Sequence record: OP292222.1
Reading direction: 5' to 3' (one strand)
DNA: 64,000 nucleotides
Source: Escherichia phage Esco_phi_B-01
Shown here: positions 1 to 64,000 of the stretch, piece after piece
How positions within the stretch are numbered: position 1 is the stretch's first letter
How the letters are laid out: every line of letters begins with the position of its first letter
Notes under the pieces: model-generated
What the model was told of the DNA's origin: nothing
Databases searched by the model: none
Seen by the model: the letters and a program-made list of their open reading frames with translations, nothing else
Translations under genes and position numbers: made by a program

Positions 1-7
1 GTATTCT

Positions 8-631
8 TTGGATAAAGCATTACAAAATGCCCACGAAAATGAAACTATCGAATATAAATCAATCAACGGAAAGATTAGTGGAATCGGTCTTTACGAGCAG
101 CTTTGGAATAACCGCGGCCCTAATAGTGTTCTTCTTATTGATGATGTTGATGTATTCTCTGACATGGATATCCTGAACCTTCTGAAAGCCGCATTGGATA
201 CCGGTGAGAAACGTAAGGTGTGCTGGAGCACTTCAAGTTCTTATCTCGATGATAAAAATATCGATAAAGAATTCGAATACGAAGGCACCATCGTGTTCAT
301 CACCAACGTTGATATTGACCGTGAATTAGAGCGTGGAACTAAACTTGCTCCACACCTCCAAGCTTTAGTATCTCGTTCAGTTTACTTAGACCTCGGAGTT
401 CACTCGAATGAAGAGATTATGGTTCGTGTTGAAGACGTTATCCTGTCCACTGATATGATGCAAAACCGAGGTCTGACTGATGCTGAGACTTATCAAGCTC
501 TAGCATGGATGAAGGCCAATGTATCTCGTCTTCGTAACGTATCATTACGCACGGCTCTTTACCTGGCGGACTTCATTGCCACCGATAAAAATGACTGGAG
601 CGAAATCGCTGAAGTTACACTTCTGAAATAA
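8..631 (+). CDS. hypothetical protein, probably 5'-truncated by window edge (frame open to position 2; hhhhDD Walker-B-like motif LLIDDVDVF)
   Basis: ORF track; no in-frame stop upstream of position 8; motif reading only. Confidence 0.5.
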   Translation: MDKALQNAHENETIEYKSINGKISGIGLYEQLWNNRGPNSVLLIDDVDVFSDMDILNLLKAALDTGEKRKVCWSTSSSYLDDKNIDKEFEYEGTIVFITNVDIDRELERGTKLAPHLQALVSRSVYLDLGVHSNEEIMVRVEDVILSTDMMQNRGLTDAETYQALAWMKANVSRLRNVSLRTALYLADFIATDKNDWSEIAEVTLLK

Positions 632-641
632 AGGTGAAATT

Positions 642-983
642 ATGTTCGAACAATTTAGTTATGACCTTATAAAAGCAGAGTTGAAATACTCTAATGCCAT
701 GAAACAGTCTATTGAAGACTATGATAATGAATTTAAACACCAATTCGCCGAGAAGGTTTACAAAACCGATTGTGAAGAAGGAGACTACAAGAGACTGGCC
801 TTGGCCGCGAAGACCCAAGCCTTAATAAATCTAGACCGTAAGCAGGTTAAGTTGGCAGGCGACTTCAGAGATGAACTCTGCGCCATCAGGAACGAATACC
901 TTATTCGTATTAAACACCAACGTAAAGAGAATACCCAATCCGCTTGGTTTAGTGGGCAAGCCGGTGAAAAAAGTTTTTATTAG
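642..983 (+). CDS. hypothetical protein (113 aa)
   Basis: ORF with SD aaggtga 6 nt upstream of ATG; packed co-directionally. Confidence 0.5.
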   Translation: MFEQFSYDLIKAELKYSNAMKQSIEDYDNEFKHQFAEKVYKTDCEEGDYKRLALAAKTQALINLDRKQVKLAGDFRDELCAIRNEYLIRIKHQRKENTQSAWFSGQAGEKSFY

Positions 984-985
984 TT

Positions 986-1014
986 GTTTACATCTCCAGT
1001 AGAAATGATACTAT
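986..1014 (+). promoter_or_regulatory. early promoter, PeSL-like cassette (-35 GTTTAC, 17-bp spacer, -10 TACTAT) embedded in inverted repeat ctccagtag/ctactggag
   Basis: sequence motif; member of repeated family with core ATGATACTATAGAC(C/A)TATCAACTA. Confidence 0.6.
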
Positions 1015-1040
1015 AGACATATCAACTACTGGAGGTTATC

Positions 1041-1565
1041 ATGAACGCTAAAGATATTTTTTCACTGATTAATTTTAACAATGGTAATTTCAAATCTGAA
1101 AAACAAAGCAAGTTCTTTAACGACGTTGCTTGTGGTAATGAGATTACCGTATCTGGAGGAGAGATTTACAAAAGCCGTTGGAACTGGATTGCTATCATCG
1201 ATTCAGTTGGTATTGTAGAGCTCTATAAAAACACCAACAAAAAACGTACTCTTCACTGGAGTCGTGAAACCAACCAAGCTTATCAAGCTGAGCGTAATAA
1301 ACGTTTAATGCCTACCGAATCTGACCTGGCAAACGTTAAATCAGATATCGCTTATTTTGATAATCTGATTGCCGAACAACAAGCGGTTATTGATAAGTTT
1401 GACGAAATCAAAGCTTGTAAAGAGATTCCTGAATTCATGCGGGAATCAGTAAACGAACAATACGCCCTCACTTCAGGTCGTATCGAGCAGTACAAATCAC
1501 AACGAGCTGAACGCCAAGCTCTGCTTCAGAAATTTGAAGAGCGTTTAAAGACGGTTCTCGCATAA
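1041..1565 (+). CDS. hypothetical protein (174 aa) with C-terminal coiled-coil-like tail
   Basis: ORF directly downstream of PeSL promoter and SD ggagg. Confidence 0.6.
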   Translation: MNAKDIFSLINFNNGNFKSEKQSKFFNDVACGNEITVSGGEIYKSRWNWIAIIDSVGIVELYKNTNKKRTLHWSRETNQAYQAERNKRLMPTESDLANVKSDIAYFDNLIAEQQAVIDKFDEIKACKEIPEFMRESVNEQYALTSGRIEQYKSQRAERQALLQKFEERLKTVLA

Positions 1566-1628
1566 ACGCTTTATACCAAGGATGGTATAATGGTTCTAGG
1601 TTCTTAATTACTTACTGAGGAAATTATT

Positions 1629-2474
1629 ATGTCACAAGCAATTAATCAAATTCGTTCTGAAGTTAAAAAAGTTGTTAAATTTGGTCGTATTCCGAGTTCT
1701 AAAGAAGTGGTTGAAAAGGTCCTATATATGATGTGGGACAAGTTCAATGTTTGTACTGTTAAAGATGACTTCACTAAAATCTTTGACAAGACTAAAGGTT
1801 CGTTTACGTTAGAAGACCGAGTCATGAAAACTCTTCGTAAAACGGGTATGTTGTCTCGTGCTAATGCCAAAATTATTCTTAAAAATTATAACAAAGGCTA
1901 CGACCTTTATGGTCGTTTAATCCCGGCGATGACATTTGATGAAGTTGTTAAAGACCTTAATACTAATCAACGTCGTCTACTGGCCCTTGGTGCTCGCCTT
2001 GCAAAAGGTCAAGATAAACAAATGACCTTTAAGACTAACGGTTCAGGTGATTGGATTATCTTTAATATTGTTAATCATCCAAGAAATGAAAACGAGTATA
2101 CTATTTCCCATTACAGTGGGTGTCAATACGACAACTGGAAGTTCCATCTGCGCTTGGCCCTGTCTGAATTAGAACAACACGGTGTTCTTAGTTTTGGTGA
2201 TGCTGAAACTGGAGTAGGCCAACGTATTAAACTTTATAAAATTAAAGACCTGGCTGAAGAGCATTCAGAACAAGCTCCTAAAATGGAACCTGTACCAGTG
2301 CGCAGCAATGAGAAACATCAAGCCCAAATCGAGTATTTTAGCAATTTGCTTACTTGCTTGAATGTTACAATCCAACAACAAGATGATGAGATTTTCCGAC
2401 TCTCCGGTCTGAATGCCAAAGCTAAGGCTGAACGACAAAAATATATCGATATCTTAAATCTTCTTAAGGATTAA
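1629..2474 (+). CDS. hypothetical protein (281 aa); C-terminal segment resembles that of the 1041..1565 product
   Basis: ORF with canonical T4-type RBS ctGAGGAAAttattATG. Confidence 0.6.
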   Translation: MSQAINQIRSEVKKVVKFGRIPSSKEVVEKVLYMMWDKFNVCTVKDDFTKIFDKTKGSFTLEDRVMKTLRKTGMLSRANAKIILKNYNKGYDLYGRLIPAMTFDEVVKDLNTNQRRLLALGARLAKGQDKQMTFKTNGSGDWIIFNIVNHPRNENEYTISHYSGCQYDNWKFHLRLALSELEQHGVLSFGDAETGVGQRIKLYKIKDLAEEHSEQAPKMEPVPVRSNEKHQAQIEYFSNLLTCLNVTIQQQDDEIFRLSGLNAKAKAERQKYIDILNLLKD

Positions 2475-2476
2475 TT

Positions 2477-2677
2477 ATGGAAATCGCAGGTTTTATTCTT
2501 CTGTACCTTGCATTAGGATTCATTACTGTTCTGATTGGCCGCAAACATATGGAAATTAGCTCAGGTAGCGAAGCAGTATTCGCTACCTTTATTTGGCCGG
2601 TGCTTGCTTTATTTGGAATAGTTTCTATTGTGACTTGGCCTTTCGCTAAATTCTATGAAAAATTATTTGGACTTTAA
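2477..2677 (+). CDS. small hydrophobic membrane protein (66 aa)
   Basis: ORF; two predicted hydrophobic helices. Confidence 0.5.
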   Translation: MEIAGFILLYLALGFITVLIGRKHMEISSGSEAVFATFIWPVLALFGIVSIVTWPFAKFYEKLFGL

Positions 2678-2678
2678 T

Positions 2679-3548
2679 ATGAACATTAAAACACGTAAAG
2701 AATACTCTATATACGACCATGACACGACTCGTCGTATCGCTATCGATCGGCTGGCCGACTTTGGTCATATTTGTAATGGTAATTATACTTATGGTGTAGG
2801 CCGTAAAGGGACTTATATTAGTTCTTTGAATGATTATTGCCGTAGCCCAGCTCATTTATTTGGTGCAACACTACGAGCTAATATTAAAGACCTCTTGGCT
2901 ACTGCAGGACGTATTTCTACGGTTCCTGTTAATATAAAGAATATTAATTTTACGGCTCGTAACCTAGTCATTAATATTCTGCCTGATGGTATTCAAGTTC
3001 GTTTCCGTCCTACTTCAAAAGGTAATAAGGCTCTTCGTGAAGCATTCGAAACCTTATTCAGAGAAGCAATGACTCGTATTAAGGCCGTAGAATCATATAA
3101 AGTTACAACCGATGAATATGCTGATTGTTCTGGACGGGCTGATGCAGTGTATTTTAATGTTAAACTAACTCGTGAATATCTTTTGTCTTATGCCCCTTAT
3201 CAACCCCAACAAAAGGACCCACAAATGGAACGTCGTATCTCTGCAGTATCATGTGACAGCGTAGGCCAGTATGCAGCCTATGACAAATTCAAAACCACAG
3301 CTGTGCCTAGTCCATTCAATTCAGAACCGTATCATTGGAAAATTAGACCTGATAATTCTTTGGTTGTTACTAACCCTACGATGAAACCTATCGAGAAGTA
3401 TCATGAGGACCACCTCCAGGAATCAATCCACCGTTTAAACGGTCAGATCGAAGATGAGAAAAAGAGTATTCAAGACGTATTGATTCGCATCAAGAATATG
3501 GAAATCCAGCGTGACAAGCTTCGCGCGGCAGTATTAGCTCTAAAATAA
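2679..3548 (+). CDS. hypothetical protein (approx 289 aa)
   Basis: ORF; start chosen at first ATG after upstream stop (track start 2655 overlaps previous gene). Confidence 0.5.
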   Translation: MNIKTRKEYSIYDHDTTRRIAIDRLADFGHICNGNYTYGVGRKGTYISSLNDYCRSPAHLFGATLRANIKDLLATAGRISTVPVNIKNINFTARNLVINILPDGIQVRFRPTSKGNKALREAFETLFREAMTRIKAVESYKVTTDEYADCSGRADAVYFNVKLTREYLLSYAPYQPQQKDPQMERRISAVSCDSVGQYAAYDKFKTTAVPSPFNSEPYHWKIRPDNSLVVTNPTMKPIEKYHEDHLQESIHRLNGQIEDEKKSIQDVLIRIKNMEIQRDKLRAAVLALK

Positions 3549-3549
3549 T

Positions 3550-3579
3550 GTTTACATCCAAGGACGGATGGAGTATAAT
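3550..3579 (+). promoter_or_regulatory. early promoter (GTTTAC ... GAGTATAAT)
   Basis: -35/-10 motifs with 18-bp spacer. Confidence 0.55.
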
Positions 3580-3607
3580 CCTTTTATCAACTACTGAGGA
3601 GAATATC

Positions 3608-4618
3608 ATGACTCGTACTGAATACATCAATGCCTTTACTAAGTATATCACTGACAATACCCCTCCATTAACCCCATATATGGTAATAGTTTCTAATATC
3701 AATAAATGGGTAGACCAAATTGATGATGCATTATCGCGCTGTTTCAAAGCTGAAATAGAAAAGATTGCAGGGCGTTTGTTTATTCCTGATATCGTAGATA
3801 CATTTAAAGGTTCTCGACTGCTTTCTCGACTGGTCAATAAGGACATCCTTTCTGAGTTCGGTAAAGAGAAATATCCGGGTTCTAACCATGTTGTTAGCTA
3901 CAAATGGTTTGGTGATACCATAAAAGATTATGTCAAAATTAAAGGTATGGACCCTAGTAGTTTATTTCCGCAACGTTGGGTTAGCGAATTCAAGGCTAAC
4001 TCTGCATTAATTCTCAAAGCGGCCTCTAAAACTATAGTTTCCGGTGATTGTCGTACTATTCACCCGATGGCTAATTGCATGATTAAAACAAATAGTTATA
4101 AAGGAAAAGCTATTATTTCTGTTATTTGGTCGCCTAATAGGAAACCTAAAGATGATGCGGAAGTTGTAAAGTATCAAGATATTGCTTACGATACCTTGAA
4201 TACTATCGAACAAGCCTTAGCTTTGATGGATACAGTAGAGAAATATGAGACCCAAGAAGTTAAACACCACTTAGGCTGGAAAGGATATGAAGTTTTAGTA
4301 ACAGTTCGCGAAATCAAATGGCCTGTTCCAAAAACTGACGCTGAAATTTACCAAGAAAAATGTGAGGAAATTGTGAATACTGATAAAGAGCCTGCTACAT
4401 TAGAAGACTTGATTAACGACTTGAACAGCCCTATCATGGCCCATACACCAATTACTAAATCCAAGTTACCGGAAATCGTTGCCTTAGAAAAAGCGTATAA
4501 AGATGCCCTTGCTATCAACAAAAAACTGACCGGACAATATACCGCTGCCAAGAAACTTTGGGAAGAGTCTACCAATCGTTTAGACCGTCTTGAACAGGCT
4601 CTGGAGCTGTTGAAATGA
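3608..4618 (+). CDS. hypothetical protein (336 aa)
   Basis: ORF; start at ATG preceded by ctGAGGAGaatatc; track start 3548 lies inside promoter. Confidence 0.6.
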   Translation: MTRTEYINAFTKYITDNTPPLTPYMVIVSNINKWVDQIDDALSRCFKAEIEKIAGRLFIPDIVDTFKGSRLLSRLVNKDILSEFGKEKYPGSNHVVSYKWFGDTIKDYVKIKGMDPSSLFPQRWVSEFKANSALILKAASKTIVSGDCRTIHPMANCMIKTNSYKGKAIISVIWSPNRKPKDDAEVVKYQDIAYDTLNTIEQALALMDTVEKYETQEVKHHLGWKGYEVLVTVREIKWPVPKTDAEIYQEKCEEIVNTDKEPATLEDLINDLNSPIMAHTPITKSKLPEIVALEKAYKDALAINKKLTGQYTAAKKLWEESTNRLDRLEQALELLK

Positions 4619-4926
4619 AACAGCGTTTAGCTGAAGATATTGCTTCAGCATCTAATACCGGTTTATTGAAATTTATTAAAGCCGAGGATGTTGAAGTTGA
4701 ATTGGTTGGTAAAATTCATGGTTGTGATGATTATGGTGATGCCGTTAATTGGGATGCAGTAATGGCTATGGTCGCACGACGAGAACAAGCTTCTAAGAAT
4801 GTTCCTAACTGTCCTAAGTGTGGCACAGAACAGGTTCAATTGGTCCATTGGCAAACCAGTAATCTTCGATATAAATGCCGCCATTGCAAACACAAATTTG
4901 AGCGAGACGAAAATGGCAAAGCGTAA
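4615..4926 (+). CDS. zinc-ribbon protein (CPKCG ... CRHCKHKF)
   Basis: ORF; paired CxxC motifs near C-terminus. Confidence 0.55.
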
Positions 4927-5149
4927 AGAATATGTAGAGGCTGCCGATAAGGCAGTCCGCGAACTTACTCTGGCTTATTATAAAGAGCATGGTAAATTTC
5001 CGGACAGTTATTCAGTATTGAAATCTGCTTTAACTCGTTCGTATAATAATATACTATCTGATGTGTATGATTTAAAATACGAACACCTAGAAAAATATGG
5101 AACAGAACTTGACCGTTCTGAAGCATTCAAACAAGTATTAGGAATTTAA
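4913..5149 (+). CDS. hypothetical protein (78 aa)
   Basis: internal ATG of track ORF 4799..5149; overlaps end of upstream gene. Confidence 0.4.
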
Positions 5150-5150
5150 A

Positions 5151-5414
5151 ATGTTTAAAGTTTATGGGTACGATTCAAATATTCACCGTTGTGTTTTCTG
5201 TGATAATGCCAAACGTCTACTTGATGTTAAGAAGCAACCTTACGAATTCATTAACGTGATGCCGGAAAAAGGTGTATTTGATGATGAGAAGATTGCTGAA
5301 CTCTTGGCTGCTCTTGGACGTGAGTCTCAAGTAGGTTTGACCATGCCCCAGGTATTTGCTCCAGACGGAACTTCTATTGGCGGCTTTGACCAACTGCGAG
5401 CATATTTCAAATGA
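5151..5414 (+). CDS. nrdC: NrdC-type thioredoxin/glutaredoxin
   Basis: near-identity recalled to T4 NrdC N-terminus (MFKVYGYDSNIH.C..CDNAKRLL); CxxC active site. Confidence 0.9.
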   Translation: MFKVYGYDSNIHRCVFCDNAKRLLDVKKQPYEFINVMPEKGVFDDEKIAELLAALGRESQVGLTMPQVFAPDGTSIGGFDQLRAYFK

Positions 5415-5567
5415 TTGAATTATCGTTGGGTGTTTTGTATCTTATCATCGGTATTGGTTATGCTAGACCCTAGCTAAATTAGATGATTCCGGTGACTTTT
5501 GTTGGTGGCTGACGTCTATGATTTGTTGGCCTTTATTTCTGGTTGGTGCTTCATTCTGGAACTTTAA

Positions 5568-5876
5568 ATGATTGAATTAAATGAACAGACCATTTTTCTA
5601 GGTGATGGCACTGAAGATGACCTAGAATATAAACTATATGAATATATGGTTTGGCTGGCTAAAGCAGAAGGTATAGACTTTGTTGTAGCTCACCCATATG
5701 GCGAGAACACCGTTGTAATTGGTGGCGTTGCTTATGAAGTCCAATGGCAATACGTCGGGCTCGAATCCGAAGAATTTGAAGAAGATGAGCATGGTGATTG
5801 GCATCCAGTTGGCCCTTGGTATTGGGAAAACGGCGAGCCTGATTTTGAAGTAATTAGTTGGTGGCGTGACCATTAA
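5568..5876 (+). CDS. hypothetical acidic protein (102 aa)
   Basis: ORF. Confidence 0.45.
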   Translation: MIELNEQTIFLGDGTEDDLEYKLYEYMVWLAKAEGIDFVVAHPYGENTVVIGGVAYEVQWQYVGLESEEFEEDEHGDWHPVGPWYWENGEPDFEVISWWRDH

Positions 5877-6165
5877 GCCATGGTATGTCGCTCGGTGGGA
5901 AACTACCGAGCCAGAGGAACCAGTTTACAACGATTCCGAAATAGATTATAATGAACCTTCAAACAATGATTTAATCGATATGGAGTTTGGATATGAGTAC
6001 CAAAATTGAAGTTGGCCGTCATAAAGGCCGTCTGATTGAACATTCTCTTTACGAGTTATCGGATTCGGGTTCTTTACCTGACCTAGAGTCCGATTTGATT
6101 AAAGCTGCAGCCGATTATATTCATTGGCTTGAAGCTCAACTCCGCTTTTCTGATGAGGCCTTCTG

Positions 6166-6468
6166 ATGAATTTATTTGAATTTGAAGGTAAAACTGTTCG
6201 TATTACTAAAGAAGATGTCGACCATTATGTTGACTGGCCTGAATTAAACGGCAATCGCGGTTTTGAGTCAGGCGAGCTCTGTGAAGGTGCTGAAGTTAAA
6301 ATCTTGAAGGTGGAGATTTCTCCGTGGGGCAATCCTGAAATCATTGGCGTAACTGCTATCGAATTCAATGGTAAGGTATACGAATACACTAAAGAAATGT
6401 TTGAAGATACTAAAGCTTCATTCTGGTGTTTTTGGACTAACGATGATAATGAATTTGAGGTCGCATGA
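6166..6468 (+). CDS. hypothetical protein (100 aa)
   Basis: ORF, ATGA overlap with next gene. Confidence 0.5.
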   Translation: MNLFEFEGKTVRITKEDVDHYVDWPELNGNRGFESGELCEGAEVKILKVEISPWGNPEIIGVTAIEFNGKVYEYTKEMFEDTKASFWCFWTNDDNEFEVA

Positions 6469-6650
6469 AAACTGTATTAGTCTATACTGAAAAGTTAAAT
6501 GGTGACAAGGTCTGGAAACTTCTTATCAAAGGAAGTCCTAATGACCAGTTTATGGCTACCTGCGTAGGATTATACACTCGTCCTACCAAAAAGATGATTC
6601 GTCAATTTAAACGGTTACACCGTATGTTTTACGGTACATTTGAAAAATAA
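6465..6650 (+). CDS. hypothetical basic protein (61 aa)
   Basis: ORF. Confidence 0.4.
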   Translation: MKTVLVYTEKLNGDKVWKLLIKGSPNDQFMATCVGLYTRPTKKMIRQFKRLHRMFYGTFEK

Positions 6651-6685
6651 TAAATACCCTTATCTAATAATGGTAAGGGTTTATT

Positions 6686-7159
6686 ATGTTGTTGACCGGC
6701 AAATTATACAAAGAAGAAAAACAAAAACTTTATGATGCACAATGTGGTAAGTGTTTGATTTGTAAACGTGAATTAAACCCTGATGTTCAAAGTAACCACC
6801 TTGACCACGACCATGAATTGAGCGGGCCAAAAGCCGGTAAGGTTCGTGGTTTACTATGTAACCTGTGCAATGCTGCAGAAGGACAAATGAAGCATAAGTT
6901 CAACCGTTCTGGTCTTAAAGGTCAAAACGTTGACTACCTCGAATGGTTAGAGAATTTGCTGGTCTATCTGAAATCTGATTACACTGAAAACAATATCCAT
7001 CCTAATTTCGTTCCTGATAAAACCAAAGAGTTCAGTAGATTAGGTAAGGAAGAAATGATTGCTGAAATGCTTTCACATGGAATGACTTATAATGAATCTG
7101 ACACAAAGAAACAAATGGTCGATTCATTTAAAAAACAACTGAGGAAATCGCTTAAATGA
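6686..7159 (+). CDS. 49: recombination endonuclease VII (Holliday junction resolvase)
   Basis: near-identity recalled to T4 gp49 (MLLTGKLYKEEKQK..., zinc site CxxC/HLDHDH/CNLCN). Confidence 0.92.
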   Translation: MLLTGKLYKEEKQKLYDAQCGKCLICKRELNPDVQSNHLDHDHELSGPKAGKVRGLLCNLCNAAEGQMKHKFNRSGLKGQNVDYLEWLENLLVYLKSDYTENNIHPNFVPDKTKEFSRLGKEEMIAEMLSHGMTYNESDTKKQMVDSFKKQLRKSLK

Positions 7160-7253
7160 TTAATTTTTATGCCTTAACCGAATCTATGAATGATATTATC
7201 CGGCGCATGGGTGTTGAGTATCCTGCCCAATGGTTATTTGTTGTAACTAATAC

Positions 7254-7481
7254 ATGGACTATCGTATGAATAAATTTCGTAATGCTGCTTCTGATATCCT
7301 GGCCAATATTACATTTGTCCTGTTTATTGTGTGCCTTTTAATCCTGGTTATCCCATTTGGATTGCTGTTTGTGATGATTGGTGCGCTGAGTACTGAAAAG
7401 GGTCTTGAAGGGTCTGAGTTCGAAAAACGAATCCAGTCTGTTCATAGTGTTATTTCTAAAATGTTGAAGGTGAAAGAATGA
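7254..7481 (+). CDS. small membrane protein (75 aa)
   Basis: ORF with long hydrophobic segment. Confidence 0.45.
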   Translation: MDYRMNKFRNAASDILANITFVLFIVCLLILVIPFGLLFVMIGALSTEKGLEGSEFEKRIQSVHSVISKMLKVKE

Positions 7482-7774
7482 AACGTTTTGAAGAGTATGT
7501 AGCTACTGATTGGGCTGCTTGGGACAAGTTTGGCCAAGAATGGTACTTCCATGACTGTGACCTGAACCCAGAATTCTTTAAAGATAAGGAAGATGACCTT
7601 AAAGATATCTATGCTCTTTCAGAGATTCACGGTATTAAACCTACCGTCTACTTCTCTTTTGATGATACTGGGTTCCTTATCCAGATTTACATCCCGTATG
7701 GAACTAATGAAGACGAAGTTATCAAAACTTGGGACTACCAAGGAGTTATTTCCTGTGGACCAAAAGTTAACTAA
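7478..7774 (+). CDS. hypothetical protein (98 aa)
   Basis: ORF, ATGA overlap. Confidence 0.5.
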   Translation: MKRFEEYVATDWAAWDKFGQEWYFHDCDLNPEFFKDKEDDLKDIYALSEIHGIKPTVYFSFDDTGFLIQIYIPYGTNEDEVIKTWDYQGVISCGPKVN

Positions 7775-8072
7775 AATTGAGATTTACGGTATCCCTGAGA
7801 CGGTCATGCGCTGTCCAGGGTGCATTGCAGTTCTATCGCTCCTAAATTCCCTTTCTATCCCACATACTTTCTATCCTGTGATTAACCAGACGCCGTCAGG
7901 CGCAGTATATGATAAGCCTCTTATAGTATCATTGGCCAAACGTGCTGGCTTCAAGAGCTTAGCTATACGCTATCCTGTAATCTTTGTTGATAATAAGAAA
8001 ATAGAAAATATTCCTGCCTTCAAATCCCTTTTGATTGAGCTTGGCTATGACCGAGATTTAATTGAAGATTAG
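7755..8072 (+). CDS. thioredoxin-fold redoxin-like protein (beta strand KIEIYG followed by CPGC)
   Basis: CxxC motif after first beta strand; start (GTG 7755) uncertain. Confidence 0.4.
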   Translation: MDQKLTKIEIYGIPETVMRCPGCIAVLSLLNSLSIPHTFYPVINQTPSGAVYDKPLIVSLAKRAGFKSLAIRYPVIFVDNKKIENIPAFKSLLIELGYDRDLIED

Positions 8073-8073
8073 T

Positions 8074-8102
8074 GTTTACTTCCTCTCCTCACGTGTTATA
8101 GT
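8074..8102 (+). promoter_or_regulatory. early promoter, PeSL-like (GTTTAC ... TATAGT) within inverted repeat ctcctcacgtg/cacatgaggag
   Basis: motif. Confidence 0.6.
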
Positions 8103-8131
8103 CTATCCTATCAACACATGAGGAGAACATT

Positions 8132-8308
8132 ATGACTATCCAAGATAAAGAAATTAAAGTCAACCAGTATTATTCAATCAACGGCAAAGCTGTTCTAGTA
8201 ACTGAAATATCTAGCCTGGACGTGTGGTATACCATAATCGACCTTAATATTAAAATGATTTGTGACCGTGGTGTATTTTGTTCGATAGCTAAGGAAATTA
8301 AATTATGA
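8132..8308 (+). CDS. hypothetical protein (58 aa)
   Basis: ORF after PeSL promoter with SD gaggag. Confidence 0.45.
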   Translation: MTIQDKEIKVNQYYSINGKAVLVTEISSLDVWYTIIDLNIKMICDRGVFCSIAKEIKL

Positions 8309-8559
8309 GCCTGAAATTGCATTCAATGAAAAATGTCGTCACCCTTAATCTGGATGATGAGCGCCTAATTTTTCTCACCGTCACTGATAAGAATATTGAA
8401 ATTGCAAATGGTCCTAAGACTTATTGCTGCCCAGTGAAGAATTGGAAGCATGTAACCTTTTTGACCCTGGCCGACCGTCTGAAAGACCTTAAGTTGGATT
8501 TGGATATCAAAGATATCCAGTACATTAAAAACCTTATTGGATACAAACTGTTGAGGTAA
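8305..8559 (+). CDS. hypothetical protein (84 aa)
   Basis: ORF. Confidence 0.5.
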   Translation: MSLKLHSMKNVVTLNLDDERLIFLTVTDKNIEIANGPKTYCCPVKNWKHVTFLTLADRLKDLKLDLDIKDIQYIKNLIGYKLLR

Positions 8560-8561
8560 CT

Positions 8562-8855
8562 ATGGGTAAAACTATCCGTCGTAAAGAATTGCCATCTAGA
8601 GATTTTAATTGCATTGCTAGACGTAAAGCACCTGATGGCGTATCGGAAGAAACTTTGAATGAAAATATCTTCCGGTCAGATAAATGGAAACGCTTTAGCG
8701 GTGTTGATTCTGAAGTTAAGAATGAAATGAATCGCCAACTTCGTAAAGAAGTGAGAAAGCTGAAAAAAGATGTTTACAACGACGATGAACCTGATTACAA
8801 TACTTCTCATCGAGTTGCAAAACGTAAATCAAACGAGTGCTATCGTTACAGCTGA
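8562..8855 (+). CDS. hypothetical basic protein (97 aa)
   Basis: ORF. Confidence 0.5.
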   Translation: MGKTIRRKELPSRDFNCIARRKAPDGVSEETLNENIFRSDKWKRFSGVDSEVKNEMNRQLRKEVRKLKKDVYNDDEPDYNTSHRVAKRKSNECYRYS

Positions 8856-8862
8856 GGAAAAT

Positions 8863-8994
8863 ATGAATATCAAACGTATGCTTTTTAAACAAGGATTATA
8901 CACCTTAAATGTTGCTCCAAAAGGCGATACGACTAAGTGGTCAGTAAATGACTGGATTAAATTTATTGATGAAAACGGCAACTGGAAAATTTAA
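8863..8994 (+). CDS. hypothetical small protein (43 aa)
   Basis: internal ATG with SD ctgaggaaaat. Confidence 0.35.
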   Translation: MNIKRMLFKQGLYTLNVAPKGDTTKWSVNDWIKFIDENGNWKI

Positions 8995-9195
8995 ATGAAT
9001 CCTGAATCTAAATTATCACAACGAATTGCTGAAGCCCGTCGTCAGTTCTTTGAAAATATGGTAGCTCAAGGTATTGATGACGAAGTTTTTCTAAACTGGT
9101 TTTGGAATAACAAATATTCAAAATGCGCAGGAGCAATATTAATATCAGCCGCCGCGATGTATGAAGGTTGGAAAGGTGCATTAGCACAAAAATAG
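8995..9195 (+). CDS. hypothetical protein (66 aa)
   Basis: ORF. Confidence 0.45.
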   Translation: MNPESKLSQRIAEARRQFFENMVAQGIDDEVFLNWFWNNKYSKCAGAILISAAAMYEGWKGALAQK

Positions 9196-9223
9196 TTTAC
9201 AAACTCTTGGGACCAGAGTATAA
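9195..9223 (+). promoter_or_regulatory. early promoter (GTTTAC, 17 bp, TATAAT)
   Basis: motif. Confidence 0.6.
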
Positions 9224-9263
9224 TGGTCCTACGGATTATAAATTTTAAACTGAGGAAATTATT

Positions 9264-9593
9264 ATGTCACAAGCTATTAAAAACGTACTGAACTCTTTCG
9301 CTTTCGATAAAGTTAATGAACTGATGAAAACTGGCTTTGTAACTCCTCAGGTTCTTGACCAATGGGTTGCTGAACTGTTACCAATTATGCATTCTAAAGA
9401 CCAAAAAATCGGTAAGAATGGTATTCGTGAAATCCTGGTTCAATATATTCTTGATGAGTTTGATGTTGCTGCCTTCGGTGTTGAATCTAAAGCTTGGCAC
9501 CCAGGTGAAATCACAGACAAAACCATCCGTCGTATGAAGAACCAACGTAAGAAAAAATTCGTTGACCTGAAAATTGTTAAGGCTGCGAAATGA
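9264..9593 (+). CDS. hypothetical protein (109 aa)
   Basis: ORF with RBS ctGAGGAAAttattATG. Confidence 0.6.
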   Translation: MSQAIKNVLNSFAFDKVNELMKTGFVTPQVLDQWVAELLPIMHSKDQKIGKNGIREILVQYILDEFDVAAFGVESKAWHPGEITDKTIRRMKNQRKKKFVDLKIVKAAK

Positions 9594-9856
9594 TTAAAAT
9601 AAAACTCTCTAATTACGATAAAAACTTGGAAATGATTGCTATGAAAGAAGAACTCCTGAATGATGCCCGCTTTACAGGTTATGCAGTCCAATTTAATGGT
9701 GATGGGGCTCTCCAGATTGAAGGTGACCACTTTATTATCGAATATGAATTTAAACGGTACTGGCTATACGCTAAAGATGAAGTTGGCGGTATTGATTACG
9801 TCGATGAGTTTGATAATCTTGATGATGCATTAGAAGGAGCTCGATTCCTACAATGA
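9590..9856 (+). CDS. hypothetical protein (88 aa)
   Basis: ORF, ATGA overlap. Confidence 0.5.
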   Translation: MIKIKLSNYDKNLEMIAMKEELLNDARFTGYAVQFNGDGALQIEGDHFIIEYEFKRYWLYAKDEVGGIDYVDEFDNLDDALEGARFLQ

Positions 9857-10116
9857 AACCTATATCCACCACCCTCGCTTATGAAGGTCTCGGATTTTTC
9901 TTAATAGATAACTGTATGGATGTTGAGTTTGTTTGTGGTGAGACTTCTTTAGTATGGAAGTCTCATATTTCCAAATACAACCATCGGGATTATCCGGAAC
10001 TTTTTAAAGAATTTTGCGGATATATGTCCGAACATGGATGTACTGATACAATTTCTTATCCCGAGTTCATACAAATCCTTGAAACAGTATTTCAGGCTTA
10101 TTGCTTACTCCGTTGA
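9853..10116 (+). CDS. hypothetical protein (87 aa)
   Basis: ORF, ATGA overlap. Confidence 0.5.
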   Translation: MKPISTTLAYEGLGFFLIDNCMDVEFVCGETSLVWKSHISKYNHRDYPELFKEFCGYMSEHGCTDTISYPEFIQILETVFQAYCLLR

Positions 10117-10182
10117 TGCTTTAAACGGGTCTCCAAATACTATGATATAATAGACCTATGATTTGAGTTATCTGAGGTAACA

Positions 10183-10740
10183 ATGACCGAAATTAAACTG
10201 ACTAAAAATAACTATGTAAATAATAAGGAGCTTCTGAAAGCCATTACCCAGTGGAAAACGGAACTCCGAGAAAATACCGACCCTAATAAAATAGTTCGTC
10301 AGAACGACGTTATCGGCTTGGCTATTATGCTCATTGCTGAAGGCCTTTCTAAGCGTTTCAACTTCTCCGGATATACCCAATCTTGGAAGCAAGAAATGAT
10401 TGCTGATGGAATCGAAGCTTCTATTAAAGGCCTTCACAACTTCGACGAAACAAAATACGACAACCCACATGCATATATCACTATGGCTTGTTTTAATGCC
10501 TTTGTTCAGCGTATCAAGAAAGAACGTAAAGAAATGGCAAAGAAATACAGCTACTTCGTCCATAACGTTTATGACGCTAATGACGACGACATGGTAGGTA
10601 TCGCAGATGAAACTTTTATCCAGGATATTTACGACAAAATGACTCAGTACGAAACCTCTTTAGTTAAAGCGCCAGGGTCTGATAAGAGCGCCGAATCTAA
10701 AGTTGGTGAGCTGGATTTTTTATATGGAACTCAAGATTAA
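10183..10740 (+). CDS. 55: late-transcription sigma factor gp55
   Basis: extensive similarity recalled to T4 gp55 ([10 protein letters not shown]..., [41 protein letters not shown]). Confidence 0.93.
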
Positions 10741-10951
10741 CCTGGTAGGCCTTTTAGAAGAAGTAGATGGAGAGTATTCGGCAATTCCTTATGTTCTTAA
10801 AATGTATCTTAAGGATATTGCCAAGCTTCCTATTGTAATAGACCCAAAACACCCTGATTCGGTAGAAATTAAAGCTGAAAAAGGAACATTAACTTATAAC
10901 TATCACGTTACCGACGAAGATTTTTATATAAAACTGAATTACAAGGATTAA
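10724..10951 (+). CDS. hypothetical protein (75 aa)
   Basis: ORF overlapping 3' end of gene 55. Confidence 0.4.
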
Positions 10952-10952
10952 T

Positions 10953-11264
10953 ATGCAAAGCACCGACATTTCTCAATTGACTGAAGAGCAAATTGAAGAA
11001 GCCCAGAAGCGTTTAGAAGAGAATAATGCTAAAGAAGCCGCTTCTCAAGCTGCCAAAATTCTTAAAAAGAATGCCCGTGAAATTAAGCGTCTTAATACCC
11101 ATGCTCAGGGCGCTGTTCTTGAAAACAATTTCGAAGCTTACAAATATGCTATAATTAAATTACGTGGTATTTACCGTCAACCAACTACTGACGAAATCGT
11201 TAGAGTTATGTGGGAAACTACGCGTAAACAGATTTGGGAAATTATCAATGGCGCTAGTAAATAA
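10953..11264 (+). CDS. hypothetical protein (103 aa)
   Basis: ORF. Confidence 0.5.
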   Translation: MQSTDISQLTEEQIEEAQKRLEENNAKEAASQAAKILKKNAREIKRLNTHAQGAVLENNFEAYKYAIIKLRGIYRQPTTDEIVRVMWETTRKQIWEIINGASK

Positions 11265-11448
11265 ACCCTTTAAACGGCTTCTTATTGGAGCCGCCTTCAG
11301 ACTTCGCTCATACGGTAATATTTGTATTAAGCAGACTGAAACCGAATATAAAATGGTTGGGCAGTATTCCGATGAAATTTTTCGGATTGAGCCTGTAGCC
11401 AAGGTTTGGGTGGATTCACATCAACTTAAGAAGTGGTGGCAACGATGA
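11248..11448 (+). CDS. hypothetical protein (66 aa)
   Basis: ORF; weak SD. Confidence 0.3.
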   Translation: MALVNKPFKRLLIGAAFRLRSYGNICIKQTETEYKMVGQYSDEIFRIEPVAKVWVDSHQLKKWWQR

Positions 11449-11603
11449 TAACATGGACTGCCGGTTAATGAATGACGAATACGAAAAAGTTTAAGAGGTG
11501 TATTATGACTATTGATGATGTAGATATTCTTACTTCCGACGAATTAAAACGATTGGGTAATATATTTCAAGACGAACATCCTGATTTTTAAGAGGTCATA
11601 TGA

Positions 11604-11777
11604 ATGACGAATTCGACGGATTTTGATAAGATTAAATCTGACAAAAATGAGATGATACTTAAATTTGAAGCTGCTCGTATTAAAGCGGAAAATGAAGGTA
11701 CTATTACCTATAAGCCTATCAAGTTCAGGTCTTCTCATGAACCTCTGTACGGGGTATTAATTGGTAAAGGAGCTTAG
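11604..11777 (+). CDS. hypothetical small protein (57 aa)
   Basis: ORF with SD aagagg; stop lies in terminator hairpin. Confidence 0.35.
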   Translation: MTNSTDFDKIKSDKNEMILKFEAARIKAENEGTITYKPIKFRSSHEPLYGVLIGKGA

Positions 11778-11790
11778 GCTCCTTTTTTGC
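11767..11790 (+). terminator. rho-independent terminator (aggagc-ttag-gctcct + T6)
   Basis: GC stem, tetraloop, T-run. Confidence 0.7.
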
Positions 11791-11817
11791 TTTATATTCG
11801 GATGATAAAATGAATTT

Positions 11818-12435
11818 ATGAAATACATCACATACCTGACAATATATTCCGGGACTAAGCTTCCACCGTTTTATATAGGGTCCACCACTTTAGAGAAGCA
11901 TTTGAATGGATACCACGGAAGTGTCCTTTCTAAAGCGTATAAAGAAATCTATAAAAACGAGCTTTTAGAGCATCCTGAACTATTTGACTCATGTATTGTA
12001 AGTGAACATCCCACAAGAGAAGAGGCTTTAGAAGCTGAAAGAATGTACCAGTTAAGAACTGATGCAGCTCAAAATCCTTTATTCTTTAATAGGGCTATTG
12101 CCGCCCCTAAAGGGTTCTTCGGGCTTTCGCTACCTAAAGAGCATCACCCTCTTTACGGCTCTCATAATGCCAAAGGGTATATTCATTCCTATAATCCTGT
12201 TACATTAGAACAGACCTTTGCACCTACGGTCCCTGAAGGATATGTAGAAGGTCGTTCTCCTAATTATAAAGCATCTAGTCACAATAAGGGCAGGAAGTGG
12301 TATAATAACGGAATAGAACATAAACTGATTAATCCGTCTAATATTCCTGATGGATGGGTCAAAGGCAAACTTCCGGGCTCGGCTTCTAAAGCCGCCTCTA
12401 AAATGTGGGAACGAATACGTAATGAAAATTCTTAA
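11818..12435 (+). mobile_element. GIY-YIG (Seg-like) homing endonuclease gene
   Basis: N-terminal TIY ... FYIGST motif pair; C-terminal KGRKWYNNGIEHKLINPSNIPDGWVKG typical of Seg endonucleases; sits in the slot where T4 has alpha-gt. Confidence 0.75.
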
Positions 12436-13444
12436 TACAGGCGACTGGCACCTTGGAGTTAAGAACGACGACCCTTGGGTCCAAAACATTCAATTGACCG
12501 GCATTAAAGATGCTATCAATTATTCTAAAGCAAATGGTATTACTGTATGGATTCAATACGGTGATATTTTTGATGTCCGTAAAGCCATTACTCATAAGTG
12601 TATGGAATTTGCTCGGCATATTTCAGATTTGCTTAAAACCAATGGCATCACCATGTATACCATTGTTGGTAACCATGATGCCCACTACAAAAACACCCTA
12701 ACTCCGAATGCTGCTTCTGAAGTTCTGGGTAAATATGACCATATCAAGGTTATTGAGAAACCTACTACGGTTAACTTTGATGGCACCGAAATTGATTTGA
12801 TTCCATGGATGTGTGAAGAAAACACGACTGATATCATGGACCATATCAAAAATACCACAGCAGATTTCTGTATTGGTCATTGGGAATTAAATGGTTTCTA
12901 TTTCTATAAAGGAATGAAATCTCACGGTTTAGAACCTGATTTCCTTAAAAAGTATAAGCAAGTTTGGTCAGGCCACTTCCATACTATTTCTGATGCAGCA
13001 AACGTCAAGTACATTGGTACTCCATGGACCCTTACTGCAGGCGATGAGAACGACCCTCGTGGTTTCTGGATTTTCGATACCGAAACTCATAAAATGGATT
13101 TCATCATTAACGAAACCTGTTGGCATCGTAAGATTCATTATCCTAATGCGACTATCGATTACAAAGATTTTACAAATATCGCAGTTCGTGTTATAGTCGA
13201 TAAAATCGATGACGGCCTTACTAAGTTTGAATCAGAACTTGAAAAGGTTGTTCACTCTTTACGTATTGTGTCTAAGGTAGATAATAGTGTTGATATCGAT
13301 GATTCTGAAGAGGAAGATGAAGTTAAATCCCTCTTGGATATGATGTATGATTATATCGACGCCCTTCCTGATGGCCACACTGAAGAAGACGTTAAAGCCC
13401 TTAAGACTATGGCCGCACAACTTTATAATGAGGTTACACGATGA
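12422..13444 (+). CDS. 47: recombination nuclease subunit gp47 (Mre11/SbcD-like)
   Basis: MKILNTGDWHLG phosphoesterase motif; synteny upstream of gp46. Confidence 0.9.
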   Translation: MKILNTGDWHLGVKNDDPWVQNIQLTGIKDAINYSKANGITVWIQYGDIFDVRKAITHKCMEFARHISDLLKTNGITMYTIVGNHDAHYKNTLTPNAASEVLGKYDHIKVIEKPTTVNFDGTEIDLIPWMCEENTTDIMDHIKNTTADFCIGHWELNGFYFYKGMKSHGLEPDFLKKYKQVWSGHFHTISDAANVKYIGTPWTLTAGDENDPRGFWIFDTETHKMDFIINETCWHRKIHYPNATIDYKDFTNIAVRVIVDKIDDGLTKFESELEKVVHSLRIVSKVDNSVDIDDSEEEDEVKSLLDMMYDYIDALPDGHTEEDVKALKTMAAQLYNEVTR

Positions 13445-13704
13445 CTTTAGATGAATTCAAAAAATCGGGACTTGAACTGGAACACGACTGTATAGTTATT
13501 GACGATGATGGCCAACCTAGTACAATTAAGTTCTGGTTTGAAGCCGTGAGCACTCGTGATACCGGCGAGCTTATTAAAGTTTATGTTGCTACCGATTGGG
13601 CTGTAGAATTTAGCTTTAATGTAATGGTAGATGATACTCCAGAAACATTAATTCATATGGCTGAATCATGCATCAAGGATGCGTATAACGATGAAGACTT
13701 TTAA
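13441..13704 (+). CDS. hypothetical protein (87 aa)
   Basis: ORF between 47 and 46. Confidence 0.5.
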   Translation: MTLDEFKKSGLELEHDCIVIDDDGQPSTIKFWFEAVSTRDTGELIKVYVATDWAVEFSFNVMVDDTPETLIHMAESCIKDAYNDEDF

Positions 13705-15373
13705 GTTAAAAAAAGTAACGTATAAAAATATTATGTCGGTAGGGCAGCAGCCCATTACAATCCAACTTGACAAGGTCCAAAAGACCTTAGTCACTGGTAA
13801 AAATGGTGCAGGGAAATCAACATTCCTTGAAGCTGTAACATTTGCTCTGTTCGGTAAGCCTTTTCGTGATGTTAAGAAAGGGCAGTTGATTAACTCAAGT
13901 AACAAGAAAGACCTTTTGGTCGAACTGTGGATGGAATATGATGGCAAAGAATACTATATCAAACGCGGGCAAAAACCCAACGTTTTTGAAATCTCTTGTG
14001 ACGGTGAACGTCTTGATGAATCTGCCAGCAGTAAAGACTTCCAAGCGGAATTTGAACAGCTTATCGGAATGTCCTATGCAAGCTTCAAACAAATTGTCGT
14101 ACTCGGCACAGCTGGATATACCCCTTTTATGGGCCTATCCACTCCTGCAAGAAGAAAACTCGTCGAAGACCTCTTAGAGGTTTCTGTATTAGCGGATATG
14201 GATAAGTTAAACAAATCTTTGATTCGTGAGACTAATAGCCAAATCCAAGTAATAGACGTTAAGCAAGATTCTATTACCCAACAAATTAAAATTTATAATG
14301 ACAACGAAGAACGTCAACGTAAATTATCTGGCGAAAACGCTGCCCGTCTACAATTAATGTATGATGAGCTCGTTAAAGAAGCCAGGACTGCGAAGGCGAG
14401 CATAGAATCCCTGACTGATGAATTACTCAATGTTATCGTAGATGATGACCCTAGCGACTCCATGAGTGACCTGAGTAATAAAGGATTTGCAATCAAAAAT
14501 GATATGGCGACCTTTACAAAGGTGGTTAAGTTATACGAAACTGGTGGTCACTGCCCTACGTGTATGCAAGGGTTAGAAGAGCATGGTAATATCCTTACTA
14601 AAATTAAGGATAAAAACTTTGAGCTTCAAAAATCTTTGGATAAGATTAATGAGCAATACCAAGAGCTCAAGCTCATTAAAGACCAAGTAACCGAACAACG
14701 CAATAAAGCGTTGGCTATTAAATCTCAGATAGCTACTCATAAGCAGCAAGCCATTACTGCTGTAGAGAAAGCCAAAAAGGTTAAGGTATTAATTGACCAA
14801 GCAGCAGCTGAGTTCGTAAGTAATGCCGAAGAGATTGCTACGCTTCAAGCAGAGCTTGATAAAATCGTCTCTACCAAATCGTCCTTGGTAATGGAAAAAT
14901 ATCATCGTGGAATTCTGACAGAAATGTTGAAGGATACTGGTATTAAAGGTTCCATTATTAAGAAATACATTCCTATCTTTAATAAGCAGATTAATTCTTA
15001 TTTGAAGATTATGGAAGCGGACTACGTCTTTACCCTAGACGAAGAATTCAATGAGACGATTAAATCACGTGGACGTGAAGACTTTAGTTATGCTTCATTT
15101 TCACAGGGTGAGAAAGCACGTATTGATATAGCACTTCTTTTTACATGGCGCGATATTGCTTCTAAGGTATCAGGTGTTAATATCAGCACGTTAATTCTTG
15201 ATGAAGTTTTTGATAGTGCAACTGACGCTGAAGGCGTTAAGAGCATTGCAACCATCTTGAATAGCCTTGAGGATACGAACGTGTTCATTATCTCTCACCG
15301 AGACCATGACCCACAAGCTTATGGCCAACATCTTCAAATGAAGAAAGTTGGGCGATTCACGGTGTTAGAATGA
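13691..15373 (+). CDS. 46: recombination ATPase subunit gp46 (Rad50/SbcC-like)
   Basis: Walker A GKNGAGKST, long coiled coil, C-terminal signature; similarity recalled to T4 gp46. Confidence 0.92.
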   Translation: MKTFKLKKVTYKNIMSVGQQPITIQLDKVQKTLVTGKNGAGKSTFLEAVTFALFGKPFRDVKKGQLINSSNKKDLLVELWMEYDGKEYYIKRGQKPNVFEISCDGERLDESASSKDFQAEFEQLIGMSYASFKQIVVLGTAGYTPFMGLSTPARRKLVEDLLEVSVLADMDKLNKSLIRETNSQIQVIDVKQDSITQQIKIYNDNEERQRKLSGENAARLQLMYDELVKEARTAKASIESLTDELLNVIVDDDPSDSMSDLSNKGFAIKNDMATFTKVVKLYETGGHCPTCMQGLEEHGNILTKIKDKNFELQKSLDKINEQYQELKLIKDQVTEQRNKALAIKSQIATHKQQAITAVEKAKKVKVLIDQAAAEFVSNAEEIATLQAELDKIVSTKSSLVMEKYHRGILTEMLKDTGIKGSIIKKYIPIFNKQINSYLKIMEADYVFTLDEEFNETIKSRGREDFSYASFSQGEKARIDIALLFTWRDIASKVSGVNISTLILDEVFDSATDAEGVKSIATILNSLEDTNVFIISHRDHDPQAYGQHLQMKKVGRFTVLE

Positions 15374-15561
15374 GTGATTTTATAACAGGCCAGCATTTGT
15401 TGGCCGTTCCAGAAATAAAGAGATATGTTTTAGTTAACAACTTCTCTGGAGACGAACATCTTGTTACTGAAGATTATCTCCAAAATGCTTTTAAGTCAGA
15501 ATATGTTACAATAATGTCAAATAGAAATCCAGCATGGTTTGTCTATGAGTACTTTGATTAA
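15370..15561 (+). CDS. hypothetical protein (63 aa)
   Basis: ORF, ATGA overlap with gene 46. Confidence 0.45.
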   Translation: MSDFITGQHLLAVPEIKRYVLVNNFSGDEHLVTEDYLQNAFKSEYVTIMSNRNPAWFVYEYFD

Positions 15562-15617
15562 ATTGCTTTAAAATATTGATTTATAATACATTTACCAACT
15601 AAATGAGAGAAAATATT

Positions 15618-16037
15618 ATGTTTGCTACTTCTAATGGCGTTACCGTTAAAGATATCCAAGTTAAAACCATCCGTACTGATTCCAACCCACATAATCAGAA
15701 CCGTATCCGTAAATCATGGGTACTGAATATTGATACCAACTCTGCACGCCGATTGCAGTCTCTTCCACAAGAAACCAAGTTTATGCTGTACAGTATCATC
15801 GATAATGATGTATCTGATAAGTGGATTGAAATCATGCGTAAACACTTTAAAGATTCTTTGGCTGCAGGTGCTAAACTTGTTATCGACCGCGACGGTTCTG
15901 AACGTTTAGAAGATGATTATTGCGTCGACCCTGATGAGCAGTTGCTTGAAGCCGGTTCTATTATTGCTTCCAAGATTCCAGAGTATATTGAATCTCTGCC
16001 TGAATCAATCCGTAAACAAATGATCGTAATTGCTTAA
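15618..16037 (+). CDS. rpbA: RpbA-like protein (by position between 46 and 45)
   Basis: synteny only; SD gagagaaaatatt. Confidence 0.5.
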   Translation: MFATSNGVTVKDIQVKTIRTDSNPHNQNRIRKSWVLNIDTNSARRLQSLPQETKFMLYSIIDNDVSDKWIEIMRKHFKDSLAAGAKLVIDRDGSERLEDDYCVDPDEQLLEAGSIIASKIPEYIESLPESIRKQMIVIA

Positions 16038-16062
16038 TAATTTGACTTGATAAGGAAACATT

Positions 16063-16761
16063 ATGAAATTCTCTAAAGAAACCCTGAACATTCTTAAAAA
16101 CTTCTCTGGTATTAACCCAGGCATTATGCTTAAACCAGGTAACACCATTCTGACCCGATCTGTTACCGGTGCAAGTTACGGTGAAGCTACTGTAAGTGAT
16201 ACCTTCGATATCGAAGCGGCAATCTATGATTTGAATGGCTTCTTAAGTATTCTGTCTTTGGTATCGGAAAGTGCTGAAGTTTCGGTAAGTGAAGACCAAA
16301 CCACATTAATTATTAAAGACCAACGTTCAACAATTAAGTGGCCTATTGCTGACCCAAGCACAATCGCATTCCCAAGTAAAGCTATTCCGTTCCCTGTGGC
16401 TGAAGTTATTTTCGACCTGAAAGCCGAAGATTATCAACAGTTGATGCGTGTGTCCTCCGGTCTGAGTATTGATACATTTGCAATCACTGTAGACGATGGT
16501 AAAATTGTTATCAACGGTTATAAACAAGTCGACGATAAAGAATTAACTCGTCCATTGTATTCTCTGGTCGTGGCTGACCATGATGGTCCTGACTTTAAGT
16601 TCATCATTAACAAAACCAATATGAAAATGATGCCTGCCGATTATCATGTGTTGTTATGGGCGCGCGGTGAAGGTCAGGATGCTCGATTTGCAGCTAAGTT
16701 TGAAGGTACACAAGCTTCTTACGTATTAGCTATGGAAGCAGGCTCAAGCCACTCGTTCTAA
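16063..16761 (+). CDS. 45: sliding clamp gp45
   Basis: similarity recalled to T4 gp45 across the length (IYDLNGFL, KAED.QQL.RVS, FKFIIN..NMKM). Confidence 0.92.
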   Translation: MKFSKETLNILKNFSGINPGIMLKPGNTILTRSVTGASYGEATVSDTFDIEAAIYDLNGFLSILSLVSESAEVSVSEDQTTLIIKDQRSTIKWPIADPSTIAFPSKAIPFPVAEVIFDLKAEDYQQLMRVSSGLSIDTFAITVDDGKIVINGYKQVDDKELTRPLYSLVVADHDGPDFKFIINKTNMKMMPADYHVLLWARGEGQDARFAAKFEGTQASYVLAMEAGSSHSF

Positions 16762-16766
16762 AGCAT

Positions 16767-16785
16767 AGGGAGGAATTTCCTCCCT
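16767..16785 (+). promoter_or_regulatory. RNA hairpin (agggagg-aattt-cctccct) followed by GGAGTATAAT -10-like element
   Basis: inverted repeat; no T-run. Confidence 0.4.
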
Positions 16786-16822
16786 TGGAGTATAATGTAA
16801 AAACAAACCTGAGGAAATTAAT

Positions 16823-17782
16823 ATGCTTACAGTAAATAATAATGAATTCATGTTCGAACAGAAATATCGTCCAGGTACTTTATCTGAATGTATTCTGCCT
16901 GCTCATGATAAAGAAACTCTCCAAGCCATTGTTAATAAGGGCCTAATCCCTAACATTATCCTAGTCTCTGCTTCACCAGGCACAGGTAAAACTACCGTGG
17001 CTAAAGCATTGTGTGCTGATACAAATTCAGACATGTTGTTTGTTAACGGTTCCGACTGTCGTATTGATTTCGTTCGTAACGAACTTACTCGTTTTGCATC
17101 TTCTAAATCTATCGAAGGTAAACGTAAGGTAATTGTTATTGACGAATTCGACCGTGCTGGTGTTGCTGAAGCTCAACGCCACCTTCGTTCATTCTTAGAG
17201 GCCTATTCCTCAAACTGTTCTGTAATTATTACAGCAAACAATATTGATGGTATCATCGGTCCACTTCAATCCCGTTGTCGTGTAATTAAATTTGGTGAAG
17301 CCACTCCAGCTGACCAAACAGCCATGATGAAAGAAATGATTCATCGTGCCGTAGCAATTTGTAAAAACGAAAATATCGAAGTCGAAGACCTTAAAGTTAT
17401 TGCTGCTTTAGTTAAACAAAACTTCCCTGACTTCCGTAAAACAGTTAACCAACTGGACCGTTATTCCTCAAGTGGTAAAATCGATGCAGGCATTTTGAGT
17501 ATTGTAATGAATACCAATTCGCCTATTGATGAAGTAGTGGCTGCACTGAAAGATAAAAACTTTAAAGAACTCCGTGCATTAGCTCCACGTCATGTCAATG
17601 ATTATGCCAACTTTATTATGGCATTGGCTAACGAACTCTATGGTAAATTGCCTGGACCAAGCATTGTTAGAATGTATGAAATCGTCGGTGAAAATAACCA
17701 ATACCACGGTATTGCTGCTAACCCAGAAATTCACCTGACTTATCTGTTTATCCAACTTGCTCTGGAGCTCCAATGGCTATAA
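16823..17782 (+). CDS. 44: clamp loader large subunit gp44 (AAA+)
   Basis: Walker A SPGTGKTT, Walker B VIVIDEFD; synteny. Confidence 0.92.
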   Translation: MLTVNNNEFMFEQKYRPGTLSECILPAHDKETLQAIVNKGLIPNIILVSASPGTGKTTVAKALCADTNSDMLFVNGSDCRIDFVRNELTRFASSKSIEGKRKVIVIDEFDRAGVAEAQRHLRSFLEAYSSNCSVIITANNIDGIIGPLQSRCRVIKFGEATPADQTAMMKEMIHRAVAICKNENIEVEDLKVIAALVKQNFPDFRKTVNQLDRYSSSGKIDAGILSIVMNTNSPIDEVVAALKDKNFKELRALAPRHVNDYANFIMALANELYGKLPGPSIVRMYEIVGENNQYHGIAANPEIHLTYLFIQLALELQWL

Positions 17783-18345
17783 GTCTTTTTGATGATGACG
17801 TTGAACTGAATGAACATGAAGTTGCTTGGAAACAACGTAACGACGCTGCTATTCAAGCCTTGGCCGATTCATTTAAAGAAAAGGCTGAAAACGAATTGTT
17901 TGCCATTATGAACGATATCACATACGGTAAAAAACAACGTAACTTGGCTCAATCAGAAAACTATAATCAATTTTGGCTAGATAATAGTTTGAGCCAGCAC
18001 GTAGATTGCATTATGCAAGCCGCGATGGTTAACTGTCTTAAACTTGACGACCAAAGTCACTTCAATTATCTTTTACATGCTGTTCCTAAGGGTAAGAGAT
18101 TTGGTAAATGGGCTAAGGCCCATGATGATGAAGTTAGTGTAGTTTTTATTACTCGTTTATTGATGAAATACCATTCAATTAATAATGATGACGCTTATCG
18201 TTATCTCGAGACTTATAAAATTAAAGGCCATCTTCCGGCAATGCTTAAGAAGATGAAAGGGTTGGTTACGGACGAGTTCCTGAAATCCGTAACTAAAAAT
18301 GTGAAAGAACAAAAAGATTTGAAAAAGAAAGCATTGGAATGGTAA
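17773..18345 (+). CDS. 62: clamp loader small subunit gp62
   Basis: synteny 44-62-regA; overlapping start typical of T4. Confidence 0.85.
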   Translation: MAISLFDDDVELNEHEVAWKQRNDAAIQALADSFKEKAENELFAIMNDITYGKKQRNLAQSENYNQFWLDNSLSQHVDCIMQAAMVNCLKLDDQSHFNYLLHAVPKGKRFGKWAKAHDDEVSVVFITRLLMKYHSINNDDAYRYLETYKIKGHLPAMLKKMKGLVTDEFLKSVTKNVKEQKDLKKKALEW

Positions 18346-18351
18346 ATTAAA

Positions 18352-18714
18352 ATGATTGAAATTACTCTGAAACAACCTGAAGACTTCTTGAAAGTGAAAG
18401 AGACCCTAACTCGTATGGGTATCGCTAATAATAAAGAAAAGAAACTATATCAATCCTGTCACATTTTGCAAAAGCAAGGACGGTATTATATTGTCCACTT
18501 TAAAGAGATGTTGCGTATGGATGGCCGCCAGGTAGATATCGATGGTGAAGACTACCAACGCCGTGATTCCATAGCCCAGCTTCTTAAGGATTGGGGACTT
18601 ATTGATATTGTAGACGATTCTGAATTGTTCGAAATTACTAATAATTTCCGTGTCATTTCATTTAAACAGAAAAATGACTGGGAACTGCTGTCTAAGTATA
18701 CGATTGGTAATTAA
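18352..18714 (+). CDS. regA: translational repressor RegA
   Basis: similarity recalled to T4 RegA; position directly upstream of gene 43. Confidence 0.88.
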   Translation: MIEITLKQPEDFLKVKETLTRMGIANNKEKKLYQSCHILQKQGRYYIVHFKEMLRMDGRQVDIDGEDYQRRDSIAQLLKDWGLIDIVDDSELFEITNNFRVISFKQKNDWELLSKYTIGN

Positions 18715-18722
18715 GTTTAAGC

Positions 18723-18743
18723 AAAGGGACTTTGGTCCCTTTT
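18723..18743 (+). terminator. hairpin + T-run (aagggac-tttg-gtccctt-ttt) after regA; may double as leader structure of gene 43
   Basis: stem-loop with T5. Confidence 0.6.
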
Positions 18744-18802
18744 TGGAGTATAATTATTCATCAACAAACAAAAGACAATCACTCGTCTATAAAGGAAATG
18801 AA

Positions 18803-21514
18803 ATGCAAGAATTCTATTTGACAGTCGAACAAATCGGTGATAATATTCTCGAACGTTACATCGATAAAAATGGTAACGAACGTAGTCGTGAAGTTCCTTA
18901 CAAGCCTACAATGTTTATGCATGCCAACCCAGAGCAAGCCGTAAAATATATTGACATCTACGGTAAGGGCTGTGTTAAGAAAGAATTCGATTCAATGCGC
19001 GATGCTTCTCAGTGGATGAAGCGAATGGACGATATGGGTCTCGAAGCCCTTGGTATGGACGACTACAAATTAGCCTATTTGTCTGATACCTATCGTAAAG
19101 AAATCAAGTATGATTCTTCCAAGATTCGTATTGCTAACTTCGACATCGAGGTAACATCTCCTGATGGATTCCCTGAACCTGCCCAGGCTAAACATCCTAT
19201 CGATGCCATTACTCACTACGACTCGATTGACGATAAATTCTATGTATTCGACCTTTTAGTTTCACCTTATGGTACGGTCGAAGAGTGGTCGATTAAAATC
19301 GCTGAGAAACTCCAAGACGAAGGTGGTGACGAAGTTCCACAAGAAATCATTGACAAAATCGTTTATCTTCCGTTTAATTCTGAAGAAGAAATGATGCTTG
19401 AGTATCTGAATTTCTGGCAACAGAAAACTCCTGTGATTTTGACTGGATGGAACGTTGAATCATTTGACGTGCCATACGTTTATAACCGTCTGAAAAATCT
19501 GTTTGGTGAGAACACTGCTAAGCGATTAAGCCCGCATCGTAAGACTCGTGTTAAAGTTATCGAGAATATGTACGGTGTTCGTGAAATTATTACACTGTTC
19601 GGTATTTCTGTTCTGGATTATATCGACCTTTATAAAAAATTCAGCTTTACTAACCAGCCTTCTTATTCTCTGGATTATGTTTCTGAATATGAATTGAAAG
19701 TAGGTAAGTTGAAATATGATGGTCCTATCTCCAAGTTACGTGAGACAAACCACCAACGATATATTTCCTATAACATTATCGACGTATATCGTGTTGTGCA
19801 GATTGATATGAAACGCCAGTTCATTCTTCTTAGTCTGGACATGGGTTATTATGCTAAGATGCAGATTCAGTCAGTGTTCAGTCCAATTAAGACTTGGGAC
19901 GCTATTATCTTTAATAGCCTTAAAGAACAGGGTAAAGTTATTCCTCAGGCCAAATCGCATGCGGTTCAACCTTATCCAGGTGCTTTCGTTAAGGAACCTA
20001 TTCCTAACGCGTACAAATATGTAATGAGTTTCGACCTTACATCTCTGTACCCAAGTATCATTCGACAAGTGAATATAAGCCCAGAGACCATCGCAGGCAC
20101 ATTCGCCAACGCACCGATACATGAATATATTGCCGGAACTGCTCCGCGTCCTAGCGACACCTACAGTTGCTCTCCTAACGGCATGATGTACTATAAAGAC
20201 CGTGATGGTGTGATTCCTACAGAAATCACGAAGGTGTTCTTACAACGTAAAGAACATAAAGGTTATATGCTCGCAGCTCAACGTAATGGTGAGTTAATTA
20301 AAGAAGCATTAGAAAATCCTAATCCATCTGTTGATAGTCCACTGGATATCGATTATCGTTTCGACTTCTCTGACGAAATCAAAGCCCAGATTAAAAAATT
20401 GTCAGCATCTTCTTTAAAAGAAATGTTGTTCAAAGCCGAACGTACTGAAGTCGCAGGTATGACTGCTCAGATTAACCGTAAGTTGCTTATCAACTCCCTT
20501 TATGGTGCACTTGGTAACGTATGGTTCCGTTACTATGACCTCAGGAACGCAACTGCAATCACATTGTTTGGTCAAATGGCCCTCCAATGGATTGAACGTA
20601 AGGTTAACGAATATCTGAATAGCGTATGTAAGACCGAAAACCAGAAGTTCGTGCTCTATGGTGATACCGACTCCATTTATGTTAAGGCCGATGCAATCAT
20701 CAATAAAGTAGGCGAAGATAAATTCCGTGATACTAACCACTGGGTTGACTTCTTAGATAAATTTGCACGTGAACGTATGGAACCAGCTATTGATGCAGGC
20801 TTCCGTGAGATGTGTGAATACATGAACAATAAACAGCACTTGATGTTCATGGACCGAGAAGCTATCGCAGGTCCTCCACTTGGTTCTAAAGGTCTTGGTG
20901 GATTCTGGACAGGCAAGAAACGTTATGCACTGAACGTTTGGGACATGGAAGGTACTCGTTATGCCGAACCACACTTGAAAATCATGGGTCTCGAAACTCA
21001 GAAATCAAGTACACCTAAAGCGGTTCAGAAAGCACTGAAAGAATGTATCCGTCGTATGCTTCAAGAAGGCGAGGCCTCTTTGCAAGAGTATTTCAAACAG
21101 TTTAATAAGGAATTTAACGAATTAGACTATGTAAGCATTGCTGCAGTATCCAGTGCTAACAACATCGAGAAATATAATGAAGGTGGTTTCCCTGGTTCTA
21201 AATGCCCGTATCACATCAAAGGTTGCTTAGCTTACATGCGTGCTTCTGCTGGTGATTTGACTATGCCTCGTATCGTTGATGGTGAAAAGGTATATGTACT
21301 GCCACTTAAAGAAGGCAACCCGTTCGGTGAAGCTTGTATGGCATGGCCGTCAGGTATTGAACTTCCGATTCAGATTCGTGACCAAGTCCTCCGTTGGATG
21401 GACTACAACGTACTGTTCCAAAAGACCTTTATCAAACCCCTGACCGGTTTTACTGAGTCTGCTAAAATCGACTACGAGAAAAAAGCAACATTATTTGACA
21501 TGTTTGACTTTTAA
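18803..21514 (+). CDS. 43: DNA polymerase gp43 (family B, with 3'-5' exonuclease)
   Basis: Exo I FDIEV, motif A DLTSLYPSII, motif C YGDTDS; N-terminus MQEFYLTVEQIGDNI matches T4/RB69-type gp43; start taken at ATG after SD aagga (track ORF starts upstream). Confidence 0.97.
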   Translation: MQEFYLTVEQIGDNILERYIDKNGNERSREVPYKPTMFMHANPEQAVKYIDIYGKGCVKKEFDSMRDASQWMKRMDDMGLEALGMDDYKLAYLSDTYRKEIKYDSSKIRIANFDIEVTSPDGFPEPAQAKHPIDAITHYDSIDDKFYVFDLLVSPYGTVEEWSIKIAEKLQDEGGDEVPQEIIDKIVYLPFNSEEEMMLEYLNFWQQKTPVILTGWNVESFDVPYVYNRLKNLFGENTAKRLSPHRKTRVKVIENMYGVREIITLFGISVLDYIDLYKKFSFTNQPSYSLDYVSEYELKVGKLKYDGPISKLRETNHQRYISYNIIDVYRVVQIDMKRQFILLSLDMGYYAKMQIQSVFSPIKTWDAIIFNSLKEQGKVIPQAKSHAVQPYPGAFVKEPIPNAYKYVMSFDLTSLYPSIIRQVNISPETIAGTFANAPIHEYIAGTAPRPSDTYSCSPNGMMYYKDRDGVIPTEITKVFLQRKEHKGYMLAAQRNGELIKEALENPNPSVDSPLDIDYRFDFSDEIKAQIKKLSASSLKEMLFKAERTEVAGMTAQINRKLLINSLYGALGNVWFRYYDLRNATAITLFGQMALQWIERKVNEYLNSVCKTENQKFVLYGDTDSIYVKADAIINKVGEDKFRDTNHWVDFLDKFARERMEPAIDAGFREMCEYMNNKQHLMFMDREAIAGPPLGSKGLGGFWTGKKRYALNVWDMEGTRYAEPHLKIMGLETQKSSTPKAVQKALKECIRRMLQEGEASLQEYFKQFNKEFNELDYVSIAAVSSANNIEKYNEGGFPGSKCPYHIKGCLAYMRASAGDLTMPRIVDGEKVYVLPLKEGNPFGEACMAWPSGIELPIQIRDQVLRWMDYNVLFQKTFIKPLTGFTESAKIDYEKKATLFDMFDF

Positions 21515-21516
21515 GT

Positions 21517-21546
21517 GTTTACATACCACATGGAACGTGGTATTAT
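21517..21546 (+). promoter_or_regulatory. early promoter, PeSL-like (GTTTAC ... TATTAT)
   Basis: motif. Confidence 0.55.
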
Positions 21547-21576
21547 CCTTCCTATCAACTACATGAGGAAATTATA

Positions 21577-21813
21577 ATGGAAGCTTTAATCGTTAGTGCT
21601 GGTGTTTTAGGATTCGGTTCTCTGGCTATTATGTTCATTGGTTACTTTTTACCATGGATTCTAGCTCTTTTGCGAGGCACCCGTAGCAATGTCGGAATCT
21701 TCTTCCTTAATCTCTTGTTAGGATGGACGATGATTGGTTGGGTAGTGGCTTTAATCTGGGCCATCGTCGCTGAACGTAAATCAAACGCACAAATCATTAT
21801 CGTTAAACAATGA
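21577..21813 (+). CDS. imm: superinfection immunity membrane protein Imm
   Basis: two hydrophobic helices; position downstream of 43 as in T4. Confidence 0.8.
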   Translation: MEALIVSAGVLGFGSLAIMFIGYFLPWILALLRGTRSNVGIFFLNLLLGWTMIGWVVALIWAIVAERKSNAQIIIVKQ

Positions 21814-21947
21814 AGATAATTATTTTATTTCTTATAATGACTGCCTTTACCGTTTATTGGGCAGTGGCAATTCCTCCAATGATTCCAACATTAATCATAG
21901 GATGGATTATTCTTATAGCACAAATTAAGTATAACTGTTTTAATTGA
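21810..21947 (+). CDS. small hydrophobic peptide (45 aa)
   Basis: ATGA overlap with imm stop; entirely hydrophobic. Confidence 0.35.
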   Translation: MKIIILFLIMTAFTVYWAVAIPPMIPTLIIGWIILIAQIKYNCFN

Positions 21948-21954
21948 GGATATT

Positions 21955-22455
21955 ATGAAAAAGTTAATTATCGCAATGAGTATGCTCCTATCAGGTTGCG
22001 CGGTCCAATACGGTGATGCAGTTTCGGCTGATGAAGTTGGTAAAGCTCGTATTGCAGCTGAACAGAAACAATTCGACGGCGAAATGAAATTCCGTGCCGG
22101 TTCTGGACTTGTGTATACCCGAGCTAATAATCAATGTGGTAATAACTGTGCAAAATATGCTCAAAGGGAAATCGAATTCCAACGTGAACAAGAGTCTAAG
22201 CGTGAAGAGGTACTAGCCAAACACCAGGCAGAAATGAAGCGCCAAGATGATTTGTACAAAAAGCAGAAACTGTATTCTATGTGTGTAAACCATATCAATC
22301 TACAGATTTCTGTCCATGAGGCTCGTTATTACGAAATGCTCGAAACCGAGAGCTTCGATAAAGCTCGTGATTATAAGAAACAAATCAACAAGCTTAAGAC
22401 CAAAGTGCCTGCTGCAGTAGAACAGTGCATGGAATACGGTAAAGATAAGATTTAA
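21955..22455 (+). CDS. predicted lipoprotein (signal peptide with lipobox LLSGC), coiled-coil rich
   Basis: N-terminal MKKLIIAMSMLLSGC. Confidence 0.6.
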   Translation: MKKLIIAMSMLLSGCAVQYGDAVSADEVGKARIAAEQKQFDGEMKFRAGSGLVYTRANNQCGNNCAKYAQREIEFQREQESKREEVLAKHQAEMKRQDDLYKKQKLYSMCVNHINLQISVHEARYYEMLETESFDKARDYKKQINKLKTKVPAAVEQCMEYGKDKI

Positions 22456-22515
22456 GCAATAGAAATTTATTAAAAATAGTGTATAATGTACCTACATTCA
22501 CTTGAGGAACAGATA

Positions 22516-24189
22516 ATGAAAAAGGTTGTTATTTTAGGCGCAGGTCTTGGCTCACGGTTGTATCCAATTACTAACGAAATCCCGAAGGTATTGGTTAACT
22601 ATAAACAACATACGGTATTAAAGCATTTGTATGATTTGTATAGTAACCAATCAGATGAAATTATTCTGGTTATTCACAGCAAATTTAACGACCTCGTTAA
22701 AGGCTATATTAAATCCATTAACATGATTACTGGTGATAAGCCTAAATTCACTATTCGTAACGTTGATGTTGCTAATGGTTCAGCTCATGCAATCGATTGC
22801 ATTGCCGAAGATATCATTGGCCATAATGTCCTGTTTAACTGGTGTGACATCATTCCTATCGGTCATAAAGTTGAATGGGGTAACGACTACTGTTATACCT
22901 ATGGAACTGACTGTCGTTTTACATTTGAAGAACCGTACTTACGTGAAATTGGTACTGGTGGCGGTGTAGTTGGTTTGTATCAGGTAGCCAATTGGACAGG
23001 TTTCGACCGTTCTAATTATGGTGAAGACCTTGCTGATAACCTGGATTCAATGGTCTATTTGACCGAACGTAAACTGGATTTTGTAGTTGATGTCGGTGAC
23101 AAATTGAAACTGGCTAAGGCCCATGAAGAATCTGAAATTAACCGTGAATTTAATAAATTAGAATTCACCGAGAATCTGGCTATTAAAGTACCAACTAACG
23201 AATTAGGTAAAGAAATTCAATCTAAAGAAATCAATTGGTATAATTCTATTGATTCTGAATTCGTTCCTAGCATTGTAGACTTTTCTCCAGGCGAATTCAT
23301 TAAAATGGAACGTATCTTTGGTCGAACCATGGCAGATGCCTACCGGTTTATGTCCAAAGAAACTAAAGTCCTCATGGTTTATAAGGTCATTAGTGCATTA
23401 CGTTCATTTGGTGGAACTATTGATAACCCGTCCGATGAGCAATGGTATTCCGATGTTAAGAAAGAAGTATTGGACAAGGTCCTTATTCGTAATGCTTCTA
23501 TTGCTGGATTGATTGAAGGCTTTGCTCCACAGGGCATTACCCATGTTAACGATTTCAAAGTAGGCGACCCTGAAAAACTTCTTCGCCATGCACTAGAAAT
23601 TCTGTCTGAACATAAAGAACCGTACCAACTTATTCATGGCGACCCGCACTACAGTAATATTATGCTGTCGGACGAAGGTGATATTAAAATCATCGACCCA
23701 CGTGGTTATTTCGGTAATAGTTCTAAAGGCCCTGCGATTTATGATGAAGCTAAGGTGCTTTATTCTATCGATGGCTATGACAAATTTAACTCAGACCCTC
23801 TATGGGGCGGATTAACTCGTAACGGAACTCGTGTATTCGTTGATATCGAAAAGATTATGCCTTTAGACGATATCCCTATGTGCACATTTAAGCACAAGCT
23901 CTGGATTGCTGTTATTTGGATGGCTCTGGCAGGTTACTTTAAGAATAACCCTCTGAAAGCTCTAGGTGCTTATTATAACGGTTTGTACCAACTGAGTGTG
24001 CTGCTGAAGCGGCATCCTCGTAAGCGTAAGCTTATTACGGGTGAATTTGTCGATGAAGTTCGTGACCCTATTACGGCTCAAATTATTACTCGTTGTCCTG
24101 ATAAGTGGGTTTTGCTTGACCAGGAAACTGGTGTAAAATATAAACCTACAGGTTCTACTGAACTCCACAAACAATGGAAGAAAATTTAA
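22516..24189 (+). CDS. bifunctional nucleotidyltransferase / protein-kinase-like phosphotransferase
   Basis: N-terminus ILGAGLGSRLYPIT...PKVLV (sugar-phosphate nucleotidyltransferase G-x-G-x-R signature); C-terminus HGDPHYSNIML ... IKIIDPRGYFG (Brenner HxDxxxxN + downstream D, APH/choline-kinase-like); start at ATG after SD gaggaa. Confidence 0.75.
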   Translation: MKKVVILGAGLGSRLYPITNEIPKVLVNYKQHTVLKHLYDLYSNQSDEIILVIHSKFNDLVKGYIKSINMITGDKPKFTIRNVDVANGSAHAIDCIAEDIIGHNVLFNWCDIIPIGHKVEWGNDYCYTYGTDCRFTFEEPYLREIGTGGGVVGLYQVANWTGFDRSNYGEDLADNLDSMVYLTERKLDFVVDVGDKLKLAKAHEESEINREFNKLEFTENLAIKVPTNELGKEIQSKEINWYNSIDSEFVPSIVDFSPGEFIKMERIFGRTMADAYRFMSKETKVLMVYKVISALRSFGGTIDNPSDEQWYSDVKKEVLDKVLIRNASIAGLIEGFAPQGITHVNDFKVGDPEKLLRHALEILSEHKEPYQLIHGDPHYSNIMLSDEGDIKIIDPRGYFGNSSKGPAIYDEAKVLYSIDGYDKFNSDPLWGGLTRNGTRVFVDIEKIMPLDDIPMCTFKHKLWIAVIWMALAGYFKNNPLKALGAYYNGLYQLSVLLKRHPRKRKLITGEFVDEVRDPITAQIITRCPDKWVLLDQETGVKYKPTGSTELHKQWKKI

Positions 24190-24572
24190 TGTCGTATCGA
24201 GTAGAAAATAAGCCACATTTATGTTTTGATATCGATAACACAATCACGATTTGGAACCATGACCGTGATTATGAGAACTTTAAACCGGACACCGAAATGG
24301 TGTCCATGATTAATAAGCTTTATGATGAAGGGTACGAGATTACATTGTTCACCGCGCGTGGCATGACTTCATGTGGCCCAGGTCGAATCTTGGTTGAAGT
24401 AGTTCCTGCCTTGGTTAAGAACCTTGAAAAAATTGGATTGAAATATCACAATTTGCTTACACATAAGCCGAGTTATACTTTTATCATCGATGACCGAGCA
24501 ATCCGTCCTGACCACTTTAAAGAAATGGTTCGTGAAGGAACTCTTGATGGTTATAAGGCCTATCATCCATGA
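24189..24572 (+). CDS. small HAD-superfamily phosphatase
   Basis: motif I FDIDNTIT (DxDxT), motif II LFTARG, motif IV IIDDR; alternative start 24174. Confidence 0.7.
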   Translation: MSYRVENKPHLCFDIDNTITIWNHDRDYENFKPDTEMVSMINKLYDEGYEITLFTARGMTSCGPGRILVEVVPALVKNLEKIGLKYHNLLTHKPSYTFIIDDRAIRPDHFKEMVREGTLDGYKAYHP

Positions 24573-25105
24573 ATCCAAAAATCATTGTTATAGACGGCCC
24601 GGATAATTCCGGGAAGTCCACTTTAATTAAAAATCTGTTATCCAATAAGAAATACCGCCTTATTGATTTTCCTAAAAAGATTAATGGCAAGTGTATTTCA
24701 TTAGGAACTGATAACGATAAGGCTTTAGTTGAAACTCTGTATAAGTTTTTAGACCCTAATTTCGTTTATATCCTTGACCGTGGTTATCCAAGTAATATTG
24801 TTTACTCAGGATTCCTTCGTGGTGAAATGGACCCTTATGTAGAACTGGAAGATTGGAAAGGGTTTAAATCTGAATTTAACGTTATCGAGGTTATTTTAAC
24901 TCGCAACCCATTAGACGAAGACTTCGAAGACGACCTTATTAAATTAACCGAAGATGAGTTCAACCTAACTATCCGGCAATACGAAACATGTTTTGAAAAC
25001 GTGTTTAAAATCTTAAATCATGACGGCCATAATAATTTGCTTAATGTTGATATGGTAGAATTAAAACGTCTGAACGAATATATTGAAAATAAGGTGAATA
25101 AATGA
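24569..25105 (+). CDS. thymidylate-kinase-like P-loop NMP kinase
   Basis: P-loop IVIDGPDNSGKST and DRGY..S..Y motif resembling Tmk DR(Y/H) region. Confidence 0.65.
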   Translation: MNPKIIVIDGPDNSGKSTLIKNLLSNKKYRLIDFPKKINGKCISLGTDNDKALVETLYKFLDPNFVYILDRGYPSNIVYSGFLRGEMDPYVELEDWKGFKSEFNVIEVILTRNPLDEDFEDDLIKLTEDEFNLTIRQYETCFENVFKILNHDGHNNLLNVDMVELKRLNEYIENKVNK

Positions 25106-25800
25106 AACACATTACCGCTGTTAGTTTTGAAAATGCATTTAAACAAATGAACGAAGAAATCCTGGAAGCTCCACAGTTTGCAGTTGATTCTCGTATCGGA
25201 CGTTGTTATGAAATTGGTTCTGCTTCGGTAGAAGTACTGGATGCAAGCACCTATAAATTCACCGACCCACGTATTAATCGTATTAGTTATGAATATGCCG
25301 AATCCTTTTGGAAATTTATGATTTCTGGTGGTACTGACGCTGCCGAAGCATTTAAGGAATACCCTAATGTTGCTAAGTTCATTGATAAGCCGAAAAGTGA
25401 CGTATTGCCTGCAAACTTCAACACTTTCTATGGACCTCGAATTGTGGCCCAACTCCCAGCCCTACTTAAAGAGCTTAAAGAAAAGGCTAACTCGCGAAGA
25501 GTTGTGTTCCAGATTCTCCAAGAACAAGACCAAGCCCTCCTTGATTCTGACGAATCCTTAGAATATCCGTGTACCGATTCGGTAACGTATTATATTCGTG
25601 ACGGACGTTTGTATGCACACACCCATATGCGTTCACAGAACTGCGCTGTTGTTATGCAGCTGGATTTCTATCTGCAGGGTAAACTGATGGCATTTATTGC
25701 TGAACAGTGTGGTGTCGGTTTAGGTACATATTCCCACACCATGGTAAGTGCACACGTGTTTGAACGCGATTTTGACTACGTCCGAGGTTTCCTGAAATGA
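25102..25800 (+). CDS. 42: deoxycytidylate hydroxymethylase (thymidylate synthase superfamily)
   Basis: SRR, catalytic Cys in PCTDS, YYIRDG, MRSQN, and Asp in QLDFY at the position that confers cytosine specificity in T4 gp42; Glu/Trp in AESFWKF. Confidence 0.82.
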   Translation: MKHITAVSFENAFKQMNEEILEAPQFAVDSRIGRCYEIGSASVEVLDASTYKFTDPRINRISYEYAESFWKFMISGGTDAAEAFKEYPNVAKFIDKPKSDVLPANFNTFYGPRIVAQLPALLKELKEKANSRRVVFQILQEQDQALLDSDESLEYPCTDSVTYYIRDGRLYAHTHMRSQNCAVVMQLDFYLQGKLMAFIAEQCGVGLGTYSHTMVSAHVFERDFDYVRGFLK

Positions 25801-26690
25801 GTTTGTTTATCGTTCCTATTTTCAGTATGCGTAGTTACGAAACAGGTGAATATGCCGTCCTTAAGGACGGCAATTTTCAACTCCATTTAAATCGTGCTCG
25901 TCCAGGTGATTATCTGGCTTATCCTAGAAATTCGAGCGATATCAAAGAATGCATTGAATTATTCCCGGAACTGAATTTCGTACCACTTTGGTATAAAGAA
26001 AATGCTTATGAAACCCGTAAACATTTCTGGTCTGAAAATGAGTTTGTAGTCGATTCACTAATCGAATACTACGATTGCTCAGGACTGGTAACTGATATCA
26101 CCGGTTATGATGGTGCTCACACTGTACAATTCAACTTTAATATCACAATGGACCCTGAAGTTCCTCGTTATTATATCGACGAGTTCATTGATATTGATGT
26201 GGCTTCAGTTGAACGTTCACTTTATACTACAGTCCTGAATCAATGCCAGAAAGACGTCCTGGTGTCACGAGGTGCATCCTCTGATAAGATTTTTGTAGAC
26301 CAAAAGGTAATTAATCCTGCAGTAATTGAGCGTTACTCTGAAGGTCTAGCGCCTATTAAAATTGATGGTATTTTCCATCCATTCCGTATTTCGGATAAGT
26401 GCTATCAATTCGAAAGAGTTGTAGACCAAGCTGCCGCTGAAGGTGCTCGTCTTTATATCACTGACCCGAATGATTCATTTAAGCGTGAAGACTATCGTCC
26501 TGATGTAGAGATTATTAAATTCAAACCGAGTAAGGTTGAATATTATCAAATTCTGAAATCAAGACCACATATCATTTATCATGAGAACCCAGGTTTAGTA
26601 TTCCATCCTGGTCTGGCTGAATTCATTTATTTCGGTGCCAATATTCATTCTGAATACGAAATGCCACGTTATGAGGACGTAGTATGCTAG
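25797..26690 (+). CDS. hypothetical protein (297 aa) occupying the beta-glucosyltransferase slot between 42 and uvsX
   Basis: ORF; no recognisable motif; position only. Confidence 0.55.
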   Translation: MSLFIVPIFSMRSYETGEYAVLKDGNFQLHLNRARPGDYLAYPRNSSDIKECIELFPELNFVPLWYKENAYETRKHFWSENEFVVDSLIEYYDCSGLVTDITGYDGAHTVQFNFNITMDPEVPRYYIDEFIDIDVASVERSLYTTVLNQCQKDVLVSRGASSDKIFVDQKVINPAVIERYSEGLAPIKIDGIFHPFRISDKCYQFERVVDQAAAEGARLYITDPNDSFKREDYRPDVEIIKFKPSKVEYYQILKSRPHIIYHENPGLVFHPGLAEFIYFGANIHSEYEMPRYEDVVC

Positions 26691-26816
26691 GTCCTCTATT
26701 GCTTTTTATAGGTTTGTTATTATTCTCTTTCGGAGCCTTGCTATTACTAGTGTGGCTCGAGAAACGAGAAGTTCGGAAGATAGTCGATAAGGCTATCAAC
26801 CGAGGAATTAAGTAAT
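26685..26816 (+). CDS. small membrane peptide (43 aa)
   Basis: hydrophobic ORF overlapping upstream stop. Confidence 0.35.
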
Positions 26817-26840
26817 GCTGTAGCTGTGAAGTGATATAAT
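26814..26840 (+). promoter_or_regulatory. candidate MotA-dependent middle promoter (aaTGCTgtA box about 12 bp upstream of TATAAT)
   Basis: MotA-box-like motif positioned near -30 relative to -10. Confidence 0.35.
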
Positions 26841-26892
26841 TACCCTATCTTAAAACGTGAGAAAAATATAATGATGCCTATGGAAAAATATA

Positions 26893-28065
26893 ATGTCTGA
26901 TTTAAAATCCCGTTTGATTAAAGCTTCTACTTCTAAAATGACTGCCGACCTGACCAAATCTAAATTGTTTAATGGTCGTGACGAAGTTCCTACTCGTATT
27001 CCTATGCTTAATATTGCATTGGGTGGTGCGTTGAATGCAGGCTTACAATCAGGTTTGACAATCTTTGCTGCACCGTCTAAACACTTTAAAACGTTGTTTG
27101 GATTAACTATGGTTGCGGCATATATGAAGAAATATCCAGACGCAATTTGCTTGTTCTATGACTCTGAATTCGGTGCTTCAGAATCTTATTTCCGTTCAAT
27201 GGGTGTTGACCTGGAACGTGTGGTTCATACGCCAATCCAGTCAGTCGAACAACTGAAGGTTGACATGACCAACCAATTAGAAGAAATTACTCGTGGCGAA
27301 AAGGTTATTATCTTTATCGACTCCATCGGTAACACTGCTTCTAAGAAAGAAACCGAAGATGCTTTGAACGAGAAAGTTGTAGGTGATATGACTCGTGCTA
27401 AGTCTCTGAAATCTCTGTTCCGTATCGTAACACCTTATCTGACTATCAAGGATATTCCTTGCGTAGCAATTAACCATACGGCTATGGAAATTGGTGGAAT
27501 GTATCCTAAAGAGATTATGGGTGGCGGTACTGGTATTCTGTACTCTGCTTCTACCGTATTCTTTATCTCTAAACGTCAGGTTAAAGATGGTACCGAGCTC
27601 ACTGGTTATGACTTCACCCTGAAGGCCGAAAAATCTCGTACTGTTAAAGAGAAATCAACGTTCCCAATTACTGTGAACTTTGAAGGTGGTATCGACCCAT
27701 TTAGTGGTCTGCTCGAAATGGCTACTGATATTGGCTTTGTTGTGAAACCTAAAGCTGGTTGGTATAATCGTGCATTCCTTGACGAAACCACGGGTGAAAT
27801 GGTTCAAGAAGAAAAATCATGGCGTGCTAAAGCTACCGATTGTGTCGAGTTCTGGGGACCGCTGTTTAAACATGCTCCATTCCGTGAAGCAATCGAGAAT
27901 AAGTATAAGCTCGGTGCAATTAATTCTATTAAAGAAGTCGATGATGCGGTGAACGACCTTATTAACTCTCGTGTCTCTAAGAACGTTGCAGTTAAATTGA
28001 GTGGCGACACTCAAAGCGCAGCTGATATCGAAAACGATTTAGAAGAGATGGATTTAGATGACTGA
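26893..28065 (+). CDS. uvsX: recombinase UvsX (RecA-like)
   Basis: near-identity recalled to T4 UvsX N-terminus (MSDLKSRLIKASTSK...) and throughout. Confidence 0.95.
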   Translation: MSDLKSRLIKASTSKMTADLTKSKLFNGRDEVPTRIPMLNIALGGALNAGLQSGLTIFAAPSKHFKTLFGLTMVAAYMKKYPDAICLFYDSEFGASESYFRSMGVDLERVVHTPIQSVEQLKVDMTNQLEEITRGEKVIIFIDSIGNTASKKETEDALNEKVVGDMTRAKSLKSLFRIVTPYLTIKDIPCVAINHTAMEIGGMYPKEIMGGGTGILYSASTVFFISKRQVKDGTELTGYDFTLKAEKSRTVKEKSTFPITVNFEGGIDPFSGLLEMATDIGFVVKPKAGWYNRAFLDETTGEMVQEEKSWRAKATDCVEFWGPLFKHAPFREAIENKYKLGAINSIKEVDDAVNDLINSRVSKNVAVKLSGDTQSAADIENDLEEMDLDD

Positions 28066-28387
28066 TTTATCTGATTTAGATAATTTTGTTAAAGATACTG
28101 AAGAGGGTCCTAGTGACCCTCGTTATTATGAGAAATCGTTAGATATAATCCGTAAGTCAATGGGTTCTGTTAAGCAGGAAATTATGCTTACATTACCTGA
28201 TGGCACTGCTCACATCGTTTATGTGATGAATATTGTTATTGAGAAAGATGGAAAAGTGTCGGTTGATTTCGGAACGCCTTCCGAAGACCGAAAAGAAGAG
28301 CTAGCGCTTCATGTAGAAAAATGTGTTACAATGCAAATACAAGAAGAACTGGATAAAATTAAATCTAAGAGGTGGTGGAAGTGGTAG
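28058..28387 (+). CDS. 40: gp40-like protein
   Basis: synteny uvsX-40-41; size. Confidence 0.7.
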   Translation: MTDLSDLDNFVKDTEEGPSDPRYYEKSLDIIRKSMGSVKQEIMLTLPDGTAHIVYVMNIVIEKDGKVSVDFGTPSEDRKEELALHVEKCVTMQIQEELDKIKSKRWWKW

Positions 28388-29811
28388 AAACTATTTTGGC
28401 TCAACTGCTAGGCAATAGTGATTATTTCACTAAGGTCTGGCCTTATATGAATGATTCTTATTTTGACCAGGGTCCGGCAAAGACCCTTTTCAAAGAAATC
28501 AAAAAACATGTCAATGAATATAATGCGGTGCCTTCTAAAAATGCTTTGAGTATTGCATTAGATAACAGCACCCTTTCAGAAGTTGAACATCAAGGAGCTA
28601 AAGAGCTTTTAAATTCTCTGAATGCAGGCCCTGAAGACCAAGAATGGTTGGTTAAAGAGACAGAGAAATATGTTCAGAAGGCAGCGATGTATAATGCCAC
28701 TTCAAAAATTATTGAAATTCAAACTAATGCCGACCTTCCGGTTGAGCAACAAAATAGAAAACTCCCAGGTATTGGTGCTATTCCAGATATCATGCGTGAT
28801 GCATTATCGATTTGTTTCGATTCTGAATTAGGCCATGACTGGATGGATGACTATGAAGAACGTTTTAAAAGTTATTCTGATAAAGCACGTAAGGTTCCAT
28901 TCCGTCTTAATATTCTGAATAAGATTACTAAGGGTGGCGCTGAGTTTGGTACTGAAAACGTATTGTTAGCAGGAACAAACGTAGGTAAGTCTCTGGGTCT
29001 GTGTTCATTGGCTGCTGATTACCTTCAATCCGGTTACGATGTTCTTTATATCTCCATGGAGATGGCAGAGGAAGTATGTGCTAAGCGTATCGATGCTAAC
29101 CTTCTAGATGTATCACTGGATGATATTGATGATGGTCACGTCTCATGGCCTGAATATAAAGCCAAGATGGATAAGTGGCGTTCAACTGCTACTTTAGGTC
29201 GTTTAAAGATTAAACAGTATCCTACTGGTGGTGCTAATGCCGATACATTCCGTGCATTATTAAACGAATACAAGCTCAAACAAAACTTTGTCCCACAGGT
29301 CGTTATCGTCGACTACTTGGCCATCTGTGCTTCATCCCGTACGAAAGTTTTCTCTGAAAACAGTTATGGATTGATTAAGATGGTTGCCGAAGAACTACGT
29401 GGACTTGCAGTAGAGAAGAAATTATTGTTGTGGACTGCAGCCCAGACTACTCGTGGCGCGAACGTTGCAGCCGAAATCGATATGGCTGATATCGCTGAAT
29501 CCTTTGGTATTGCACATACTGCAGACTTCATGTTAGGTGTGGTCGAGACAGAAGAGTTTGCTCAGATGGGTATGCAGATGGTTAAGCAGCTTAAATCCCG
29601 TTATGGTGATAAGAGCTACTACAACAAATTTAAGATTGGTGTTAAGAAAGGAAACCAGCGTTGGTATGAAGTTGAAGACGATTCTAACCCAGGCCCAGTG
29701 AACACCGTTCGTGAGGCTACAGGTGAAATGAATCGCCAAGCAGAGGTCAATCGTCAGTCGCGTGTTAATAGAAGCGATTTAGACGATTTAGCAGCATCTA
29801 TCAAATTTTAA
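28381..29811 (+). CDS. 41: replicative DNA helicase gp41 (DnaB-like)
   Basis: Walker A GTNVGKSLGL; similarity recalled to T4 gp41; GTG start (28372/28375/28381 all possible). Confidence 0.92.
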   Translation: MVETILAQLLGNSDYFTKVWPYMNDSYFDQGPAKTLFKEIKKHVNEYNAVPSKNALSIALDNSTLSEVEHQGAKELLNSLNAGPEDQEWLVKETEKYVQKAAMYNATSKIIEIQTNADLPVEQQNRKLPGIGAIPDIMRDALSICFDSELGHDWMDDYEERFKSYSDKARKVPFRLNILNKITKGGAEFGTENVLLAGTNVGKSLGLCSLAADYLQSGYDVLYISMEMAEEVCAKRIDANLLDVSLDDIDDGHVSWPEYKAKMDKWRSTATLGRLKIKQYPTGGANADTFRALLNEYKLKQNFVPQVVIVDYLAICASSRTKVFSENSYGLIKMVAEELRGLAVEKKLLLWTAAQTTRGANVAAEIDMADIAESFGIAHTADFMLGVVETEEFAQMGMQMVKQLKSRYGDKSYYNKFKIGVKKGNQRWYEVEDDSNPGPVNTVREATGEMNRQAEVNRQSRVNRSDLDDLAASIKF

Positions 29812-29832
29812 GGAGCTTCGGCTCCTTTTTTG
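29808..29832 (+). terminator. rho-independent terminator (ggagc-ttcg-gctcc + T7)
   Basis: stem-loop + T-run. Confidence 0.75.
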
Positions 29833-29840
29833 TTTTAAGG

Positions 29841-29869
29841 GTTTACTTCTCCTGTAGGCATGATACTAT
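29841..29869 (+). promoter_or_regulatory. early promoter, PeSL-like (GTTTAC, 17 bp, TACTAT)
   Basis: motif; repeat family. Confidence 0.6.
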
Positions 29870-29895
29870 AGACCTGTCAACTAATGGAGAACAAA

Positions 29896-30213
29896 ATGAA
29901 AACCATCGACTGTAAAGCGGAATATAAAGTGTATTACCATGGAAGTTGTAGTGTTGCTAATATTGGTAATATGCTTTGTCCTCCTGAGGAAACAGGAGTT
30001 CTGTCTGAAACTGGTCGTAAGAAAAACCTGAACCGTGTGTTCTTTACTGAAGATATTGGTTTGGCTAAGATTTATGCTGGCCGAGCTGCTCGTTCGGTGG
30101 GAGGAGAACCTCGTCTTTATCGTGTAATTGCTCCGGTAGATGTGGTTTGTTTAAATGATACCAAAGGCGCTACGGTTTATCACGCTGAATGGGCCTTCTG
30201 TGAGGAAATCTAA
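29896..30213 (+). CDS. hypothetical protein (105 aa)
   Basis: ORF after PeSL; start at second ATG with SD atggag. Confidence 0.5.
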   Translation: MKTIDCKAEYKVYYHGSCSVANIGNMLCPPEETGVLSETGRKKNLNRVFFTEDIGLAKIYAGRAARSVGGEPRLYRVIAPVDVVCLNDTKGATVYHAEWAFCEEI

Positions 30214-30417
30214 ATGTTTAAATTAGAAATCGTAGTGTTTATTGGTTGGTTTGAAAATGGTAATATGTTTACCAAAGAAACTGCGCTGGATGTTAGTGAC
30301 CAAAAAATGATTGAATGGGTTACAGTGCAGTATGCAGAAGTGAATAATGCACTGGTGAAAGCCTTTGTTAATGACAATAAAGTTTTTGAATATGATGCCC
30401 GCATTGAGGAAATCTAA
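30214..30417 (+). CDS. hypothetical protein (67 aa)
   Basis: ORF. Confidence 0.45.
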   Translation: MFKLEIVVFIGWFENGNMFTKETALDVSDQKMIEWVTVQYAEVNNALVKAFVNDNKVFEYDARIEEI

Positions 30418-30558
30418 ATGGAAGAGGTTGAATGTGTAGTATGTGGTTGTTCGGTATGTGAAGACCAGGCGGTATTTGATGCTTGGGACAACGCAACTTG
30501 TTTAGACTGCGATAGCGAATACGAAGAAATTGCTCATAAACATGAAGACGAGGAATAA
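30418..30558 (+). CDS. Cys-rich small protein (46 aa; CVVCGCSVC ... CLDC)
   Basis: ORF below track threshold; zinc-ribbon-like cysteines. Confidence 0.35.
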   Translation: MEEVECVVCGCSVCEDQAVFDAWDNATCLDCDSEYEEIAHKHEDEE

Positions 30559-30798
30559 ATGAATATTGTATTAATGAAGCCGACCTCTAGCTCTTTTTGG
30601 AATAAATCTTTTGGTAAGCATAATATGTTTATCCAACGCACCGTAAGCAGCTGGGAACTAGTTCTTTCAGTCGGTCACAACGATTATGAACAAGAATACG
30701 TAGAGTTCTTCGAATTTCCTGTGAAGCCTACTAAGCGTCAGATTCGTCAGACCAAACATAAATTCCGTAAAATTTATTTGGAAGATTCATTAAAATAA
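30559..30798 (+). CDS. hypothetical basic protein (79 aa)
   Basis: ORF. Confidence 0.45.
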   Translation: MNIVLMKPTSSSFWNKSFGKHNMFIQRTVSSWELVLSVGHNDYEQEYVEFFEFPVKPTKRQIRQTKHKFRKIYLEDSLK

Positions 30799-30799
30799 A

Positions 30800-30829
30800 G
30801 TTTACAACGGTCTATGGTAGTGATACTAT
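30800..30829 (+). promoter_or_regulatory. early promoter, PeSL-like
   Basis: motif; repeat family. Confidence 0.6.
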
Positions 30830-30857
30830 AGACCTATCAACTAATGAGGAGTTAAAA

Positions 30858-31151
30858 ATGAAAAAGTTATTAATCGCAGCAATCCTTACAGTAGCATCAT
30901 GTGGTACAGCTCCAGTTACGGCTGGATTGGATAAAGACCTTTGTGAATGGTCTATGACCGCAGACCAAGAATCAGTTGAACATCAGATTTACGCTGATAT
31001 CATGAATATCACTAAACGTGACCGTCCTGATATGGTTAAAGAAGTATCTGACCAATTGGCTTCTAGCGGTGTTATGCAGTATAACTATGTTCTGTACTGT
31101 GATGCTAATTTCGATAACAAAAATATTGTTAAAGAGGTGATAGGTGAATAA
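30858..31151 (+). CDS. predicted lipoprotein (lipobox VASC)
   Basis: N-terminal MKKLLIAAILTVASCG. Confidence 0.55.
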   Translation: MKKLLIAAILTVASCGTAPVTAGLDKDLCEWSMTADQESVEHQIYADIMNITKRDRPDMVKEVSDQLASSGVMQYNYVLYCDANFDNKNIVKEVIGE

Positions 31152-31584
31152 GATTAACAGAAATTTGGTTATCAAAAAGCTCCGTTGCAAAAATCCAAAT
31201 GCACAAGCATACAGGATGTTTTGGAGCGACGACCACCAGTACCTGGGTTATTTTCTTGTTGATAGTGATGATAGAATTACAATGGCCCATAAACTTCTTA
31301 ACAGAGAATTAAACCATTGGCAAGAACTTATTGCGGTAAGGTCTAAATTATTTTCATGTAATGCAATGCATCAATTGGTTTATTTTTTCGCTGAAGGTAT
31401 TCCTGACAAGGTTGAGTTTGATGGATTCGAATTTAAAGATATCCACCCGGACAACGAATTGAACGACCGCGTTAATATGGATATCCCTAGCAAGTATATC
31501 AAAAACAGTCTGTTGAAAATTCTGGAAGCTCCGGTTTATTCAATTGACGACCAGATTTTTAATGCCTTTATGAACCGAGGTTAA
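31144..31584 (+). CDS. hypothetical protein (146 aa)
   Basis: ORF. Confidence 0.5.
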   Translation: MNKINRNLVIKKLRCKNPNAQAYRMFWSDDHQYLGYFLVDSDDRITMAHKLLNRELNHWQELIAVRSKLFSCNAMHQLVYFFAEGIPDKVEFDGFEFKDIHPDNELNDRVNMDIPSKYIKNSLLKILEAPVYSIDDQIFNAFMNRG

Positions 31585-31585
31585 T

Positions 31586-31777
31586 ATGACTGCAATGTGT
31601 ACGGGCTCTAAGATTTCTGTATTCGAACTGTTCGAAGAATATGAAATCGTATCAAAAGACCAAGAAGCTATCCATATTATTGCCGGTGATGGCGTAACTT
31701 GGATTATCCCACTTTACCACGAAGATACATATGAAGTCACTGATGCAAATGGTGATAAAGCTATTTTCGTAATATAA
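31586..31777 (+). CDS. hypothetical protein (63 aa)
   Basis: ORF. Confidence 0.45.
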   Translation: MTAMCTGSKISVFELFEEYEIVSKDQEAIHIIAGDGVTWIIPLYHEDTYEVTDANGDKAIFVI

Positions 31778-31780
31778 ATA
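31773..31780 (+). promoter_or_regulatory. T4-type late promoter TATAAATA
   Basis: exact octamer; unusually close (13 nt) to downstream ATG. Confidence 0.45.
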
Positions 31781-31793
31781 AGGCCAGGAGCCT

Positions 31794-31955
31794 ATGAAAT
31801 CTTTTAAAGAAGTTATGAACGAAGATATGGTCGCAGGCGATGCTGGTGGAAATCCATCTAATATTGCCTCCGGAACTACCTCAGGCGCAGTCGTCAACAA
31901 AGGGCCTGAACAAATCCCATCTAAAAAGCGTAAAGAAAAATCCGAAAACGAATGA
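31794..31955 (+). CDS. small late protein with capsid-targeting-sequence-like N-terminus (MKSFKEVMNE)
   Basis: resembles CTS MKTYQEFIAE of T4 internal proteins; SD aggag; late promoter upstream. Confidence 0.45.
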   Translation: MKSFKEVMNEDMVAGDAGGNPSNIASGTTSGAVVNKGPEQIPSKKRKEKSENE

Positions 31956-31993
31956 TATAATGGCTCTATTAATTTAGAGCCCAAGGAAAAATA

Positions 31994-33022
31994 ATGTCAT
32001 ATGTCGATAGAGAATTTGCTGTACGTGCCTTGAATTACCAACCTAAATTCAGACAAGTAACTGGTAGTGATTTTAAATTAAACTGTCGTTGTCGTGTATG
32101 CGGCGACTCCCAAAAGGATGAGAACAAAGCTCGATTCTGGGCCTATCCAGCCAATGACGGCTCTGTAATGCTACACTGTTTTAACTGTGATTATTCGGCA
32201 GGAATTAAGAAGTACCTATACGAATATGAGCCTGATTTATATCGCGAATATATTCTTGAGAAACATAAAGAGCAATCGTTCGGGAGACAAGCTGCGCCTA
32301 AGGTGGAGATATCTGAAAAAATTAAAGCTAAGATGCCTGTCATTGAAAAGCTTAATTTCTGTGAACGATTAGATAGAATGCCGAAAGACCATCCTATTAT
32401 TAAGTATGTAACTCTGCGGTGCATTCCTGAAAATAAATGGAATCGGTTATGGTTTACTAAAGAATGGCCTGCATTGGTGAATTCTGTTAATCCAGGGACA
32501 TATTCCAAAGAAATGCCTGAACCACGTTTGGTTATTCCAATTTTCAATAAGAATAAACAAATTGAAAGTTTTCAGGGCCGAGCCTTACGTAAAGATGCTC
32601 CACAAAAATATATTACAATAAAAGCTCATGACCAAGCTACAAAAATATATGGAATGGATACAGTTGACGAACGTCAATTGGTGTGGGTAATGGAAGGTCC
32701 TATTGATTCATTATTCGTACCTAATGCAATAGCAATTACTGGTGGGTCGTTGGACTTGGCTATGGTTCCATGTAAAGAAACTCGTGCCTGGGTAATGGAC
32801 AATGAACCCCGTCATCCTGACACAATTAAGCGTATGCAACGATTAGTTGATGCCGGCGAAAGGGTCCTATTCTGGGACAAGGCCCCATGGCCTTCTAAAG
32901 ATATAAATGATATGGTTATGAAAGATAAAGCTGATATAAATGATGTATTGGCATATATGAAAGCTAATATAGCCCAAGGGTTAATGGCAAAAATGAGGCT
33001 TTCAAAATATTCTAAAATTTAG
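31994..33022 (+). CDS. 61: DNA primase gp61
   Basis: N-terminal zinc ribbon (CRCRVCGDS ... CFNCDY), TOPRIM-like core; synteny. Confidence 0.88.
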   Translation: MSYVDREFAVRALNYQPKFRQVTGSDFKLNCRCRVCGDSQKDENKARFWAYPANDGSVMLHCFNCDYSAGIKKYLYEYEPDLYREYILEKHKEQSFGRQAAPKVEISEKIKAKMPVIEKLNFCERLDRMPKDHPIIKYVTLRCIPENKWNRLWFTKEWPALVNSVNPGTYSKEMPEPRLVIPIFNKNKQIESFQGRALRKDAPQKYITIKAHDQATKIYGMDTVDERQLVWVMEGPIDSLFVPNAIAITGGSLDLAMVPCKETRAWVMDNEPRHPDTIKRMQRLVDAGERVLFWDKAPWPSKDINDMVMKDKADINDVLAYMKANIAQGLMAKMRLSKYSKI

Positions 33023-33219
33023 ACAGGAACTCCGCTAAAGAATCCAATTATGCTTAATACGTGTTCCATTGTAACCGCTGGTAAAATTACCCCTTGGCTA
33101 GCGGCTACAGGAACTACTAAAAGATTCCAAAGGAATACGTCTAGCGCAAGAAAACCTAACATCATTTTCTTGTCTTTCTTTTCAGCCAATTTCCAGATTT
33201 GGTAAAAAATACTACCCAT
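33019..33219 (-). CDS. small membrane protein (66 aa) on opposite strand
   Basis: minus-strand ORF with strong SD aggagga 5 nt upstream of ATG; hydrophobic. Confidence 0.5.
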   Translation of the reverse strand: MGSIFYQIWKLAEKKDKKMMLGFLALDVFLWNLLVVPVAASQGVILPAVTMEHVLSIIGFFSGVPV

Positions 33220-33313
33220 GTTATCCTCCTGTTAAATTAATATTTATTCGCTTTAATCTAGCAGTTTATAATTATCTAACTTACTAACAAATGAATTGAT
33301 AAGGAAAAATATA

Positions 33314-33835
33314 ATGGCTCATTTTAATGAATGTTCTCAACTGATTGCCGGTGCCGATAAAGCTGAAGAAGCTTATTTTAATGCTCTGATTCACGAAGAT
33401 AAAGACCCTCTGCAGGTTATGCTTGATATGCAGAAATCTTTGCAGGTTCGTTTAGCTAAAGATAAGCCTGAATATAATCGTCATCCTGATGATTTGGCCA
33501 CTGCGGGTGAAGTTGTCGATTGGCTTCGCAACCAGAAAGATTATATTGATGACGAATTCCGTGAACTTCTGACTTCTCTTGGTGGTATGAGCAATGGTGA
33601 AAAAGATGCATCTGCAGTATGGAAGCCTTGGAAAGCTCAACATGCTGAACGTCGTGAAACCCTGATTAACGATTTGTCTCCTGAAGACCAGCTCGAAATT
33701 AAATTCGAAATGATTGATATTCTGCACTTTGTTCTGAATATGTTCCAGGGTCTTGGACTGACTGCTGAAGAAATCTTTAAACTGTATTATCTTAAAAATG
33801 CCGAGAACTTTGCTCGTCAAGACCGAGGTTATTAA
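33314..33835 (+). CDS. 56: dCTP/dUTP pyrophosphatase gp56 (MazG-like)
   Basis: strong similarity recalled to T4 gp56 (MAHFNEC..., DPLQVMLDMQ, CIDDEFRELLTSLG, EEIFKLYYLKN). Confidence 0.9.
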   Translation: MAHFNECSQLIAGADKAEEAYFNALIHEDKDPLQVMLDMQKSLQVRLAKDKPEYNRHPDDLATAGEVVDWLRNQKDYIDDEFRELLTSLGGMSNGEKDASAVWKPWKAQHAERRETLINDLSPEDQLEIKFEMIDILHFVLNMFQGLGLTAEEIFKLYYLKNAENFARQDRGY

Positions 33836-33837
33836 GT

Positions 33838-33845
33838 TATAAATA
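33838..33845 (+). promoter_or_regulatory. T4-type late promoter TATAAATA upstream of soc
   Basis: exact octamer about 30 nt upstream of soc ATG. Confidence 0.6.
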
Positions 33846-33876
33846 CACCTGTAATTAAACAACAAAGGAGTTAATT

Positions 33877-34110
33877 ATGGGTGGTTTCGTTAATATCAAA
33901 ACCTTTACGCATCCAGCTGGTGAAGGTAAAGAAGTTAAAGGTACTGAGGTTTCAGTTCCGTTTGAAATCTATTCAAATGAGCATCGTATTGCCAATGCTC
34001 ATTATCAGACTTTCCCTTCGGCCGTTGCAGCCTATACTACTGTAGTGACTGATGCAGCCGATTGGCGAACTAAGAACGCGGCGATGTTTACGCCTACCGA
34101 TATTGTTTAA
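33877..34110 (+). CDS. soc: small outer capsid protein Soc
   Basis: similarity recalled to T4 Soc (VNIKTF, AHYQTFPS..AAY). Confidence 0.85.
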   Translation: MGGFVNIKTFTHPAGEGKEVKGTEVSVPFEIYSNEHRIANAHYQTFPSAVAAYTTVVTDAADWRTKNAAMFTPTDIV

Positions 34111-34114
34111 TTAT

Positions 34115-34139
34115 AAGGAACCTTCGGGTTCCTTTTTTC
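34115..34139 (+). terminator. rho-independent terminator (aggaacc-ttcg-ggttcct + T6)
   Basis: stem-loop + T-run. Confidence 0.75.
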
Positions 34140-34204
34140 GTTTTAGTAGTTTACTTTACGAGTAGGCCATGTTAAGATAGATGTATCTTATAGAGGAGAA
34201 CACT

Positions 34205-34414
34205 ATGTTAAATCGTTGGATTAAACCAAATAAAACTTTGGATGAAATTATCGCTAATCACGTATTGAAAAAGTACTTCTATACTCCTTGGTATACCGAA
34301 GTTATTGTCCATTCATTTATGATGCATGAAGACGGTTCTATCGAATTTAACGCCGAAATCCGTCACGAGACTGATGATATTGATAAAGTTGAATTTAAAC
34401 GAGGTTTCCTATGA
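34205..34414 (+). CDS. hypothetical protein (69 aa)
   Basis: ORF; start at ATG after SD gaggag. Confidence 0.5.
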   Translation: MLNRWIKPNKTLDEIIANHVLKKYFYTPWYTEVIVHSFMMHEDGSIEFNAEIRHETDDIDKVEFKRGFL

Positions 34415-34758
34415 TTCAGTGGCTTAAGAATTTTTTCAAAATTAGACCGGGCGAAGGCGCGGTCCCTATTAGGCCTTCAGATGTCAAGCTAAGAGAATAT
34501 GTTTATATGGGCGACGGTATGATGGAAGAAGTTATCCGTCAGCCTGAAAAAGCAGGCAATGTTGGGTCTCACGCTTCGAGCTTAAATGCCGACGAATTAA
34601 AAGCCCGTTTAGAAAAATTAAAAGACGAGCGAGCGCAAAGGCAAAATTATATTGATACCACTCCTATTATGGTTGCGGCTGCCGTTAGTTCTTGGACCGG
34701 CGATTCGTCTTATTCTGACTCAGGAAGCTGTGACTCATCGTCCGGCTCGTGTGATTAA
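34411..34758 (+). CDS. hypothetical protein (115 aa), Ser/Cys/Asp-rich C-terminus
   Basis: ORF. Confidence 0.5.
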   Translation: MIQWLKNFFKIRPGEGAVPIRPSDVKLREYVYMGDGMMEEVIRQPEKAGNVGSHASSLNADELKARLEKLKDERAQRQNYIDTTPIMVAAAVSSWTGDSSYSDSGSCDSSSGSCD

Positions 34759-34958
34759 TGAAACCTTTATCATGGCTTAAAGATTGGCTAGACCGTCCTG
34801 GTGATTATCTTGATGACGGTTGGTTAGACCAAGCTAATGCAGAAATGAAACGTGAATCCGAGGAATGGATTCTTAAAGGCATCCGTGACGAACGCGAAAA
34901 GAAATTAGAACGCGAGGCCCTTAGGATTATGCGTGATATCTATGGGGACAAATCATGA
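34758..34958 (+). CDS. hypothetical protein (66 aa)
   Basis: ORF. Confidence 0.45.
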
Positions 34959-35108
34959 CTATTGGAGAAGCTGAAGCACGTACTAAAGAGGCAATGGATT
35001 TGCTTCTTAAAATTGGTAGTAAAATGATGGAAGAAAACGAGAAATACATCCAGGAAAATAAAATTCCGGATGGTCCTTTAGTAGGTAAACTAAAAAGAGG
35101 AAAACATA

Positions 35109-35600
35109 ATGAAAGTCTATGAACTCGAATTCCATGTACGTGATTCATCAGGCCAAACGCGTCCTTATGATGCTACGGCGTGTCTTATCTTTGTCGACAA
35201 TGGTATGAATTCTATAACCCAGTTAGAAACACGATTAAAAGATATTAAGCTGCCAGAAAATATTCTGATGAAGGCTTACCATAACAAAAATGTTGATGTC
35301 GCTGAGGGATGCCCTTTTAGTGTGGCTCAAGCCTTGCATATCAAAGGCTATCGTTACCCGGCAGACCCTTATGCCGAAGGAACAATGGATATTTTCTATA
35401 AAGATAGAGATAGAATGGCTACTGAACGTCTTAAAGGTCGTACTTATCTGATTTCTACCGTCGAAGACCTGACGGAGGTAGAATGTCAGATTTGGAAACA
35501 CTTTGATATTGGTTTGCGTTTTACCCCGACCGAAGAAGCTATTCGTGATGCTAAGTTACGAGCTCGTATGTATGGTTATGGTCCTATCGGTGGTTACTAA
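35109..35600 (+). CDS. hypothetical protein (163 aa)
   Basis: ORF with SD aagagga. Confidence 0.55.
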
Positions 35601-35788
35601 TGGACTTATTTGATATGTTTGTCATTCCGGACCCTGAGCCTGAAACAACTCAGGAGCCGCCTATTGACCTTGTCAATGAACTTGATATGATTATACAGAA
35701 GCACGGCTTTAAGTTGCCTAAAGATGCCCTGGCTGACCTAGCTTCTTACTATCAAGACCCTCCACCCTGGGCTCCTTGGGTAAAATAA
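35600..35788 (+). CDS. hypothetical acidic protein (62 aa)
   Basis: ORF. Confidence 0.45.
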   Translation: MDLFDMFVIPDPEPETTQEPPIDLVNELDMIIQKHGFKLPKDALADLASYYQDPPPWAPWVK

Positions 35789-36021
35789 TGAATTGGCTAA
35801 CTAATATACCTACATCGGCGTTGGATATCGACCGTAAACAAGCTCGTAAGGAAACCGAGCAAAAAAATATTCAGGCAAAAGCTCCTAAGATTGAAGTTGA
35901 GAAGCCAGAAACAAAAAGCTCTTATGAATCAAAAAGCTCCTATACTTCATATACCCAATCCTCATTAGGCATGGCTGCCGACATTGCGGTGTTTGGCGTC
36001 CCACTTGGTGTGTTTAAGTAG
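35788..36021 (+). CDS. hypothetical protein (77 aa), C-terminal hydrophobic
   Basis: ORF. Confidence 0.45.
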   Translation: MNWLTNIPTSALDIDRKQARKETEQKNIQAKAPKIEVEKPETKSSYESKSSYTSYTQSSLGMAADIAVFGVPLGVFK

Positions 36022-36049
36022 TTTACATCTCCTCCCTTCATGTTATAAT
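36021..36049 (+). promoter_or_regulatory. early promoter (GTTTAC, 17 bp, TATAAT)
   Basis: motif. Confidence 0.6.
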
Positions 36050-36073
36050 GACCTCTAAATCACTGGAGGTCAT

Positions 36074-36643
36074 ATGAACATCGAACAAAAATGTCTTTAT
36101 CAAGACCGAATCAATTCCAAATTTTCAAAATCTGAACAAGCGTTGTTAGAGAAATGTCTGGATGCCAAAAAAGACCCTAACTTACATTATGACCTAGACA
36201 AACTAGTTCGTAAACATGTTACTTCGGCCGTTCCGGTAGAGCTTTATCGTGGGATTACCACCAGAGAACTTGAGCAATTAGAGCTCCTTTCAGTAGGGTG
36301 CCACTGGTCTCCTGGTCGGGTTACTTCTTTTAGTACACAATACTCTCAGGCTTGCCAGTTCGCAGGGTCATGGGAATATGGAACCAAAACCATTTTAAGT
36401 CTCAGGAATGCACCCTTCATTTTTGACTACTACAATCATGCTATCGACCTTGTTCTTGCAGGGAATGCGGACGAACTTGAAATAGATGAAACCCGTATTG
36501 ACCTCTATGATATGGTCGAAACCGAATGTGAGTTCATGGTCTCTAGTCTATCACGGTTCGAGATTGTGGAAATCGAAACTATCAAAAGGGACCCATACGA
36601 CATCGAGTACAAAATAATTCATTTAAAAATGTTGGATTTTTAG
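36074..36643 (+). CDS. modB: ADP-ribosyltransferase, ModB-like
   Basis: R-S-ExE triad: LYRG, SFS, ECE; position upstream of dda as in T4 (which paralog is modA vs modB is assigned by order only). Confidence 0.7.
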   Translation: MNIEQKCLYQDRINSKFSKSEQALLEKCLDAKKDPNLHYDLDKLVRKHVTSAVPVELYRGITTRELEQLELLSVGCHWSPGRVTSFSTQYSQACQFAGSWEYGTKTILSLRNAPFIFDYYNHAIDLVLAGNADELEIDETRIDLYDMVETECEFMVSSLSRFEIVEIETIKRDPYDIEYKIIHLKMLDF

Positions 36644-36672
36644 TTTACAGGCAAGGATGCTTATGTTACTAT
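36643..36672 (+). promoter_or_regulatory. early promoter (GTTTAC ... TACTAT)
   Basis: motif. Confidence 0.55.
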
Positions 36673-36697
36673 CTTTCTATCAACTGAGGAGAATAAT

Positions 36698-37312
36698 ATG
36701 TTATATCCAAGCCATAAATTAGCAGAATTTATCAACAATGCCAAATGCGATGATTTCCGTGAGAATACTCAGATAGAAATTGATGAGGTGTATTCTGATT
36801 TAGAACAGAGCACGCTCTGGCAGTGTATGGAAAATAAACCTGATTCTATCCAGGAAACTCTGAACAAAATTATTCGTAAGAACCTGACTTCTGTAGTGCC
36901 TGATAAGCTCTATCGCGGTATATCTAAAAAGACCCTGAAGTATCTAGAGTCCACAATGTGTGTGGGTGCGGTAATTGAATTCGACCGCGTGATGAGCTTC
37001 TCTAAAGACTTCAACGTAGCAAGGAATTTCGCATCTTATAACTTCTACGGCACATTTAATATCTTTTGTATTAATGATGCGCCATTTGTGTACAATTATC
37101 AGGAAGAAATCTTTAAAATGTTATGTGCTGCGCCCCCTGAAGAGTTCCCAGGCGCATTTCCTGAATCTACCCGTGTAGCAAACTTACAATTAATTAATGA
37201 TGAAGATGAGATGATGTTCCCTGCGGGAACTACGCTGCGCGTAGACTCTATTGAGAGAAATCCTAAATGGAATAATTACACCATTTGGAATCTTTCCGTT
37301 CTTTCTTACTGA
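36698..37312 (+). CDS. modA: ADP-ribosyltransferase, ModA-like
   Basis: R-S-ExE triad: LYRG, SFS, EDE; paralog of upstream gene. Confidence 0.7.
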   Translation: MLYPSHKLAEFINNAKCDDFRENTQIEIDEVYSDLEQSTLWQCMENKPDSIQETLNKIIRKNLTSVVPDKLYRGISKKTLKYLESTMCVGAVIEFDRVMSFSKDFNVARNFASYNFYGTFNIFCINDAPFVYNYQEEIFKMLCAAPPEEFPGAFPESTRVANLQLINDEDEMMFPAGTTLRVDSIERNPKWNNYTIWNLSVLSY

Positions 37313-37381
37313 ACCACCCGGTTTAATTGAAAGGCAAAGTCCTTGATTCATTATACCGTTGAAAATTTAAAGCAAAAAAGT

Positions 37382-37410
37382 GTTTACTTTATTAAGCAAC
37401 ATGATACTAT
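37382..37410 (+). promoter_or_regulatory. early promoter, PeSL-like
   Basis: motif; repeat family. Confidence 0.6.
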
Positions 37411-37450
37411 AGACCTATCAACTAATCGTCCGTAAGATGAGAAAAATATC

Positions 37451-38200
37451 ATGCCTACTATTAAAACTAGCGATGAATTTGAGTTAAAGGTTTACAACCG
37501 CCGCAAACACACCAAAGCTTCTGCTTATAAACGTGGTAAGGACTTCAATCTGTCTAGTAAGTATGTTCGTAGACTTCTCGAACAAAAAGTGTGCGCTTAT
37601 TCAGGCGAGTACTTTGATGAAAATTCAGTTAATGATAAGATTTCATTTGAACGTTTTAACAACGATATCGGCTATATTGAGGGTAATGTAATCCCAGTTA
37701 AAGTTAAGTATAACAGCTTACGTGCCGATTTGTCCCTTGATGAACTGAAACGTGCCCAGACTCGTTTAGCAGTTCGTATTTCAGGTAGTTCTAAAATGCC
37801 TAATAGTTTTAAAGTTACCCCTGATAATTATTATAAAATCCGTAAAATCGTTAAAAATATAAAAGATACCCAAAGAGGTCTTAAAAAACGTGAAAAACGT
37901 CTTAAAGACCTTATTAAATCGGGAGCTACTGATAAGACTCCTTCTGTTATCGCGGTTAAGGCCCGTATCCACGGTTCTAACGCTTCAATCGGTACTATGG
38001 AAAAAGGTCTTAAATCTTTAATTGGTGGGCCTGACTGGCGCGTCAAGTTTAAATTGTCTGAAGCAGAAACGCGTTACGATATGTATGATAAAATTATTCA
38101 AGGTCTGGAGCGTTTAGAACACCTTTCTTTTATTGACAAATTGAAGTTGAAAAAAGGTCTTCCGCTGAATGCTTCAATTTTTTCACTGATTAGAGGTTAA
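37451..38200 (+). CDS. hypothetical basic protein (249 aa); Srd-like by position upstream of dda
   Basis: synteny only. Confidence 0.5.
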   Translation: MPTIKTSDEFELKVYNRRKHTKASAYKRGKDFNLSSKYVRRLLEQKVCAYSGEYFDENSVNDKISFERFNNDIGYIEGNVIPVKVKYNSLRADLSLDELKRAQTRLAVRISGSSKMPNSFKVTPDNYYKIRKIVKNIKDTQRGLKKREKRLKDLIKSGATDKTPSVIAVKARIHGSNASIGTMEKGLKSLIGGPDWRVKFKLSEAETRYDMYDKIIQGLERLEHLSFIDKLKLKKGLPLNASIFSLIRG

Positions 38201-38204
38201 CGTG

Positions 38205-38501
38205 ATGTACTATGCATACGTATTAGTTCACAAGGACAAAGACGGGTATGAAATTCCATTAGAAGATGCCGGTGAAGTGACTTTGTATTCGACAAAGATT
38301 GGAGCCGACACTGCTTTAGAGGCTTATGAAATCTCAACAAAAAGATATCTTCGGCTTGGACGCCTTGAAACAGTGTGCACGCCAAGAAAATGGTGGTTTG
38401 ATAAGTGGGAAACTAAAACAGTTTTTCCTACCAAAGAACGGGCCCGAGAATTAAAATTGATTTTAGACACTTTATATGTTAAGCGAGTAAAATTGGCATG
38501 A
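38205..38501 (+). CDS. hypothetical protein (98 aa)
   Basis: ORF immediately upstream of dda. Confidence 0.5.
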   Translation: MYYAYVLVHKDKDGYEIPLEDAGEVTLYSTKIGADTALEAYEISTKRYLRLGRLETVCTPRKWWFDKWETKTVFPTKERARELKLILDTLYVKRVKLA

Positions 38502-39829
38502 TTACATTTGAAGACTTGAATATTGGGCAACGGACGGCCTTTAAAGAAATCATTGAAGCTGTTAAACGACGTAAGGGCGAATGGATTACATTGAATGGTC
38601 CTGCGGGTACAGGTAAAACGACCCTTACTAAATTTATCCTTGACCACTTAGTCAAGAATGGCGAACTCGGAGTTATTTTGACCGCACCTACGCACGCGGC
38701 CAAGAAGGTATTGTCGAAACTCGCAGGCCAAGAAGCATCGACAATCCACCGAATCTTAAAGATTAACCCGACTACATACGAAGACCAGGATATTTTTGAA
38801 CAACGTGAAGCTCCTGATTTGAGCAAATGTAATGTTCTTGTGGTCGACGAAGGCTCAATGATTGACGGTAAGTTGTTTAAGATTATCGAAGCATCGGTTC
38901 CACCATGGTGCACTGTACTGGGGATTGGCGACCGAGCTCAGTTACAGCCAGTAGAACCTGGAAGTGATGGAAGTCCTCAGTTGTCTCCATTCTTTACCCA
39001 TCCTAAAATTAAACAGCTACACCTTACTGAAGTAATGCGTAGTAATGCTCCTATCATTGAGGTTGCTACTGAAATCCGTAATGGTGGATGGTTCCGAGAT
39101 TGTATATTCGAAGGTCACGGTGTCCATGGTTTTAAATCTCAAACGGCTTTAAAAGATTTTATGATGAATTATTTTTCCATCGTAAAAGATGCTGATGCCT
39201 TGTTTGAGAATAGGATGTTTGCTTATACAAATAAATCAGTTGAAAAACTGAATAGTATTATTCGTAAAAAGCTTTATGAAACCGATGCACCTTATATCAA
39301 GGGCGAAATCCTCGTGATGCAAGAGCCTTTTATTAAGGAACTTGAATATGACGGTAAGAAATTCTCTGAAACCATTTTTAATAACGGCCAGATGGTTCGT
39401 ATTTTAGATGTGAACCACACCTCATTGTTCTTGTCTGCCAAGGATGTAGGCACTCGCCAGATGATTAATTACTGGGACCTCCAGGTTGAATCTGTTGATG
39501 AGGATGACGAGTACTACGTAGAACACTTGAAAGTTATTGATGAGGCTTCAGTTGAGAAGTTCCATTATTTCTTGGCTAAGGTGGCTACTGAGTACAAGGC
39601 CATGCGTGGGACTGGTAATAAACCTAAGTGGGCTGATTTCTGGAAAGCCAAGCGAATGTTCACTAAGGTCCGAGCTCTTCCGGTGAGCACTGTTCATAAA
39701 TCACAGGGCCTTACTGTCCAAAACAGTTTCATCTATACTCCGTGCATGCACATGGCTGATGCGAATTTAGCTTCACAGCTGGCTTATGTTAGTATTACCC
39801 GTGCTCGTACTGATGCCTATTATGTTTGA
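38498..39829 (+). CDS. dda: Dda DNA helicase (SF1B)
   Basis: Walker A GPAGTGKTT, Walker B LVVDEGSM, C-terminal SF1 motifs; similarity recalled to T4 Dda. Confidence 0.92.
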   Translation: MITFEDLNIGQRTAFKEIIEAVKRRKGEWITLNGPAGTGKTTLTKFILDHLVKNGELGVILTAPTHAAKKVLSKLAGQEASTIHRILKINPTTYEDQDIFEQREAPDLSKCNVLVVDEGSMIDGKLFKIIEASVPPWCTVLGIGDRAQLQPVEPGSDGSPQLSPFFTHPKIKQLHLTEVMRSNAPIIEVATEIRNGGWFRDCIFEGHGVHGFKSQTALKDFMMNYFSIVKDADALFENRMFAYTNKSVEKLNSIIRKKLYETDAPYIKGEILVMQEPFIKELEYDGKKFSETIFNNGQMVRILDVNHTSLFLSAKDVGTRQMINYWDLQVESVDEDDEYYVEHLKVIDEASVEKFHYFLAKVATEYKAMRGTGNKPKWADFWKAKRMFTKVRALPVSTVHKSQGLTVQNSFIYTPCMHMADANLASQLAYVSITRARTDAYYV

Positions 39830-39836
39830 GGAAAAT

Positions 39837-40076
39837 ATGATTAAAGTAACTAAAGACCAATTTTATAAGTTGAAATTCGAAACCGAATATATTATTAAGG
39901 TCAACCCAGACGATACAAATATCCGTGGCAAGGCTCATAAGGTCTTGCATTCACTTAAAGAGATTGAAAGTGATTTTATTGCAGTGCAAAAACTGATGGA
40001 CGACAACATCTCTTCGGTTTATATTGAAGACTATACTGTTGGCCAAATCCGAGACCTTATGAGGTACGTTAAATGA
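39837..40076 (+). CDS. hypothetical protein (79 aa)
   Basis: ORF with SD gaggaaaat. Confidence 0.5.
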   Translation: MIKVTKDQFYKLKFETEYIIKVNPDDTNIRGKAHKVLHSLKEIESDFIAVQKLMDDNISSVYIEDYTVGQIRDLMRYVK

Positions 40077-40747
40077 AAGATATAATTATTGACTTCGAAA
40101 CCTTTGCCACTACCCAAAATGCAGCAGTTATCGACCTCGCCGTAATTGCTTATGACCCTAATCCAGAGGTAGTAGAATCTTTTGAAGAGCTTACTCAACG
40201 TGGCCTTCGTATTAAATTCGATTTGGCTTCTCAACGCGATAAACGTCTGTTCTCTAAAAGCACATTGCAGTGGTGGAAAGAACAAGGACCTGAAGCACGT
40301 AAAAACCTGGCTCCGTCCGAAATTGATGTGAGTACTTCTATCGGCATTGGTAATTTCTTGGAATACTGCCGTAAAAACGAAGTGGACCAATGGAAATCCC
40401 AGATGTGGTGCCGCGGAATGTCCTTTGACTTTCCAATCTTAGTGGACCTTATTCGTGATGCTTATCGTTCTGAAGGTGTTCCTGAGAACGAAATCGATAC
40501 CACTAAGTTGGAACCGGTTAAATTCTGGAACCAACGCGATATCCGTACGGCCATTGAAGCCTATTCACTGACGCGTGGATTAAGCATGTGCCCTCTGCCT
40601 AACGGGACATTGAATGGCTTTGTGGCTCACGACTCTATCCATGACTGCGCCAAGGATATCTTGATGCTGAAATATGCCCAACGATATGCTTTAAACCTGG
40701 AAGATGTTCCTGAGAATCCAGACCCATTAAGTGTAAAAAATCGATAA
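40073..40747 (+). CDS. dexA: exonuclease A (DEDD 3'-5' exonuclease)
   Basis: N-terminal IIIDFETF DEDD motif; synteny next to dda. Confidence 0.85.
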   Translation: MKDIIIDFETFATTQNAAVIDLAVIAYDPNPEVVESFEELTQRGLRIKFDLASQRDKRLFSKSTLQWWKEQGPEARKNLAPSEIDVSTSIGIGNFLEYCRKNEVDQWKSQMWCRGMSFDFPILVDLIRDAYRSEGVPENEIDTTKLEPVKFWNQRDIRTAIEAYSLTRGLSMCPLPNGTLNGFVAHDSIHDCAKDILMLKYAQRYALNLEDVPENPDPLSVKNR

Positions 40748-40751
40748 AAGT

Positions 40752-40780
40752 GTTTACTTCTCCTCATGACATGATATTAT
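40752..40780 (+). promoter_or_regulatory. early promoter, PeSL-like, in inverted repeat ctcctcatg/catgaggag
   Basis: motif. Confidence 0.6.
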
Positions 40781-40807
40781 CTACCCTATCAACATGAGGA
40801 GAACAAA

Positions 40808-41317
40808 ATGAAACTTTATCGAGTTGAGTCATCGTTCAGTATCTTAGATGATGGAAACGCTATCACAATACGACGAGACCTCTGTACTCAAATGACCCCG
40901 TATAGAAGTACAACAGACTCATGGAGTGAAGGCTGGTTATTAGAAGTAGGTTTAGACAGGCCTATTTTTAGACACCATCATAGCATTAATAAAAATATCC
41001 CACTACCAAGTCAAGATAAGCTGTTGGTAGAAAATTCTAATAAAGCCATTAGAACTAAGTGGAAAAGGCCTGATTATGAAGGCTCTGATGATTATATTCC
41101 AGGTTGGTTTGTTAACCTCTACCATTTTGCTTTTGCCAGTGAGTATGATATGATGCGCTGGTTCACTCGTGAAGAGCGTGAAGAATTATCTTCTAAAGGA
41201 TTCTATCTTGCTGTTTACGAAATACCAGAAGATGAGGTTGTCATCGGTGGCCGCCAAGTAATGTTCCGCAAATCCCATGCCGAACTTGTAGATTTTATTG
41301 AATTGAGAACAATATGA
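40808..41317 (+). CDS. hypothetical protein (169 aa)
   Basis: ORF. Confidence 0.55.
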   Translation: MKLYRVESSFSILDDGNAITIRRDLCTQMTPYRSTTDSWSEGWLLEVGLDRPIFRHHHSINKNIPLPSQDKLLVENSNKAIRTKWKRPDYEGSDDYIPGWFVNLYHFAFASEYDMMRWFTREEREELSSKGFYLAVYEIPEDEVVIGGRQVMFRKSHAELVDFIELRTI

Positions 41318-41862
41318 AATTTAATTACAACCCTAAATACACCCCGAATCCGGCAGCTAAACTGATTGATTTTGATGTTTTAAGCACTTATGTATGCCCT
41401 GTTAAACCACTGGAAATTAAGGAAACCACTATGACTACTCAGACTATCGAAATCGGCAAAACCTACAAACTGGTTGAACCTGAAATTAAAACTAAGGCCT
41501 TGATTTCTGGTTATAAAACTCTGACTTATGTTTTTGGCGAAGGCGAATTTATTGTTGAAGAATTCGCCAAAAGTGAGTGGTTTGACAAATCTTACGTCCT
41601 CCACGGCCGCCGGTTAGATAATAACAAAATAGAGAAAAACCTGGTTTATGAAGATGAGTTCATCCTGTTCCAAGAAGTTGAAGAACAAGGCCCTACCGAC
41701 CTGTTGTGTGCTGCTGTGGCTATCCGTCGTCCTTTTGATAATCCTATCTGTGGTTGGGTAACAGACCAGTGGATTGAAGATGGTGTTGAACTCCTGAACG
41801 TTGTACATGCTGGTGATTTTAGCGTAGTACCTCGTAGTGCAGTGGTTAATGTATTGAATTAA
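41314..41862 (+). CDS. hypothetical protein (182 aa), paralog of 41936..42502
   Basis: shared C-terminal block (...TDQW(I/V)E(D/E)GV.L.N(V/I)...F.VVP.S..V). Confidence 0.6.
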   Translation: MKFNYNPKYTPNPAAKLIDFDVLSTYVCPVKPLEIKETTMTTQTIEIGKTYKLVEPEIKTKALISGYKTLTYVFGEGEFIVEEFAKSEWFDKSYVLHGRRLDNNKIEKNLVYEDEFILFQEVEEQGPTDLLCAAVAIRRPFDNPICGWVTDQWIEDGVELLNVVHAGDFSVVPRSAVVNVLN

Positions 41863-41864
41863 TA

Positions 41865-41893
41865 GTTTACTTTATCGAGGGCCATGTTATAAT
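41865..41893 (+). promoter_or_regulatory. early promoter (GTTTAC, 17 bp, TATAAT)
   Basis: motif. Confidence 0.6.
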
Positions 41894-41935
41894 GGCTCTC
41901 ATGGATTATAAACCTTTAACCAAGAGAGAAAAATT

Positions 41936-42502
41936 ATGATTACTATTTCCGATATCGGCAGTATCGTTCGTGTATCCAAAAAGTCTCGTTCAAAAGCTGC
42001 GGGCAGTTTAGTTGAAGTTGTTAGCATCCAACTTAAAGAAGGTGTCAGTGAAGAAAATTATGAAGTAAAAGTTCGTATCATTCCTAAAAATCGCCAGACT
42101 GAAACCCAATTCGGTTATGTGCGCGCTAAATTCTTGGAATCGACTGAATTTACCGGATACATCGCTCCCGTAGTTGAAGAAGTTGAATCCCATGATGGGT
42201 ATGTATGTGAAAGCAATGATATCCGTGGCGTAGTAGCTCAAGACGTTGAAACTATTGACCAATCTCATGTCGGCGTTGATTTCAAATGGAAATTAGGTCG
42301 AGGAGTGTGTTTTAATACTCCTAAACCGTTCAAATATGTTGACGAACCTTTTGGTACTTATGAAACTACTAGCATGTCCGGTTACATCACAGACCAGTGG
42401 GTTGAAGAAGGCGTTAAGCTTTATAACATCGTGTTCCTTGGAACCTTTAAAGTGGTTCCTGAAAGCTTTATTGTCGAGTATGCTAATATTCATCGTGCAT
42501 AA
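41936..42502 (+). CDS. hypothetical protein (188 aa), paralog of 41314..41862
   Basis: shared C-terminal block. Confidence 0.6.
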   Translation: MITISDIGSIVRVSKKSRSKAAGSLVEVVSIQLKEGVSEENYEVKVRIIPKNRQTETQFGYVRAKFLESTEFTGYIAPVVEEVESHDGYVCESNDIRGVVAQDVETIDQSHVGVDFKWKLGRGVCFNTPKPFKYVDEPFGTYETTSMSGYITDQWVEEGVKLYNIVFLGTFKVVPESFIVEYANIHRA

Positions 42503-42662
42503 AGTTTAAAAAAGTAGTGTACAACAAGATAGGGTAGTGATAAGATTACCCTATCAAAACAAATGAGTGATGGAGAATAAAAATGTTTGCACCTTATATT
42601 ATGATTGCAGTTATCGTTATCTGTCTGTATCTTTTAATTAAAGCTTGTTAAGGAGATTCAAA

Positions 42663-42881
42663 ATGGCTAAAGTTGCTGTGAACTCAACTCGCGAAGAATT
42701 TGAAGATGTTCTGTTCAACCCTGATTTAATCGTAGTTCAAAAGGAACATTCTGATACGTTTTCTCATTTATCGTCGGTTTATGTATACGAAAATCAAGGT
42801 GATAAAAACCCTATCTATGCAGTGTTCCGTGAAATTACTGCTGAAGGTACTGACTTCTGGAAGGAAACTTATAATGCGTAA
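42663..42881 (+). CDS. hypothetical protein (72 aa)
   Basis: ORF with SD aaggag. Confidence 0.5.
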   Translation: MAKVAVNSTREEFEDVLFNPDLIVVQKEHSDTFSHLSSVYVYENQGDKNPIYAVFREITAEGTDFWKETYNA

Positions 42882-43290
42882 TCAATCTAAATTTGAAGTT
42901 GGTAAGTGGTATTATTTTAAAGACGAAGCATCTGAAGCTGAATTCCGTCGTAGAGTTATCAATAACACCGGTATAGCGGATGCTATTGTTGAAGCCGAAG
43001 GTTTTTGTCCAAGGACTATCAAAGCGGGTAATGTAATTAATGTAGACCTAGCTTATGGTGATAATAAAGATATGATTTTATATCCTACTGAGCGGAAATT
43101 CTTTACTGAAATGTGTGTAGTTGAAAATGAAGATGAATGGGCAGAAGACGGTGTCTCCGAAGACGAAGACCAGTCTGAAGATGCTGCGCCGTTCGAACCG
43201 AGTGATTTCCCTTTGACTAAAATCACTATTTCTAATAATTCTGAAGCCTGGACAGTTTACCAGATGCTGAAAGCCCACTTTAAGGAATAA
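42874..43290 (+). CDS. hypothetical protein (138 aa), acidic C-terminus
   Basis: ORF. Confidence 0.5.
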   Translation: MRNQSKFEVGKWYYFKDEASEAEFRRRVINNTGIADAIVEAEGFCPRTIKAGNVINVDLAYGDNKDMILYPTERKFFTEMCVVENEDEWAEDGVSEDEDQSEDAAPFEPSDFPLTKITISNNSEAWTVYQMLKAHFKE

Positions 43291-43293
43291 TAG

Positions 43294-43470
43294 ATGCCAC
43301 TTTATGATTACAAATGCCAATCTGAAGACTGTGCAAAAGAATACGAAAAAATCAAGAAAATCTCTGAAAGAGATAACGATGTTTGTCCTGATTGCCATCG
43401 GCTGGCTGTTCGGTTAGTTTCAGCTCCTAAACATGTTAACGGCGGGTTCTATGACCTGCTAACTAAGTGA
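43294..43470 (+). CDS. FmdB-family-like zinc ribbon protein (58 aa; MPLYDYKC ... CPDC)
   Basis: N-terminal YxYxC and second CxxC pair. Confidence 0.5.
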   Translation: MPLYDYKCQSEDCAKEYEKIKKISERDNDVCPDCHRLAVRLVSAPKHVNGGFYDLLTK

Positions 43471-43476
43471 GAAATT

Positions 43477-43737
43477 ATGAAATATGTTAATCGTTCTATC
43501 GCGGCTCTTGTACTAGCAGTTTCGTTGGTTGGTTGTACTGATGCCGATAATGCTACCCGTGTATTAGATGCAAATGGCTACGAACAAATCCAAATCACGG
43601 GATACAACCTATTTGGCTGTTCTGAAGATGATTTCCAACGTACAGGCTTTATTGCTGTAGGGCCGACAGGTAAAAGGGTTGAAGGAACAGTTTGTTCCGG
43701 GTTATTCTTTAAAAAGTCGACCATTCGATTTGATTAA
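43477..43737 (+). CDS. predicted lipoprotein (lipobox LVGC)
   Basis: N-terminal MKYVNRSIAALVLAVSLVGC. Confidence 0.55.
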   Translation: MKYVNRSIAALVLAVSLVGCTDADNATRVLDANGYEQIQITGYNLFGCSEDDFQRTGFIAVGPTGKRVEGTVCSGLFFKKSTIRFD

Positions 43738-43754
43738 GGGCTTCGGCCCTTTTA
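43736..43754 (+). terminator. rho-independent terminator (gggc-ttcg-gccc + T4)
   Basis: stem-loop + T-run. Confidence 0.6.
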
Positions 43755-43803
43755 TGCTTTAAGTGAAATGGGATAATATTCTCCTACTACATGAGGAAAT
43801 AAC

Positions 43804-45621
43804 ATGATTAAGAATGAAATTAAAGTACTGTCCGACATTGAACATATCAAAAAACGTAGTGGGATGTATATTGGCTCAAGTGCTAATGAAGCTCACGGTC
43901 GATTCCTGTTTGGTAATTTTACCCAGGTGAACTATGTTCCTGGACTGGTTAAATTAATTGACGAAATCATTGATAACTCTGTCGATGAAGCTATTCGTAC
44001 CAATTTTAAATTCGCAAATAAAATCGATGTTCAAATTAAGAATAATCAGGTTTCAGTTTCTGATAATGGCCGTGGTATTCCTCAAGCAATGGTTACTGAC
44101 CAAAACGGTGAACAAATTCCGGGCCCTGTAGCTGCATGGACTATTCCAAAGGCAGGTGGTAACTTTGGAGATGACGCCGAGCGTAAGACAGGCGGCATGA
44201 ACGGTGTTGGTAGTAGTTTAACTAATATCTTCTCTGTTTTGTTCACAGGCATCACCTCTGATGGTGAGAATGAGATTACTGTTAACTGTTCCAACGGAAT
44301 GGAAAACAAAGGTTGGTCTACTAAGAAATCTAAAGGTAAGGGTACTTCGGTTATATTCACCCCAGACTTTAACCATTTCGAAGAAAATAGCCTGTCCCAA
44401 ATTTATCTGGATATTACATTAGACCGTCTTCAAACACTGGCCGTAATTTATCCAGATATCCAATTTACTTTTAATGGTAAAAAAGTGGATGGCAACTTTA
44501 AAAAGTATGCTAAGCAATTTGGTGAAGACTTTGTAATCCAAGAAACCGATAATGTTTCGATGGCATTTACTCCTTCTCCGGACGGGTTCCGTCAACTGAC
44601 GTATGTAAACAATATCCATACTAAGAACGGTGGTCACCATGTTGAATGTGTGTTCGATGATATCTGTGAGCACCTTCTGCCAGGTATTAAAAAGAAATAT
44701 AAAGGAATCGAAGTAACTAAGGCCCGTGTTAAAGAATGTCTGACCATGGTCATGTTCATTCGTGATATGAGCAATATGCGTTTTGATTCACAGACTAAAG
44801 AGCGATTAACCTCTCCATTTGGTGAGATTCGTAACCATATCCAAATTGATGCTAAGAAAATTGCAACGGCTATTCTTAAGGTCGATGGGTTGATTATGCC
44901 TATTGTCGAAGCCGCTTTAGCACGTAAACTTGCTGCTGAAAAAGCCGCCGAAACAAAAGCTGCTAAGAAAGCTTTGAAAGCCAAGGTCCATAAGCATATT
45001 AAAGCCAATATGTATGGCAAAGATGCTGATACGACTTTATTCCTTACGGAAGGTGATTCTGCAATGGGTCCTTTCATTGAAGTTCGTAATAAAGACCTCC
45101 AAGGTGGTTATCCGTTACGCGGAAAGGTTATGAATACCTGGGGTATGACTGCTGCCGATATCATGAAGAACAAAGAATTGTTTGATATCTGTGCAATCAC
45201 TGGACTGGTTATTGGTGAACCTGCAGATAAAACCAACTATCGTAATATCGCTATCATGACTGACGCCGATGTGGATGGTACTGGTTCGATTTATCCTTCG
45301 TTATTAGCTTTCTTTAGTCAGTGGCCGGAATTGTTTGAACAGGGACGAATTCGTTTCTGTAAGACTCCTGTAATCATTGCTCAGGTTGGTAAAGAACAGG
45401 AATGGTTCTATGATGTACCTAGTTATACCAAAGCTAAGGACTCACTACCAAAACATTCTATTCGTTATATTAAAGGTCTCGGTTCTCTTGAGAAGGCTGA
45501 ATACCGTCGAATGATTCAAGACCCTAAATTCGATGTAGTTCAATTACCTGAAGATTGGAAAGACCAGTTCGAAATGCTCCTTGGAAACGACCCACAGCTG
45601 CGTAAGGCTTGGATGTCATAA
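43804..45621 (+). CDS. 39: DNA topoisomerase II large subunit, gp39 with gp60 region fused (GyrB-like ATPase + TOPRIM)
   Basis: GHKL N-box EIIDNSVDEA, TOPRIM LFLTEGDSA / DADVDG; single uninterrupted 605-aa ORF. Confidence 0.92.
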   Translation: MIKNEIKVLSDIEHIKKRSGMYIGSSANEAHGRFLFGNFTQVNYVPGLVKLIDEIIDNSVDEAIRTNFKFANKIDVQIKNNQVSVSDNGRGIPQAMVTDQNGEQIPGPVAAWTIPKAGGNFGDDAERKTGGMNGVGSSLTNIFSVLFTGITSDGENEITVNCSNGMENKGWSTKKSKGKGTSVIFTPDFNHFEENSLSQIYLDITLDRLQTLAVIYPDIQFTFNGKKVDGNFKKYAKQFGEDFVIQETDNVSMAFTPSPDGFRQLTYVNNIHTKNGGHHVECVFDDICEHLLPGIKKKYKGIEVTKARVKECLTMVMFIRDMSNMRFDSQTKERLTSPFGEIRNHIQIDAKKIATAILKVDGLIMPIVEAALARKLAAEKAAETKAAKKALKAKVHKHIKANMYGKDADTTLFLTEGDSAMGPFIEVRNKDLQGGYPLRGKVMNTWGMTAADIMKNKELFDICAITGLVIGEPADKTNYRNIAIMTDADVDGTGSIYPSLLAFFSQWPELFEQGRIRFCKTPVIIAQVGKEQEWFYDVPSYTKAKDSLPKHSIRYIKGLGSLEKAEYRRMIQDPKFDVVQLPEDWKDQFEMLLGNDPQLRKAWMS

Positions 45622-45663
45622 TAAATACGTACGGTACATGAGTACCGTATAAAAGGAGACTTT

Positions 45664-45825
45664 ATGAGAAAGTACTGGGTTACGCTCGTCACAGGTGAAT
45701 ATGGTTATCTCTGGACAGATACACGTCCTCTTTTTGCAGAGTACGTTACTATCACAGTTGAAACATGGGACGGCGAAGTTTACCAAACCCGTGGTCAAGT
45801 TTATAGAGTCGATTCAAGCAACTAA
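45664..45825 (+). CDS. hypothetical small protein (53 aa)
   Basis: ORF with SD aaaaggag. Confidence 0.4.
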   Translation: MRKYWVTLVTGEYGYLWTDTRPLFAEYVTITVETWDGEVYQTRGQVYRVDSSN

Positions 45826-45827
45826 TT

Positions 45828-45848
45828 AAGGGCCGCAAGGCCCTTTTC
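45828..45848 (+). terminator. rho-independent terminator (gggcc-gcaa-ggccc + T4)
   Basis: stem-loop + T-run. Confidence 0.65.
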
Positions 45849-45899
45849 GGGGTTTACAACAGATTAAAAGTGTGATACGATTCTCTAAGAGGTGAGAAT

Positions 45900-46223
45900 A
45901 TGATTATGCAAGATAATAGTATAGTGAACACTGATAACTTGGCTTTGTCTTTTATGGAGACCGCAATTCGCAATTGTAAAGACGAAGGAGTCGTGATTAC
46001 AAGTGGCAAGGGACTAGAATATCTTAAGGCTGTAAAATCTATTGCCTTAAAGATTAAAGATAACCAGGCGCTCTCTCCTGTTGTCCAGGAAAAGGTTCTG
46101 GAGATATTGTATCGCCACAGAGAGCACAAAAGTACAATGGGTTCTATGAGAAGAATTCTGGCTGAACTGGGTTCTACCAGAGAATATGTTCAACATGAGG
46201 TAGTTAAAAATGACAAACTTTAA
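45900..46223 (+). CDS. hypothetical protein (107 aa)
   Basis: ORF upstream of rIIA. Confidence 0.5.
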   Translation: MIMQDNSIVNTDNLALSFMETAIRNCKDEGVVITSGKGLEYLKAVKSIALKIKDNQALSPVVQEKVLEILYRHREHKSTMGSMRRILAELGSTREYVQHEVVKNDKL

Positions 46224-46413
46224 AGTCAACATTGATTTGTTTGATAAAGCTGTCCACAAAGAATTCCGGCTAATCCAGAGATTTTTTGATATCAATGCAG
46301 CTGAAGATTTTAAAGAACGCTTTAAAGAAATCAGATATAAAATACTCAACGACATCGCTACTAAGGAAGAGCTCCTTGAAGTAGCAGATATTTTTAAACG
46401 TAACCTGAATTGA
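46210..46413 (+). CDS. hypothetical protein (67 aa)
   Basis: ORF. Confidence 0.45.
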   Translation: MTNFKVNIDLFDKAVHKEFRLIQRFFDINAAEDFKERFKEIRYKILNDIATKEELLEVADIFKRNLN

Positions 46414-46420
46414 GAAAAAT

Positions 46421-48631
46421 ATGATTATTGAAACCGAAAAAGAACAAATCATTGGCAACGGCTCTAAGTCCACAGGATTTACTATCCAGGCCTCGCCTAA
46501 GGTCTTTAAAATTCTTTCATCAGACCTTTATAGTAATAAGGTACGTGCTGTAGTTCGTGAACTAATTACCAACATGATTGATGCTCATATTCTGAATGGT
46601 AATAAAGAACGTTGGAAAGTACAGGTTCCTGGTAAGCTCGACCCTCGCTTTGTGTGCCGTGATTTCGGACCAGGCATGAGTGATTTCCAGATTCGTGGTG
46701 ATGAAAACGAAACCGGTTTGTATAACTCTTATTTCGCATCATCCAAAACCGCTTCTAACGATTTCATTGGTGGCTTTGGCCTTGGTTCTAAATCTCCGTT
46801 CAGTTATACAGAAACGTTTAATATTACCTCATGGCACAATGGTGAAGTTCGCGGATATGTAGCTTATATGGATGGCGATGGTCCACAGATTAAACCTACT
46901 TTCGTAGAACCTATGCAGCCAGGTGATAAAACAGGTATCGAAATCACGGTTCCTGTCGATGAAGAAGATTTCCGTAAGTTTGAAACTGAAGTTCGATATA
47001 TCATGCGTCCGTTCATTGGACTCGGCGATGTTGACGGTGTTGAAGTTGATTATTTCCCTGAATTTGATGACTACTATGCTGTAACAGATACAGGTTACAG
47101 AGATTTCGAACGTTCAGGACTTTATGCTGTTTATGGCGGTATTGTTTATCCATTGGATTCTGCTTATAATAAAGGCACATGGATGCGTACTCGCCATGAT
47201 GTAGTTTATATTAAGTTCCCTATGGGCTCGCTGGATATTGCTCCGTCTCGTGAAGTGTTGTCTCTTGATAAACGTACGATGGAAAATATTGCAACCCGTA
47301 TCGAAGCACTGGATGCAGTGGTCTTTAAAAACGATACACAAGAATGGGTTGAATCTGATAATCCACGCCATGTTTATCGCGACCTTTCTAACCTTGGTTA
47401 CAGTGCTCGTGACTATCTTACCAAAAAAGGTGGGACTAGCCTGTTTACTACAGAAAAATTGACATACGAGAAATTGTACCAACGTTATACACTTCAAAAC
47501 GACCTTATTAATTTGGGTGTTGTTTACGAAATCGTTTCAGACCCACGTTTGAAACGAATTAAGCCGAGTGGTAATACTTCTTCGGTGGCAGGACTTAGTA
47601 GCCTATTAGGCATTAATAATAAAGAAATCCATATTGTTTATGATGATGAAAAGGGTCGTGTGCCACTAGTTCGAGGACTTTGGGCTCTAGCAATGGACAA
47701 CAGTGCTTCGGCTAAGAAAATTGTTAAAGAGAACAATATTCCTAAATACGGAACTGACCTTATTTTCGTCGACCCAAATTCAATGCTGCAAATGCAACAA
47801 CTTGAAAAGGTTAAAGAACTTTTTAAAGGTGATACTATTCATTTTTATAAAGTCTCTGAACTGAATAAAATTGTTAAGCCATGGATTCCGGTTACTGTTC
47901 GTTCATCCGAACCTCGTCCTAAAACACCAAGTGCTTATCGTTGGTTCATTAAAGACGGGCGTTGGCAACAAGAGACCTTATACTTAACTGCTGCAGAAGC
48001 AGAAGAAATTACAGGGTACGTATTGTTTGGTAGTCGTTCTGATATCATGGGAATGGATGAAGCTTATGGTATCTTTGACATCAACACCACTACCATGTGT
48101 CGTATGGCTAATTTGATTGGTGCTACCGAATTCCATATCATTCGCCCTCAGATTGCCAAAAAGATTAAAAAGTTAGGCCAATGTGAATGCTTGATGGAAA
48201 CCACGTTGGAAGCTTATGCCGAAGCACTAGATGCTGTAGATATTGATGAATATATTGGTAGTAATACCCGTGCAAGGTATTATCTTGAAATCATTGCTAA
48301 GTTCCCTGAGCTTGGTTTTATGACCAAATATTTCAGTGATAAGCCGGTGTCTGAAGCATATACTCGTCTGAGTAATTTCTATGATATATTCCGTTATATG
48401 AATTTCCATGGGTATATCACTGATGACAAACTTTCTGTTATCAAGAAAATCTGTAACACGACGTTCAATACGTTAACCAATAATGCTTCAAGTAACAATG
48501 ATAAAATGACTGTACAGTTTGAATCCGATTACCATTTAGTTTCGGACTACATGTATCGTCGTGGAACATCCATTACCGAGGCTTCTGTAGCTCAAATCGT
48601 TAAATTCATGAAAGCCGTGGAAGCGGCTTAA
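46421..48631 (+). CDS. rIIA: rIIA protein (GHKL-type ATPase domain)
   Basis: size, N-box-like ELITNMIDAH, adjacency to rIIB and gene 39 as in T4. Confidence 0.85.
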   Translation: MIIETEKEQIIGNGSKSTGFTIQASPKVFKILSSDLYSNKVRAVVRELITNMIDAHILNGNKERWKVQVPGKLDPRFVCRDFGPGMSDFQIRGDENETGLYNSYFASSKTASNDFIGGFGLGSKSPFSYTETFNITSWHNGEVRGYVAYMDGDGPQIKPTFVEPMQPGDKTGIEITVPVDEEDFRKFETEVRYIMRPFIGLGDVDGVEVDYFPEFDDYYAVTDTGYRDFERSGLYAVYGGIVYPLDSAYNKGTWMRTRHDVVYIKFPMGSLDIAPSREVLSLDKRTMENIATRIEALDAVVFKNDTQEWVESDNPRHVYRDLSNLGYSARDYLTKKGGTSLFTTEKLTYEKLYQRYTLQNDLINLGVVYEIVSDPRLKRIKPSGNTSSVAGLSSLLGINNKEIHIVYDDEKGRVPLVRGLWALAMDNSASAKKIVKENNIPKYGTDLIFVDPNSMLQMQQLEKVKELFKGDTIHFYKVSELNKIVKPWIPVTVRSSEPRPKTPSAYRWFIKDGRWQQETLYLTAAEAEEITGYVLFGSRSDIMGMDEAYGIFDINTTTMCRMANLIGATEFHIIRPQIAKKIKKLGQCECLMETTLEAYAEALDAVDIDEYIGSNTRARYYLEIIAKFPELGFMTKYFSDKPVSEAYTRLSNFYDIFRYMNFHGYITDDKLSVIKKICNTTFNTLTNNASSNNDKMTVQFESDYHLVSDYMYRRGTSITEASVAQIVKFMKAVEAA

Positions 48632-48645
48632 TCTAAGGAAATATT

Positions 48646-49611
48646 ATGTACAATATTAAATGTGTCTCTGAATACGAACAAACCTTAATTACTTCTATGT
48701 ATGCTTCAGGTAATTATACCCAATCTGAACTGGCCGAAGATTTTGGTATCTCGGTTGATACGGTCCGTAAAGTTCTAAAAAATGCTGAAGAAGCTAAACG
48801 TTCACAAGTGGTTATTACTGGAAATATCAAAGTAACGGTTCCTAACGAGCCTCGTGTAGTTCCGGTTGAAGTTACTATTGGTGGCTCTCGTCCAGAAATT
48901 ATCTGGAACGCGAGTTCTAAATTCGTATCCATCACTGAAGGTCGTACAGTATGGAATACTACTAATAAGAACAAACACTTTGATGCCATCGTACAGGCCC
49001 TTAAAGAATCCCGTTTTGATGATGCGATTAAACTGATTTCCATTAAAGAAGCTGTTAAGGCTTTCGTTAAAGGTAACGTTCGTATTGAAGGTGGACGTCT
49101 GGTTTATCAAGGTATCGAATTGCGTTCAGGCTTGATTGACCGTATTATCACCTCAATGGAAAATGGCGAAGATTTTGAATTCTACCTGCCGTTCCTTGAG
49201 AATCTGTTAGAAAACCCAAGCGAAAAAGCTGTACAGCGTCTGTTCGACTTCCTGGTCGCGAACGATATCAAAATCACTGAAGACGGCCACTTTATCGCAT
49301 GGAAAGTTGTTAACTCAGATTACACCGACTGCCGTACCGGTACGTTTGATAACTCGCCAGGTAAGCCAGTTAAAATGCCTCGTTCGCGTGTAAATGACGA
49401 TGATGAAGTAACTTGTTCAAGTGGTCTGCACGTTTGCTCTCGTAGCTATATCGGTCATTTTGGTAACTCAAGCTGTAAAGTAGTTTCATGTAAAGTTAAC
49501 CCACGTGATGTTGTTAGTATCCCAGTTGATTATGGTGATGCTAAAATGCGTGTGTGTTATTATGAAGTTCTGGAAGACGTCACTGAACAGTTCGCAAACG
49601 AATACAAATAA
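48646..49611 (+). CDS. rIIB: rIIB protein
   Basis: size and position immediately after rIIA. Confidence 0.8.
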   Translation: MYNIKCVSEYEQTLITSMYASGNYTQSELAEDFGISVDTVRKVLKNAEEAKRSQVVITGNIKVTVPNEPRVVPVEVTIGGSRPEIIWNASSKFVSITEGRTVWNTTNKNKHFDAIVQALKESRFDDAIKLISIKEAVKAFVKGNVRIEGGRLVYQGIELRSGLIDRIITSMENGEDFEFYLPFLENLLENPSEKAVQRLFDFLVANDIKITEDGHFIAWKVVNSDYTDCRTGTFDNSPGKPVKMPRSRVNDDDEVTCSSGLHVCSRSYIGHFGNSSCKVVSCKVNPRDVVSIPVDYGDAKMRVCYYEVLEDVTEQFANEYK

Positions 49612-49618
49612 ACTAAAT

Positions 49619-49634
49619 GGAGGCTTCGGCCTCC
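49619..49634 (+). promoter_or_regulatory. RNA hairpin with UUCG loop (ggaggc-ttcg-gcctcc) after rIIB, no T-run
   Basis: inverted repeat. Confidence 0.4.
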
Positions 49635-49646
49635 TAAGAGGAAATT

Positions 49647-49844
49647 ATGTTAGATTACCAAGCACGTGTAATTGATGAATATGCCCAACTGGTCCTGAAA
49701 ATTAATGCACTAGAAACCTTTATTAAAGGCGGTGTTTTTGAAACTCTTGATATCCGTCAACAAGGGTTACTTATTGCACAACTGGACGCGATGGGTGCAT
49801 ACGCTCATTGTTTAGAGGTTCGTATTTCTTATTTCGGTGAGTAA
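49647..49844 (+). CDS. hypothetical protein (65 aa)
   Basis: ORF with SD aagagga. Confidence 0.5.
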   Translation: MLDYQARVIDEYAQLVLKINALETFIKGGVFETLDIRQQGLLIAQLDAMGAYAHCLEVRISYFGE

Positions 49845-49845
49845 A

Positions 49846-50163
49846 ATGATTAATTTCATGAACGTCGGCGACGAAGATATCAAAGATAGTTATCTCCAAG
49901 GTAATCATGTGGCCGATAAGGTTTATTGTGTAGATGTAATCAAATCTGATAAAGCTACAGGCCATCTTTTTGCAACAGATGTGATTTTCGATTCAGTTGA
50001 AAACCTTAAAAAATTAGACCACAGTAAATTGAGTGAAAACTCTCGTATCTATTTTGGTAATGTTCACGTCGAAGAATTGTATATTGGTGGCGATTATGAA
50101 TCCGTCAAATCCGGGACTAGTTCGACTGTCGAAGATGCCGACATTTACCCTGAAGACATCTGA
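49846..50163 (+). CDS. hypothetical acidic protein (105 aa)
   Basis: ORF. Confidence 0.5.
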   Translation: MINFMNVGDEDIKDSYLQGNHVADKVYCVDVIKSDKATGHLFATDVIFDSVENLKKLDHSKLSENSRIYFGNVHVEELYIGGDYESVKSGTSSTVEDADIYPEDI

Positions 50164-50176
50164 TTTAACGGGTGAA

Positions 50177-50653
50177 ATGAAGGTCAAGATTAAGGATACC
50201 GTATTGTATTCCTTAAGCCAAGACCCGTCCCAAGATAAGAAAGAAGTATTGACTCGGTGTGTTATTGCAACGTATGCAGAGTACATGGTTGCTGATTGGT
50301 TGAAAGGATACGTCAACAGTGGTCTGGAAGACCATGACGACCCTTATACCTACGCCTGGGATGTTTTAGCCCATCCTATGTACTGTGGACTACGTGTAGA
50401 GGTCAAGACCCACCAATCTGATTCTAAGTGGATTTCCTGCACTACAGGATACTCGGGTGACTTCCCTTATGGAACAGGGATAAACCTAGGACCGCTCTTG
50501 AATCATAAAGTTGCAGACTGTATAATTATATTCGACACTTCAGTAAATGAGGCAGGCGACGTCCTGTTCACTCCTAAGTTCTCTGGTGACAGAGAATCCA
50601 TCAAAAAGCTAGTCCGTAAGAGTAATTACAACGGCTGGTATCTCGCCTTATAA
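50177..50653 (+). CDS. hypothetical protein (158 aa); occupies region where T4 has denB but no motif support
   Basis: internal ATG of track ORF 50033..50653. Confidence 0.45.
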   Translation: MKVKIKDTVLYSLSQDPSQDKKEVLTRCVIATYAEYMVADWLKGYVNSGLEDHDDPYTYAWDVLAHPMYCGLRVEVKTHQSDSKWISCTTGYSGDFPYGTGINLGPLLNHKVADCIIIFDTSVNEAGDVLFTPKFSGDRESIKKLVRKSNYNGWYLAL

Positions 50654-50666
50654 TTTTAAAATAAGT

Positions 50667-50696
50667 GTTTACATACGCCATGGATGGTGTTACTAT
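50667..50696 (+). promoter_or_regulatory. early promoter, PeSL-like
   Basis: motif. Confidence 0.55.
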
Positions 50697-50727
50697 CTTC
50701 CTATCAACTACATGAGAGGAAAACAAA

Positions 50728-50988
50728 ATGGATATCAAATTATATTACGCTAAACACAAAGTTACGGGTAAAGTTGTTGCCGCAATGTATGATGCATCAG
50801 GTGAAGATGTTATTACGGAATTATCCCTTTCTAATTGTAGATTTCTTCGTCCTTTGATAGCGTCAAAAAAAGATTTACAAAAACTTATCGACGGTAAATT
50901 AGATAATGTCGATGGTATAGATATCCATTATGAACTCCGCCATGCACTGAATGATGGGTTTATGGAAATAAAAGAGATAGTATTATGA
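50728..50988 (+). CDS. hypothetical protein (86 aa)
   Basis: ORF with SD gagagga. Confidence 0.5.
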   Translation: MDIKLYYAKHKVTGKVVAAMYDASGEDVITELSLSNCRFLRPLIASKKDLQKLIDGKLDNVDGIDIHYELRHALNDGFMEIKEIVL

Positions 50989-51203
50989 GTAGCAAAACCT
51001 GGTGCTTTATTTGGATGACTTGTATTCCAATTATTTGTATATGTTTTAGTTTAATTATAATTTTATAATGAGGATTTATGTATATACATAAATTTGGTAA
51101 AGATAAGTTCGGCAACTGGTTAGTTATGCGCGATTACATTTTTGAGTGCCAGGCCTTAAACGCCCAAAGAATTTACGGTGGTATAATAGAATATTACGAA
51201 AAA

Positions 51204-51233
51204 CGATAAATCAGTATACATCTCCATTAGACA
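51204..51233 (+). promoter_or_regulatory. PeSL-like cassette with degenerate -35 (GTATAC) in perfect 12-bp inverted repeat catctccattag/ctaatggagatg
   Basis: motif; repeat family. Confidence 0.5.
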
Positions 51234-51268
51234 TGATACTATAGACCTATCAACTAATGGAGATGATT

Positions 51269-51379
51269 ATGAAAAACTTACTTAAAGCAATTTGGAACAT
51301 GTTTGTGTTATTGGTTGTATTGAGCATTTTCCCAATAGTTTTTATGATTGACCACGTACGTGTATTCTTTAACTTCTGA
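51269..51379 (+). CDS. small membrane peptide (36 aa)
   Basis: hydrophobic ORF after PeSL. Confidence 0.35.
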   Translation: MKNLLKAIWNMFVLLVVLSIFPIVFMIDHVRVFFNF

Positions 51380-51389
51380 GGAAAATATT

Positions 51390-51536
51390 ATGGGTAATCG
51401 AATTTATAAAGTAAAGCTGCACGGTAAAGTGATTACTACCGTTAGCTTTAATTTTTATATCAGCGCTGACTGCGCCCGCGATATCCTCATCGAGGAAGGA
51501 TATAGCGAATACATCCAAATTGAAGAAGTTCTTTAA
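51390..51536 (+). CDS. hypothetical small protein (48 aa)
   Basis: RBS ctGAGGAAAatattATG. Confidence 0.45.
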   Translation: MGNRIYKVKLHGKVITTVSFNFYISADCARDILIEEGYSEYIQIEEVL

Positions 51537-51552
51537 TTCTGAGGAAAATATT

Positions 51553-51777
51553 ATGAAACTTTTTAAAGATATCGCAGTTGGTGAAAAATTTGTCTTAGGT
51601 AATGGTCAACAATTGATTCGTATTTCTCCTTTAATGGATAATAGCGAGCGGCCTATTCGTACTGAAAACTGTTTGGATTATCCTTTTTATCAAAAGCGTT
51701 TTGCTATTGAAAATAATACCGAGTGTTTCACGGTTGATGAACTGATGGAATTATCAGAAGAAGTCGACTCTGAATAA
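51553..51777 (+). CDS. hypothetical protein (74 aa)
   Basis: RBS ctGAGGAAAatattATG. Confidence 0.5.
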   Translation: MKLFKDIAVGEKFVLGNGQQLIRISPLMDNSERPIRTENCLDYPFYQKRFAIENNTECFTVDELMELSEEVDSE

Positions 51778-51791
51778 TTGAGGAAATTATC

Positions 51792-52136
51792 ATGTCTAAA
51801 GTATTTTTTGGTAATGCTAAGATTATGTTCTTTGAGCAACTCAGTCTTAAAGAGGCATTGGCAGCCTTCAATCAAGAACTGGTTACTGGGTTAGATTCAA
51901 AAACTATGGCAAGCGCGGATTTCGTTTTCGTTCAAGACCCGGATACAGGGTTTTATCGATTCATCAAATTCCGTATGAGCATGGACCCTGACTATCGTAG
52001 TGCTTACTATGTGAGTTACGAAAATGTTATCAAAGAATTACGTGATACCTATGGACGTGCTTTGAACCCACTGAATAAGGTATATAATGCGTCCTTTTAT
52101 ACGAGCGGATTTATTTTAGAACAGCTACAAAAATAG
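51792..52136 (+). CDS. hypothetical protein (114 aa)
   Basis: RBS tGAGGAAAttatcATG. Confidence 0.55.
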   Translation: MSKVFFGNAKIMFFEQLSLKEALAAFNQELVTGLDSKTMASADFVFVQDPDTGFYRFIKFRMSMDPDYRSAYYVSYENVIKELRDTYGRALNPLNKVYNASFYTSGFILEQLQK

Positions 52137-52164
52137 TTTACAACCTCGAGAATCATGTTATAAT
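52136..52164 (+). promoter_or_regulatory. early promoter (GTTTAC, 17 bp, TATAAT)
   Basis: motif. Confidence 0.6.
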
Positions 52165-52213
52165 GGTTCTCGTTGACTGGATAACAAAACATTAATCTAC
52201 TGAGGAAATTGAT

Positions 52214-52663
52214 ATGAATACTTATATGACTCGCGGTAACGTTCTGTCTGCTGGTGCTACTACTGTTGCTTATGTTAAGAATGGCGAATACCAAAATGGT
52301 AAGCCTTCTAAAGAAATCTCAGCTCAGCCAGGCTTCTACTTCTTTGTTAAAGGTGAAGCAGATTCTCGTGTCGTAGCCGCTCGCTTTTATGTCGGTAACC
52401 AACGTTCAGCTCAAGGTCTTGATGGTATTGTGGCTAACATCCGTAAGAAACGTTCTCAATCAGCTCGCACTATGGCAGTGAATGGTGTGGTGTATGAAGT
52501 TCTTTATGTGCCAGCTTCTAAAATGAAACCTCTGACTACAGGCTTTGGTAAAGGTCAAATTGCAATGGTTTTCACTCGCAATCATAGTTCAGACCTTCAG
52601 ACACTGGAAGAAATGAACCGTATGTTGGCCGATAACTTCAAATTCGTTCTGCAGGCTTACTAA
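52214..52663 (+). CDS. ndd: nucleoid disruption protein Ndd
   Basis: strong similarity recalled to T4 Ndd ([43 protein letters not shown]). Confidence 0.9.
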
Positions 52664-52750
52664 TGAGTAATTTCCATAACGAACATGTGATGCAATGGCA
52701 CCGTCATAATCTGAAATTAACCGGTGTCTTCGGACGCCCTTGAGGAAAAT

Positions 52751-52900
52751 ATGAATATTTTACAAGGTTTTGCTGCGGGTATTTGGACTTATCTAGGTAT
52801 TTGGACTATTACGACGGGTGAAACTTCGGTCATTTCTCAGGCCATTCCACAATTCATATTGGCATTTGTTCTGATTCTACAGGCCTTTACCAAAAAATGA
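52751..52900 (+). CDS. small membrane protein (49 aa), copy 1 of duplicated module
   Basis: hydrophobic ORF; RBS tGAGGAAAatATG preceded by UUCG hairpin. Confidence 0.45.
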   Translation: MNILQGFAAGIWTYLGIWTITTGETSVISQAIPQFILAFVLILQAFTKK

Positions 52901-53045
52901 TTAAGAAATCTTGGGTTACTCGGTAGCCCTTTCTTCTTTATTGGTAACACTGTATTACGGAGTAATTCCCATAACGAACATGTGATGCAGTTCTATCGTA
53001 ACAATCTTAAAACTAAAGGCGTCTTCGGACGCTAATGAGGAAAAT

Positions 53046-53207
53046 ATGATTATCATAGTTTTTATTGAACTTATTACGGCTATAGTCTGTTCGGTTTGCT
53101 TCTTTTTAGGTGTGTGGACCCCTGGTCCGGTATTCTTAAGTTTTCTGTTTATTGGCTGGGTTCTTTCTACTTTTGTCGGTTTACTTAAGATGATTAAAAA
53201 TGATTAA
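53046..53207 (+). CDS. small membrane protein (53 aa), copy 2 of duplicated module
   Basis: hydrophobic ORF; same leader architecture as copy 1. Confidence 0.45.
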   Translation: MIIIVFIELITAIVCSVCFFLGVWTPGPVFLSFLFIGWVLSTFVGLLKMIKND

Positions 53208-53340
53208 GAAAATCTTGGGCTACTCGGTAGCCCTTGCTGCTTTATTGGTAGCACTGTATTATGGAGTAATATTCGGTCTTATCCAAGTTGTGCTTTTTAT
53301 TTCCGATGTTATTATGGTTATTCATTCACTAGTATGGTAA
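53200..53340 (+). CDS. small membrane peptide (46 aa); counterpart in copy 1 is frameshifted
   Basis: [19 protein letters not shown]...; homologous DNA at 52897..52960 truncated after 9 codons. Confidence 0.35.
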   Translation: MIKKILGYSVALAALLVALYYGVIFGLIQVVLFISDVIMVIHSLVW

Positions 53341-53344
53341 AATT

Positions 53345-54724
53345 ATGGCTGATGTAATTGATACCCTTTTTAAACAATCCTTAGATGTTTACGATGATGC
53401 TTTTACTCGTCGTGACTTAAAAAGCATTATCGACAATGAAGCGCTGGCTTACGCAATGTATACTGTCGAAAACCGCGCCATTCCAAATATGATTGATGGC
53501 TTTAAACCCGTACAACGTTTTGTAGTTGCTCGTTGTCTTGATATGGCTCGTGGTAATAAAGAAAAATTCCACAAATTAGCTTCTATTGCAGGTGGTGTAG
53601 CCGACCTTGGATATCACCATGGTGAAGGCTCTGCTCAAGAAGCAGGTGCTCTGATGGCTAACACTTGGAACAACAACTTCCCACTGTTGGATGGCCAGGG
53701 TAACTTTGGTTCTCGATTGGTTCAAAAAGCAGCGGCATCTCGTTATATTTTTGCACGTATTGGAACTAATTTCGCAAAGGTTTATAAGGATACAGAATAT
53801 GCTCCGGTTCATGCGGATGTCGAACATAAGCCACCAGCTTTTTATCTGCCTATTATTCCTACTGTTCTTCTTAATGGTATTTCCGGTATTGCAACTGGTT
53901 ATGCAACTAATATTCTTCCTCATAGTTTTGATTCTGTTAAGAAAGCTGTATTGCAGGTTCTTCAAGAAAAACGCGTAACCAAGCCTAAGGTGGCTTATCC
54001 GGAATTCCGTGGTGATGTGGTTGAGATTGAACCAGGTAGTTATGAACTACGAGGCACGTATAAGTTCACATCTCGAACCCAAATGCATATCACAGAAATC
54101 CCGTACAAATACGACCGTGAAACGTATGTGGCCAAGGTATTAGACCCTCTAGAAGACAAAGGGTATATCACATATGATGACGATTGTGACGAGAATGGTT
54201 TCGGCTTCAAGGTTAAGATTCGTAAAGAATATGAATTGCCTACTGAAGAAAATAAGAAGCACGAAAAAATCATGAAGGACTTTGGGTTAATCGAACGCCG
54301 TTCACAAAACCTGACTGTCATTAATGAGAAAGGTAAACTTAAGGTTTACGAAGATGCAGTTGAACTGATTCGTGATTTCGTTGAGGTCCGTAAGACCTTT
54401 GTACAAAAACGTATTGATGGTAAAATCATCGAAACCGAAGAAGCTTTCAAACTGGCATTGGCTAAAGCCACCTTTATCAAAGATGTTATTGATGGAATTG
54501 TGGTTATCCAAGGTAAGACTCGTAAGGTTTTAACCGAAGAATTGGCTGGTAATAAAGTCTACGGCGAATATGCCGATAAACTCGTAGCAATGAATATTTT
54601 CCATATCACTTCCGATGAAGCTAAGAAACTGGCTTTGGAAGCCAAGGCTAAGAAAGAAGAGCACCAATACTGGAAAACCACTGATGTTGTAACTGAGTAT
54701 GTTAAAGATTTGGAGGCTCTATGA
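53345..54724 (+). CDS. 52: DNA topoisomerase II medium subunit gp52 (GyrA-like)
   Basis: similarity recalled to T4 gp52 N-terminus; IDGFKPVQRF GyrA-like motif. Confidence 0.9.
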   Translation: MADVIDTLFKQSLDVYDDAFTRRDLKSIIDNEALAYAMYTVENRAIPNMIDGFKPVQRFVVARCLDMARGNKEKFHKLASIAGGVADLGYHHGEGSAQEAGALMANTWNNNFPLLDGQGNFGSRLVQKAAASRYIFARIGTNFAKVYKDTEYAPVHADVEHKPPAFYLPIIPTVLLNGISGIATGYATNILPHSFDSVKKAVLQVLQEKRVTKPKVAYPEFRGDVVEIEPGSYELRGTYKFTSRTQMHITEIPYKYDRETYVAKVLDPLEDKGYITYDDDCDENGFGFKVKIRKEYELPTEENKKHEKIMKDFGLIERRSQNLTVINEKGKLKVYEDAVELIRDFVEVRKTFVQKRIDGKIIETEEAFKLALAKATFIKDVIDGIVVIQGKTRKVLTEELAGNKVYGEYADKLVAMNIFHITSDEAKKLALEAKAKKEEHQYWKTTDVVTEYVKDLEAL

Positions 54725-54825
54725 GCCTTGGAGTCGAGTTCTTGTTACTCTGTATCTTTGCTGTTATCCTAGGCCTGGCAACAGGCTTAGCTATAGGTTT
54801 AATAGCGGCTCACTTTAAAAAGTAA
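54721..54825 (+). CDS. small membrane peptide (34 aa)
   Basis: ATGA overlap with gene 52 stop; hydrophobic. Confidence 0.35.
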   Translation: MSLGVEFLLLCIFAVILGLATGLAIGLIAAHFKK

Positions 54826-54848
54826 GGAACCTTCGGGTTCCTTTTTTG
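54824..54848 (+). terminator. rho-independent terminator (aggaacc-ttcg-ggttcct + T6)
   Basis: stem-loop + T-run. Confidence 0.75.
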
Positions 54849-54866
54849 GGTTTAGTGCAAAAAAGT

Positions 54867-54895
54867 GTTTACATCTGCTTTAAACATGATACTAT
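54867..54895 (+). promoter_or_regulatory. early promoter, PeSL-like
   Basis: motif; repeat family. Confidence 0.6.
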
Positions 54896-54943
54896 AGACC
54901 TATCAAATAAATGAACTGAAACAAACAACCCGGAGATACAAAA

Positions 54944-55171
54944 ATGAAATTTAAAATCGAAAACGAAATCGTTAAAGCTAAAAATGCTCTGACTGCTAAC
55001 AAACTGGTTGTAGATGGTATTGAATATGATATCTGTGGAGTTCGTGAAGAAAAACCCGGTGTTCTGACTTTCTTCACAATGATTTTTAAATTTAAAGGTG
55101 TCACAGAATTCAAACAGTTTGATTTTGCCCCTGAAGACGAAATCGAAGTTCGTAATCTGAACATTAAGTAA
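54944..55171 (+). CDS. hypothetical protein (75 aa)
   Basis: ORF after PeSL. Confidence 0.5.
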   Translation: MKFKIENEIVKAKNALTANKLVVDGIEYDICGVREEKPGVLTFFTMIFKFKGVTEFKQFDFAPEDEIEVRNLNIK

Positions 55172-55210
55172 GTACTTTATTAGAGCTCTTGAAAAAGAGC
55201 TCAAAATAAA

Positions 55211-55239
55211 GTTTACTTCTGCTTTAAACATGATACTAT
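55211..55239 (+). promoter_or_regulatory. early promoter, PeSL-like
   Basis: motif; near-identical to 54867 copy. Confidence 0.6.
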
Positions 55240-55273
55240 AGACCTATCAAATAAATGGTTATCGGAGATTAAA

Positions 55274-55906
55274 ATGTCTAAAATTACTTACATCATCAAA
55301 GCTTCTGAAGACGTCCTGAATGAAAAAACGGCTTCTATCTTAGTACATATCATCAAGAACAACTTCATCACTTCAGGCGAAGTCCGTGAAGCCCTGAGTG
55401 AACAATTTAGTGCAGCGGTAGTTAACTCTAACATCGGTGTATTGATTAAGAAAGGATTCATCGAAAAATCTGGTGATGGACTGGTGGCTACAGGTGAAGC
55501 AATGGACCTAGTTCAAAAAGCTGCCGACCTGTTCGCTTCTGAAAATGCTCCAGAGATGTTGGAAAAACGTAAAACTCGCAGTTCACGTGGTGTTACTCCT
55601 GAAATGGTAGTATTGGCTGATGAAGTTAAATCTTTGTTAGAAGACCGTATCGAGATTCGTGAAATCGCTGAAAACCGTAGCAATCTTGAAGTTCGATTCG
55701 CTAAACGTACCAATGGTATTCGTCAAATCGAAGTCCGTCGTGACGGAATGATGCGTATCTTCGGTTATAATATGACCGATAAAGAAAAACAAGTGTTTAC
55801 TTCTTTGAATCTTGATGTTAAGATTAAGACCGGTGGTAAGAATACTTATATCGACTTCCAAAACGTATCATCTGAAGTTATCAAAACCGTAACCAACGCA
55901 ATTTAA
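55274..55906 (+). CDS. motA: middle-transcription activator MotA
   Basis: similarity recalled to T4 MotA (MSKITYIIKAS.DVLNEKTA, NSNIGVLIKKG..EKSGDGL). Confidence 0.9.
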   Translation: MSKITYIIKASEDVLNEKTASILVHIIKNNFITSGEVREALSEQFSAAVVNSNIGVLIKKGFIEKSGDGLVATGEAMDLVQKAADLFASENAPEMLEKRKTRSSRGVTPEMVVLADEVKSLLEDRIEIREIAENRSNLEVRFAKRTNGIRQIEVRRDGMMRIFGYNMTDKEKQVFTSLNLDVKIKTGGKNTYIDFQNVSSEVIKTVTNAI

Positions 55907-55924
55907 CTGACTGAGGAAATTATT

Positions 55925-56254
55925 ATGAACAAGCTGAATATTGTTAATGAACTTCGTCGTTGTGCAGAACCTACTCAAGAAGGTTGGGATATTTGGTACC
56001 ATGGCGCTTATCTTGGAACTATTGTTAAGATTAAAGCGGGTAAATACTTAATCATCCGTGGTGGTTCTGAAGCTTCTATGGGAATTCGTAAGAACTTTAT
56101 GGCAGCCATCAGCACCTTTGTTCCAGCTGCTTATGAAGTCTATAAAGCCGACTACAAAGAATACCAGGAATCACAACCAGTTATTCGTTCAATTGGTGTT
56201 AATAAAGCTCAACAGAAAACTTTATGGCAACGTATTAAAGGATGGTTCAAATGA
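55925..56254 (+). CDS. hypothetical protein (109 aa)
   Basis: RBS ctGAGGAAAttattATG. Confidence 0.55.
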   Translation: MNKLNIVNELRRCAEPTQEGWDIWYHGAYLGTIVKIKAGKYLIIRGGSEASMGIRKNFMAAISTFVPAAYEVYKADYKEYQESQPVIRSIGVNKAQQKTLWQRIKGWFK

Positions 56255-56406
56255 AAACATTTAAAATTGTCGTAGAATTTTATAACGGCGAAGGTGTGGT
56301 CCATCTTAAAGCAGCCAACCAATTTGATGCTGTAAGAGTATATTGTCAATGCTTTGAAAGTTCCAAAAAGGCCATAAAAATCAAAAGCGTTGAGGAAACC
56401 AAATGA
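56251..56406 (+). CDS. hypothetical small protein (51 aa)
   Basis: ATGA overlaps on both sides. Confidence 0.4.
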
Positions 56407-56867
56407 AACCCTTCAAAGAGCGTCTTGAATTATTAGACCTGGCTTTATCACGTGAGACCCCTGAAAGTCTTGCTGCTAAATTCCAGTCATATGGATACGC
56501 CAACTATACAGAAGAAGATGTTCTAAAAGAAGTTCCTGAAATCTGTTGGCAGATTGCTCATTGGAACAACAATGAAAAATATCAGCGACGAATTGTGTGT
56601 GCAGCCAACCGCTTTAAGTTAAAAGACGGCGGGACTTTGGTTATTCCTGGCGCTCGTCATTATTCAAAAGATATGGCGGAAGTGCTTGACCAAGTAAGTG
56701 ATAAACTTGTGTCAGAGCATGTTTGTGGTGATGACCAAGGATTTATCGACCAATATTCAAACTATTGGACTCGCGAAGAAGCAATGATTATTGCAACATA
56801 TGCTAATCAAGTTCGTATTGAACGTGGTGGTAGTGAAAAAGAACTTTACTCTGAGGACCTTTACTAA
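56403..56867 (+). CDS. hypothetical protein (154 aa)
   Basis: ORF. Confidence 0.55.
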
Positions 56868-57148
56868 TGAATCTTAAACAACTCCAGATTGATGCAATCG
56901 AAGCCCATATCAACCATATTAAACGTCTGAATGTTATGGTGGAAGACAACTGGGGAACTTATGTCAACCAACCGGCTTGGGATGCATTAGACCATGAATA
57001 TATAAAGAATATTAGCTCCAAGACAATCCATGGGAATATGGAAGGGTTGAAGCCGTTCCTACGTGATATGTATATTGCAACTAATAAAGAAATTATCAGT
57101 TCTCTTGAATATCAATTAAGGAAATTACGTGAACAATCTGGTAGCTAA
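56867..57148 (+). CDS. hypothetical protein (93 aa); Arn-like by position/size only
   Basis: location between motA and asiA, where T4 encodes arn. Confidence 0.45.
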   Translation: MNLKQLQIDAIEAHINHIKRLNVMVEDNWGTYVNQPAWDALDHEYIKNISSKTIHGNMEGLKPFLRDMYIATNKEIISSLEYQLRKLREQSGS

Positions 57149-57237
57149 GCACGATTTCAATAAGGCTTCGGTCCATAAGGACAAGAAGAAAAATTTTAAA
57201 GAGTCCAAGCGTAAGCAGAAACATAAGGGTAAAGGGT

Positions 57238-57402
57238 ATGAGTCATAACTTAGAGAATACCGTAACAGGTATGCGTACGCGTGAGCAGGAGTGCTTTGAG
57301 GAATTCCTAGGAGCTGATTTTAAGTTCCAGGAACCTATTGAAGAAATGTATCAGGAATATGTTGTACGGATGAAAAATCATGTGTACAACCTAGAAGAAT
57401 AG
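57238..57402 (+). CDS. hypothetical acidic small protein (54 aa)
   Basis: ORF. Confidence 0.35.
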   Translation: MSHNLENTVTGMRTREQECFEEFLGADFKFQEPIEEMYQEYVVRMKNHVYNLEE

Positions 57403-57460
57403 TGTTACAATATTCTTACTGAATAAATGAATGTCCTATTGAATACTTGAGTAAATTAAA

Positions 57461-57736
57461 ATGACTAAAATTGAAATCGTTTCCGAAATTGCTACTATTG
57501 TTTCCATTTTGATTAAAACGGATTGTGAAGACATCATGCAACGCCGTGATGAGTTTATTGCCTTTTTGAATGAGTTAGGTATTCGTAATGAACATGGAAA
57601 GGAACTTAACGGTCTATCTTTTAATAAACTCTTTAAGTCTTTAACTGAAGATGAACGTGATACTCTTATTGAGCAATTTAACGAAGGGTATGAAGATATA
57701 CACCGTTATCTAATGATGTATACCTCCAATTTTTAA
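57461..57736 (+). CDS. asiA: anti-sigma-70 protein AsiA
   Basis: similarity recalled to T4 AsiA (IVSEIATIVSILIK, FIAFLNE.G, LIEQFNEGYE..HRYL.MYT). Confidence 0.9.
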   Translation: MTKIEIVSEIATIVSILIKTDCEDIMQRRDEFIAFLNELGIRNEHGKELNGLSFNKLFKSLTEDERDTLIEQFNEGYEDIHRYLMMYTSNF

Positions 57737-58386
57737 CGAGTTCGACCTAATGTCCTCCCGGCCTGACCACACATAGACGAAAGTCTAGGAAATCCTAAAT
57801 CCGGTTTGGTATCGTACCAATATAATGATATCGAGCCGGCATAGATGTTATCCAAATTAAAAAACGGGCATGAAAACATATACGTGAATTGGGTTTTCTT
57901 CTTTGTAGGAAGGAACACAGTTTCTGTACTTGATTCAAAATAGTTTCCGTTAACTCCCGCCATATATTCTACTGACGTTTTGTCAATTGGAAACCCTCCC
58001 GTATTTTTTGCGTCTACCGTTTCCGGTAATTTACCCTCATAAGCAACCATATCCACAAAATAATTCATGTTGGTTGGTCTAAAAGAATATATTGCTGTGA
58101 AGTCTGCGCCTGAAGAAGAATGCACTATTCGGAGCTGCTCGATAGCCGCAATTTTAAATCTATTGTCCTGGTCTTGTCTAATCATTTCAGTATAAGAGGC
58201 ATAAGTTGTCTCTTTATAAAAGTTTAGAATATACTCGCCTTTATACCAAACTAATGCCATAAAGAACAATAATATTACGACTAGGACCCGGGAAAAAACT
58301 ACTTTCCCGGAAGAAGTATCTTTAAAAATTCTATCAAGAAGTCCAAAAAGTAGGTCTGATAATGAAAATCCTACTTTTGGTTCCAT
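57733..58386 (-). CDS. t: holin (T-type)
   Basis: similarity recalled to T4 holin t (LLFGLLDRIFKD, VVILLFFMA.VWY, YSFRP.N.NYFVD..AYEGKLP); converges on asiA. Confidence 0.9.
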   Translation of the reverse strand: MEPKVGFSLSDLLFGLLDRIFKDTSSGKVVFSRVLVVILLFFMALVWYKGEYILNFYKETTYASYTEMIRQDQDNRFKIAAIEQLRIVHSSSGADFTAIYSFRPTNMNYFVDMVAYEGKLPETVDAKNTGGFPIDKTSVEYMAGVNGNYFESSTETVFLPTKKKTQFTYMFSCPFFNLDNIYAGSISLYWYDTKPDLGFPRLSSMCGQAGRTLGRTR

Positions 58387-58404
58387 ACTTTTCTCCTTTA
58401 AAGA

Positions 58405-58412
58405 TATTTATA
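58405..58412 (-). promoter_or_regulatory. T4-type late promoter TATAAATA (minus strand) upstream of holin gene
   Basis: octamer on minus strand about 20 nt upstream of start, followed by SD aaggag. Confidence 0.5.
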
Positions 58413-58428
58413 ATTTAATACTTTCGTA

Positions 58429-59205
58429 TTATACCCAAGACCCGTAAATAGTACCTGTGGCACCCCATGAAGGACTATTACCACTTACAGCAGGCCCTGC
58501 AGCTCCAGGTGGAGACATGGATACACTGCGTCCATAACCCCAGCCGCCTGCAGCGCCTGCGTCACCGCCCCAACCGCCACCAAACTGTCCGCCGGCATCC
58601 CCGGGACCACCGGCCCCAGCATAACTAGCGTTACCGCCAGGTCTATAACTAGTTGCACCACCTAACCCGAATGGTCTGCCACCGCCACCGCCGCAGGTTG
58701 AGCCAGAAGGATAGCTATTTTGCAATGATGTAGCACCGCCACCACCGCCACCACCACAGATAACACCATAGTTCCATATGCGTAAACGCCCACCAATTTC
58801 ATTATAAATTGCTGTACCGCCTTGTTGGCCTCCACCGCCATTGGTTGCGCCATTACCACCGCGTCCCCACATATGAACCCCACCATGAATATTCAAAGTA
58901 ACGTATTCGTTAGGGATGTCACTATTCATAAAGAACAATGGAAGGTCTCTAGTATAAGATACTAAATCGCCGGTGATATTAAACACAATAGGTGCAGCGC
59001 CGGCTTCAAAACAACGGTCTCTAAACCAATACCCGTTGAAGTTGTGGTCCGCCCCAAGTGTGTGAATTATTTCAACAGACCGACCTATCATATTACTCAT
59101 CCAAAATGGAACACCCATTCTCAATCGTTGGGCTGCTCCTGCCATCCAAGGGTCCCCAGTTTGTACCCTTGCAGACCATCCTACCCACGGTCCTTCAACT
59201 GCCAT
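58429..59205 (-). CDS. 38: gp38 receptor-binding adhesin with glycine-rich motifs
   Basis: N-terminal region recalled as gp38-like ([37 protein letters not shown]); multiple poly-Gly runs; start at ATG with SD ggagg (track start 59217 is TTG). Confidence 0.85.
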
Positions 59206-59236
59206 ATAAACCTCCAAGGGGCCTAGGCCCCTCTTA

Positions 59237-62200
59237 TTATTTTAACAATGATTTAACTAAAGCTTTAAGTTCTTCAATCTCTGATTTCAATTCTGCTATT
59301 TCGGCAGTGTGCTCATTGATTGCAGCTGTATTTAAACCAATTACACCGTTATAGTTCAAACGAAGTAAAGCTTCACCATCAGGGTCACCTTCAACCAATT
59401 CAGGTAAAATAGCTTGAACTTCTTGGGCAATTAAACCAGCATTAGGTTCCCATTTCTGATTACCTTCCTCATCTAGGCCTCGCTTCTGCATATAAGTGTA
59501 ACCGTTAATTTTAGAAAGCTTCTGAGAAGCATTTTCAAATTTAACAAGGTCCTTTTTAACACGAATATCAGAGCGGACATAAACATCGCGGACAAACGTA
59601 GAATAGGCATCACTTTGTTGGACTAAATGCCCATAAGAAATAATAGCTCTTCCTGTTTCGGTCCACAAAGCACCGGTGGTATCCCAAAGACCTTGATGAA
59701 TCTGATAACCGGCTGACCATGAAGCAATATGAACACCATTGGCAACCATATTGATTCGGCCATCGCCACCATGAACTAATCCGGTATCATTATCACCAAT
59801 AACAAGACATGGTCCGGCCCACACAGGGTCACCGCCGCCAGCTGATAATCTTGCTCCAGTTTTAACCATGTTAGGAACAAACAGAGTTCCATTGTGGTGG
59901 AATTCATATATAGCTTGTGGGTCAGAACCGTTTTCTTGGTTACCTACACGAATAATACCTTGCGCCCATGTATTAGTGATGCGTCGCATGCCAAAATCAA
60001 CACCTGATATGTATCCTTCGTTAGTAATACCAGATTTTCCTTTGATAATTGGATAATAACTATCATTACCAACATTACCAAAATCAACAAATACCGGTGC
60101 TTCTTGCTTCCATTGGTTTCCCCAATCGCCAGCCTGGTGGGATGCCCAGACAGAGCCATTAATAAAAAGACGGTCCCTATTAAAATTAAAAGTGGCTGAA
60201 CCTTGTGGGTTTAAAGCAATATCGCCGTCTGCATTAATATTTACGCCTGAATTAGTTTGAAAACTATAAATTGATACAGCATTATCGGCACCGCCGTTAC
60301 CTACATACCAGTTATCAATACCAGCTTTTTGTCCTTTCATATAACCAGATTCGGTTGCAGCACTGTTAATAACAATAGCATCCGAGTTTGCATTCAGCGT
60401 TAAACGCCCGGTCATTGTGTCGCCGCCTTTACCTACACGAGTATTCACCGCTGCGTCAAGGTTAGTAGCACCGCTATACTTGTTCCAAATAGAACCTGCA
60501 ATATTACCATCAGTATTCATGAAAGCTGTACCGGCATATAAGCGGTTCTGAGCCATGAAGTTACCTTCTTTGGTAAAGCGCCAGTATTTTAATCCGGTTG
60601 TAACGCCATCGCCCTGCAAATCACCTTGAGCAACAATTCGGTATTCGCTCGTGGTGCGGTCCATACCTTGAGTAATAGTTACATTAGAAACTGTATTTTT
60701 CTGCTTGGTAATTGGATAGAATGCTTGGGTTGCTGCACCAAGTGTTTGATACAACGGAGCTTTAGTCGTATTCTGGTTGGCATAAGATGCACCATTACCA
60801 GCAGGGAATTCTAATACGCTGTTAGCAATAAAAGAAACTTGGTCAGCCGCTAAATTAGGGATTTTAACTTGACCGGTGTCTAACGTAATACTTAATGGGC
60901 GTAATGGGCCTAATCCGCCACTTTCGCCGGCATTAACATTGGTTGGGATAATATGCAGCTGGTCTTCTGAATTTCGGAAAATAACACCATATTTATCATT
61001 CCAAATACGAAGACCACTAGCAGCGCGGACTTTAATTTCATTGGAAACATACAGATTGCGTTTTAAGGATGTATCTTGACTGACAGACAATCCTTCGACG
61101 ATGTTCATCGTACCGTTTAAATAAGATTCGACTTTACCTGCTGTAGTTCGTTGAATATAGTGCATCCAGCCGGTAGCATCAGATGTTTCCAATACGTTTT
61201 TACGAGAACCACCTACCGTATTAAAAGTGTCACCCCAACCTTTGAGCTCTATATTATCAACTGAACTATATCCTGTGGTACTTCCTTTAAAAATCACAGT
61301 GGAAGCGTTACCACGACCGTCAATATTAACCGAACCACCACGGACTTCAACGTTACCAGGAGTAACCAACAACCCACCATCAGTGTTAACGTTTGTTACA
61401 CCTTTACCACGGAAATAATGGTGGTATTTACCACTCTGATGATAACCTAAAAGAGTCTGTCCATCACCAAAGCCGTTTTTATCATTAGTAGTATTAACAA
61501 TAACTAATGGATAGTTTTGAGCTGTAGGAAGAATTAAATCAGAACCGTTGGTTGAATAACCAGCAACTAACTGTTTAAGGCTTGTAACTTCAGTCGGAGT
61601 TGTAAGTAAAGTATAAGCTCCATTATTAACTGTATGGAACTGGCCGTCTTGTTTCCATTTCAAACCTGTGTTATTGTCACCAAGAGCAATTGAAGCCGTC
61701 CCTAATTCAGAATATCCTTTAGGGCCACCTGGAAGACCTACAGAAATAGAATGACCGGCTTTCAATCCACCGGACCAGGTAAACGACCAAAGATAAGTGT
61801 CTAAGCCATCTCCGGAATACCAGGCTATTCCGTCATTAACATTAACTTCGTGGAAAATACCTGCTCCTACAGCATTTCGCATAACACGGAGGTGGTTAAT
61901 AGCCGTTTCGCTTTCTGCCAATGGAGTGTTATTTGATAATGAAGATATATCGTAATCGCCGGCGGCTTTACCGTCGGTAATAACTTTATTAGTATAAATT
62001 ATTGGAGATTTTACCGATGTTCCACCAGAAATAGATGGAGCATAAAATAAACCGTCACCGTTGAATGCAAAAATATTAGATGTTGAATTAGTGTAATCCT
62101 GAACACGAACATTTAAGATTTGCTTGGTATCCCCAGCACGGTTTTGAGAATAAATTATGCCTCTTTCACGCGCATCAGCCAAATCCTGGAATCGAACGTG

Positions 62201-62557
62201 GGTAGTTCCTGCACCCCGTACAAGAACTTCACCGTTATCTGTCATTAGGCGAGATTTTGCTGTGATATCACCATTTGCTGTTATACTTCCGGATGTCGTA
62301 TAACTACCTGTTTGGGTAAAAGCACCCTTCAGGGCATAATCGCCGGTCTGGTTGTAGTTACCGTTATGAATAACGTTTCCGTCGATATTACCACCTTTAG
62401 CAAAGCCAAGGTCGATAATCGCTCCAGTGTCATCTTTGGTAAATAACAAACGGTCTTTTAAGTTAATAGCCAGCTCGCCTTCAGCCAACTGCGCTGGCGT
62501 AGGACGTACACCAGCTACTTTACTTCTTTTAAATTGTATCTGTTTTAAAGTAGCCAT
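59237..62557 (-). CDS. 37: long tail fiber distal subunit gp37
   Basis: N-terminus [17 protein letters not shown]...[13 protein letters not shown] matches T4 gp37. Confidence 0.93.
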
Positions 62558-62565
62558 AATGCCTC

Positions 62566-63213
62566 TTAATAATAACCAAAATCTTGAATAGAATCTTTTT
62601 GAACAATCTGGTCAAAGCGAGGAACGTGTCCTGCACCAGAGGCCGGATTCCGTGAAATAAAGTTAGGAGCCGCTAGCACTCCATCCATTATTTGCATGTC
62701 AGTATTATTTATTTGGACCTGTTTTGCGTTATCTACTAATGACAATCCAACTTGGGCTTTAGTAGGGGTGTTGCCTGGGCTGAATACGCGGCCTGATTCA
62801 TCATAAACTTGACGGAATAACGAATCACCCATTACAGTAAGACGTTTAGCACCAACTGTTGTATTTGGGTCAAATATCATAAACGGAGTACCATCTTCCG
62901 TTTCATATCCAAAAGCACCTTTAATACGGAAAGAAGCTGTGAACGGGGCTCCGCCGGTTCTTGCTCCTAATTTAATACCATATCCATTAGTATCATTAAA
63001 GGTCAAACCTTTTTCAAAATACACGTTGTTCTGATAATTACCACCGTTAGCTTTTGAAACGAAATCGTTATCAACTGCTTGAGGTTTATTATACTCGGTG
63101 TAAACTTTATATGTTTTGTAAAGAAGGTCGTTTGATACAGGCGTTAAAGGAAAATTACCTTGGTGCCATAATACCGAACCTCCTGCTGTAGAACCTAATT
63201 TTAAATCTGCCAT
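62566..63213 (-). CDS. 36: long tail fiber hinge subunit gp36
   Basis: N-terminus MADLK.GST.GGSV.WHQGNFPL and C-terminus PRFDQIV.KDS.QDFGYY match T4 gp36. Confidence 0.92.
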   Translation of the reverse strand: MADLKLGSTAGGSVLWHQGNFPLTPVSNDLLYKTYKVYTEYNKPQAVDNDFVSKANGGNYQNNVYFEKGLTFNDTNGYGIKLGARTGGAPFTASFRIKGAFGYETEDGTPFMIFDPNTTVGAKRLTVMGDSLFRQVYDESGRVFSPGNTPTKAQVGLSLVDNAKQVQINNTDMQIMDGVLAAPNFISRNPASGAGHVPRFDQIVQKDSIQDFGYY

Positions 63214-63261
63214 TTGAGTTTCCTTTGGGAGTTATAGCCTTTTATATATTTATGGCTGTAG

Positions 63262-63291
63262 AAAATGAAAAAGGAACCCGAAGGTTCCTTA
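63262..63291 (-). terminator. hairpin + T-run on minus strand after gp35 (aaggaacc-ttcg-ggttcctt-tttcatttt)
   Basis: stem-loop with UUCG loop and U-rich tail on minus strand. Confidence 0.55.
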
Positions 63292-64000
63292 ATATTTTTC
63301 TCTAAATTCAGCGACCCAAACCTGACCAGGCTTAGTACCTGTTTTATCGTATAACTGAGCTATGGTAGTACCCATATTCTTAGTTTCGGTACCGAAATTC
63401 ATACGAATACCATTTACACCAAATTCGGCTGATTTAGGTTGAGATTCTGGCTCTGATACTTCACCAAACATCACATTACGTACACCGCCAACTCCATCGG
63501 CCACTGTTTTTCTTGCATACAATGTAAATGTTTCAGTATTAGCAGGAACTTCAATTACCCGCTCAAAAGTCATCCAAGACCCAGCAGGGACATTAGGTGG
63601 AACTTCCATATTAACCGACCCTGTTAAAGCACCTGAGGCATTAAAAAATCTAACAGACATCTGAGAGGTCCCTAAATCTTTTAATTCCTGGTCACACATC
63701 ATTTGGAATTTAAGATAAAAGAATTCTCCAGGCTTCATATTATAATCGGCGCAAGGAGTAGTAGGAGATTCAGTAGGGAAACGTTTTATTTCCTCTCCAT
63801 CATTACTTAGATAAGTGTTTTCATCTTCCACTATTCTTATAGGATACCCGGTGCCGCCAACATCACTGATATCGTCAAAAACGACTTCTAATGGTGTAGA
63901 AACATCTTCAACAAACACCCCATCATTATAAAGGACGTGTTCCATCACTATAGTATTTCTACCGGACACGTAAAAGGCCGAATAAGACGGCTCGAAGCGG
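63289..64000 (-). CDS. 35: long tail fiber proximal connector gp35, 5'-truncated by window edge
   Basis: synteny 35-36-37-38; frame open to position 64000. Confidence 0.75.
   Translation of the reverse strand, partial: RFEPSYSAFYVSGRNTIVMEHVLYNDGVFVEDVSTPLEVVFDDISDVGGTGYPIRIVEDENTYLSNDGEEIKRFPTESPTTPCADYNMKPGEFFYLKFQMMCDQELKDLGTSQMSVRFFNASGALTGSVNMEVPPNVPAGSWMTFERVIEVPANTETFTLYARKTVADGVGGVRNVMFGEVSEPESQPKSAEFGVNGIRMNFGTETKNMGTTIAQLYDKTGTKPGQVWVAEFREKY

Follow-up and report, generated by a model that had tools for sequence, protein, structure and literature searches.

The window, a 64,000-nucleotide stretch of DNA analyzed over its full length, comes from a Dhakavirus with 97.5% identity to JS98, a JS98-like, T4-type coliphage whose early genes lie on the + strand. 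The intergenic gap between two early genes is taken up almost wholly by a single cassette, which runs from an A-rich upstream region through GTTTAC, a 17–18-bp spacer, most often with TGn at its end, a −10 element and a conserved start region, (C)TATCAAC, to a Shine-Dalgarno sequence (SD) and an ATG. Our curated set holds 22 such early-promoter cassettes (Table 1). Upon inspection of the spacers, TGn precedes the −10 in 19 of them, and all 22 are closed by an SD and an ATG, the latter 12–43 nt past a +1 that is predicted to lie 7 nt past the −10. With their −35, 17–18-bp spacer, −10 and A-rich upstream region, the sites are predicted strong early promoters of the host sigma-70 type, early promoters being what the initial annotation had proposed. 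This reading gains support from the classic T4 immediate-early genes that lie downstream, namely motA, asiA, modA, modB, srd, motB, ndd, imm and sp.

A search for GTTTAC-N17/18-TAnnnT, allowing at most two mismatches to TATAAT in the −10, found 21 matches on the + strand and none on the − strand, where shuffled sequence gave 0.41 on average and 3 at most; the family announced earlier with at least 15 sites is therefore real, and that number was too low. The seven near-identical core copies are likewise borne out, as the 24-bp core ATGATACTATAGACMTATCAACTA has seven matches at no more than one mismatch in the window, all on the + strand (1005, 29860, 30820, 37401, 51233, 54886 and 55230), where none is expected. 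Their −35 hexamers start at 986, 29841, 30800, 37382, 51214, 54867 and 55211. Six of these starts had been placed exactly, and the seventh, given as 51204, was 10 bp off; nor is GTTTAC common to all the listed sites, the −35 of the 51214 copy being GTATAC.

Table 1. Early-promoter cassettes of the window with their predicted stems. Type A, spacer pairs with the SD; type B, hairpin over the −10; RT, read-through RNA; PS, promoter-started RNA.
Feature	Coordinates	Strand	Promoter and stem	Arms (5′ / 3′)	Spacer shuffle	dG; z	P(SD unpaired), RT vs PS
Cassette before nrdC.8	986..1043	+	Core copy, type A; −35 at 986, −10 TACTAT	CTCCAGTAG 994-1002 / CTACTGGAG 1026-1034, exact inverted repeat	z=−6.2, p=0.002	−18.2; −3.6	0.01 vs 0.45
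Cassette before nrdC.4	3550..3610	+	GTTTAC-18-TATAAT; weak within-spacer stem		z=−1.6, p=0.08		
Cassette before pin-like ORF	5923..5995	+	GTTTAC-18-TATAAT; spacer-specific structure absent (spacer shuffle)		z=0.07		
Cassette before gene 55.6	8074..8134	+	Type A, long hairpin	8083-8101 / 8108-8125	z=−5.8	−21.6; −5.7	0.00 vs 0.56
Cassette before gene 55.2	9195..9266	+	Type B, GGGACC/GGTCC stem around −10	9209-9214 / 9225-9230			
Cassette before imm	21517..21579	+	Within-spacer stem reaching −10		z=−1.6, p=0.06		
Terminator hairpin 29810-29827 (then T-run) and cassette before orf34	29810..29898	+	Core copy, degenerate type A stem	29849-57 / 29881-89, 2 mismatches	z=−2.0, p=0.046		
Cassette before sp (spackle)	30800..30860	+	Core copy, type B, 11-bp stem; 3′ arm is −10 and discriminator	30809-19 / 30824-34	z=−4.4		
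Terminator hairpin 34115-34134 and cassette before mrh.2	34115..34207	+					
Cassette before modB	36021..36076	+	5′ arm between −10 and +1 masks SD	36048-55 / 36066-73		−15.1; −2.9	0.00 vs 0.55
Cassette before modA	36643..36700	+	Significant structure absent (spacer shuffle)				
Cassette before srd	37382..37453	+	Core copy without hairpin		z=−1.7, p=0.07		
Cassette before motB.2	40752..40810	+	Type A	40760-68 / 40793-801	z=−7.5	−19.4; −6.1	
Cassette before motB	41865..41938	+	Type B	41877-85 / 41892-900			
Cassette before 22-aa mini-ORF and cef	42517..42585	+	Type B	42528-36 / 42547-55	z=−6.2		
GC-rich hairpin 45828-45845 and cassette before ORF upstream of rIIA.1	45828..45902	+					
Cassette before orf262-like	50667..50730	+					
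Cassette before ndd.4-like 36-aa ORF	51214..51271	+	Core copy, type A, 12-bp stem	CATCTCCATTAG 51219-51230 / CTAATGGAGATG 51254-51265, exact inverted repeat	z=−8.4	−19.9; −5.5	
Cassette before ndd	52136..52216	+	Type B; outer CCTC/GAGG pairing	52147-56 / 52163-72	z=−3.4		
Terminator hairpin 54824-54843 and cassette before 75-aa ORF	54824..54946	+	Core copy				
Stem-loop 55182-55202 and cassette before motA	55182..55276	+	Core copy				
Cassette before asiA	57382..57463	+	Type B, AAGAAT/ATTCTT stem				

The sites resemble the T4 early promoters (Pe), described as “uber” UP/−35/TGn/−10 promoters (Hinton 2010, PMC2988021), in their GTTTAC −35, TGn, −10, A-rich upstream region and extra conserved positions past the hexamers. 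TGnTACTAT...CTATCAACTA is common to T4 motA, ndd.4 and ndd.6 and the core of the window, and the first 35 nt of the 9195 cassette are identical to the T4 motB promoter. Unlike T4 Pe, a single consensus variant, ATGATACTATAGACCTATCAA, is repeated exactly 6–10 times per Dhakavirus genome; the 21-nt core is present in 6–10 copies per genome, always on one strand.

Superimposed on the promoter is RNA structure encoded by the spacer. When the spacer alone was shuffled and the sequence refolded, 8 of the 22 cassettes reached p<0.05 (Fisher-combined p=5e-10), and spacers pair better with their own leaders than with those of other cassettes (permutation p=0.0065). Five T4-like groups were compared: in four of them, 42–60% of the distinct cassettes pass p<0.05, where 5% would be expected, and in the fifth none of four cassettes does so. 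About six cassettes of the window lack a convincing stem. Five have a hairpin just upstream, terminator-like in four, and these five show little or no promoter-embedded hairpin (z from −2.0 to +1.0). Orthologues of the 30800 cassette in L024-26 keep the hairpin with different arms, and the arms of T4 motB, GGGACC/GGTCCC, are unlike those of the 41865 cassette.

Are these stems selected as RNA, or do they simply reflect DNA symmetry? Orthologues are non-independent, so that pooled statistics overstate the sample size. A strand-neutral stem finder recovered 34 G·T against 3 A·C wobbles in the arms, or 22 against 3 with one representative per lineage (p=1.6e-4), and the sense fold is stabler than the antisense fold in 39 cassettes, with the reverse in 7. 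The G·T excess of 22 to 3 points to selection acting on the sense RNA. It is very improbable, in our estimation, that the inverted repeats are instead DNA palindromes (cruciforms, single-stranded DNA hairpins or a −10-centred recombination signal) or functionless relics of duplication. The published studies of promoter-early stem-loops (PeSLs) do stress recombination and report betaine-sensitive sequencing stops, which show foldable DNA, and the ~45 bp common to 986, 29841 and 51214 mean that the repeat could have been inherited. However, a duplex cruciform would select against G·T and A·C equally, the cassettes are not enriched for breakpoints, the arms at 8074, 40752 and the T4 orthologues have independent sequences, and 986 and 51214 differ by a compensated G-C / T-A change.

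In a subset of the cassettes, the structure reaches the ribosome-binding site. A strong spacer–SD stem occurs in 4 of the 22 (986, 8074, 40752 and 51214); that of 29841 is weak, with two mismatches, and poorly conserved among relatives, and at 36021 (modB) masking of the SD depends on a 5′ arm located downstream of the −10. Masking thus extends to five or six of the 22 cassettes and is not the general purpose of the family. The initial annotation, which saw many inverted repeats with GGAG in the 3′ arm, overstated their number, although both repeats that it quoted are exact. Within the group of seven core copies, the stem is perfect in two and imperfect in one; the copy at 30800 has a different hairpin clear of the SD, and those at 37382, 54867 and 55211 have no stem. 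All 5′ arms lie upstream of the predicted +1. The anti-SD motif CTCC/CCTC is found in 7 of the 22 spacers against a background of 4.4% (p=3e-5).

Folding agrees with the earlier proposal that read-through transcripts pair the ribosome-binding site and promoter-started ones leave it free, wherever such a stem exists, but not family-wide. For 986, 8074, 36021, 40752 and 51214, the probability that the SD is unpaired is 0.00–0.01 in read-through RNA versus 0.45–0.62 in promoter-started RNA, with predicted energies of −15 to −22 versus 0 to −2.3 kcal/mol; the fold z-scores of these five range from −2.9 to −6.1. The arrangement recurs in three of the four T4 orthologues checked, motB.2, ndd.4 and modB, which mask the SD with arms of different sequence: T4 modB has the layout of 36021 with arms AGCTTC/GAGGCT, and in T4 ndd.4 GGAGG is covered by 15 bp of stem whose arms differ in sequence (z=−5.6). 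The fourth, T4 55.6, has neither SD masking nor significant structure. In L053-55 the hairpin of the nrdC.8 cassette sits over the −10, and in L053-54 the 55.6 stem holds the −35 in its loop. Given that the hairpin type varies among orthologues, the conserved feature may be merely a hairpin somewhere in the gap. As to geometry, in a 20-nt leader a 9–12-nt 3′ arm placed anywhere is likely to overlap the SD, which counts against the masking reading.

This variability invites a more generic account, in which the hairpins are intercistronic terminators, attenuators or 3′-exonuclease barriers for upstream transcripts, roles already suggested for PeSL stem-loops, their arms placed wherever the crowded intergenic sequence leaves room and their overlap with the SD incidental. 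Consistent with it, the position differs among orthologues (SD, −10 or −35), most significant hairpins are clear of the SD (all eight of eight lie over the −10 in the most distant group), internal hairpins are missing from the cassettes that have a terminator upstream, and terminator-like activity was measured for one RB49 stem-loop (Arbiol et al. 2010, PMC2839356). We nevertheless judge this account unlikely, if worth serious thought. Type A stems bear a 23–27-nt loop in order to reach the SD where a short −10 hairpin would do, the anti-SD motif is enriched in the spacers, and masking at motB.2, ndd.4 and modB has been kept in T4 and this phage despite differing arms. Furthermore, a T-run follows only the upstream hairpins; the sequence after type A and type B stems is TATCAAC or that of the SD.

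Alternatively, the stems might be devices for translational coupling or RNA processing that keep the SD closed until an upstream ribosome or an RNase (III or E) opens or cuts them, in which case read-through RNA would still yield the downstream product. The upstream stop codon does lie 1–4 nt ahead of the −35 at 986, 8074, 40752 and 51214, and stems of 9–19 bp would suit such a role. By geometry, however, the 5′ arm begins 9–13 nt past the stop, at or beyond the leading edge of the terminating ribosome, so that little of the stem would be melted, and RNase III is not known to have a role in T4 early mRNA. We therefore hold this reading to be quite improbable.

How, then, do the cassettes relate to known elements? 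The family is a PeSL-type early-promoter family. PeSLs were described in RB49/phi1 (Arbiol et al. 2010, PMC2839356) and in PST/T4 and nt-1/KVP40 (Comeau et al. 2014, PMC4122927), their stem-loops being terminators or attenuators in five positional subclasses, none of which extends to the SD. Shared with them are the composite of AT-rich region, sigma-70-like −35/−10, stem-loop, SD and ATG in many copies between early genes, the variable site of the stem-loop (upstream of the promoter, within the spacer or over the −10), G·T pairs in the stems, and tandem copies flanking small ORFs that are lost or swapped in close relatives, as at 54867/55211. The match claimed at the outset thus holds for the composite, whereas ribosome-binding-site masking falls outside the published PeSL description: some stems of the window bridge the −10 and +1 and finish on the SD. 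In addition, the stems are not polyG/polyC, many cassettes precede conserved regulatory genes (motA, asiA, modA/B, srd) rather than ORFans, and breakpoints are not enriched at cassettes in the present data set.

The closest functional parallel is found in T4 e, soc, 49 and I-TevI, whose hairpins sequester the ribosome-binding site and contain a promoter (reviewed Uzan & Miller 2010, PMC3014915). There, long upstream transcripts hold both arms and place the SD and/or AUG in a helix, initiation between the arms yields a translatable leader devoid of the 5′ arm, and the late or middle promoters delay translation of a gene located in an early transcription unit (PMC3014915). Similarly, the SD is predicted to be paired in the long transcript at five cassettes, which by analogy would work like these hairpins without being members of the group. 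The embedded promoter here is of the early type (−35 GTTTAC), not late or middle, and the 5′ arm is part of the spacer or discriminator of that promoter; the logic would consequently be similar and the predicted timing reversed, with translation only during early-promoter firing. The literature searched yielded no description of a ribosome-binding-site-masking hairpin with an internal early promoter. Still, the SD-masking cassettes are a variant of two known T4 devices rather than a novel class of element; this subset appears to join the PeSL-type family to the promoter-in-masking-hairpin scheme of T4, applied to early promoters.

Taken as a whole, early promoters with spacer-encoded hairpins, an SD-masking subset and occasional recombination constitute an explanation that we consider reasonably probable. 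What sequence and computation show directly is the motifs with their enrichment, the structure predictions with their conservation, and the junctions of the indels; from these we infer where transcription starts, that read-through RNA exists and that translation is affected. The spacer would be the sole stretch free of promoter constraint, and in roughly 40% of cassettes it may have been co-opted to supply the 5′ arm of a hairpin in the RNA. This arm would be transcribed only by RNA polymerase coming from an upstream promoter, so that the hairpin would be present only in read-through (polycistronic) RNA. Where the 3′ arm is the SD, as predicted for the nrdC.8, 55.6, modB, motB.2 and ndd.4-like cassettes, the downstream gene should be poorly translated from such RNA, while RNA from its own promoter, with a predicted 5′ end of AUCAAC..., would leave the SD exposed. 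These proteins would thus be made only in the brief period of early-promoter firing. In the remaining cassettes, the hairpin would close over the −10 or a classical terminator would lie just upstream, and these elements probably insulate, attenuate or stabilize transcripts, as proposed for PeSLs.

If masking works, a 60-bp cassette would combine a promoter with an in-spacer switch that silences the same gene on upstream transcripts, a very compact means of limiting protein production to the opening minutes of infection. A bolder proposal, toward which we lean slightly to the skeptical side, is that T4-type early-promoter spacers double as anti-SD arms and form an “immediate-early-only” translational gate conserved from T4 (motB.2, ndd.4, modB) to Dhakaviruses. 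Were this true, the ADP-ribosyltransferase ModB and others would be made only from transcripts of their own early promoters, and their synthesis would stop at early-promoter shut-off despite read-through and middle-mode transcription. Such a gate would reverse the late-only gating of genes e, soc and 49, and it would give the shut-off of early protein synthesis, which is still only partly explained, a further, post-transcriptional component. As the same arrangement exists in T4 at motB.2, ndd.4 and modB, it is directly testable in the best-studied phage system. The strand asymmetry also bears on the published PeSL family, whose stem-loops look selected as sense RNA and not as DNA structures. 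The cassettes are also of use in annotation, since they delimit transcription units and aid the choice of start codons, for example in T4 ndd.4.

Finally, the resemblance among cassettes would allow occasional recombination between them, which could delete, duplicate or swap the intervening small ORF. Sequence comparison gives clear indications of such recombination at two loci. The 54867 and 55211 cassettes form a tandem pair 344 bp apart; the ORF between them is replaced in JS98, L041 and L042 and is absent from NC-G, L040 and L043, where a single cassette is left and the junction falls inside the repeat. L040 has two copies of the 50667 cassette, with an extra 240-bp segment between them. 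The suggestion that cassettes are recombination hotspots is nonetheless anecdotal, as alignment across close relatives revealed clean exchange at these two loci but no overall enrichment: indel boundaries fall at 8 of 21 gene junctions that have a cassette and at 22 of the 65 that lack one (odds ratio 1.2, p=0.46). Of three regions previously marked as plastic, only that at 50.6–55.2 kb stands, with one small event in one genome at 29.8–31.0 kb and no event at 37.4 kb. This side of the analysis is mostly a confirmation of published work. The JS98 nrdC.8 cassette has the spacer of the 51214 cassette, indel boundaries are also seen at 36021, 42517 and 51214, and a 78-bp insertion unique to this window begins at the ATG of the 42517 cassette.

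The repeated promoters of the window are a genuine Dhakavirus family of early-promoter cassettes of the promoter-early stem-loop (PeSL) type. Allowing one mismatch, the 24-bp core ATGATACTATAGACMTATCAACTA has seven copies, all on the + strand (0 expected), and the pattern GTTTAC-N17/18-TAnnnT is found 21 times on the + strand and 0 times on the − strand, whereas dinucleotide shuffles average 0.41 matches and reach at most 3; these counts bear out both the repeat core and the "at least 15 sites" of the initial annotation. Its −35 starts for the core were right at 986, 29841, 30800, 37382, 54867 and 55211 and off by 10 at "51204"; this seventh copy has its −35 at 51214 and reads GTATAC. Both inverted repeats that it cited are exact in the sequence. 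By demanding a Shine–Dalgarno (SD) sequence and an ATG downstream of the promoter match, we curated 22 cassettes, named here by −35 start, with TGn before the −10 in 19 and TATCAA at the predicted +1 in 13. A generic TTGACA/TATAAT scan fails to tell them from background (53 versus 52 expected; 66 versus 51), and the phage-specific GTTTAC pattern is therefore required; a scan of the whole window at Rfam gathering thresholds returned no known RNA family. The most fitting reading of the core is a Dhakavirus variant of the extended early-promoter consensus of T4. The motA, ndd.4 and ndd.6 promoters of T4 have TGnTACTAT...CTATCAACTA in common with it; a 21-mer of the core has 6–10 exact copies per Dhakavirus genome.

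Judged by sequence, the window belongs with Dhakavirus (JS98-like Straboviridae): its 29–38 kb region matches Escherichia phage JS98 at 97.5% identity over the full length, in reverse orientation relative to the JS98 record, and its genes were named by annotation transfer from JS98 and the related phage NC-G. Early and middle genes occupy the + strand from 1 to ~57.7 kb, in the order nrdC.10 ... 55, 47, 46, 45, 44, 43, uvsX, 41, 61, modA/B, srd, dda, motB, 39, rIIA, rIIB, ndd, 52, motA, asiA, followed by holin and tail-fibre genes on the − strand. The cassettes precede classic T4 immediate-early genes (motA, asiA, modA, modB, srd, motB, motB.2, ndd, imm, sp, mrh.2), and because the stop codon of the upstream gene usually lies 0–4 nt 5′ of the −35, a cassette makes up approximately the entire intergenic region.

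Most of the hairpins fall into a few arrangements (see table), and two computations tested how widespread pairing of the spacer is. Duplex energies were calculated between each −35 plus spacer and each leader, and own-leader pairings beat those with the leaders of other cassettes (permutation p=0.0065), the only outliers being 986, 8074, 40752 and 51214 at −18 to −19 kcal/mol, with 29841 weaker at −12. When the spacer alone was shuffled and the segment running from the −35 to slightly beyond the ATG was refolded, eight of 22 cassettes reached p<0.05 (Fisher-combined p=5e-10). In the five cassettes with a hairpin upstream, the promoter-embedded one is slight or absent. The seven core copies comprise two perfect type A stems, one degenerate stem, one type B stem and three copies without a stem, and in the modB cassette, 36021, the 5′ arm that pairs with the SD sits between the −10 and +1.

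Hairpin arrangements of the early-promoter cassettes and neighbouring features
Feature	Position(s)	Strand	Remarks
Type A (spacer–SD stem)	986, 8074, 40752, 51214	+	spacer-shuffle; 29841 marginal
Type B (spacer pairs with −10 and discriminator)	30800, 42517, 52136	+	spacer-shuffle
Weaker type B stems	9195, 41865, 57382	+	
Terminator-like hairpin just upstream	29810, 34115, 45828, 54824	+	
Plain stem-loop just upstream	55182	+	
Identical 20-nt terminator hairpin AAGGAACCTTCGGGTTCCTT	34115-34134, 54824-54843	+	
Same hairpin, third copy	63271-63290	−	
Late-promoter-like box GGATTATAAA (cf. T4 TATAAATA)	9231-9245, 41902-41912		directly 3′ of early −10
77-aa ORF (MNWLTNIPTSALD...)	35789-36021		
22-aa hydrophobic mini-ORF (MFAPYIMIAVIVICLYLLIKAC)	42583-42651		on 78-bp insertion
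43-aa ORF	51078-51209		on 135-bp insertion
Two tandem stp-like frames (...GVFGR)	52664-52745, ~52960-53040		78% identity over 94 bp
49-aa ORF	52751-52900		at position of T4 ac

The AAGGAACCTTCGGGTTCCTT terminator hairpin is a second small repeat family, distinct from the promoters, and the late-like boxes in cassettes 9195 and 41865 suggest stacked early and late promoters.

It had been proposed that many cassettes carry the ribosome-binding site in the 3′ arm of an inverted repeat, so that read-through RNA would hide the site and RNA started at the promoter would leave it accessible. On the duplex, shuffle and folding tests, "many" becomes five or six of 22, and the masking finds support at five cassettes but not across the whole family. 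At 986, 8074, 36021, 40752 and 51214, the predicted probability that the SD is unpaired is 0.00–0.01 on read-through RNA versus 0.45–0.62 on promoter-started RNA, with predicted folding energies of −15.1 to −21.6 kcal/mol (z −2.9 to −6.1) versus 0 to −2.3. The anti-SD tetramers CTCC/CCTC occur in seven of 22 spacers, against a background of 4.4% (p=3e-5). Folding, this enrichment and conservation in T4 together support masking at the five, and the mechanism is physically plausible. Translational coupling to the upstream gene is unlikely from the geometry, as the stems begin 9–13 nt past the stop codon.

For the comparison across relatives we used Dda ±10 kb of 22 T4-like viral contigs, the Dhakavirus nrdC.8 and motA regions and three T4 stretches; a single-protein search for related loci returned close relatives only, and the Dda alignment reached the 22 T4-like loci. 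Over 105 distinct cassettes in five groups, the spacer-shuffle test was passed by 42–60% in four of the groups, down to 44% Dda identity. Orthologous sites retain a hairpin though their arm sequences differ: GGTCTATGGTA/TACTATAGACC in the window versus GGGGTAAT/ATTATCCC in the relatives' stretches L024-26 at sp and, against T4, GAGGGCC/GGCTCTC versus GGGACC/GGTCCC at motB, CTCCTCATG/CATGAGGAG versus CCTCGGTTAGTTGTGGT/ACCATAGCTACTGAGG (z=−5.8) at motB.2, CATCTCCATTAG/CTAATGGAGATG versus a 15-bp stem over GGAGG (z=−5.6) at ndd.4, and GACCTC/GAGGTC versus AGCTTC/GAGGCT at modB. Three of the four T4 orthologues checked of SD-masking cassettes are thus predicted to mask the SD too; the fourth, T4 55.6, has no significant stem and an unmasked SD. 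Because the motB.2 stems of Dhakavirus and T4 stand in registers that differ by 2 nt with respect to the SD, no column-wise structure fits both; formal covariation counting on that alignment was impossible, and the two structures are given separately.

Such inverted repeats could act as cruciforms in duplex DNA or as hairpins in RNA, and arm mismatches bear on the choice. A strand-symmetric repeat finder, followed by the choice of one representative per lineage, replaced a comparison biased toward sense-strand folders, and G·T mismatches outnumber A·C by 34 to 3 (22 to 3 with one representative per lineage, p=1.6e-4). A duplex cruciform would disfavour both alike; the excess of G·T favours pairing in the sense RNA transcribed through the promoter. 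The hairpin type itself shifts between relatives: in L053-55 the nrdC.8 stem is of type B, in L053-54 the −35 of 55.6 lies in the loop of a GGGG...CCCC-TTT stem, and the most distant group compared has type B only. What is conserved in general is therefore a hairpin in the sense RNA, fitted into the free positions of the cassette, of which SD masking, as predicted by folding, is a recurring special case stably kept at certain genes.

PeSL stem-loops have been read as terminators or attenuators and are sorted by location into five subclasses, with the stem-loop 5′ of the promoter, covering the −35, lying between −35 and −10, covering the −10 or immediately 3′ of the −10 (Arbiol, 2010; Comeau, 2014). 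The proposed match to PeSLs holds in that the window cassettes are the same kind of composite, with type B and the upstream terminator hairpins fitting these subclasses; however, no published subclass has a stem ending on the SD, as type A does. In T4 it is well established that e, soc, 49 and I-TevI have hairpins that sequester the SD or AUG and enclose a promoter between their arms; those promoters are late or middle ones, whereas the type A and modB cassettes use early ones. The predicted outcome is accordingly opposite, namely that translation would proceed from promoter-proximal immediate-early transcripts only. The literature searched, which did not extend to the T4 review of Miller et al. 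(2003), held no description of an early-promoter SD-masking scheme, and the search found no T4 genome-wide 5′-end data set.

The cassettes had also been described as recombination hotspots, and individual events do involve them. In the interval from gene 52 to motA, a cassette, a 75-aa ORF and a second cassette follow one another in the window and in an IME281-like genome; JS98, L041 and L042 have another ORF between the same two cassettes; and NC-G, L040 and L043 have a single cassette and no ORF. In the last three, BLAST segments overlap by 47–77 bp inside the repeat, the product that recombination between tandem copies 344 bp apart would produce. In L040, cassette 50667 is duplicated around an extra 240 bp, and other indels end at the −35 of 36021, at the ATG that follows cassette 42517 and 8 bp 5′ of the 51214 −35. 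The JS98 nrdC.8 cassette has the spacer of cassette 51214 with one base pair broken, which resembles conversion between copies that lie far apart. Cassette 9195, before gene 55.2, is identical to the T4 motB early promoter (L016) over its first 35 nt (9195-9229), GGGACC/GGTCC stem included; the window's own motB cassette differs from that promoter and T4 55.2 is without such a promoter, so the same cassette stands before non-orthologous genes in two genera.

When all 86 + strand junctions between genes were counted over the regions compared, however, an indel boundary fell at eight of 21 with a cassette versus 22 of 65 without one (p=0.46), which does not sustain a general hotspot. The 155,101-bp contig IMGVR_UViG_2974741249_000001 (L022, L043, L057) was left out of this test; compared with every other Dhakavirus it shows numerous gaps of ~100 bp, along with locally duplicated blocks, and the gaps are probably an assembly artefact that makes it unfit for indel analysis. 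Many indels lie at other short repeats, for instance at 51392-51529, where the overlap is 28 bp, and in the stp-like duplication at 52.66–53.05 kb. Of the regions proposed to be plastic, indels among relatives single out 50.6–55.2 kb as plastic at cassettes, not 29.8–31.0 or 37.4 kb.

Several small reading frames also stand out. The annotated start of T4 ndd.4 (L058, T4 166636-166764) reads ATGGAGG, whose GGAGG is more likely the SD of an in-frame ATG 15 nt downstream; this alternative start agrees with that in the window, 51269. None of the seven Dhakavirus relatives compared has the insertion with the 43-aa ORF; in the window this insertion stops 8 bp short of the −35 in cassette 51214. The insertion with the 22-aa mini-ORF is missing in six relatives; the mini-ORF fits precisely between cef and the ATG that cassette 42517 serves, and it supplies its own SD for cef. 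The 77-aa ORF, present in the window and JS98 and not found in five other Dhakaviruses, has a stop codon overlapping the −35 of the modB cassette. The stp-like pair, resembling the gene for the peptide that activates host PrrC, flanks the 49-aa ORF; its second copy has CGG in place of the first copy's ATG, and indels distinguish relatives at the pair.

Follow-up and report, generated by a model that had tools for sequence, protein, structure and literature searches.

The closest described counterpart of the locus reported here is the nrdC.3-nrdC.8 block of phage T4, which is among the least understood parts of T4 and in which a role has been reported for nrdC.5 only. Srikant et al. (2022; PMC9391042) showed that T4 nrdC.5 restores plating on cells that carry Dsr1, a SIR2 defence of E. 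coli ECOR17; a search of the literature on the Pfam accessions used below and on the mechanism of the Dsr1 inhibitor returned nothing beyond that paper. The T4 block also includes nrdC.3, a copy of which is lacking in the DNA that we analysed, and the T4 reference nrdC.6 has lost its tail via a 1-nt deletion, whereas the copy described here is intact. In the SPbeta-like phages, DSAD1 is an inhibitor of DSR2, a SIR2-type NADase defence. Likened by function alone, DSAD1 may be a functional analogue of NrdC.5, although both the phage group and the defence protein are different. The genes of our locus are already known, and what is new is a modest, incremental insight at the family level and no new kind of system.

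Identity and layout of the locus

The window, i.e., the whole stretch of 64,000 nucleotides that was analysed (Escherichia phage Esco_phi_B-01, OP292222.1), has a DNA identity of 95% to published Dhakavirus genomes, and judged by its sequence the source phage is a T-even-like coliphage that belongs to Dhakavirus. The gene order around positions 1041-4618 is syntenic with T4. Sequence comparison showed this region to be the nrdC.8-nrdC.4 part of the early accessory block, flanked by nrdC.10 and nrdC, and its four ORFs to be orthologues of nrdC.8, nrdC.6, nrdC.5 and nrdC.4, which are T4-type early accessory genes; the family HMMs match the four products at E 1e-102 to 1e-143. All of the ORFs listed in a preliminary description of this DNA were present where it had placed them, and the one at 2679-3548 has an alternative upstream ATG at 2655. 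The features are as follows:

1041..1565, + strand: nrdC.8 orthologue, 174 aa; phrog_2274, E 8.5e-102
1629..2474, + strand: nrdC.6 orthologue, 281 aa; phrog_2257, E 2.2e-127; PF26899 on homologues
2319..2468, + strand: NrdC.6 C-terminal helix, residues 231-280, from DSSP on the AF2 model; ends in ...YIDILNLLKD
2477..2677, + strand: small hydrophobic ORF, 66 aa, between nrdC.6 and nrdC.5; phrog_7899, E 8.5e-24; outside the family
2655..3548, + strand: nrdC.5 orthologue, 297 aa (ATG 2655) or 289 aa (ATG 2679); PF23882
3387..3545, + strand: NrdC.5 C-terminal tail, last 53 residues, PIEKYHED...KLRAAVLALK, from alignment; phrog_26858
3551..3579, + strand: sigma-70-like promoter match in the nrdC.5-nrdC.4 gap; TTTACA, 17-nt spacer, TATAAT; 11/12
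3608..4618, + strand: nrdC.4 orthologue, 336 aa; phrog_1435, E 1.6e-143; PF26897 on homologues
4469..4612, + strand: NrdC.4 C-terminal helix, residues 288-335, from the AF2 model; most conserved part of the family
5151-5414: NrdC proper

Each product matched its family along the full length. For NrdC.4, the phrog_1435 match spans profile positions 1-334, PF26897 was found on 38 of 38 homologues and every homologue starts with MTR.EYI; the ORF is a full-length member of the T4 NrdC.4/NrdC.3 family, in which the tail is near-invariant, and between its N-domain and the T4 one the identity is 42%. The NrdC.6 product, with a full-length match to phrog_2257 and with 104 homologues that carry PF26899, is 48% identical to T4-type NrdC.6; the two have in common a conserved core, YNKGYDLYGR...NQRRLLALGARLA, and a tail, DDEIFRL...LLK, whose DDEIFRL and LLK are invariant in the family alignment. 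The NrdC.5 product matched profile positions 1-307 of PF23882 (DUF7235) at E 1.2e-120, with 403 bits compared to a Pfam gathering score of 30, and it is with the start at ATG 2655 that the match begins at profile position 1. Its similarity to T4 NrdC.5 is low (tblastn 24.7% identity, E 2e-9; only 24-29% identical and 43-51 residues shorter); as in T4, its gene lies between nrdC.6 and nrdC.4, and the C-terminal tail is the same.

The globular domains of NrdC.3 to NrdC.6

The preliminary description had read the four products as variable N-domains attached to one shared tail. This does not hold, since the N-domains of NrdC.4, NrdC.5 and T4 NrdC.3 are homologous and the secondary structure of the NrdC.6 model follows the order of that of NrdC.4. 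With the tails removed, hhalign of the N-domains gave E 1e-13 for NrdC.3-NrdC.4 and 4e-5 for NrdC.4-NrdC.5, overall, hhalign of the latter pair gave E 4e-5 to 1e-4, and the probability for NrdC.5 was only 57-75%. In a database-wide search of 1.84 billion proteins, the NrdC.4 profile found T4-type NrdC.3 at E 3e-6 and did not retrieve NrdC.5. PHROGs 26858 and 33957 form a bridge, with colinear matches to the NrdC.4 N-domain, the NrdC.5 tail and a homologue from a Klebsiella phage; positions 276-336 of phrog_26858 correspond to NrdC.5 residues 237-297. The sequence profiles of NrdC.6 against the other members gave E 0.07-0.16, except for a single comparison, that to NrdC.3, at 0.0012. A homologous globular domain is thus strongly indicated for NrdC.3 and NrdC.4, probable for NrdC.5 and indicated by predicted structure only for NrdC.6.

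The AF2 model of NrdC.4 (pLDDT 80) consists of an alpha/beta globular domain (residues 1-235), short helices (244-257 and 265-272), a disordered linker (273-285) and a terminal helix (288-335), and that of NrdC.6 (pLDDT 79) of an alpha/beta globular domain (1-207), a disordered linker (208-229) and a terminal helix (231-280). The secondary-structure elements follow one another in the same order in the two models, and each continues with a linker and one terminal helix of 48-50 residues. In BFVD, Foldseek matched the NrdC.4 model to NrdC.3 and to Sf25 NrdC.6, and both models had common targets in Pectobacterium and Acinetobacter phages (E 1e-6 to 1e-9). The likeness was judged by the order of the elements and the common targets; the free orientation of the tail makes for large rmsd values in Foldseek. 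The probable design of the family, which occurs across T4-like phages, is an alpha/beta globular domain of 210-280 residues, a flexible linker and, up to the C-terminus, one amphipathic helix some 50 residues long. At three distant loci that were checked, in Klebsiella, Acinetobacter and Cronobacter phages, a single homologue with a helix-like tail adjoins nrdC.

NrdC.4, NrdC.5, NrdC.6 and T4 NrdC.3 therefore appear to be full-length, strongly diverged tandem paralogues. The homology of the N-domains, the NrdC.6 model and the non-significant similarity of the tails across families show that pairing NrdC.8 with NrdC.6 and NrdC.5 with NrdC.4, as was proposed before, is wrong; the real group is NrdC.6, NrdC.5 and NrdC.4 (with NrdC.3 in T4), and NrdC.8 stands apart. 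We consider it reasonably probable that the whole of this reading is correct, namely a paralogue family of NrdC.6, NrdC.5, NrdC.4 and T4 NrdC.3 in which the tail likeness reflects architecture, with NrdC.8 outside it and with a host-range or anti-defence role.

The C-terminal tails and the rival explanations

The two tail pairs that were first singled out, NrdC.8/NrdC.6 and NrdC.5/NrdC.4, do score highest among the tail pairs of the window; their similarity is weak. BLASTP gave nothing significant (E 0.36 for NrdC.8/NrdC.6 and 0.55 for NrdC.5/NrdC.4), and the NrdC.5/NrdC.4 matches lie outside the tails. In profile-profile comparisons, NrdC.8/NrdC.6 reached E 0.054-0.16 with whole proteins and 0.004 with tails only, and the tails of NrdC.5/NrdC.4 reached 0.025. 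Smith-Waterman permutation with composition shuffles gave p 0.043 for NrdC.8/NrdC.6 and 0.0185 for NrdC.5/NrdC.4; with the heptad register preserved, the values were 0.26 and 0.064. With such weak E and p values, the tail likeness taken alone is not significant beyond low-complexity coiled-coil composition. Moreover, the residue pattern given for NrdC.8/NrdC.6 requires a 1-residue gap before DEI and one of about 20 residues before AERQ, and its 'NL' is unconserved in the nrdC.6 family. Tail HMMs, built per family and pooled for NrdC.3, NrdC.4 and NrdC.5, retrieved no other family among the 253 ORFs of the window, and the unrelated ORF 10953-11264 scored as well as the tails of other families. 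The C-terminal motif h..[AITV][ILV].[LVAI]L[KNS] occurs in exactly 3 of the 253 ORFs, the consecutive NrdC.6, NrdC.5 and NrdC.4, a count that is only suggestive because the motif was derived post hoc from the same sequences. A repeat between the tails was searched for at the DNA level and none was found, so that this genome has undergone neither duplication nor gene conversion there in recent times.

All four products appear to end in helical segments, and AF2 predicted a single helix after a low-confidence linker in NrdC.6 and NrdC.4; the likeness across the families is weak. By a crude heptad score, the tails exceed shuffles by only 0.6-1.8 sd, so that the term 'coiled coil' depends for the most part on the long, solitary helix of the predictions. 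The NrdC.5 tail, which aligned end to end with the T4 NrdC.3 tail (hhalign E 3e-4), is putatively helical. The tail likeness is best explained by the architecture that these proteins have in common and by the periodicity of the helix, and not by a module that was shared or shuffled recently.

That recombination placed unrelated N-domains on a common coiled-coil module that binds one partner, along the lines of the original suggestion, seems unlikely to us. Salmonella phage Manna does provide a natural in-frame chimera, gp094, in which NrdC.6 residues 1-258 are followed by the C-terminal 83 residues of NrdC.4, with a 10-nt microhomology, TGATGAAATT, at the junction; in P0187, an NrdC.4 tail that is 73% identical sits on an N-domain that is 26% identical; and NrdC.6, NrdC.5 and NrdC.4 all terminate in h..A/I-h-x-h-L-K. 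However, the Manna fusion also removes nrdC.5 and most of nrdC.4, and so looks like a deletion that happened to stay in frame, while the N-domains are homologous or have a common fold, the similarity of tails across families is not significant in permutations that keep the heptad periodicity, with no HMM cross-matches, and no DNA repeat connects the tails. We regard it as similarly improbable that the four proteins are unrelated and each converged by chance on a terminal amphipathic helix, which is common in small phage proteins, the motifs being coiled-coil composition. The BLASTP values (E 0.36-0.55), the heptad-preserving permutations (p 0.06-0.26) and the end-anchored ungapped scores, by which the pairs rank within the highest 0.3-10% of all ORF pairs without being outliers, agree with such convergence, and for NrdC.8 nothing stronger was found. 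For NrdC.3, NrdC.4, NrdC.5 and NrdC.6, however, evidence from outside the tails contradicts it: the N-domain profiles, the database-wide match to nrdC.3, the bridging PHROGs, and the identical secondary-structure order and common Foldseek targets of the NrdC.4 and NrdC.6 models. Finally, many GenBank records label these proteins 'thioredoxin', but enzymes related to thioredoxin or nucleotide reductase are next to impossible here. The annotation strings in database records are all that speaks for them, and the label was carried over from the name of the locus, nrdC.x, with NrdC proper encoded separately; none of the four products has a thioredoxin/glutaredoxin Pfam match or a CxxC motif, and the NrdC.4 and NrdC.6 models did not match thioredoxin folds.

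Two isolated tail matches were considered as tails on new domains and rejected: that of nrdC.6 in Pinarejo is a deletion remnant and that of nrdC.4 in Manna is a deletion fusion.

NrdC.8 is a separate, small and strongly conserved protein, and any link to the NrdC.3-6 group would be tentative. It matched its own family in full length (phrog_2274, PF26901), is 69% identical to T4 NrdC.8 and has a dN/dS of 0.03-0.12; PF26901 was found on 44 homologues, all at least 60% identical. By eye, its N-terminal approximately 90 residues look strand-rich and its C-terminal approximately 80 residues look helical, split by Pro130. Against NrdC.3-NrdC.6 there was no significant profile match (best whole-protein E 0.054), and a domain or tail in common with that superfamily was not found (tail-only E 0.004, heptad-preserving p 0.26).

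Divergence, distribution and possible role

The description of consecutive accessory genes was borne out, and the group to which they belong diverges fast. The presence of nrdC.3, nrdC.4, nrdC.5 and nrdC.6 varies between genera and strains. The idea of a diversifying family with a common tail was right in that the tail is the conserved part within the NrdC.4 and NrdC.6 families, but not in that it is common across families. Compared to the T4 type, identity was 0.42 in the N-part and 0.65 in the tail of NrdC.4, and 0.44 and 0.63 in NrdC.6; for the NrdC.4 of P0187, it was 0.26 in the N-domain and 0.73 in the tail. The dN/dS of the tail was about 0-0.1 compared to 0.2-0.3 for the N-part (0-0.09 for the nrdC.4 tail; about 0 in five of six comparisons of the nrdC.6 tail), and gene-wide values of no more than 0.3 give no evidence of positive selection. 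NrdC.4-NrdC.6 have an identity to T4 of 0.29-0.48, compared to about 0.7 for the neighbours NrdC.8, NrdC.2 and NrdC.1; another neighbour, NrdC.9, is as divergent from T4 as NrdC.5 (0.29). A word-indexed search of 5.8 billion proteins with NrdC.6, NrdC.8 and NrdC.4 and an exhaustive search of 1.84 billion representatives with the NrdC.4 profile both confined these families to T-even-like phages, and no cellular homologues were retrieved.

Because T4 NrdC.5 counteracts Dsr1, a host-range or anti-defence role would be the most likely function of the NrdC.3-6 paralogues. The activity may not carry over to the NrdC.5 of the window, as its identity to the T4 version that was tested on Dsr1 is no more than 24-29%. 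With its fast evolution, the globular domain would be the part that engages different host targets, and the terminal helix, which evolves more slowly, would serve for oligomerisation or for docking to a conserved partner; the proteins may have a binding partner in common. It is also conceivable, though doubtful, that NrdC.3-6 form a modular anti-defence 'platform', with a conserved docking or oligomerisation helix and a rapidly evolving domain, in which each tandem paralogue disarms a different host immune protein, Dsr1 in the case of NrdC.5, and recombination at short in-frame homologies in the tails, as in Manna, yields new combinations. If they are one family, the three uncharacterised paralogues, nrdC.3, nrdC.4 and nrdC.6, become candidate counter-defence or host-range genes, which would be of use in phage-host biology and in the choice of therapeutic phages.

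Promoter-type matches in the region (18 found compared to 16 expected) were not above chance, and of the match at 3551..3579 only its placement is suggestive. The 66-aa ORF at 2477..2677 is kept in the Dhakavirus and Gaprivervirus loci.

Genes of the nrdC locus

At the DNA level, the 3.7-kb region shared 92-95% identity with the Dhakavirus coliphages (JS98/IME08 group) and was matched by 587 T-even-like phage records. The ORFs were named based on synteny with IME08 and T4, and the family HMMs listed for nrdC.8, nrdC.6, nrdC.5 and nrdC.4 backed each assignment (E 1e-102 to 1e-143).

8-631: nrdC.10, 3' part (synteny)
642-983: nrdC.9 (synteny)
1041-1565: nrdC.8 (synteny and phrog_2274)
1629-2474: nrdC.6 (synteny and phrog_2257)
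2477-2677: 66-aa strongly hydrophobic ORF, phrog_7899, between nrdC.6 and nrdC.5
2655 or 2679 to 3548: nrdC.5 (synteny and phrog_2351/DUF7235)
3608-4618: nrdC.4 (synteny and phrog_1435)
then nrdC.2, nrdC.1 and nrdC, the last at 5151-5414 (synteny)

The hydrophobic ORF and the longer form of nrdC.5 share 23 nt; T4 has instead a 133-aa membrane protein, NrdC.7, upstream of nrdC.6. All of nrdC.3-nrdC.6 are present in T4; nrdC.3 is absent from the window and the other Dhakaviruses, nrdC.4 from the Mosigviruses and nrdC.6 from phage Pinarejo, and nrdC.8 is always present. In the window and the comparison loci L016-L019, nrdC.10 was conserved far above its neighbours (85% identical to T4; dN/dS 0.01-0.04), and because of this the hypervariable block directly adjoins a core-like gene. 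Its homologues reach Vibrio, Aeromonas and jumbo phages, and a Rhodobacter phage copy is labelled AAA-ATPase. Many GenBank records call the products of nrdC.4, nrdC.5, nrdC.6, nrdC.8 and nrdC.10 'thioredoxin', and none has a thioredoxin domain. For the ORFs of nrdC.8, nrdC.6, nrdC.5 and nrdC.4, this identity was ruled out, as a Pfam thioredoxin match and a CxxC motif were both absent. The label was apparently copied from the nrdC prefix of the locus names.

Relatedness of NrdC.3, NrdC.4, NrdC.5 and NrdC.6

The signal outside the tails, i.e., the C-terminal helical segments, is stronger than that of the tails. NrdC.3 and NrdC.4 already form one family in PHROGs and, with the last 55 residues cut off, hhalign aligned NrdC.3 with NrdC.4 at E 1e-13 and NrdC.4 with NrdC.5 at E 4e-5 across 154 columns. 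Among 1.84 billion representative proteins, the NrdC.4-family profile matched T-even phage proteins only and found T4-type NrdC.3 (E 3e-6) via its N-terminal 215-230 residues. Moreover, PHROGs 26858 and 33957, from other T4-like phages, gave colinear matches to the NrdC.4 globular domain, the NrdC.5 tail and a Klebsiella-phage protein.

AlphaFold2 models that were built with family alignments bore out the helical tails. In NrdC.4 (pLDDT 80), a globular alpha/beta part (1-235) is followed by two short helices, a low-confidence linker (273-285) and a single helix (288-335), and in NrdC.6 (pLDDT 79) a globular part (1-207) is followed by a linker (208-229) and a single helix (231-280). The two models present their elements in the same order: five helices at the N-terminus, then short strands (three of them for NrdC.4, isolated strand residues only for NrdC.6), two helices, hairpin-helix-hairpin, linker and terminal helix. 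In BFVD, the NrdC.4 model matched NrdC.3 (E 4e-7) and NrdC.6 of Shigella phage Sf25 (E 1e-3). Proteins of 309-335 aa from Pectobacterium phage PM2 (E 2.5e-6 for NrdC.4, 8e-9 for NrdC.6) and Acinetobacter phage fHyAci03 (7.5e-8 and 5e-7, respectively) were matches that both models had in common. One such protein, whose long tail appears helical on visual inspection, lies near nrdC in each of Klebsiella KpV477 (gp087, 324 aa; E 3.6e-4 to the NrdC.4 profile), Acinetobacter AM101 (gp116, 335 aa; E 7.7e-5 to the NrdC.5 profile) and Cronobacter VP8 (371 aa). From the N-domain profile matches, the shared topology and matches of the models and the distant members, we conclude that NrdC.3-NrdC.6 are one protein design, diverged paralogues that expanded to a tandem array in the T-even group. 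Membership is firm for NrdC.3 and NrdC.4 and probable for NrdC.5, and NrdC.6 may be included on structural grounds alone. Profile-profile, tail-only and permutation comparisons established no link between NrdC.8 and these four.

The preliminary description had proposed different N-domains on a common tail. This was not borne out, since the N-domains of NrdC.3, NrdC.4 and NrdC.5 match each other and the NrdC.6 model shares the NrdC.4 topology; what holds is that these accessory genes form a diversifying family whose tail is conserved. The tails it had paired, NrdC.8/NrdC.6 and NrdC.5/NrdC.4, proved to be the two most similar pairs, but their cross-family similarity is borderline. For NrdC.8/NrdC.6, E was 0.36 in BLASTP, 0.054-0.16 in whole-protein hhalign and 0.004 in tail-only hhalign; for NrdC.5/NrdC.4, it was 0.55 in BLASTP, where the matched region lay outside the tails, and 0.025 in tail-only hhalign, offset by one heptad. 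Smith-Waterman p values for the two pairs were 0.043 and 0.0185 against composition shuffles, and 0.26 and 0.064 against heptad-preserving shuffles. End-anchored scores of tail pairs were high, not exceptional (top 0.3-10% among all ORF pairs), and the best window of a crude heptad score fell in the tail of NrdC.8, NrdC.6 and NrdC.4, merely 0.6-1.8 sd over shuffles. Single-family tail HMMs did not retrieve other families' tails among the 253 window ORFs, and no DNA-level repeat was found between tails. Judged by the refutation standard of the preliminary description itself, tail similarity alone did not rise above coiled-coil-type composition and periodicity. The ending h..[AITV][ILV].[LVAI]L[KNS], a motif defined after seeing the sequences, occurs in 3 of the 253 ORFs, exactly the products of the consecutive genes nrdC.6, nrdC.5 and nrdC.4, which is suggestive; T4 NrdC.3 ends in LRNAIEVLK. 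A 103-aa ORF (10953-11264), probably one more small helical protein, was the recurrent best non-family match of the coiled-coil tail HMMs (E 0.15-0.9).

Rearranged relatives and divergence

Salmonella phage Manna (L014, 5113-6150) carries a natural in-frame chimera of NrdC.6 residues 1-258 and the last 83 residues of NrdC.4, with nrdC.5 and most of nrdC.4 lost. The join is a 10-nt microhomology, TGATGAAATT, coding for the DEI noticed in the preliminary description. We read the fusion as a microhomology deletion that kept frame by chance; it shows that tail swaps can arise, not that the family originated by them. In the T4 reference (L011, AF158101.6, about 5553-5740, corresponding to window about 2320-2470), nrdC.6 has a 1-nt deletion, GAGCTAAATATT to GAGCTGATATT, compared with Manna and other T4-type phages. 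Because of this frameshift the annotated product ends in ...ELIFLFNNMMMKFSDYLD, and the normal tail, ISIQQYDDEIFRLSGL...DLLKS, is readable in another frame. In Pinarejo (L012, 5001-5135), an unannotated tail-only remnant, 62% identical to window NrdC.6 residues 236-280, lies between nrdC.7 and nrdC.5, the remainder of nrdC.6 being deleted. Within NrdC.6 of Sf25 (P0089, 378 aa), a segment of about 82 residues is duplicated in tandem (IRAHSTDYVNMGHH...DYFNKQIEEL, twice); it covers the latter half of the globular domain as well as the tail start.

Identity between the window and T4-type proteins was 0.29 for NrdC.5, 0.45 for NrdC.4 and 0.48 for NrdC.6, compared with about 0.7 for the neighbours NrdC.8, NrdC.2 and NrdC.1; the neighbour NrdC.9 has diverged as much as NrdC.5 (0.29). 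In NrdC.4 and NrdC.6, the tail is the conserved part (0.63-0.65 vs. 0.42-0.44 in the N-part), and in a metagenomic NrdC.4 (P0187) the tail is 73% and the domain 26% identical. Within Dhakavirus, dN/dS was 0.2-0.3 and 0.06-0.31 in the N-parts of nrdC.4 and nrdC.6, about 0-0.1 in their tails, about 0.1 along the whole of nrdC.5 and 0.03-0.12 in nrdC.8, with no gene-wide positive selection. This pattern is relaxed or diversifying compared with the neighbours. NrdC.4 tail residues are invariant even at solvent-facing positions (W318, E319, E320, R324, E329, Q330, K336), which is more in keeping with a specific interaction surface than with a generic zipper.

Possible role

The sole experimental datum is that T4 nrdC.5 restored infection of cells with the Dsr1 SIR2 defence of ECOR17 (PMC9391042); no further work on this counter-defence was found in the later literature. 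The window NrdC.5 shares only 24-29% identity with the T4 protein tested. We infer that the paralogues are host-range or anti-defence factors, in which host targets would be bound by the variable globular domain, with the terminal helix serving to oligomerise or dock. These were known as hypothetical genes, from phages that have been well sequenced; their unification at the family level and the pattern of tail conservation are new, a modest insight with a clear experimental follow-up.

Elsewhere in the window (58001-64000), the GC skew flips sign after ~58 kb, from about +0.09 to -0.19/-0.08, which is consistent with a coding-strand switch, and the GC content rises to 0.41-0.44.

Follow-up and report, generated by a model that had tools for sequence, protein, structure and literature searches.

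Directly in front of gene 47 of Escherichia phage Esco_phi_B-01 stands an open reading frame of 205 codons, and the locus raises the question of what this ORF encodes, whose place it occupies and how it arrived there. We analysed a 64,000-nt stretch of the phage DNA (OP292222.1), referred to below as the window. The window is that of a Dhakavirus, a JS98-like T-even phage, and its closest DNA match over positions 10000-14000 is Ec2-ASingh (97.7%). The gene order, in the sense of the T4 minus strand, is 55, a-gt.5, a-gt.4, a-gt.3, a-gt.2, the ORF, 47, 46.2 and 46. The features of the locus are listed in Table 1, where the ORF is already named as a homing endonuclease gene (HEG), for the reasons given below.

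Table 1. Features around the gene 47 start, in window coordinates.
Feature	Position	Strand	Basis
Intrinsic terminator after a-gt.2, backbone	11766..11790	+	Stem 11766-11785, then T run; scan
T4-type middle-promoter-like site	11786..11811	+	MotA box TTTGCTTTA 11786-11794, 11-nt spacer, -10 TAAAAT 11806-11811
Foreign (mosaic) block relative to JS98/JS10-type backbone; putative homing/co-conversion tract	11815..~12712		HEG and first ~290 nt of gene 47
SegE-like GIY-YIG homing endonuclease gene (HEG), free-standing	11818..12435	+	ATG start, 205 aa; profile, fold, SegE alignments
N-terminal GIY-YIG catalytic domain (aa 1-100)	11818..12117	+	TIY10, Y19-I-G21, G31-Y32-x-G34-S (Seg signature), R67, E74, N91
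C-terminal repeat 1 (aa 121-146, YIHSYNPVTLEQTFAPTVPEGYVEGR), SegE-type beta-hairpin module, putative DNA-binding	12178..12255	+	phmmer, BLASTP colinearity with SegE
C-terminal repeat 2 (aa 159-184, RKWYNNGIEHKLINPSNIPDGWVKGK), SegE-type beta-hairpin module, putative DNA-binding	12292..12369	+	Aligns to SegE FWVNNGAINKLIQPDGIIPDGFIKGR
Gene 47 (gp47, Mre11/SbcD-like recombination nuclease subunit)	12422..13444	+	phrog_100, E 2e-134; annotated orthologues

The locus upstream of gene 47

Gene 47 starts at the ATG at 12422, from which the protein begins MKILNTGDWHLG, and the same start is conserved in JS98, QL01, G28 and T4 gp47. The HEG and gene 47 share 12422..12435, so that the 14-nt overlap described in an earlier, sequence-only reading of the window was confirmed. 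A longer gene 47 from the ATG at 12350 (12350..13444) was rejected as an artefact. In the RefSeq record of IME08 (NC_014260; locus L008, 2162-2779), the endonuclease ORF is unannotated and gp47 was given a spurious 27-codon N-terminal extension. This unannotated endonuclease is 98.5% identical to the 205-aa protein. No paralogue of either HEG domain was found elsewhere in the window.

The sequence-only reading had placed the ORF in the alpha-gt slot, and the gene orders of the relatives do not bear this out. T4 has a-gt.2, mobB, a-gt, 47.1 and 47. JS98, JS10 and EcWhh-1 have a-gt.2, 47.1 (144 nt) and 47 with no a-gt, and in QL01, NC-G and IME08 the order is a-gt.2, HEG and 47. VR5 has no HEG at the locus, and no 47.1 is annotated there. 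In the Tequatrovirus G28, a-gt.2 is followed by a-gt, a 207-aa HEG homologue and 47. Because G28 has both a-gt and the HEG homologue, the slot is that of 47.1, and the compared sequences indicate that the HEG alternates with 47.1 and not with a-gt. Replacement of a-gt by the HEG was rejected on the same grounds, together with the lack of a-gt between a-gt.2 and 47 in Dhakaviruses. An origin of 47.1 as a HEG remnant was also dropped, since no similarity was detected in the alignment of the window, JS98 and QL01.

Homing endonuclease genes have a hot spot in the interval from 55 to 46. T4 carries mobB (37885-38679) between a-gt.2 and a-gt, and G28 has, besides the one upstream of 47, a second 'homing endonuclease' (4559-5413) between 46.1 and 46. 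The spacer between a-gt.3 and a-gt.2 (window 11468-11600) contains a short unit in variable copy number (TAATGAATGACGAA...TTTAAGAGGT), with three copies in the window, two in JS98 and NC-G and one in QL01. With the extra unit a 28-codon ORF arises at about 11510-11596, preceded by a Shine-Dalgarno sequence, AAGAGGT.

The HEG is not universally conserved at this position, as the comparison with relatives lacking the insertion (JS98, JS10, EcWhh-1 and VR5) made clear. It is present in QL01, IME08, NC-G, IME540 and Ec2-ASingh. Among the Dhakavirus records that cover the region, about nine have a HEG here (five of this type and four of a variant with a different, longer C-terminus) and a dozen or more have 47.1, whose presence in about a dozen phages beyond JS98, JS10 and EcWhh-1 was judged by coverage. 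The HEG was found upstream in only 3 of the 35 gp47 loci from IMG/VR. The gene is free-standing, intergenic and sporadic among close relatives, as Seg-type genes are.

At least 94 phage records contain a homologue that covers at least 80% of the protein. Full-length homologues (47-98% aa identity) stand directly upstream of gene 47 at every locus inspected, namely in Dhakavirus, Tequatrovirus, Mosigvirus AV115, Biquartavirus L9-6 and Klebsiella phage KPV15. Adjacency to gene 47 in other Klebsiella phages and in Erwinia phage FBB1 was taken from feature labels only, and the homologue of Serratia phage LC53 was listed alone, outside the comparison of neighbours. QL01 gp060, NC-G QBP35672, G28 gp061, AV115 WPK35329, L9-6 APU01849 and the proteins of Klebsiella EI and KP185 are orthologous and in the same locus, within the same range of identity. 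The window copy is identical to none of these relatives, the best values being 98.5% aa (IME08/IME540) and 97.3% nt (Ec2-ASingh), and those of 005, KIT01, AV115 and L9-6 differ by longer, different C-terminal extensions. EcWhh-1, which is HEG-less at gene 47, has a paralogue (locus L063, 1498-2175) that shares the Seg-type N-domain (67% identity over aa 3-118) but not the C-terminus, directly upstream of the topoisomerase gene 39, which is the position of T4 mobA. The fixed gene 47 locus of the full-length homologues, and the other C-terminus at gene 39, suggest that the DNA-binding tail tracks the locus. No published description of a HEG at the 47.1/47 locus was found in the literature searched, whose coverage was partial. 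The locus is new to the Seg family, and the kind of system is already known.

Nuclease domain and C-terminal repeats of the ORF product

The conservation of the protein was analysed using 120 aligned sequences, which were also used for the Pfam counts, out of 248 homologues from the database search. The two-part GIY-YIG motif noted in the sequence-only reading is present as TIY (aa 8-10) and FYIGS (aa 18-22), and both parts are nearly invariant across the 120 homologues, as are Y32, G34, E74 and N91. The N-terminal ~105 aa of the homologues are highly conserved, with Y6, Y10, G12, P16, Y19, G21, Y32, G34, E48, F56, R67, E74 and N91 invariant or nearly so. With regard to the catalytic residues, Y10, Y19, E74 and N91 are invariant or at least 90% conserved, and R67 is ~90% conserved. 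The position of R27 of I-TevI is occupied by K27 in the window protein and by K or R in most, not all, homologues. Since T4 SegA-E are likewise without R at this position, the absence of an invariant Arg may be a Seg trait and not a defect.

The Pfam GIY-YIG family (PF01541) matched the protein below threshold, with 17 bits against a gathering cut-off of 22.6 (E 0.0073), and sub-threshold matches were obtained for 27 of the 120 homologues (best E 2e-4). Within the GIY-YIG superfamily, the Seg-type domain of T4 forms a divergent branch. Because of the sub-threshold match, evidence from the fold and from Seg-specific profiles was required to settle the domain. The AF2 model of the 205-aa protein (mean pLDDT 87.5) has the GIY-YIG alpha/beta fold, a three-stranded sheet with flanking helices, and the structural matches in BFVD are GIY-YIG/Seg-like homing endonucleases. 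When the HMM of the N-terminal domain was compared with the T4 GIY-YIG proteins, SegE (25 bits) and SegG (22 bits) scored best, followed by SegD, SegB, SegA and SegC, and no match to I-TevI, I-TevII, SegF or EndoII was obtained. By hhalign, the domain aligned to the SegA-E profile with a probability of 95.7% (E 9e-9), and the value against the single I-TevI sequence was an insignificant 1.7%. The window protein carries the Seg-type signature YIG-x(5-8)-(D/N)GYxGS ... E ... YN. In Seg proteins, YIG-x(5-8)-(D/N)GYxGS replaces the R-x3-H of I-TevI, and this would account for the low Pfam score as well as for the 'missing' arginine.

Other searches were less informative. A single-sequence scan of NCBIfam gave nothing relevant, and the Pfam and NCBIfam scans otherwise gave only spurious YaiA matches. 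[quoted passage not shown] NUMOD3 (Pfam PF07460) occurs in 70 of the 120 aligned homologues, whose C-termini vary, and no match to it was obtained in the window protein at E<=10, where only a vestigial NUMOD3 start, 'HPLYGSHNAKG', is kept. The profile search for GIY-YIG and NUMOD domains that had been suggested earlier thus gave the former, through Seg profiles and the fold, and not the latter.

The Seg-type character assigned earlier to the C-terminal segment was upheld and is specifically SegE-like. The C-terminal 100 aa match both tandem repeats of SegE (CYTNGTKNIFIKPGELVPEGFVKG and FWVNNGAINKLIQPDGIIPDGFIKGR) with a phmmer E value of 2e-11. By BLASTP, 198 aa are colinear with SegE at 28% identity (E 3e-11), and both proteins have 205 aa. 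Strands were predicted at aa 122-125 and 132-135 in repeat 1 (pLDDT ~95) and at aa 160-163 and 168-171 in repeat 2. The two predicted hairpins (pLDDT ~90-95) are followed by a terminal helix.

The window protein shares with T4 SegE its length and colinearity, the Seg-type N-domain with the YIG...(D/N)GYxGS signature, and two C-terminal hairpin repeats of the form 'xW/YxNNG..k.I.p..iP(D/E)G(F/W/Y)vKG(R/K)'. Both genes are free-standing, co-oriented with their neighbours and directly upstream of a DNA-metabolism gene. The differences are also clear. The identity is only 28%; SegE lies in the hoc.1/inh-uvsW region upstream of uvsW, whereas the window gene lies upstream of gene 47 in place of 47.1; repeat 1 of the window protein is degenerate (YIHSYNP as compared with CYTNGTK in SegE); and an extra helix is present at aa 191-203. 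SegB terminates in the same IPEGWFKGR motif that is found in repeat 2. The profile of the N-domain matches SegG, SegD, SegB, SegA and SegC, in the group that CDD names 'GIY-YIG_SegABCDEFG', but SegA-D have C-termini of the NUMOD3/HTH type, and SegF has no detectable similarity to the window protein. I-TevI (PDB 1LN0/1MK0, 1I3J) is intron-encoded, unlike the window gene, and its zinc finger and HTH are absent from the window protein, which gave no sequence-level significance with it and does not conserve its R27. From these comparisons, we consider the ORF product to be a free-standing Seg-type GIY-YIG endonuclease, of which T4 SegE is the closest characterised relative.

Signals around the upstream junction

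The window is identical to JS98 and QL01 through the terminator and the promoter-like site up to position 11814 and diverges from there onward, so that the junction is placed at 11814/11815. The terminator is the same in HEG-less JS98 and in QL01, and an equivalent one is annotated after a-gt.2 in G28. The promoter-like site is likewise conserved in JS98 and QL01. Being common to HEG-less phages, both are features of the backbone. The sequence-only reading had taken the terminator as a sign that the gene was acquired separately. The terminator itself is real, but it lies left of the junction and is uninformative on acquisition.

The pattern TGCTTYA-N10-13-TANNNT matches 11788-11811. The window contains 10 matches to it as compared with 1.95 expected, and none of 100 shuffled sequences reached 10. 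The matches on the + strand include those at 11788, 15564, 43755, 48484 and 53238, and, taken together, the 10 matches can serve to map candidate MotA-dependent promoters of the phage. Promoter function at the site before the HEG is suggested by analogy with the T4 middle-promoter consensus. The HEG ATG lies 6 nt past the -10 element, and transcripts from this middle promoter would therefore begin about at the ATG. No clear Shine-Dalgarno sequence was found for the HEG, and the late-promoter motif TATAAATA occurs only three times in the window and nowhere near the ORF. A hairpin sequestering the ribosome-binding site around the HEG start was not supported, as the fold was no better than that of shuffled sequences (z = -0.57), and sigma-70-like sites within the ORF were at chance frequency (7 against 6.7 expected). 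A cascade of mini-ORFs overlapping the HEG start (ATG 11802, ATG 11810) was dropped as chance, because it is not conserved in QL01.

Most free-standing HEGs of T4 are transcribed from middle or late promoters, and their translation initiation regions are weak or missing (PMC2988022). The lack of clear translation signals at the window HEG would fit the poor signals of these T4 genes. The initiation region of gene 47 is inside the last HEG codons, and in JS98 it is inside 47.1. Since the HEG lies between a conserved middle promoter and gene 47 and contains the initiation region of the latter, a clean deletion of the HEG would be constrained.

The mosaic tract, the proposed homing and other explanations

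The left flank of the HEG (11618-11811) has no mismatches to JS10 and eight to QL01. In gene 47, 54 of the 69 mismatches between the window and JS98 are in nt 9-291 and those beyond are sparse, and the dS value is 1.22 for nt 1-300 as compared with 0.097 for nt 301-1020. In nt 1-100 of gene 47 the window agrees with the alleles of HEG-bearing phages (QL01, IME08, NC-G and Ec2-ASingh), and in nt 120-300 it differs from all compared phages, the donor being absent from the sample. By this pattern of sequence, the window phage looks like a JS98/JS10-type genome that received ~900 bp by homing with co-conversion. Part of the gene 47 tract could be ordinary mosaicism. The evidence in these sequences for the mobility proposed earlier is the presence/absence polymorphism together with the gene 47 mosaic tract, not the terminator.

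Short patches of HEG type, at nt 38-100 or 38-48 of gene 47, occur in EcWhh-1 and L013, both without the HEG, and show repeated exchange at its 5' end. Among Tequatroviruses, the first 120 nt of gene 47 in HEG-bearing G28 depart from those of its nearest HEG-less relatives only at nt 9-18. The tract is asymmetric, with ~290 nt on the right and none detectable on the left, and this favours a cut at the 47.1/47 junction or to its right. The evidence is weak, since ~50 nt of the left flank carry no information and the true donor lies outside the sample. The dN/dS values of the HEG against QL01, NC-G and IME08 are 0.02-0.05 for the whole ORF including the catalytic domain, which indicates strong purifying selection on a functional gene.

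Variants of the HEG (251-256 aa) were observed in 005 (locus L003, 1539-2294) and KIT01 (locus L010, 2309-3079). They share the first ~177 aa with the HEG, have a different, longer C-terminus, and go together with a third allele of gene 47 nt 1-330, which is strongly divergent. The two changes together may represent a specificity switch. In Ec2-ASingh (locus L005, ~2240-2500), the terminator and the HEG are ~190 bp further apart, and the first ~70 nt of its HEG derive from a paralogue (MFIVYLTIYGGDKLPPFYIGSTS type), indicating recombination between paralogous seg genes.

Our main reading, to which we give a probability of about 0.8, is that the ORF is an intact free-standing member of the Seg family, expressed at a low level, that homes into the 47.1/47 locus; its cleavage, target and mode of expression are inferred. 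The N-terminal ~100 aa would act as the GIY-YIG nuclease, and the C-terminal ~85 aa, with the two SegE-type hairpin repeats and the terminal helix, would bind DNA and set the site specificity. In a mixed infection with a 47.1-bearing relative, the enzyme would cut the HEG-less genome between 47.1 and the first ~100 nt of gene 47, and the break would then be resected. Repair copied from the HEG-bearing genome would replace 47.1 with the HEG and co-convert the 5' part of gene 47, the 5' end of which is the presumed target and immunity region. The cut site is proposed by analogy: SegE cleaves RB30 at its empty hoc.1-uvsW site, with a homing efficiency of ~100% and with co-conversion (PMC2330249), and for other free-standing HEGs of T4 the cut lies within the neighbouring conserved gene or close to it (PMC2988022).

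As a speculation, the conserved core GACTGGCACCTTGGAGT, which encodes Mre11 motif I (DWHLG) and is flanked by allele-specific substitutions, is a plausible recognition core. A T-to-C change at nt 10 of gene 47 is seen in the HEG-bearing alleles of Dhakavirus and Tequatrovirus alike. It is improbable that the HEG is specialised on the DNA encoding motif I (GDWHLG) at the gene 47 start and that the HEG-bearing alleles escape through the clustered substitutions at nt 9-21 and 38-97, the change at nt 10 among them. If this were true, the targeted gene would encode the very nuclease that resects homing-induced breaks, and the HEG would disable the break-processing enzyme of a competitor while needing its own copy. 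The extreme mosaicism at the 5' end of gene 47, with the patches in EcWhh-1 and L013, would then record repeated cutting and the evolution of immunity.

An active nuclease of this kind could also serve mainly for competition between phages, by marker or partial exclusion of HEG-less relatives through cutting of their essential gene 47, with homing as a by-product and self-propagation secondary. The presumed target does cover the codons for Mre11 motif I, at the N-terminus of a nuclease important in recombination, and T4 Seg enzymes underlie the exclusion of T2 markers (PMC2988022, PMC2330249). However, competition is not truly exclusive of homing, as one cut yields both outcomes, and the sporadic distribution (3/35) and the patches of mosaicism in EcWhh-1 and L013, which have no HEG there, suit a selfish element that cycles in and out better than a competitive weapon that has become fixed. 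We regard competition as the main role as improbable.

A domesticated or catalytically dead Seg derivative, kept for the initiation region of gene 47 or the continuity of its transcript, or as a DNA-binding regulator, is less probable still. HEG-less relatives express gene 47 behind 47.1, so that the ORF is dispensable for 47, even though the 14-nt overlap, the lack of a visible separate Shine-Dalgarno for 47 and the tendency of embedded expression signals to favour HEG retention (PMC2988022) would agree with such a role. The variable canonical Arg and the sub-threshold Pfam match could be taken as signs of lost activity, but active T4 SegA-E have the same 'missing Arg' signature, Y10, Y19, E74 and N91 vary little or not at all across the 120 homologues, and the low dN/dS extends over the catalytic domain.

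The annotations of this gene family vary among hypothetical, 'HNH endonuclease' and 'homing endonuclease'. The PHROGs assignment is phrog_10820 (E 2e-92), which is labelled 'HNH endonuclease', and the same product name is given in many RefSeq records, among them those of QL01 gp060, G28 gp061 and 005 gp177. There is practically no chance that these labels are right for the window ORF, since no Pfam HNH family was found in its protein even at E<=10 or in any of the 120 homologues, and the fold and profiles are those of GIY-YIG/Seg. The label is a systematic misannotation of the phrog_10820 family, contradicted by the Pfam and fold evidence.

Reading the ORF as a homing Seg-family endonuclease corrects this widespread misannotation, as 'HNH endonuclease', as 'hypothetical' or, in IME08, by omission. 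The natural pairs with and without the HEG (QL01/IME08 and JS98/JS10) grow on the same E. coli hosts, and make homing and the mapping of the target directly testable. Beyond the locus, the mosaic and the annotation, the findings are ordinary T-even biology. To the Seg family they add a HEG, apparently active as judged from its sequence, at 47.1/47, outside the characterised Seg and Mob sites of T4, and this HEG would account for the local mosaic of gene 47 in Dhakaviruses.
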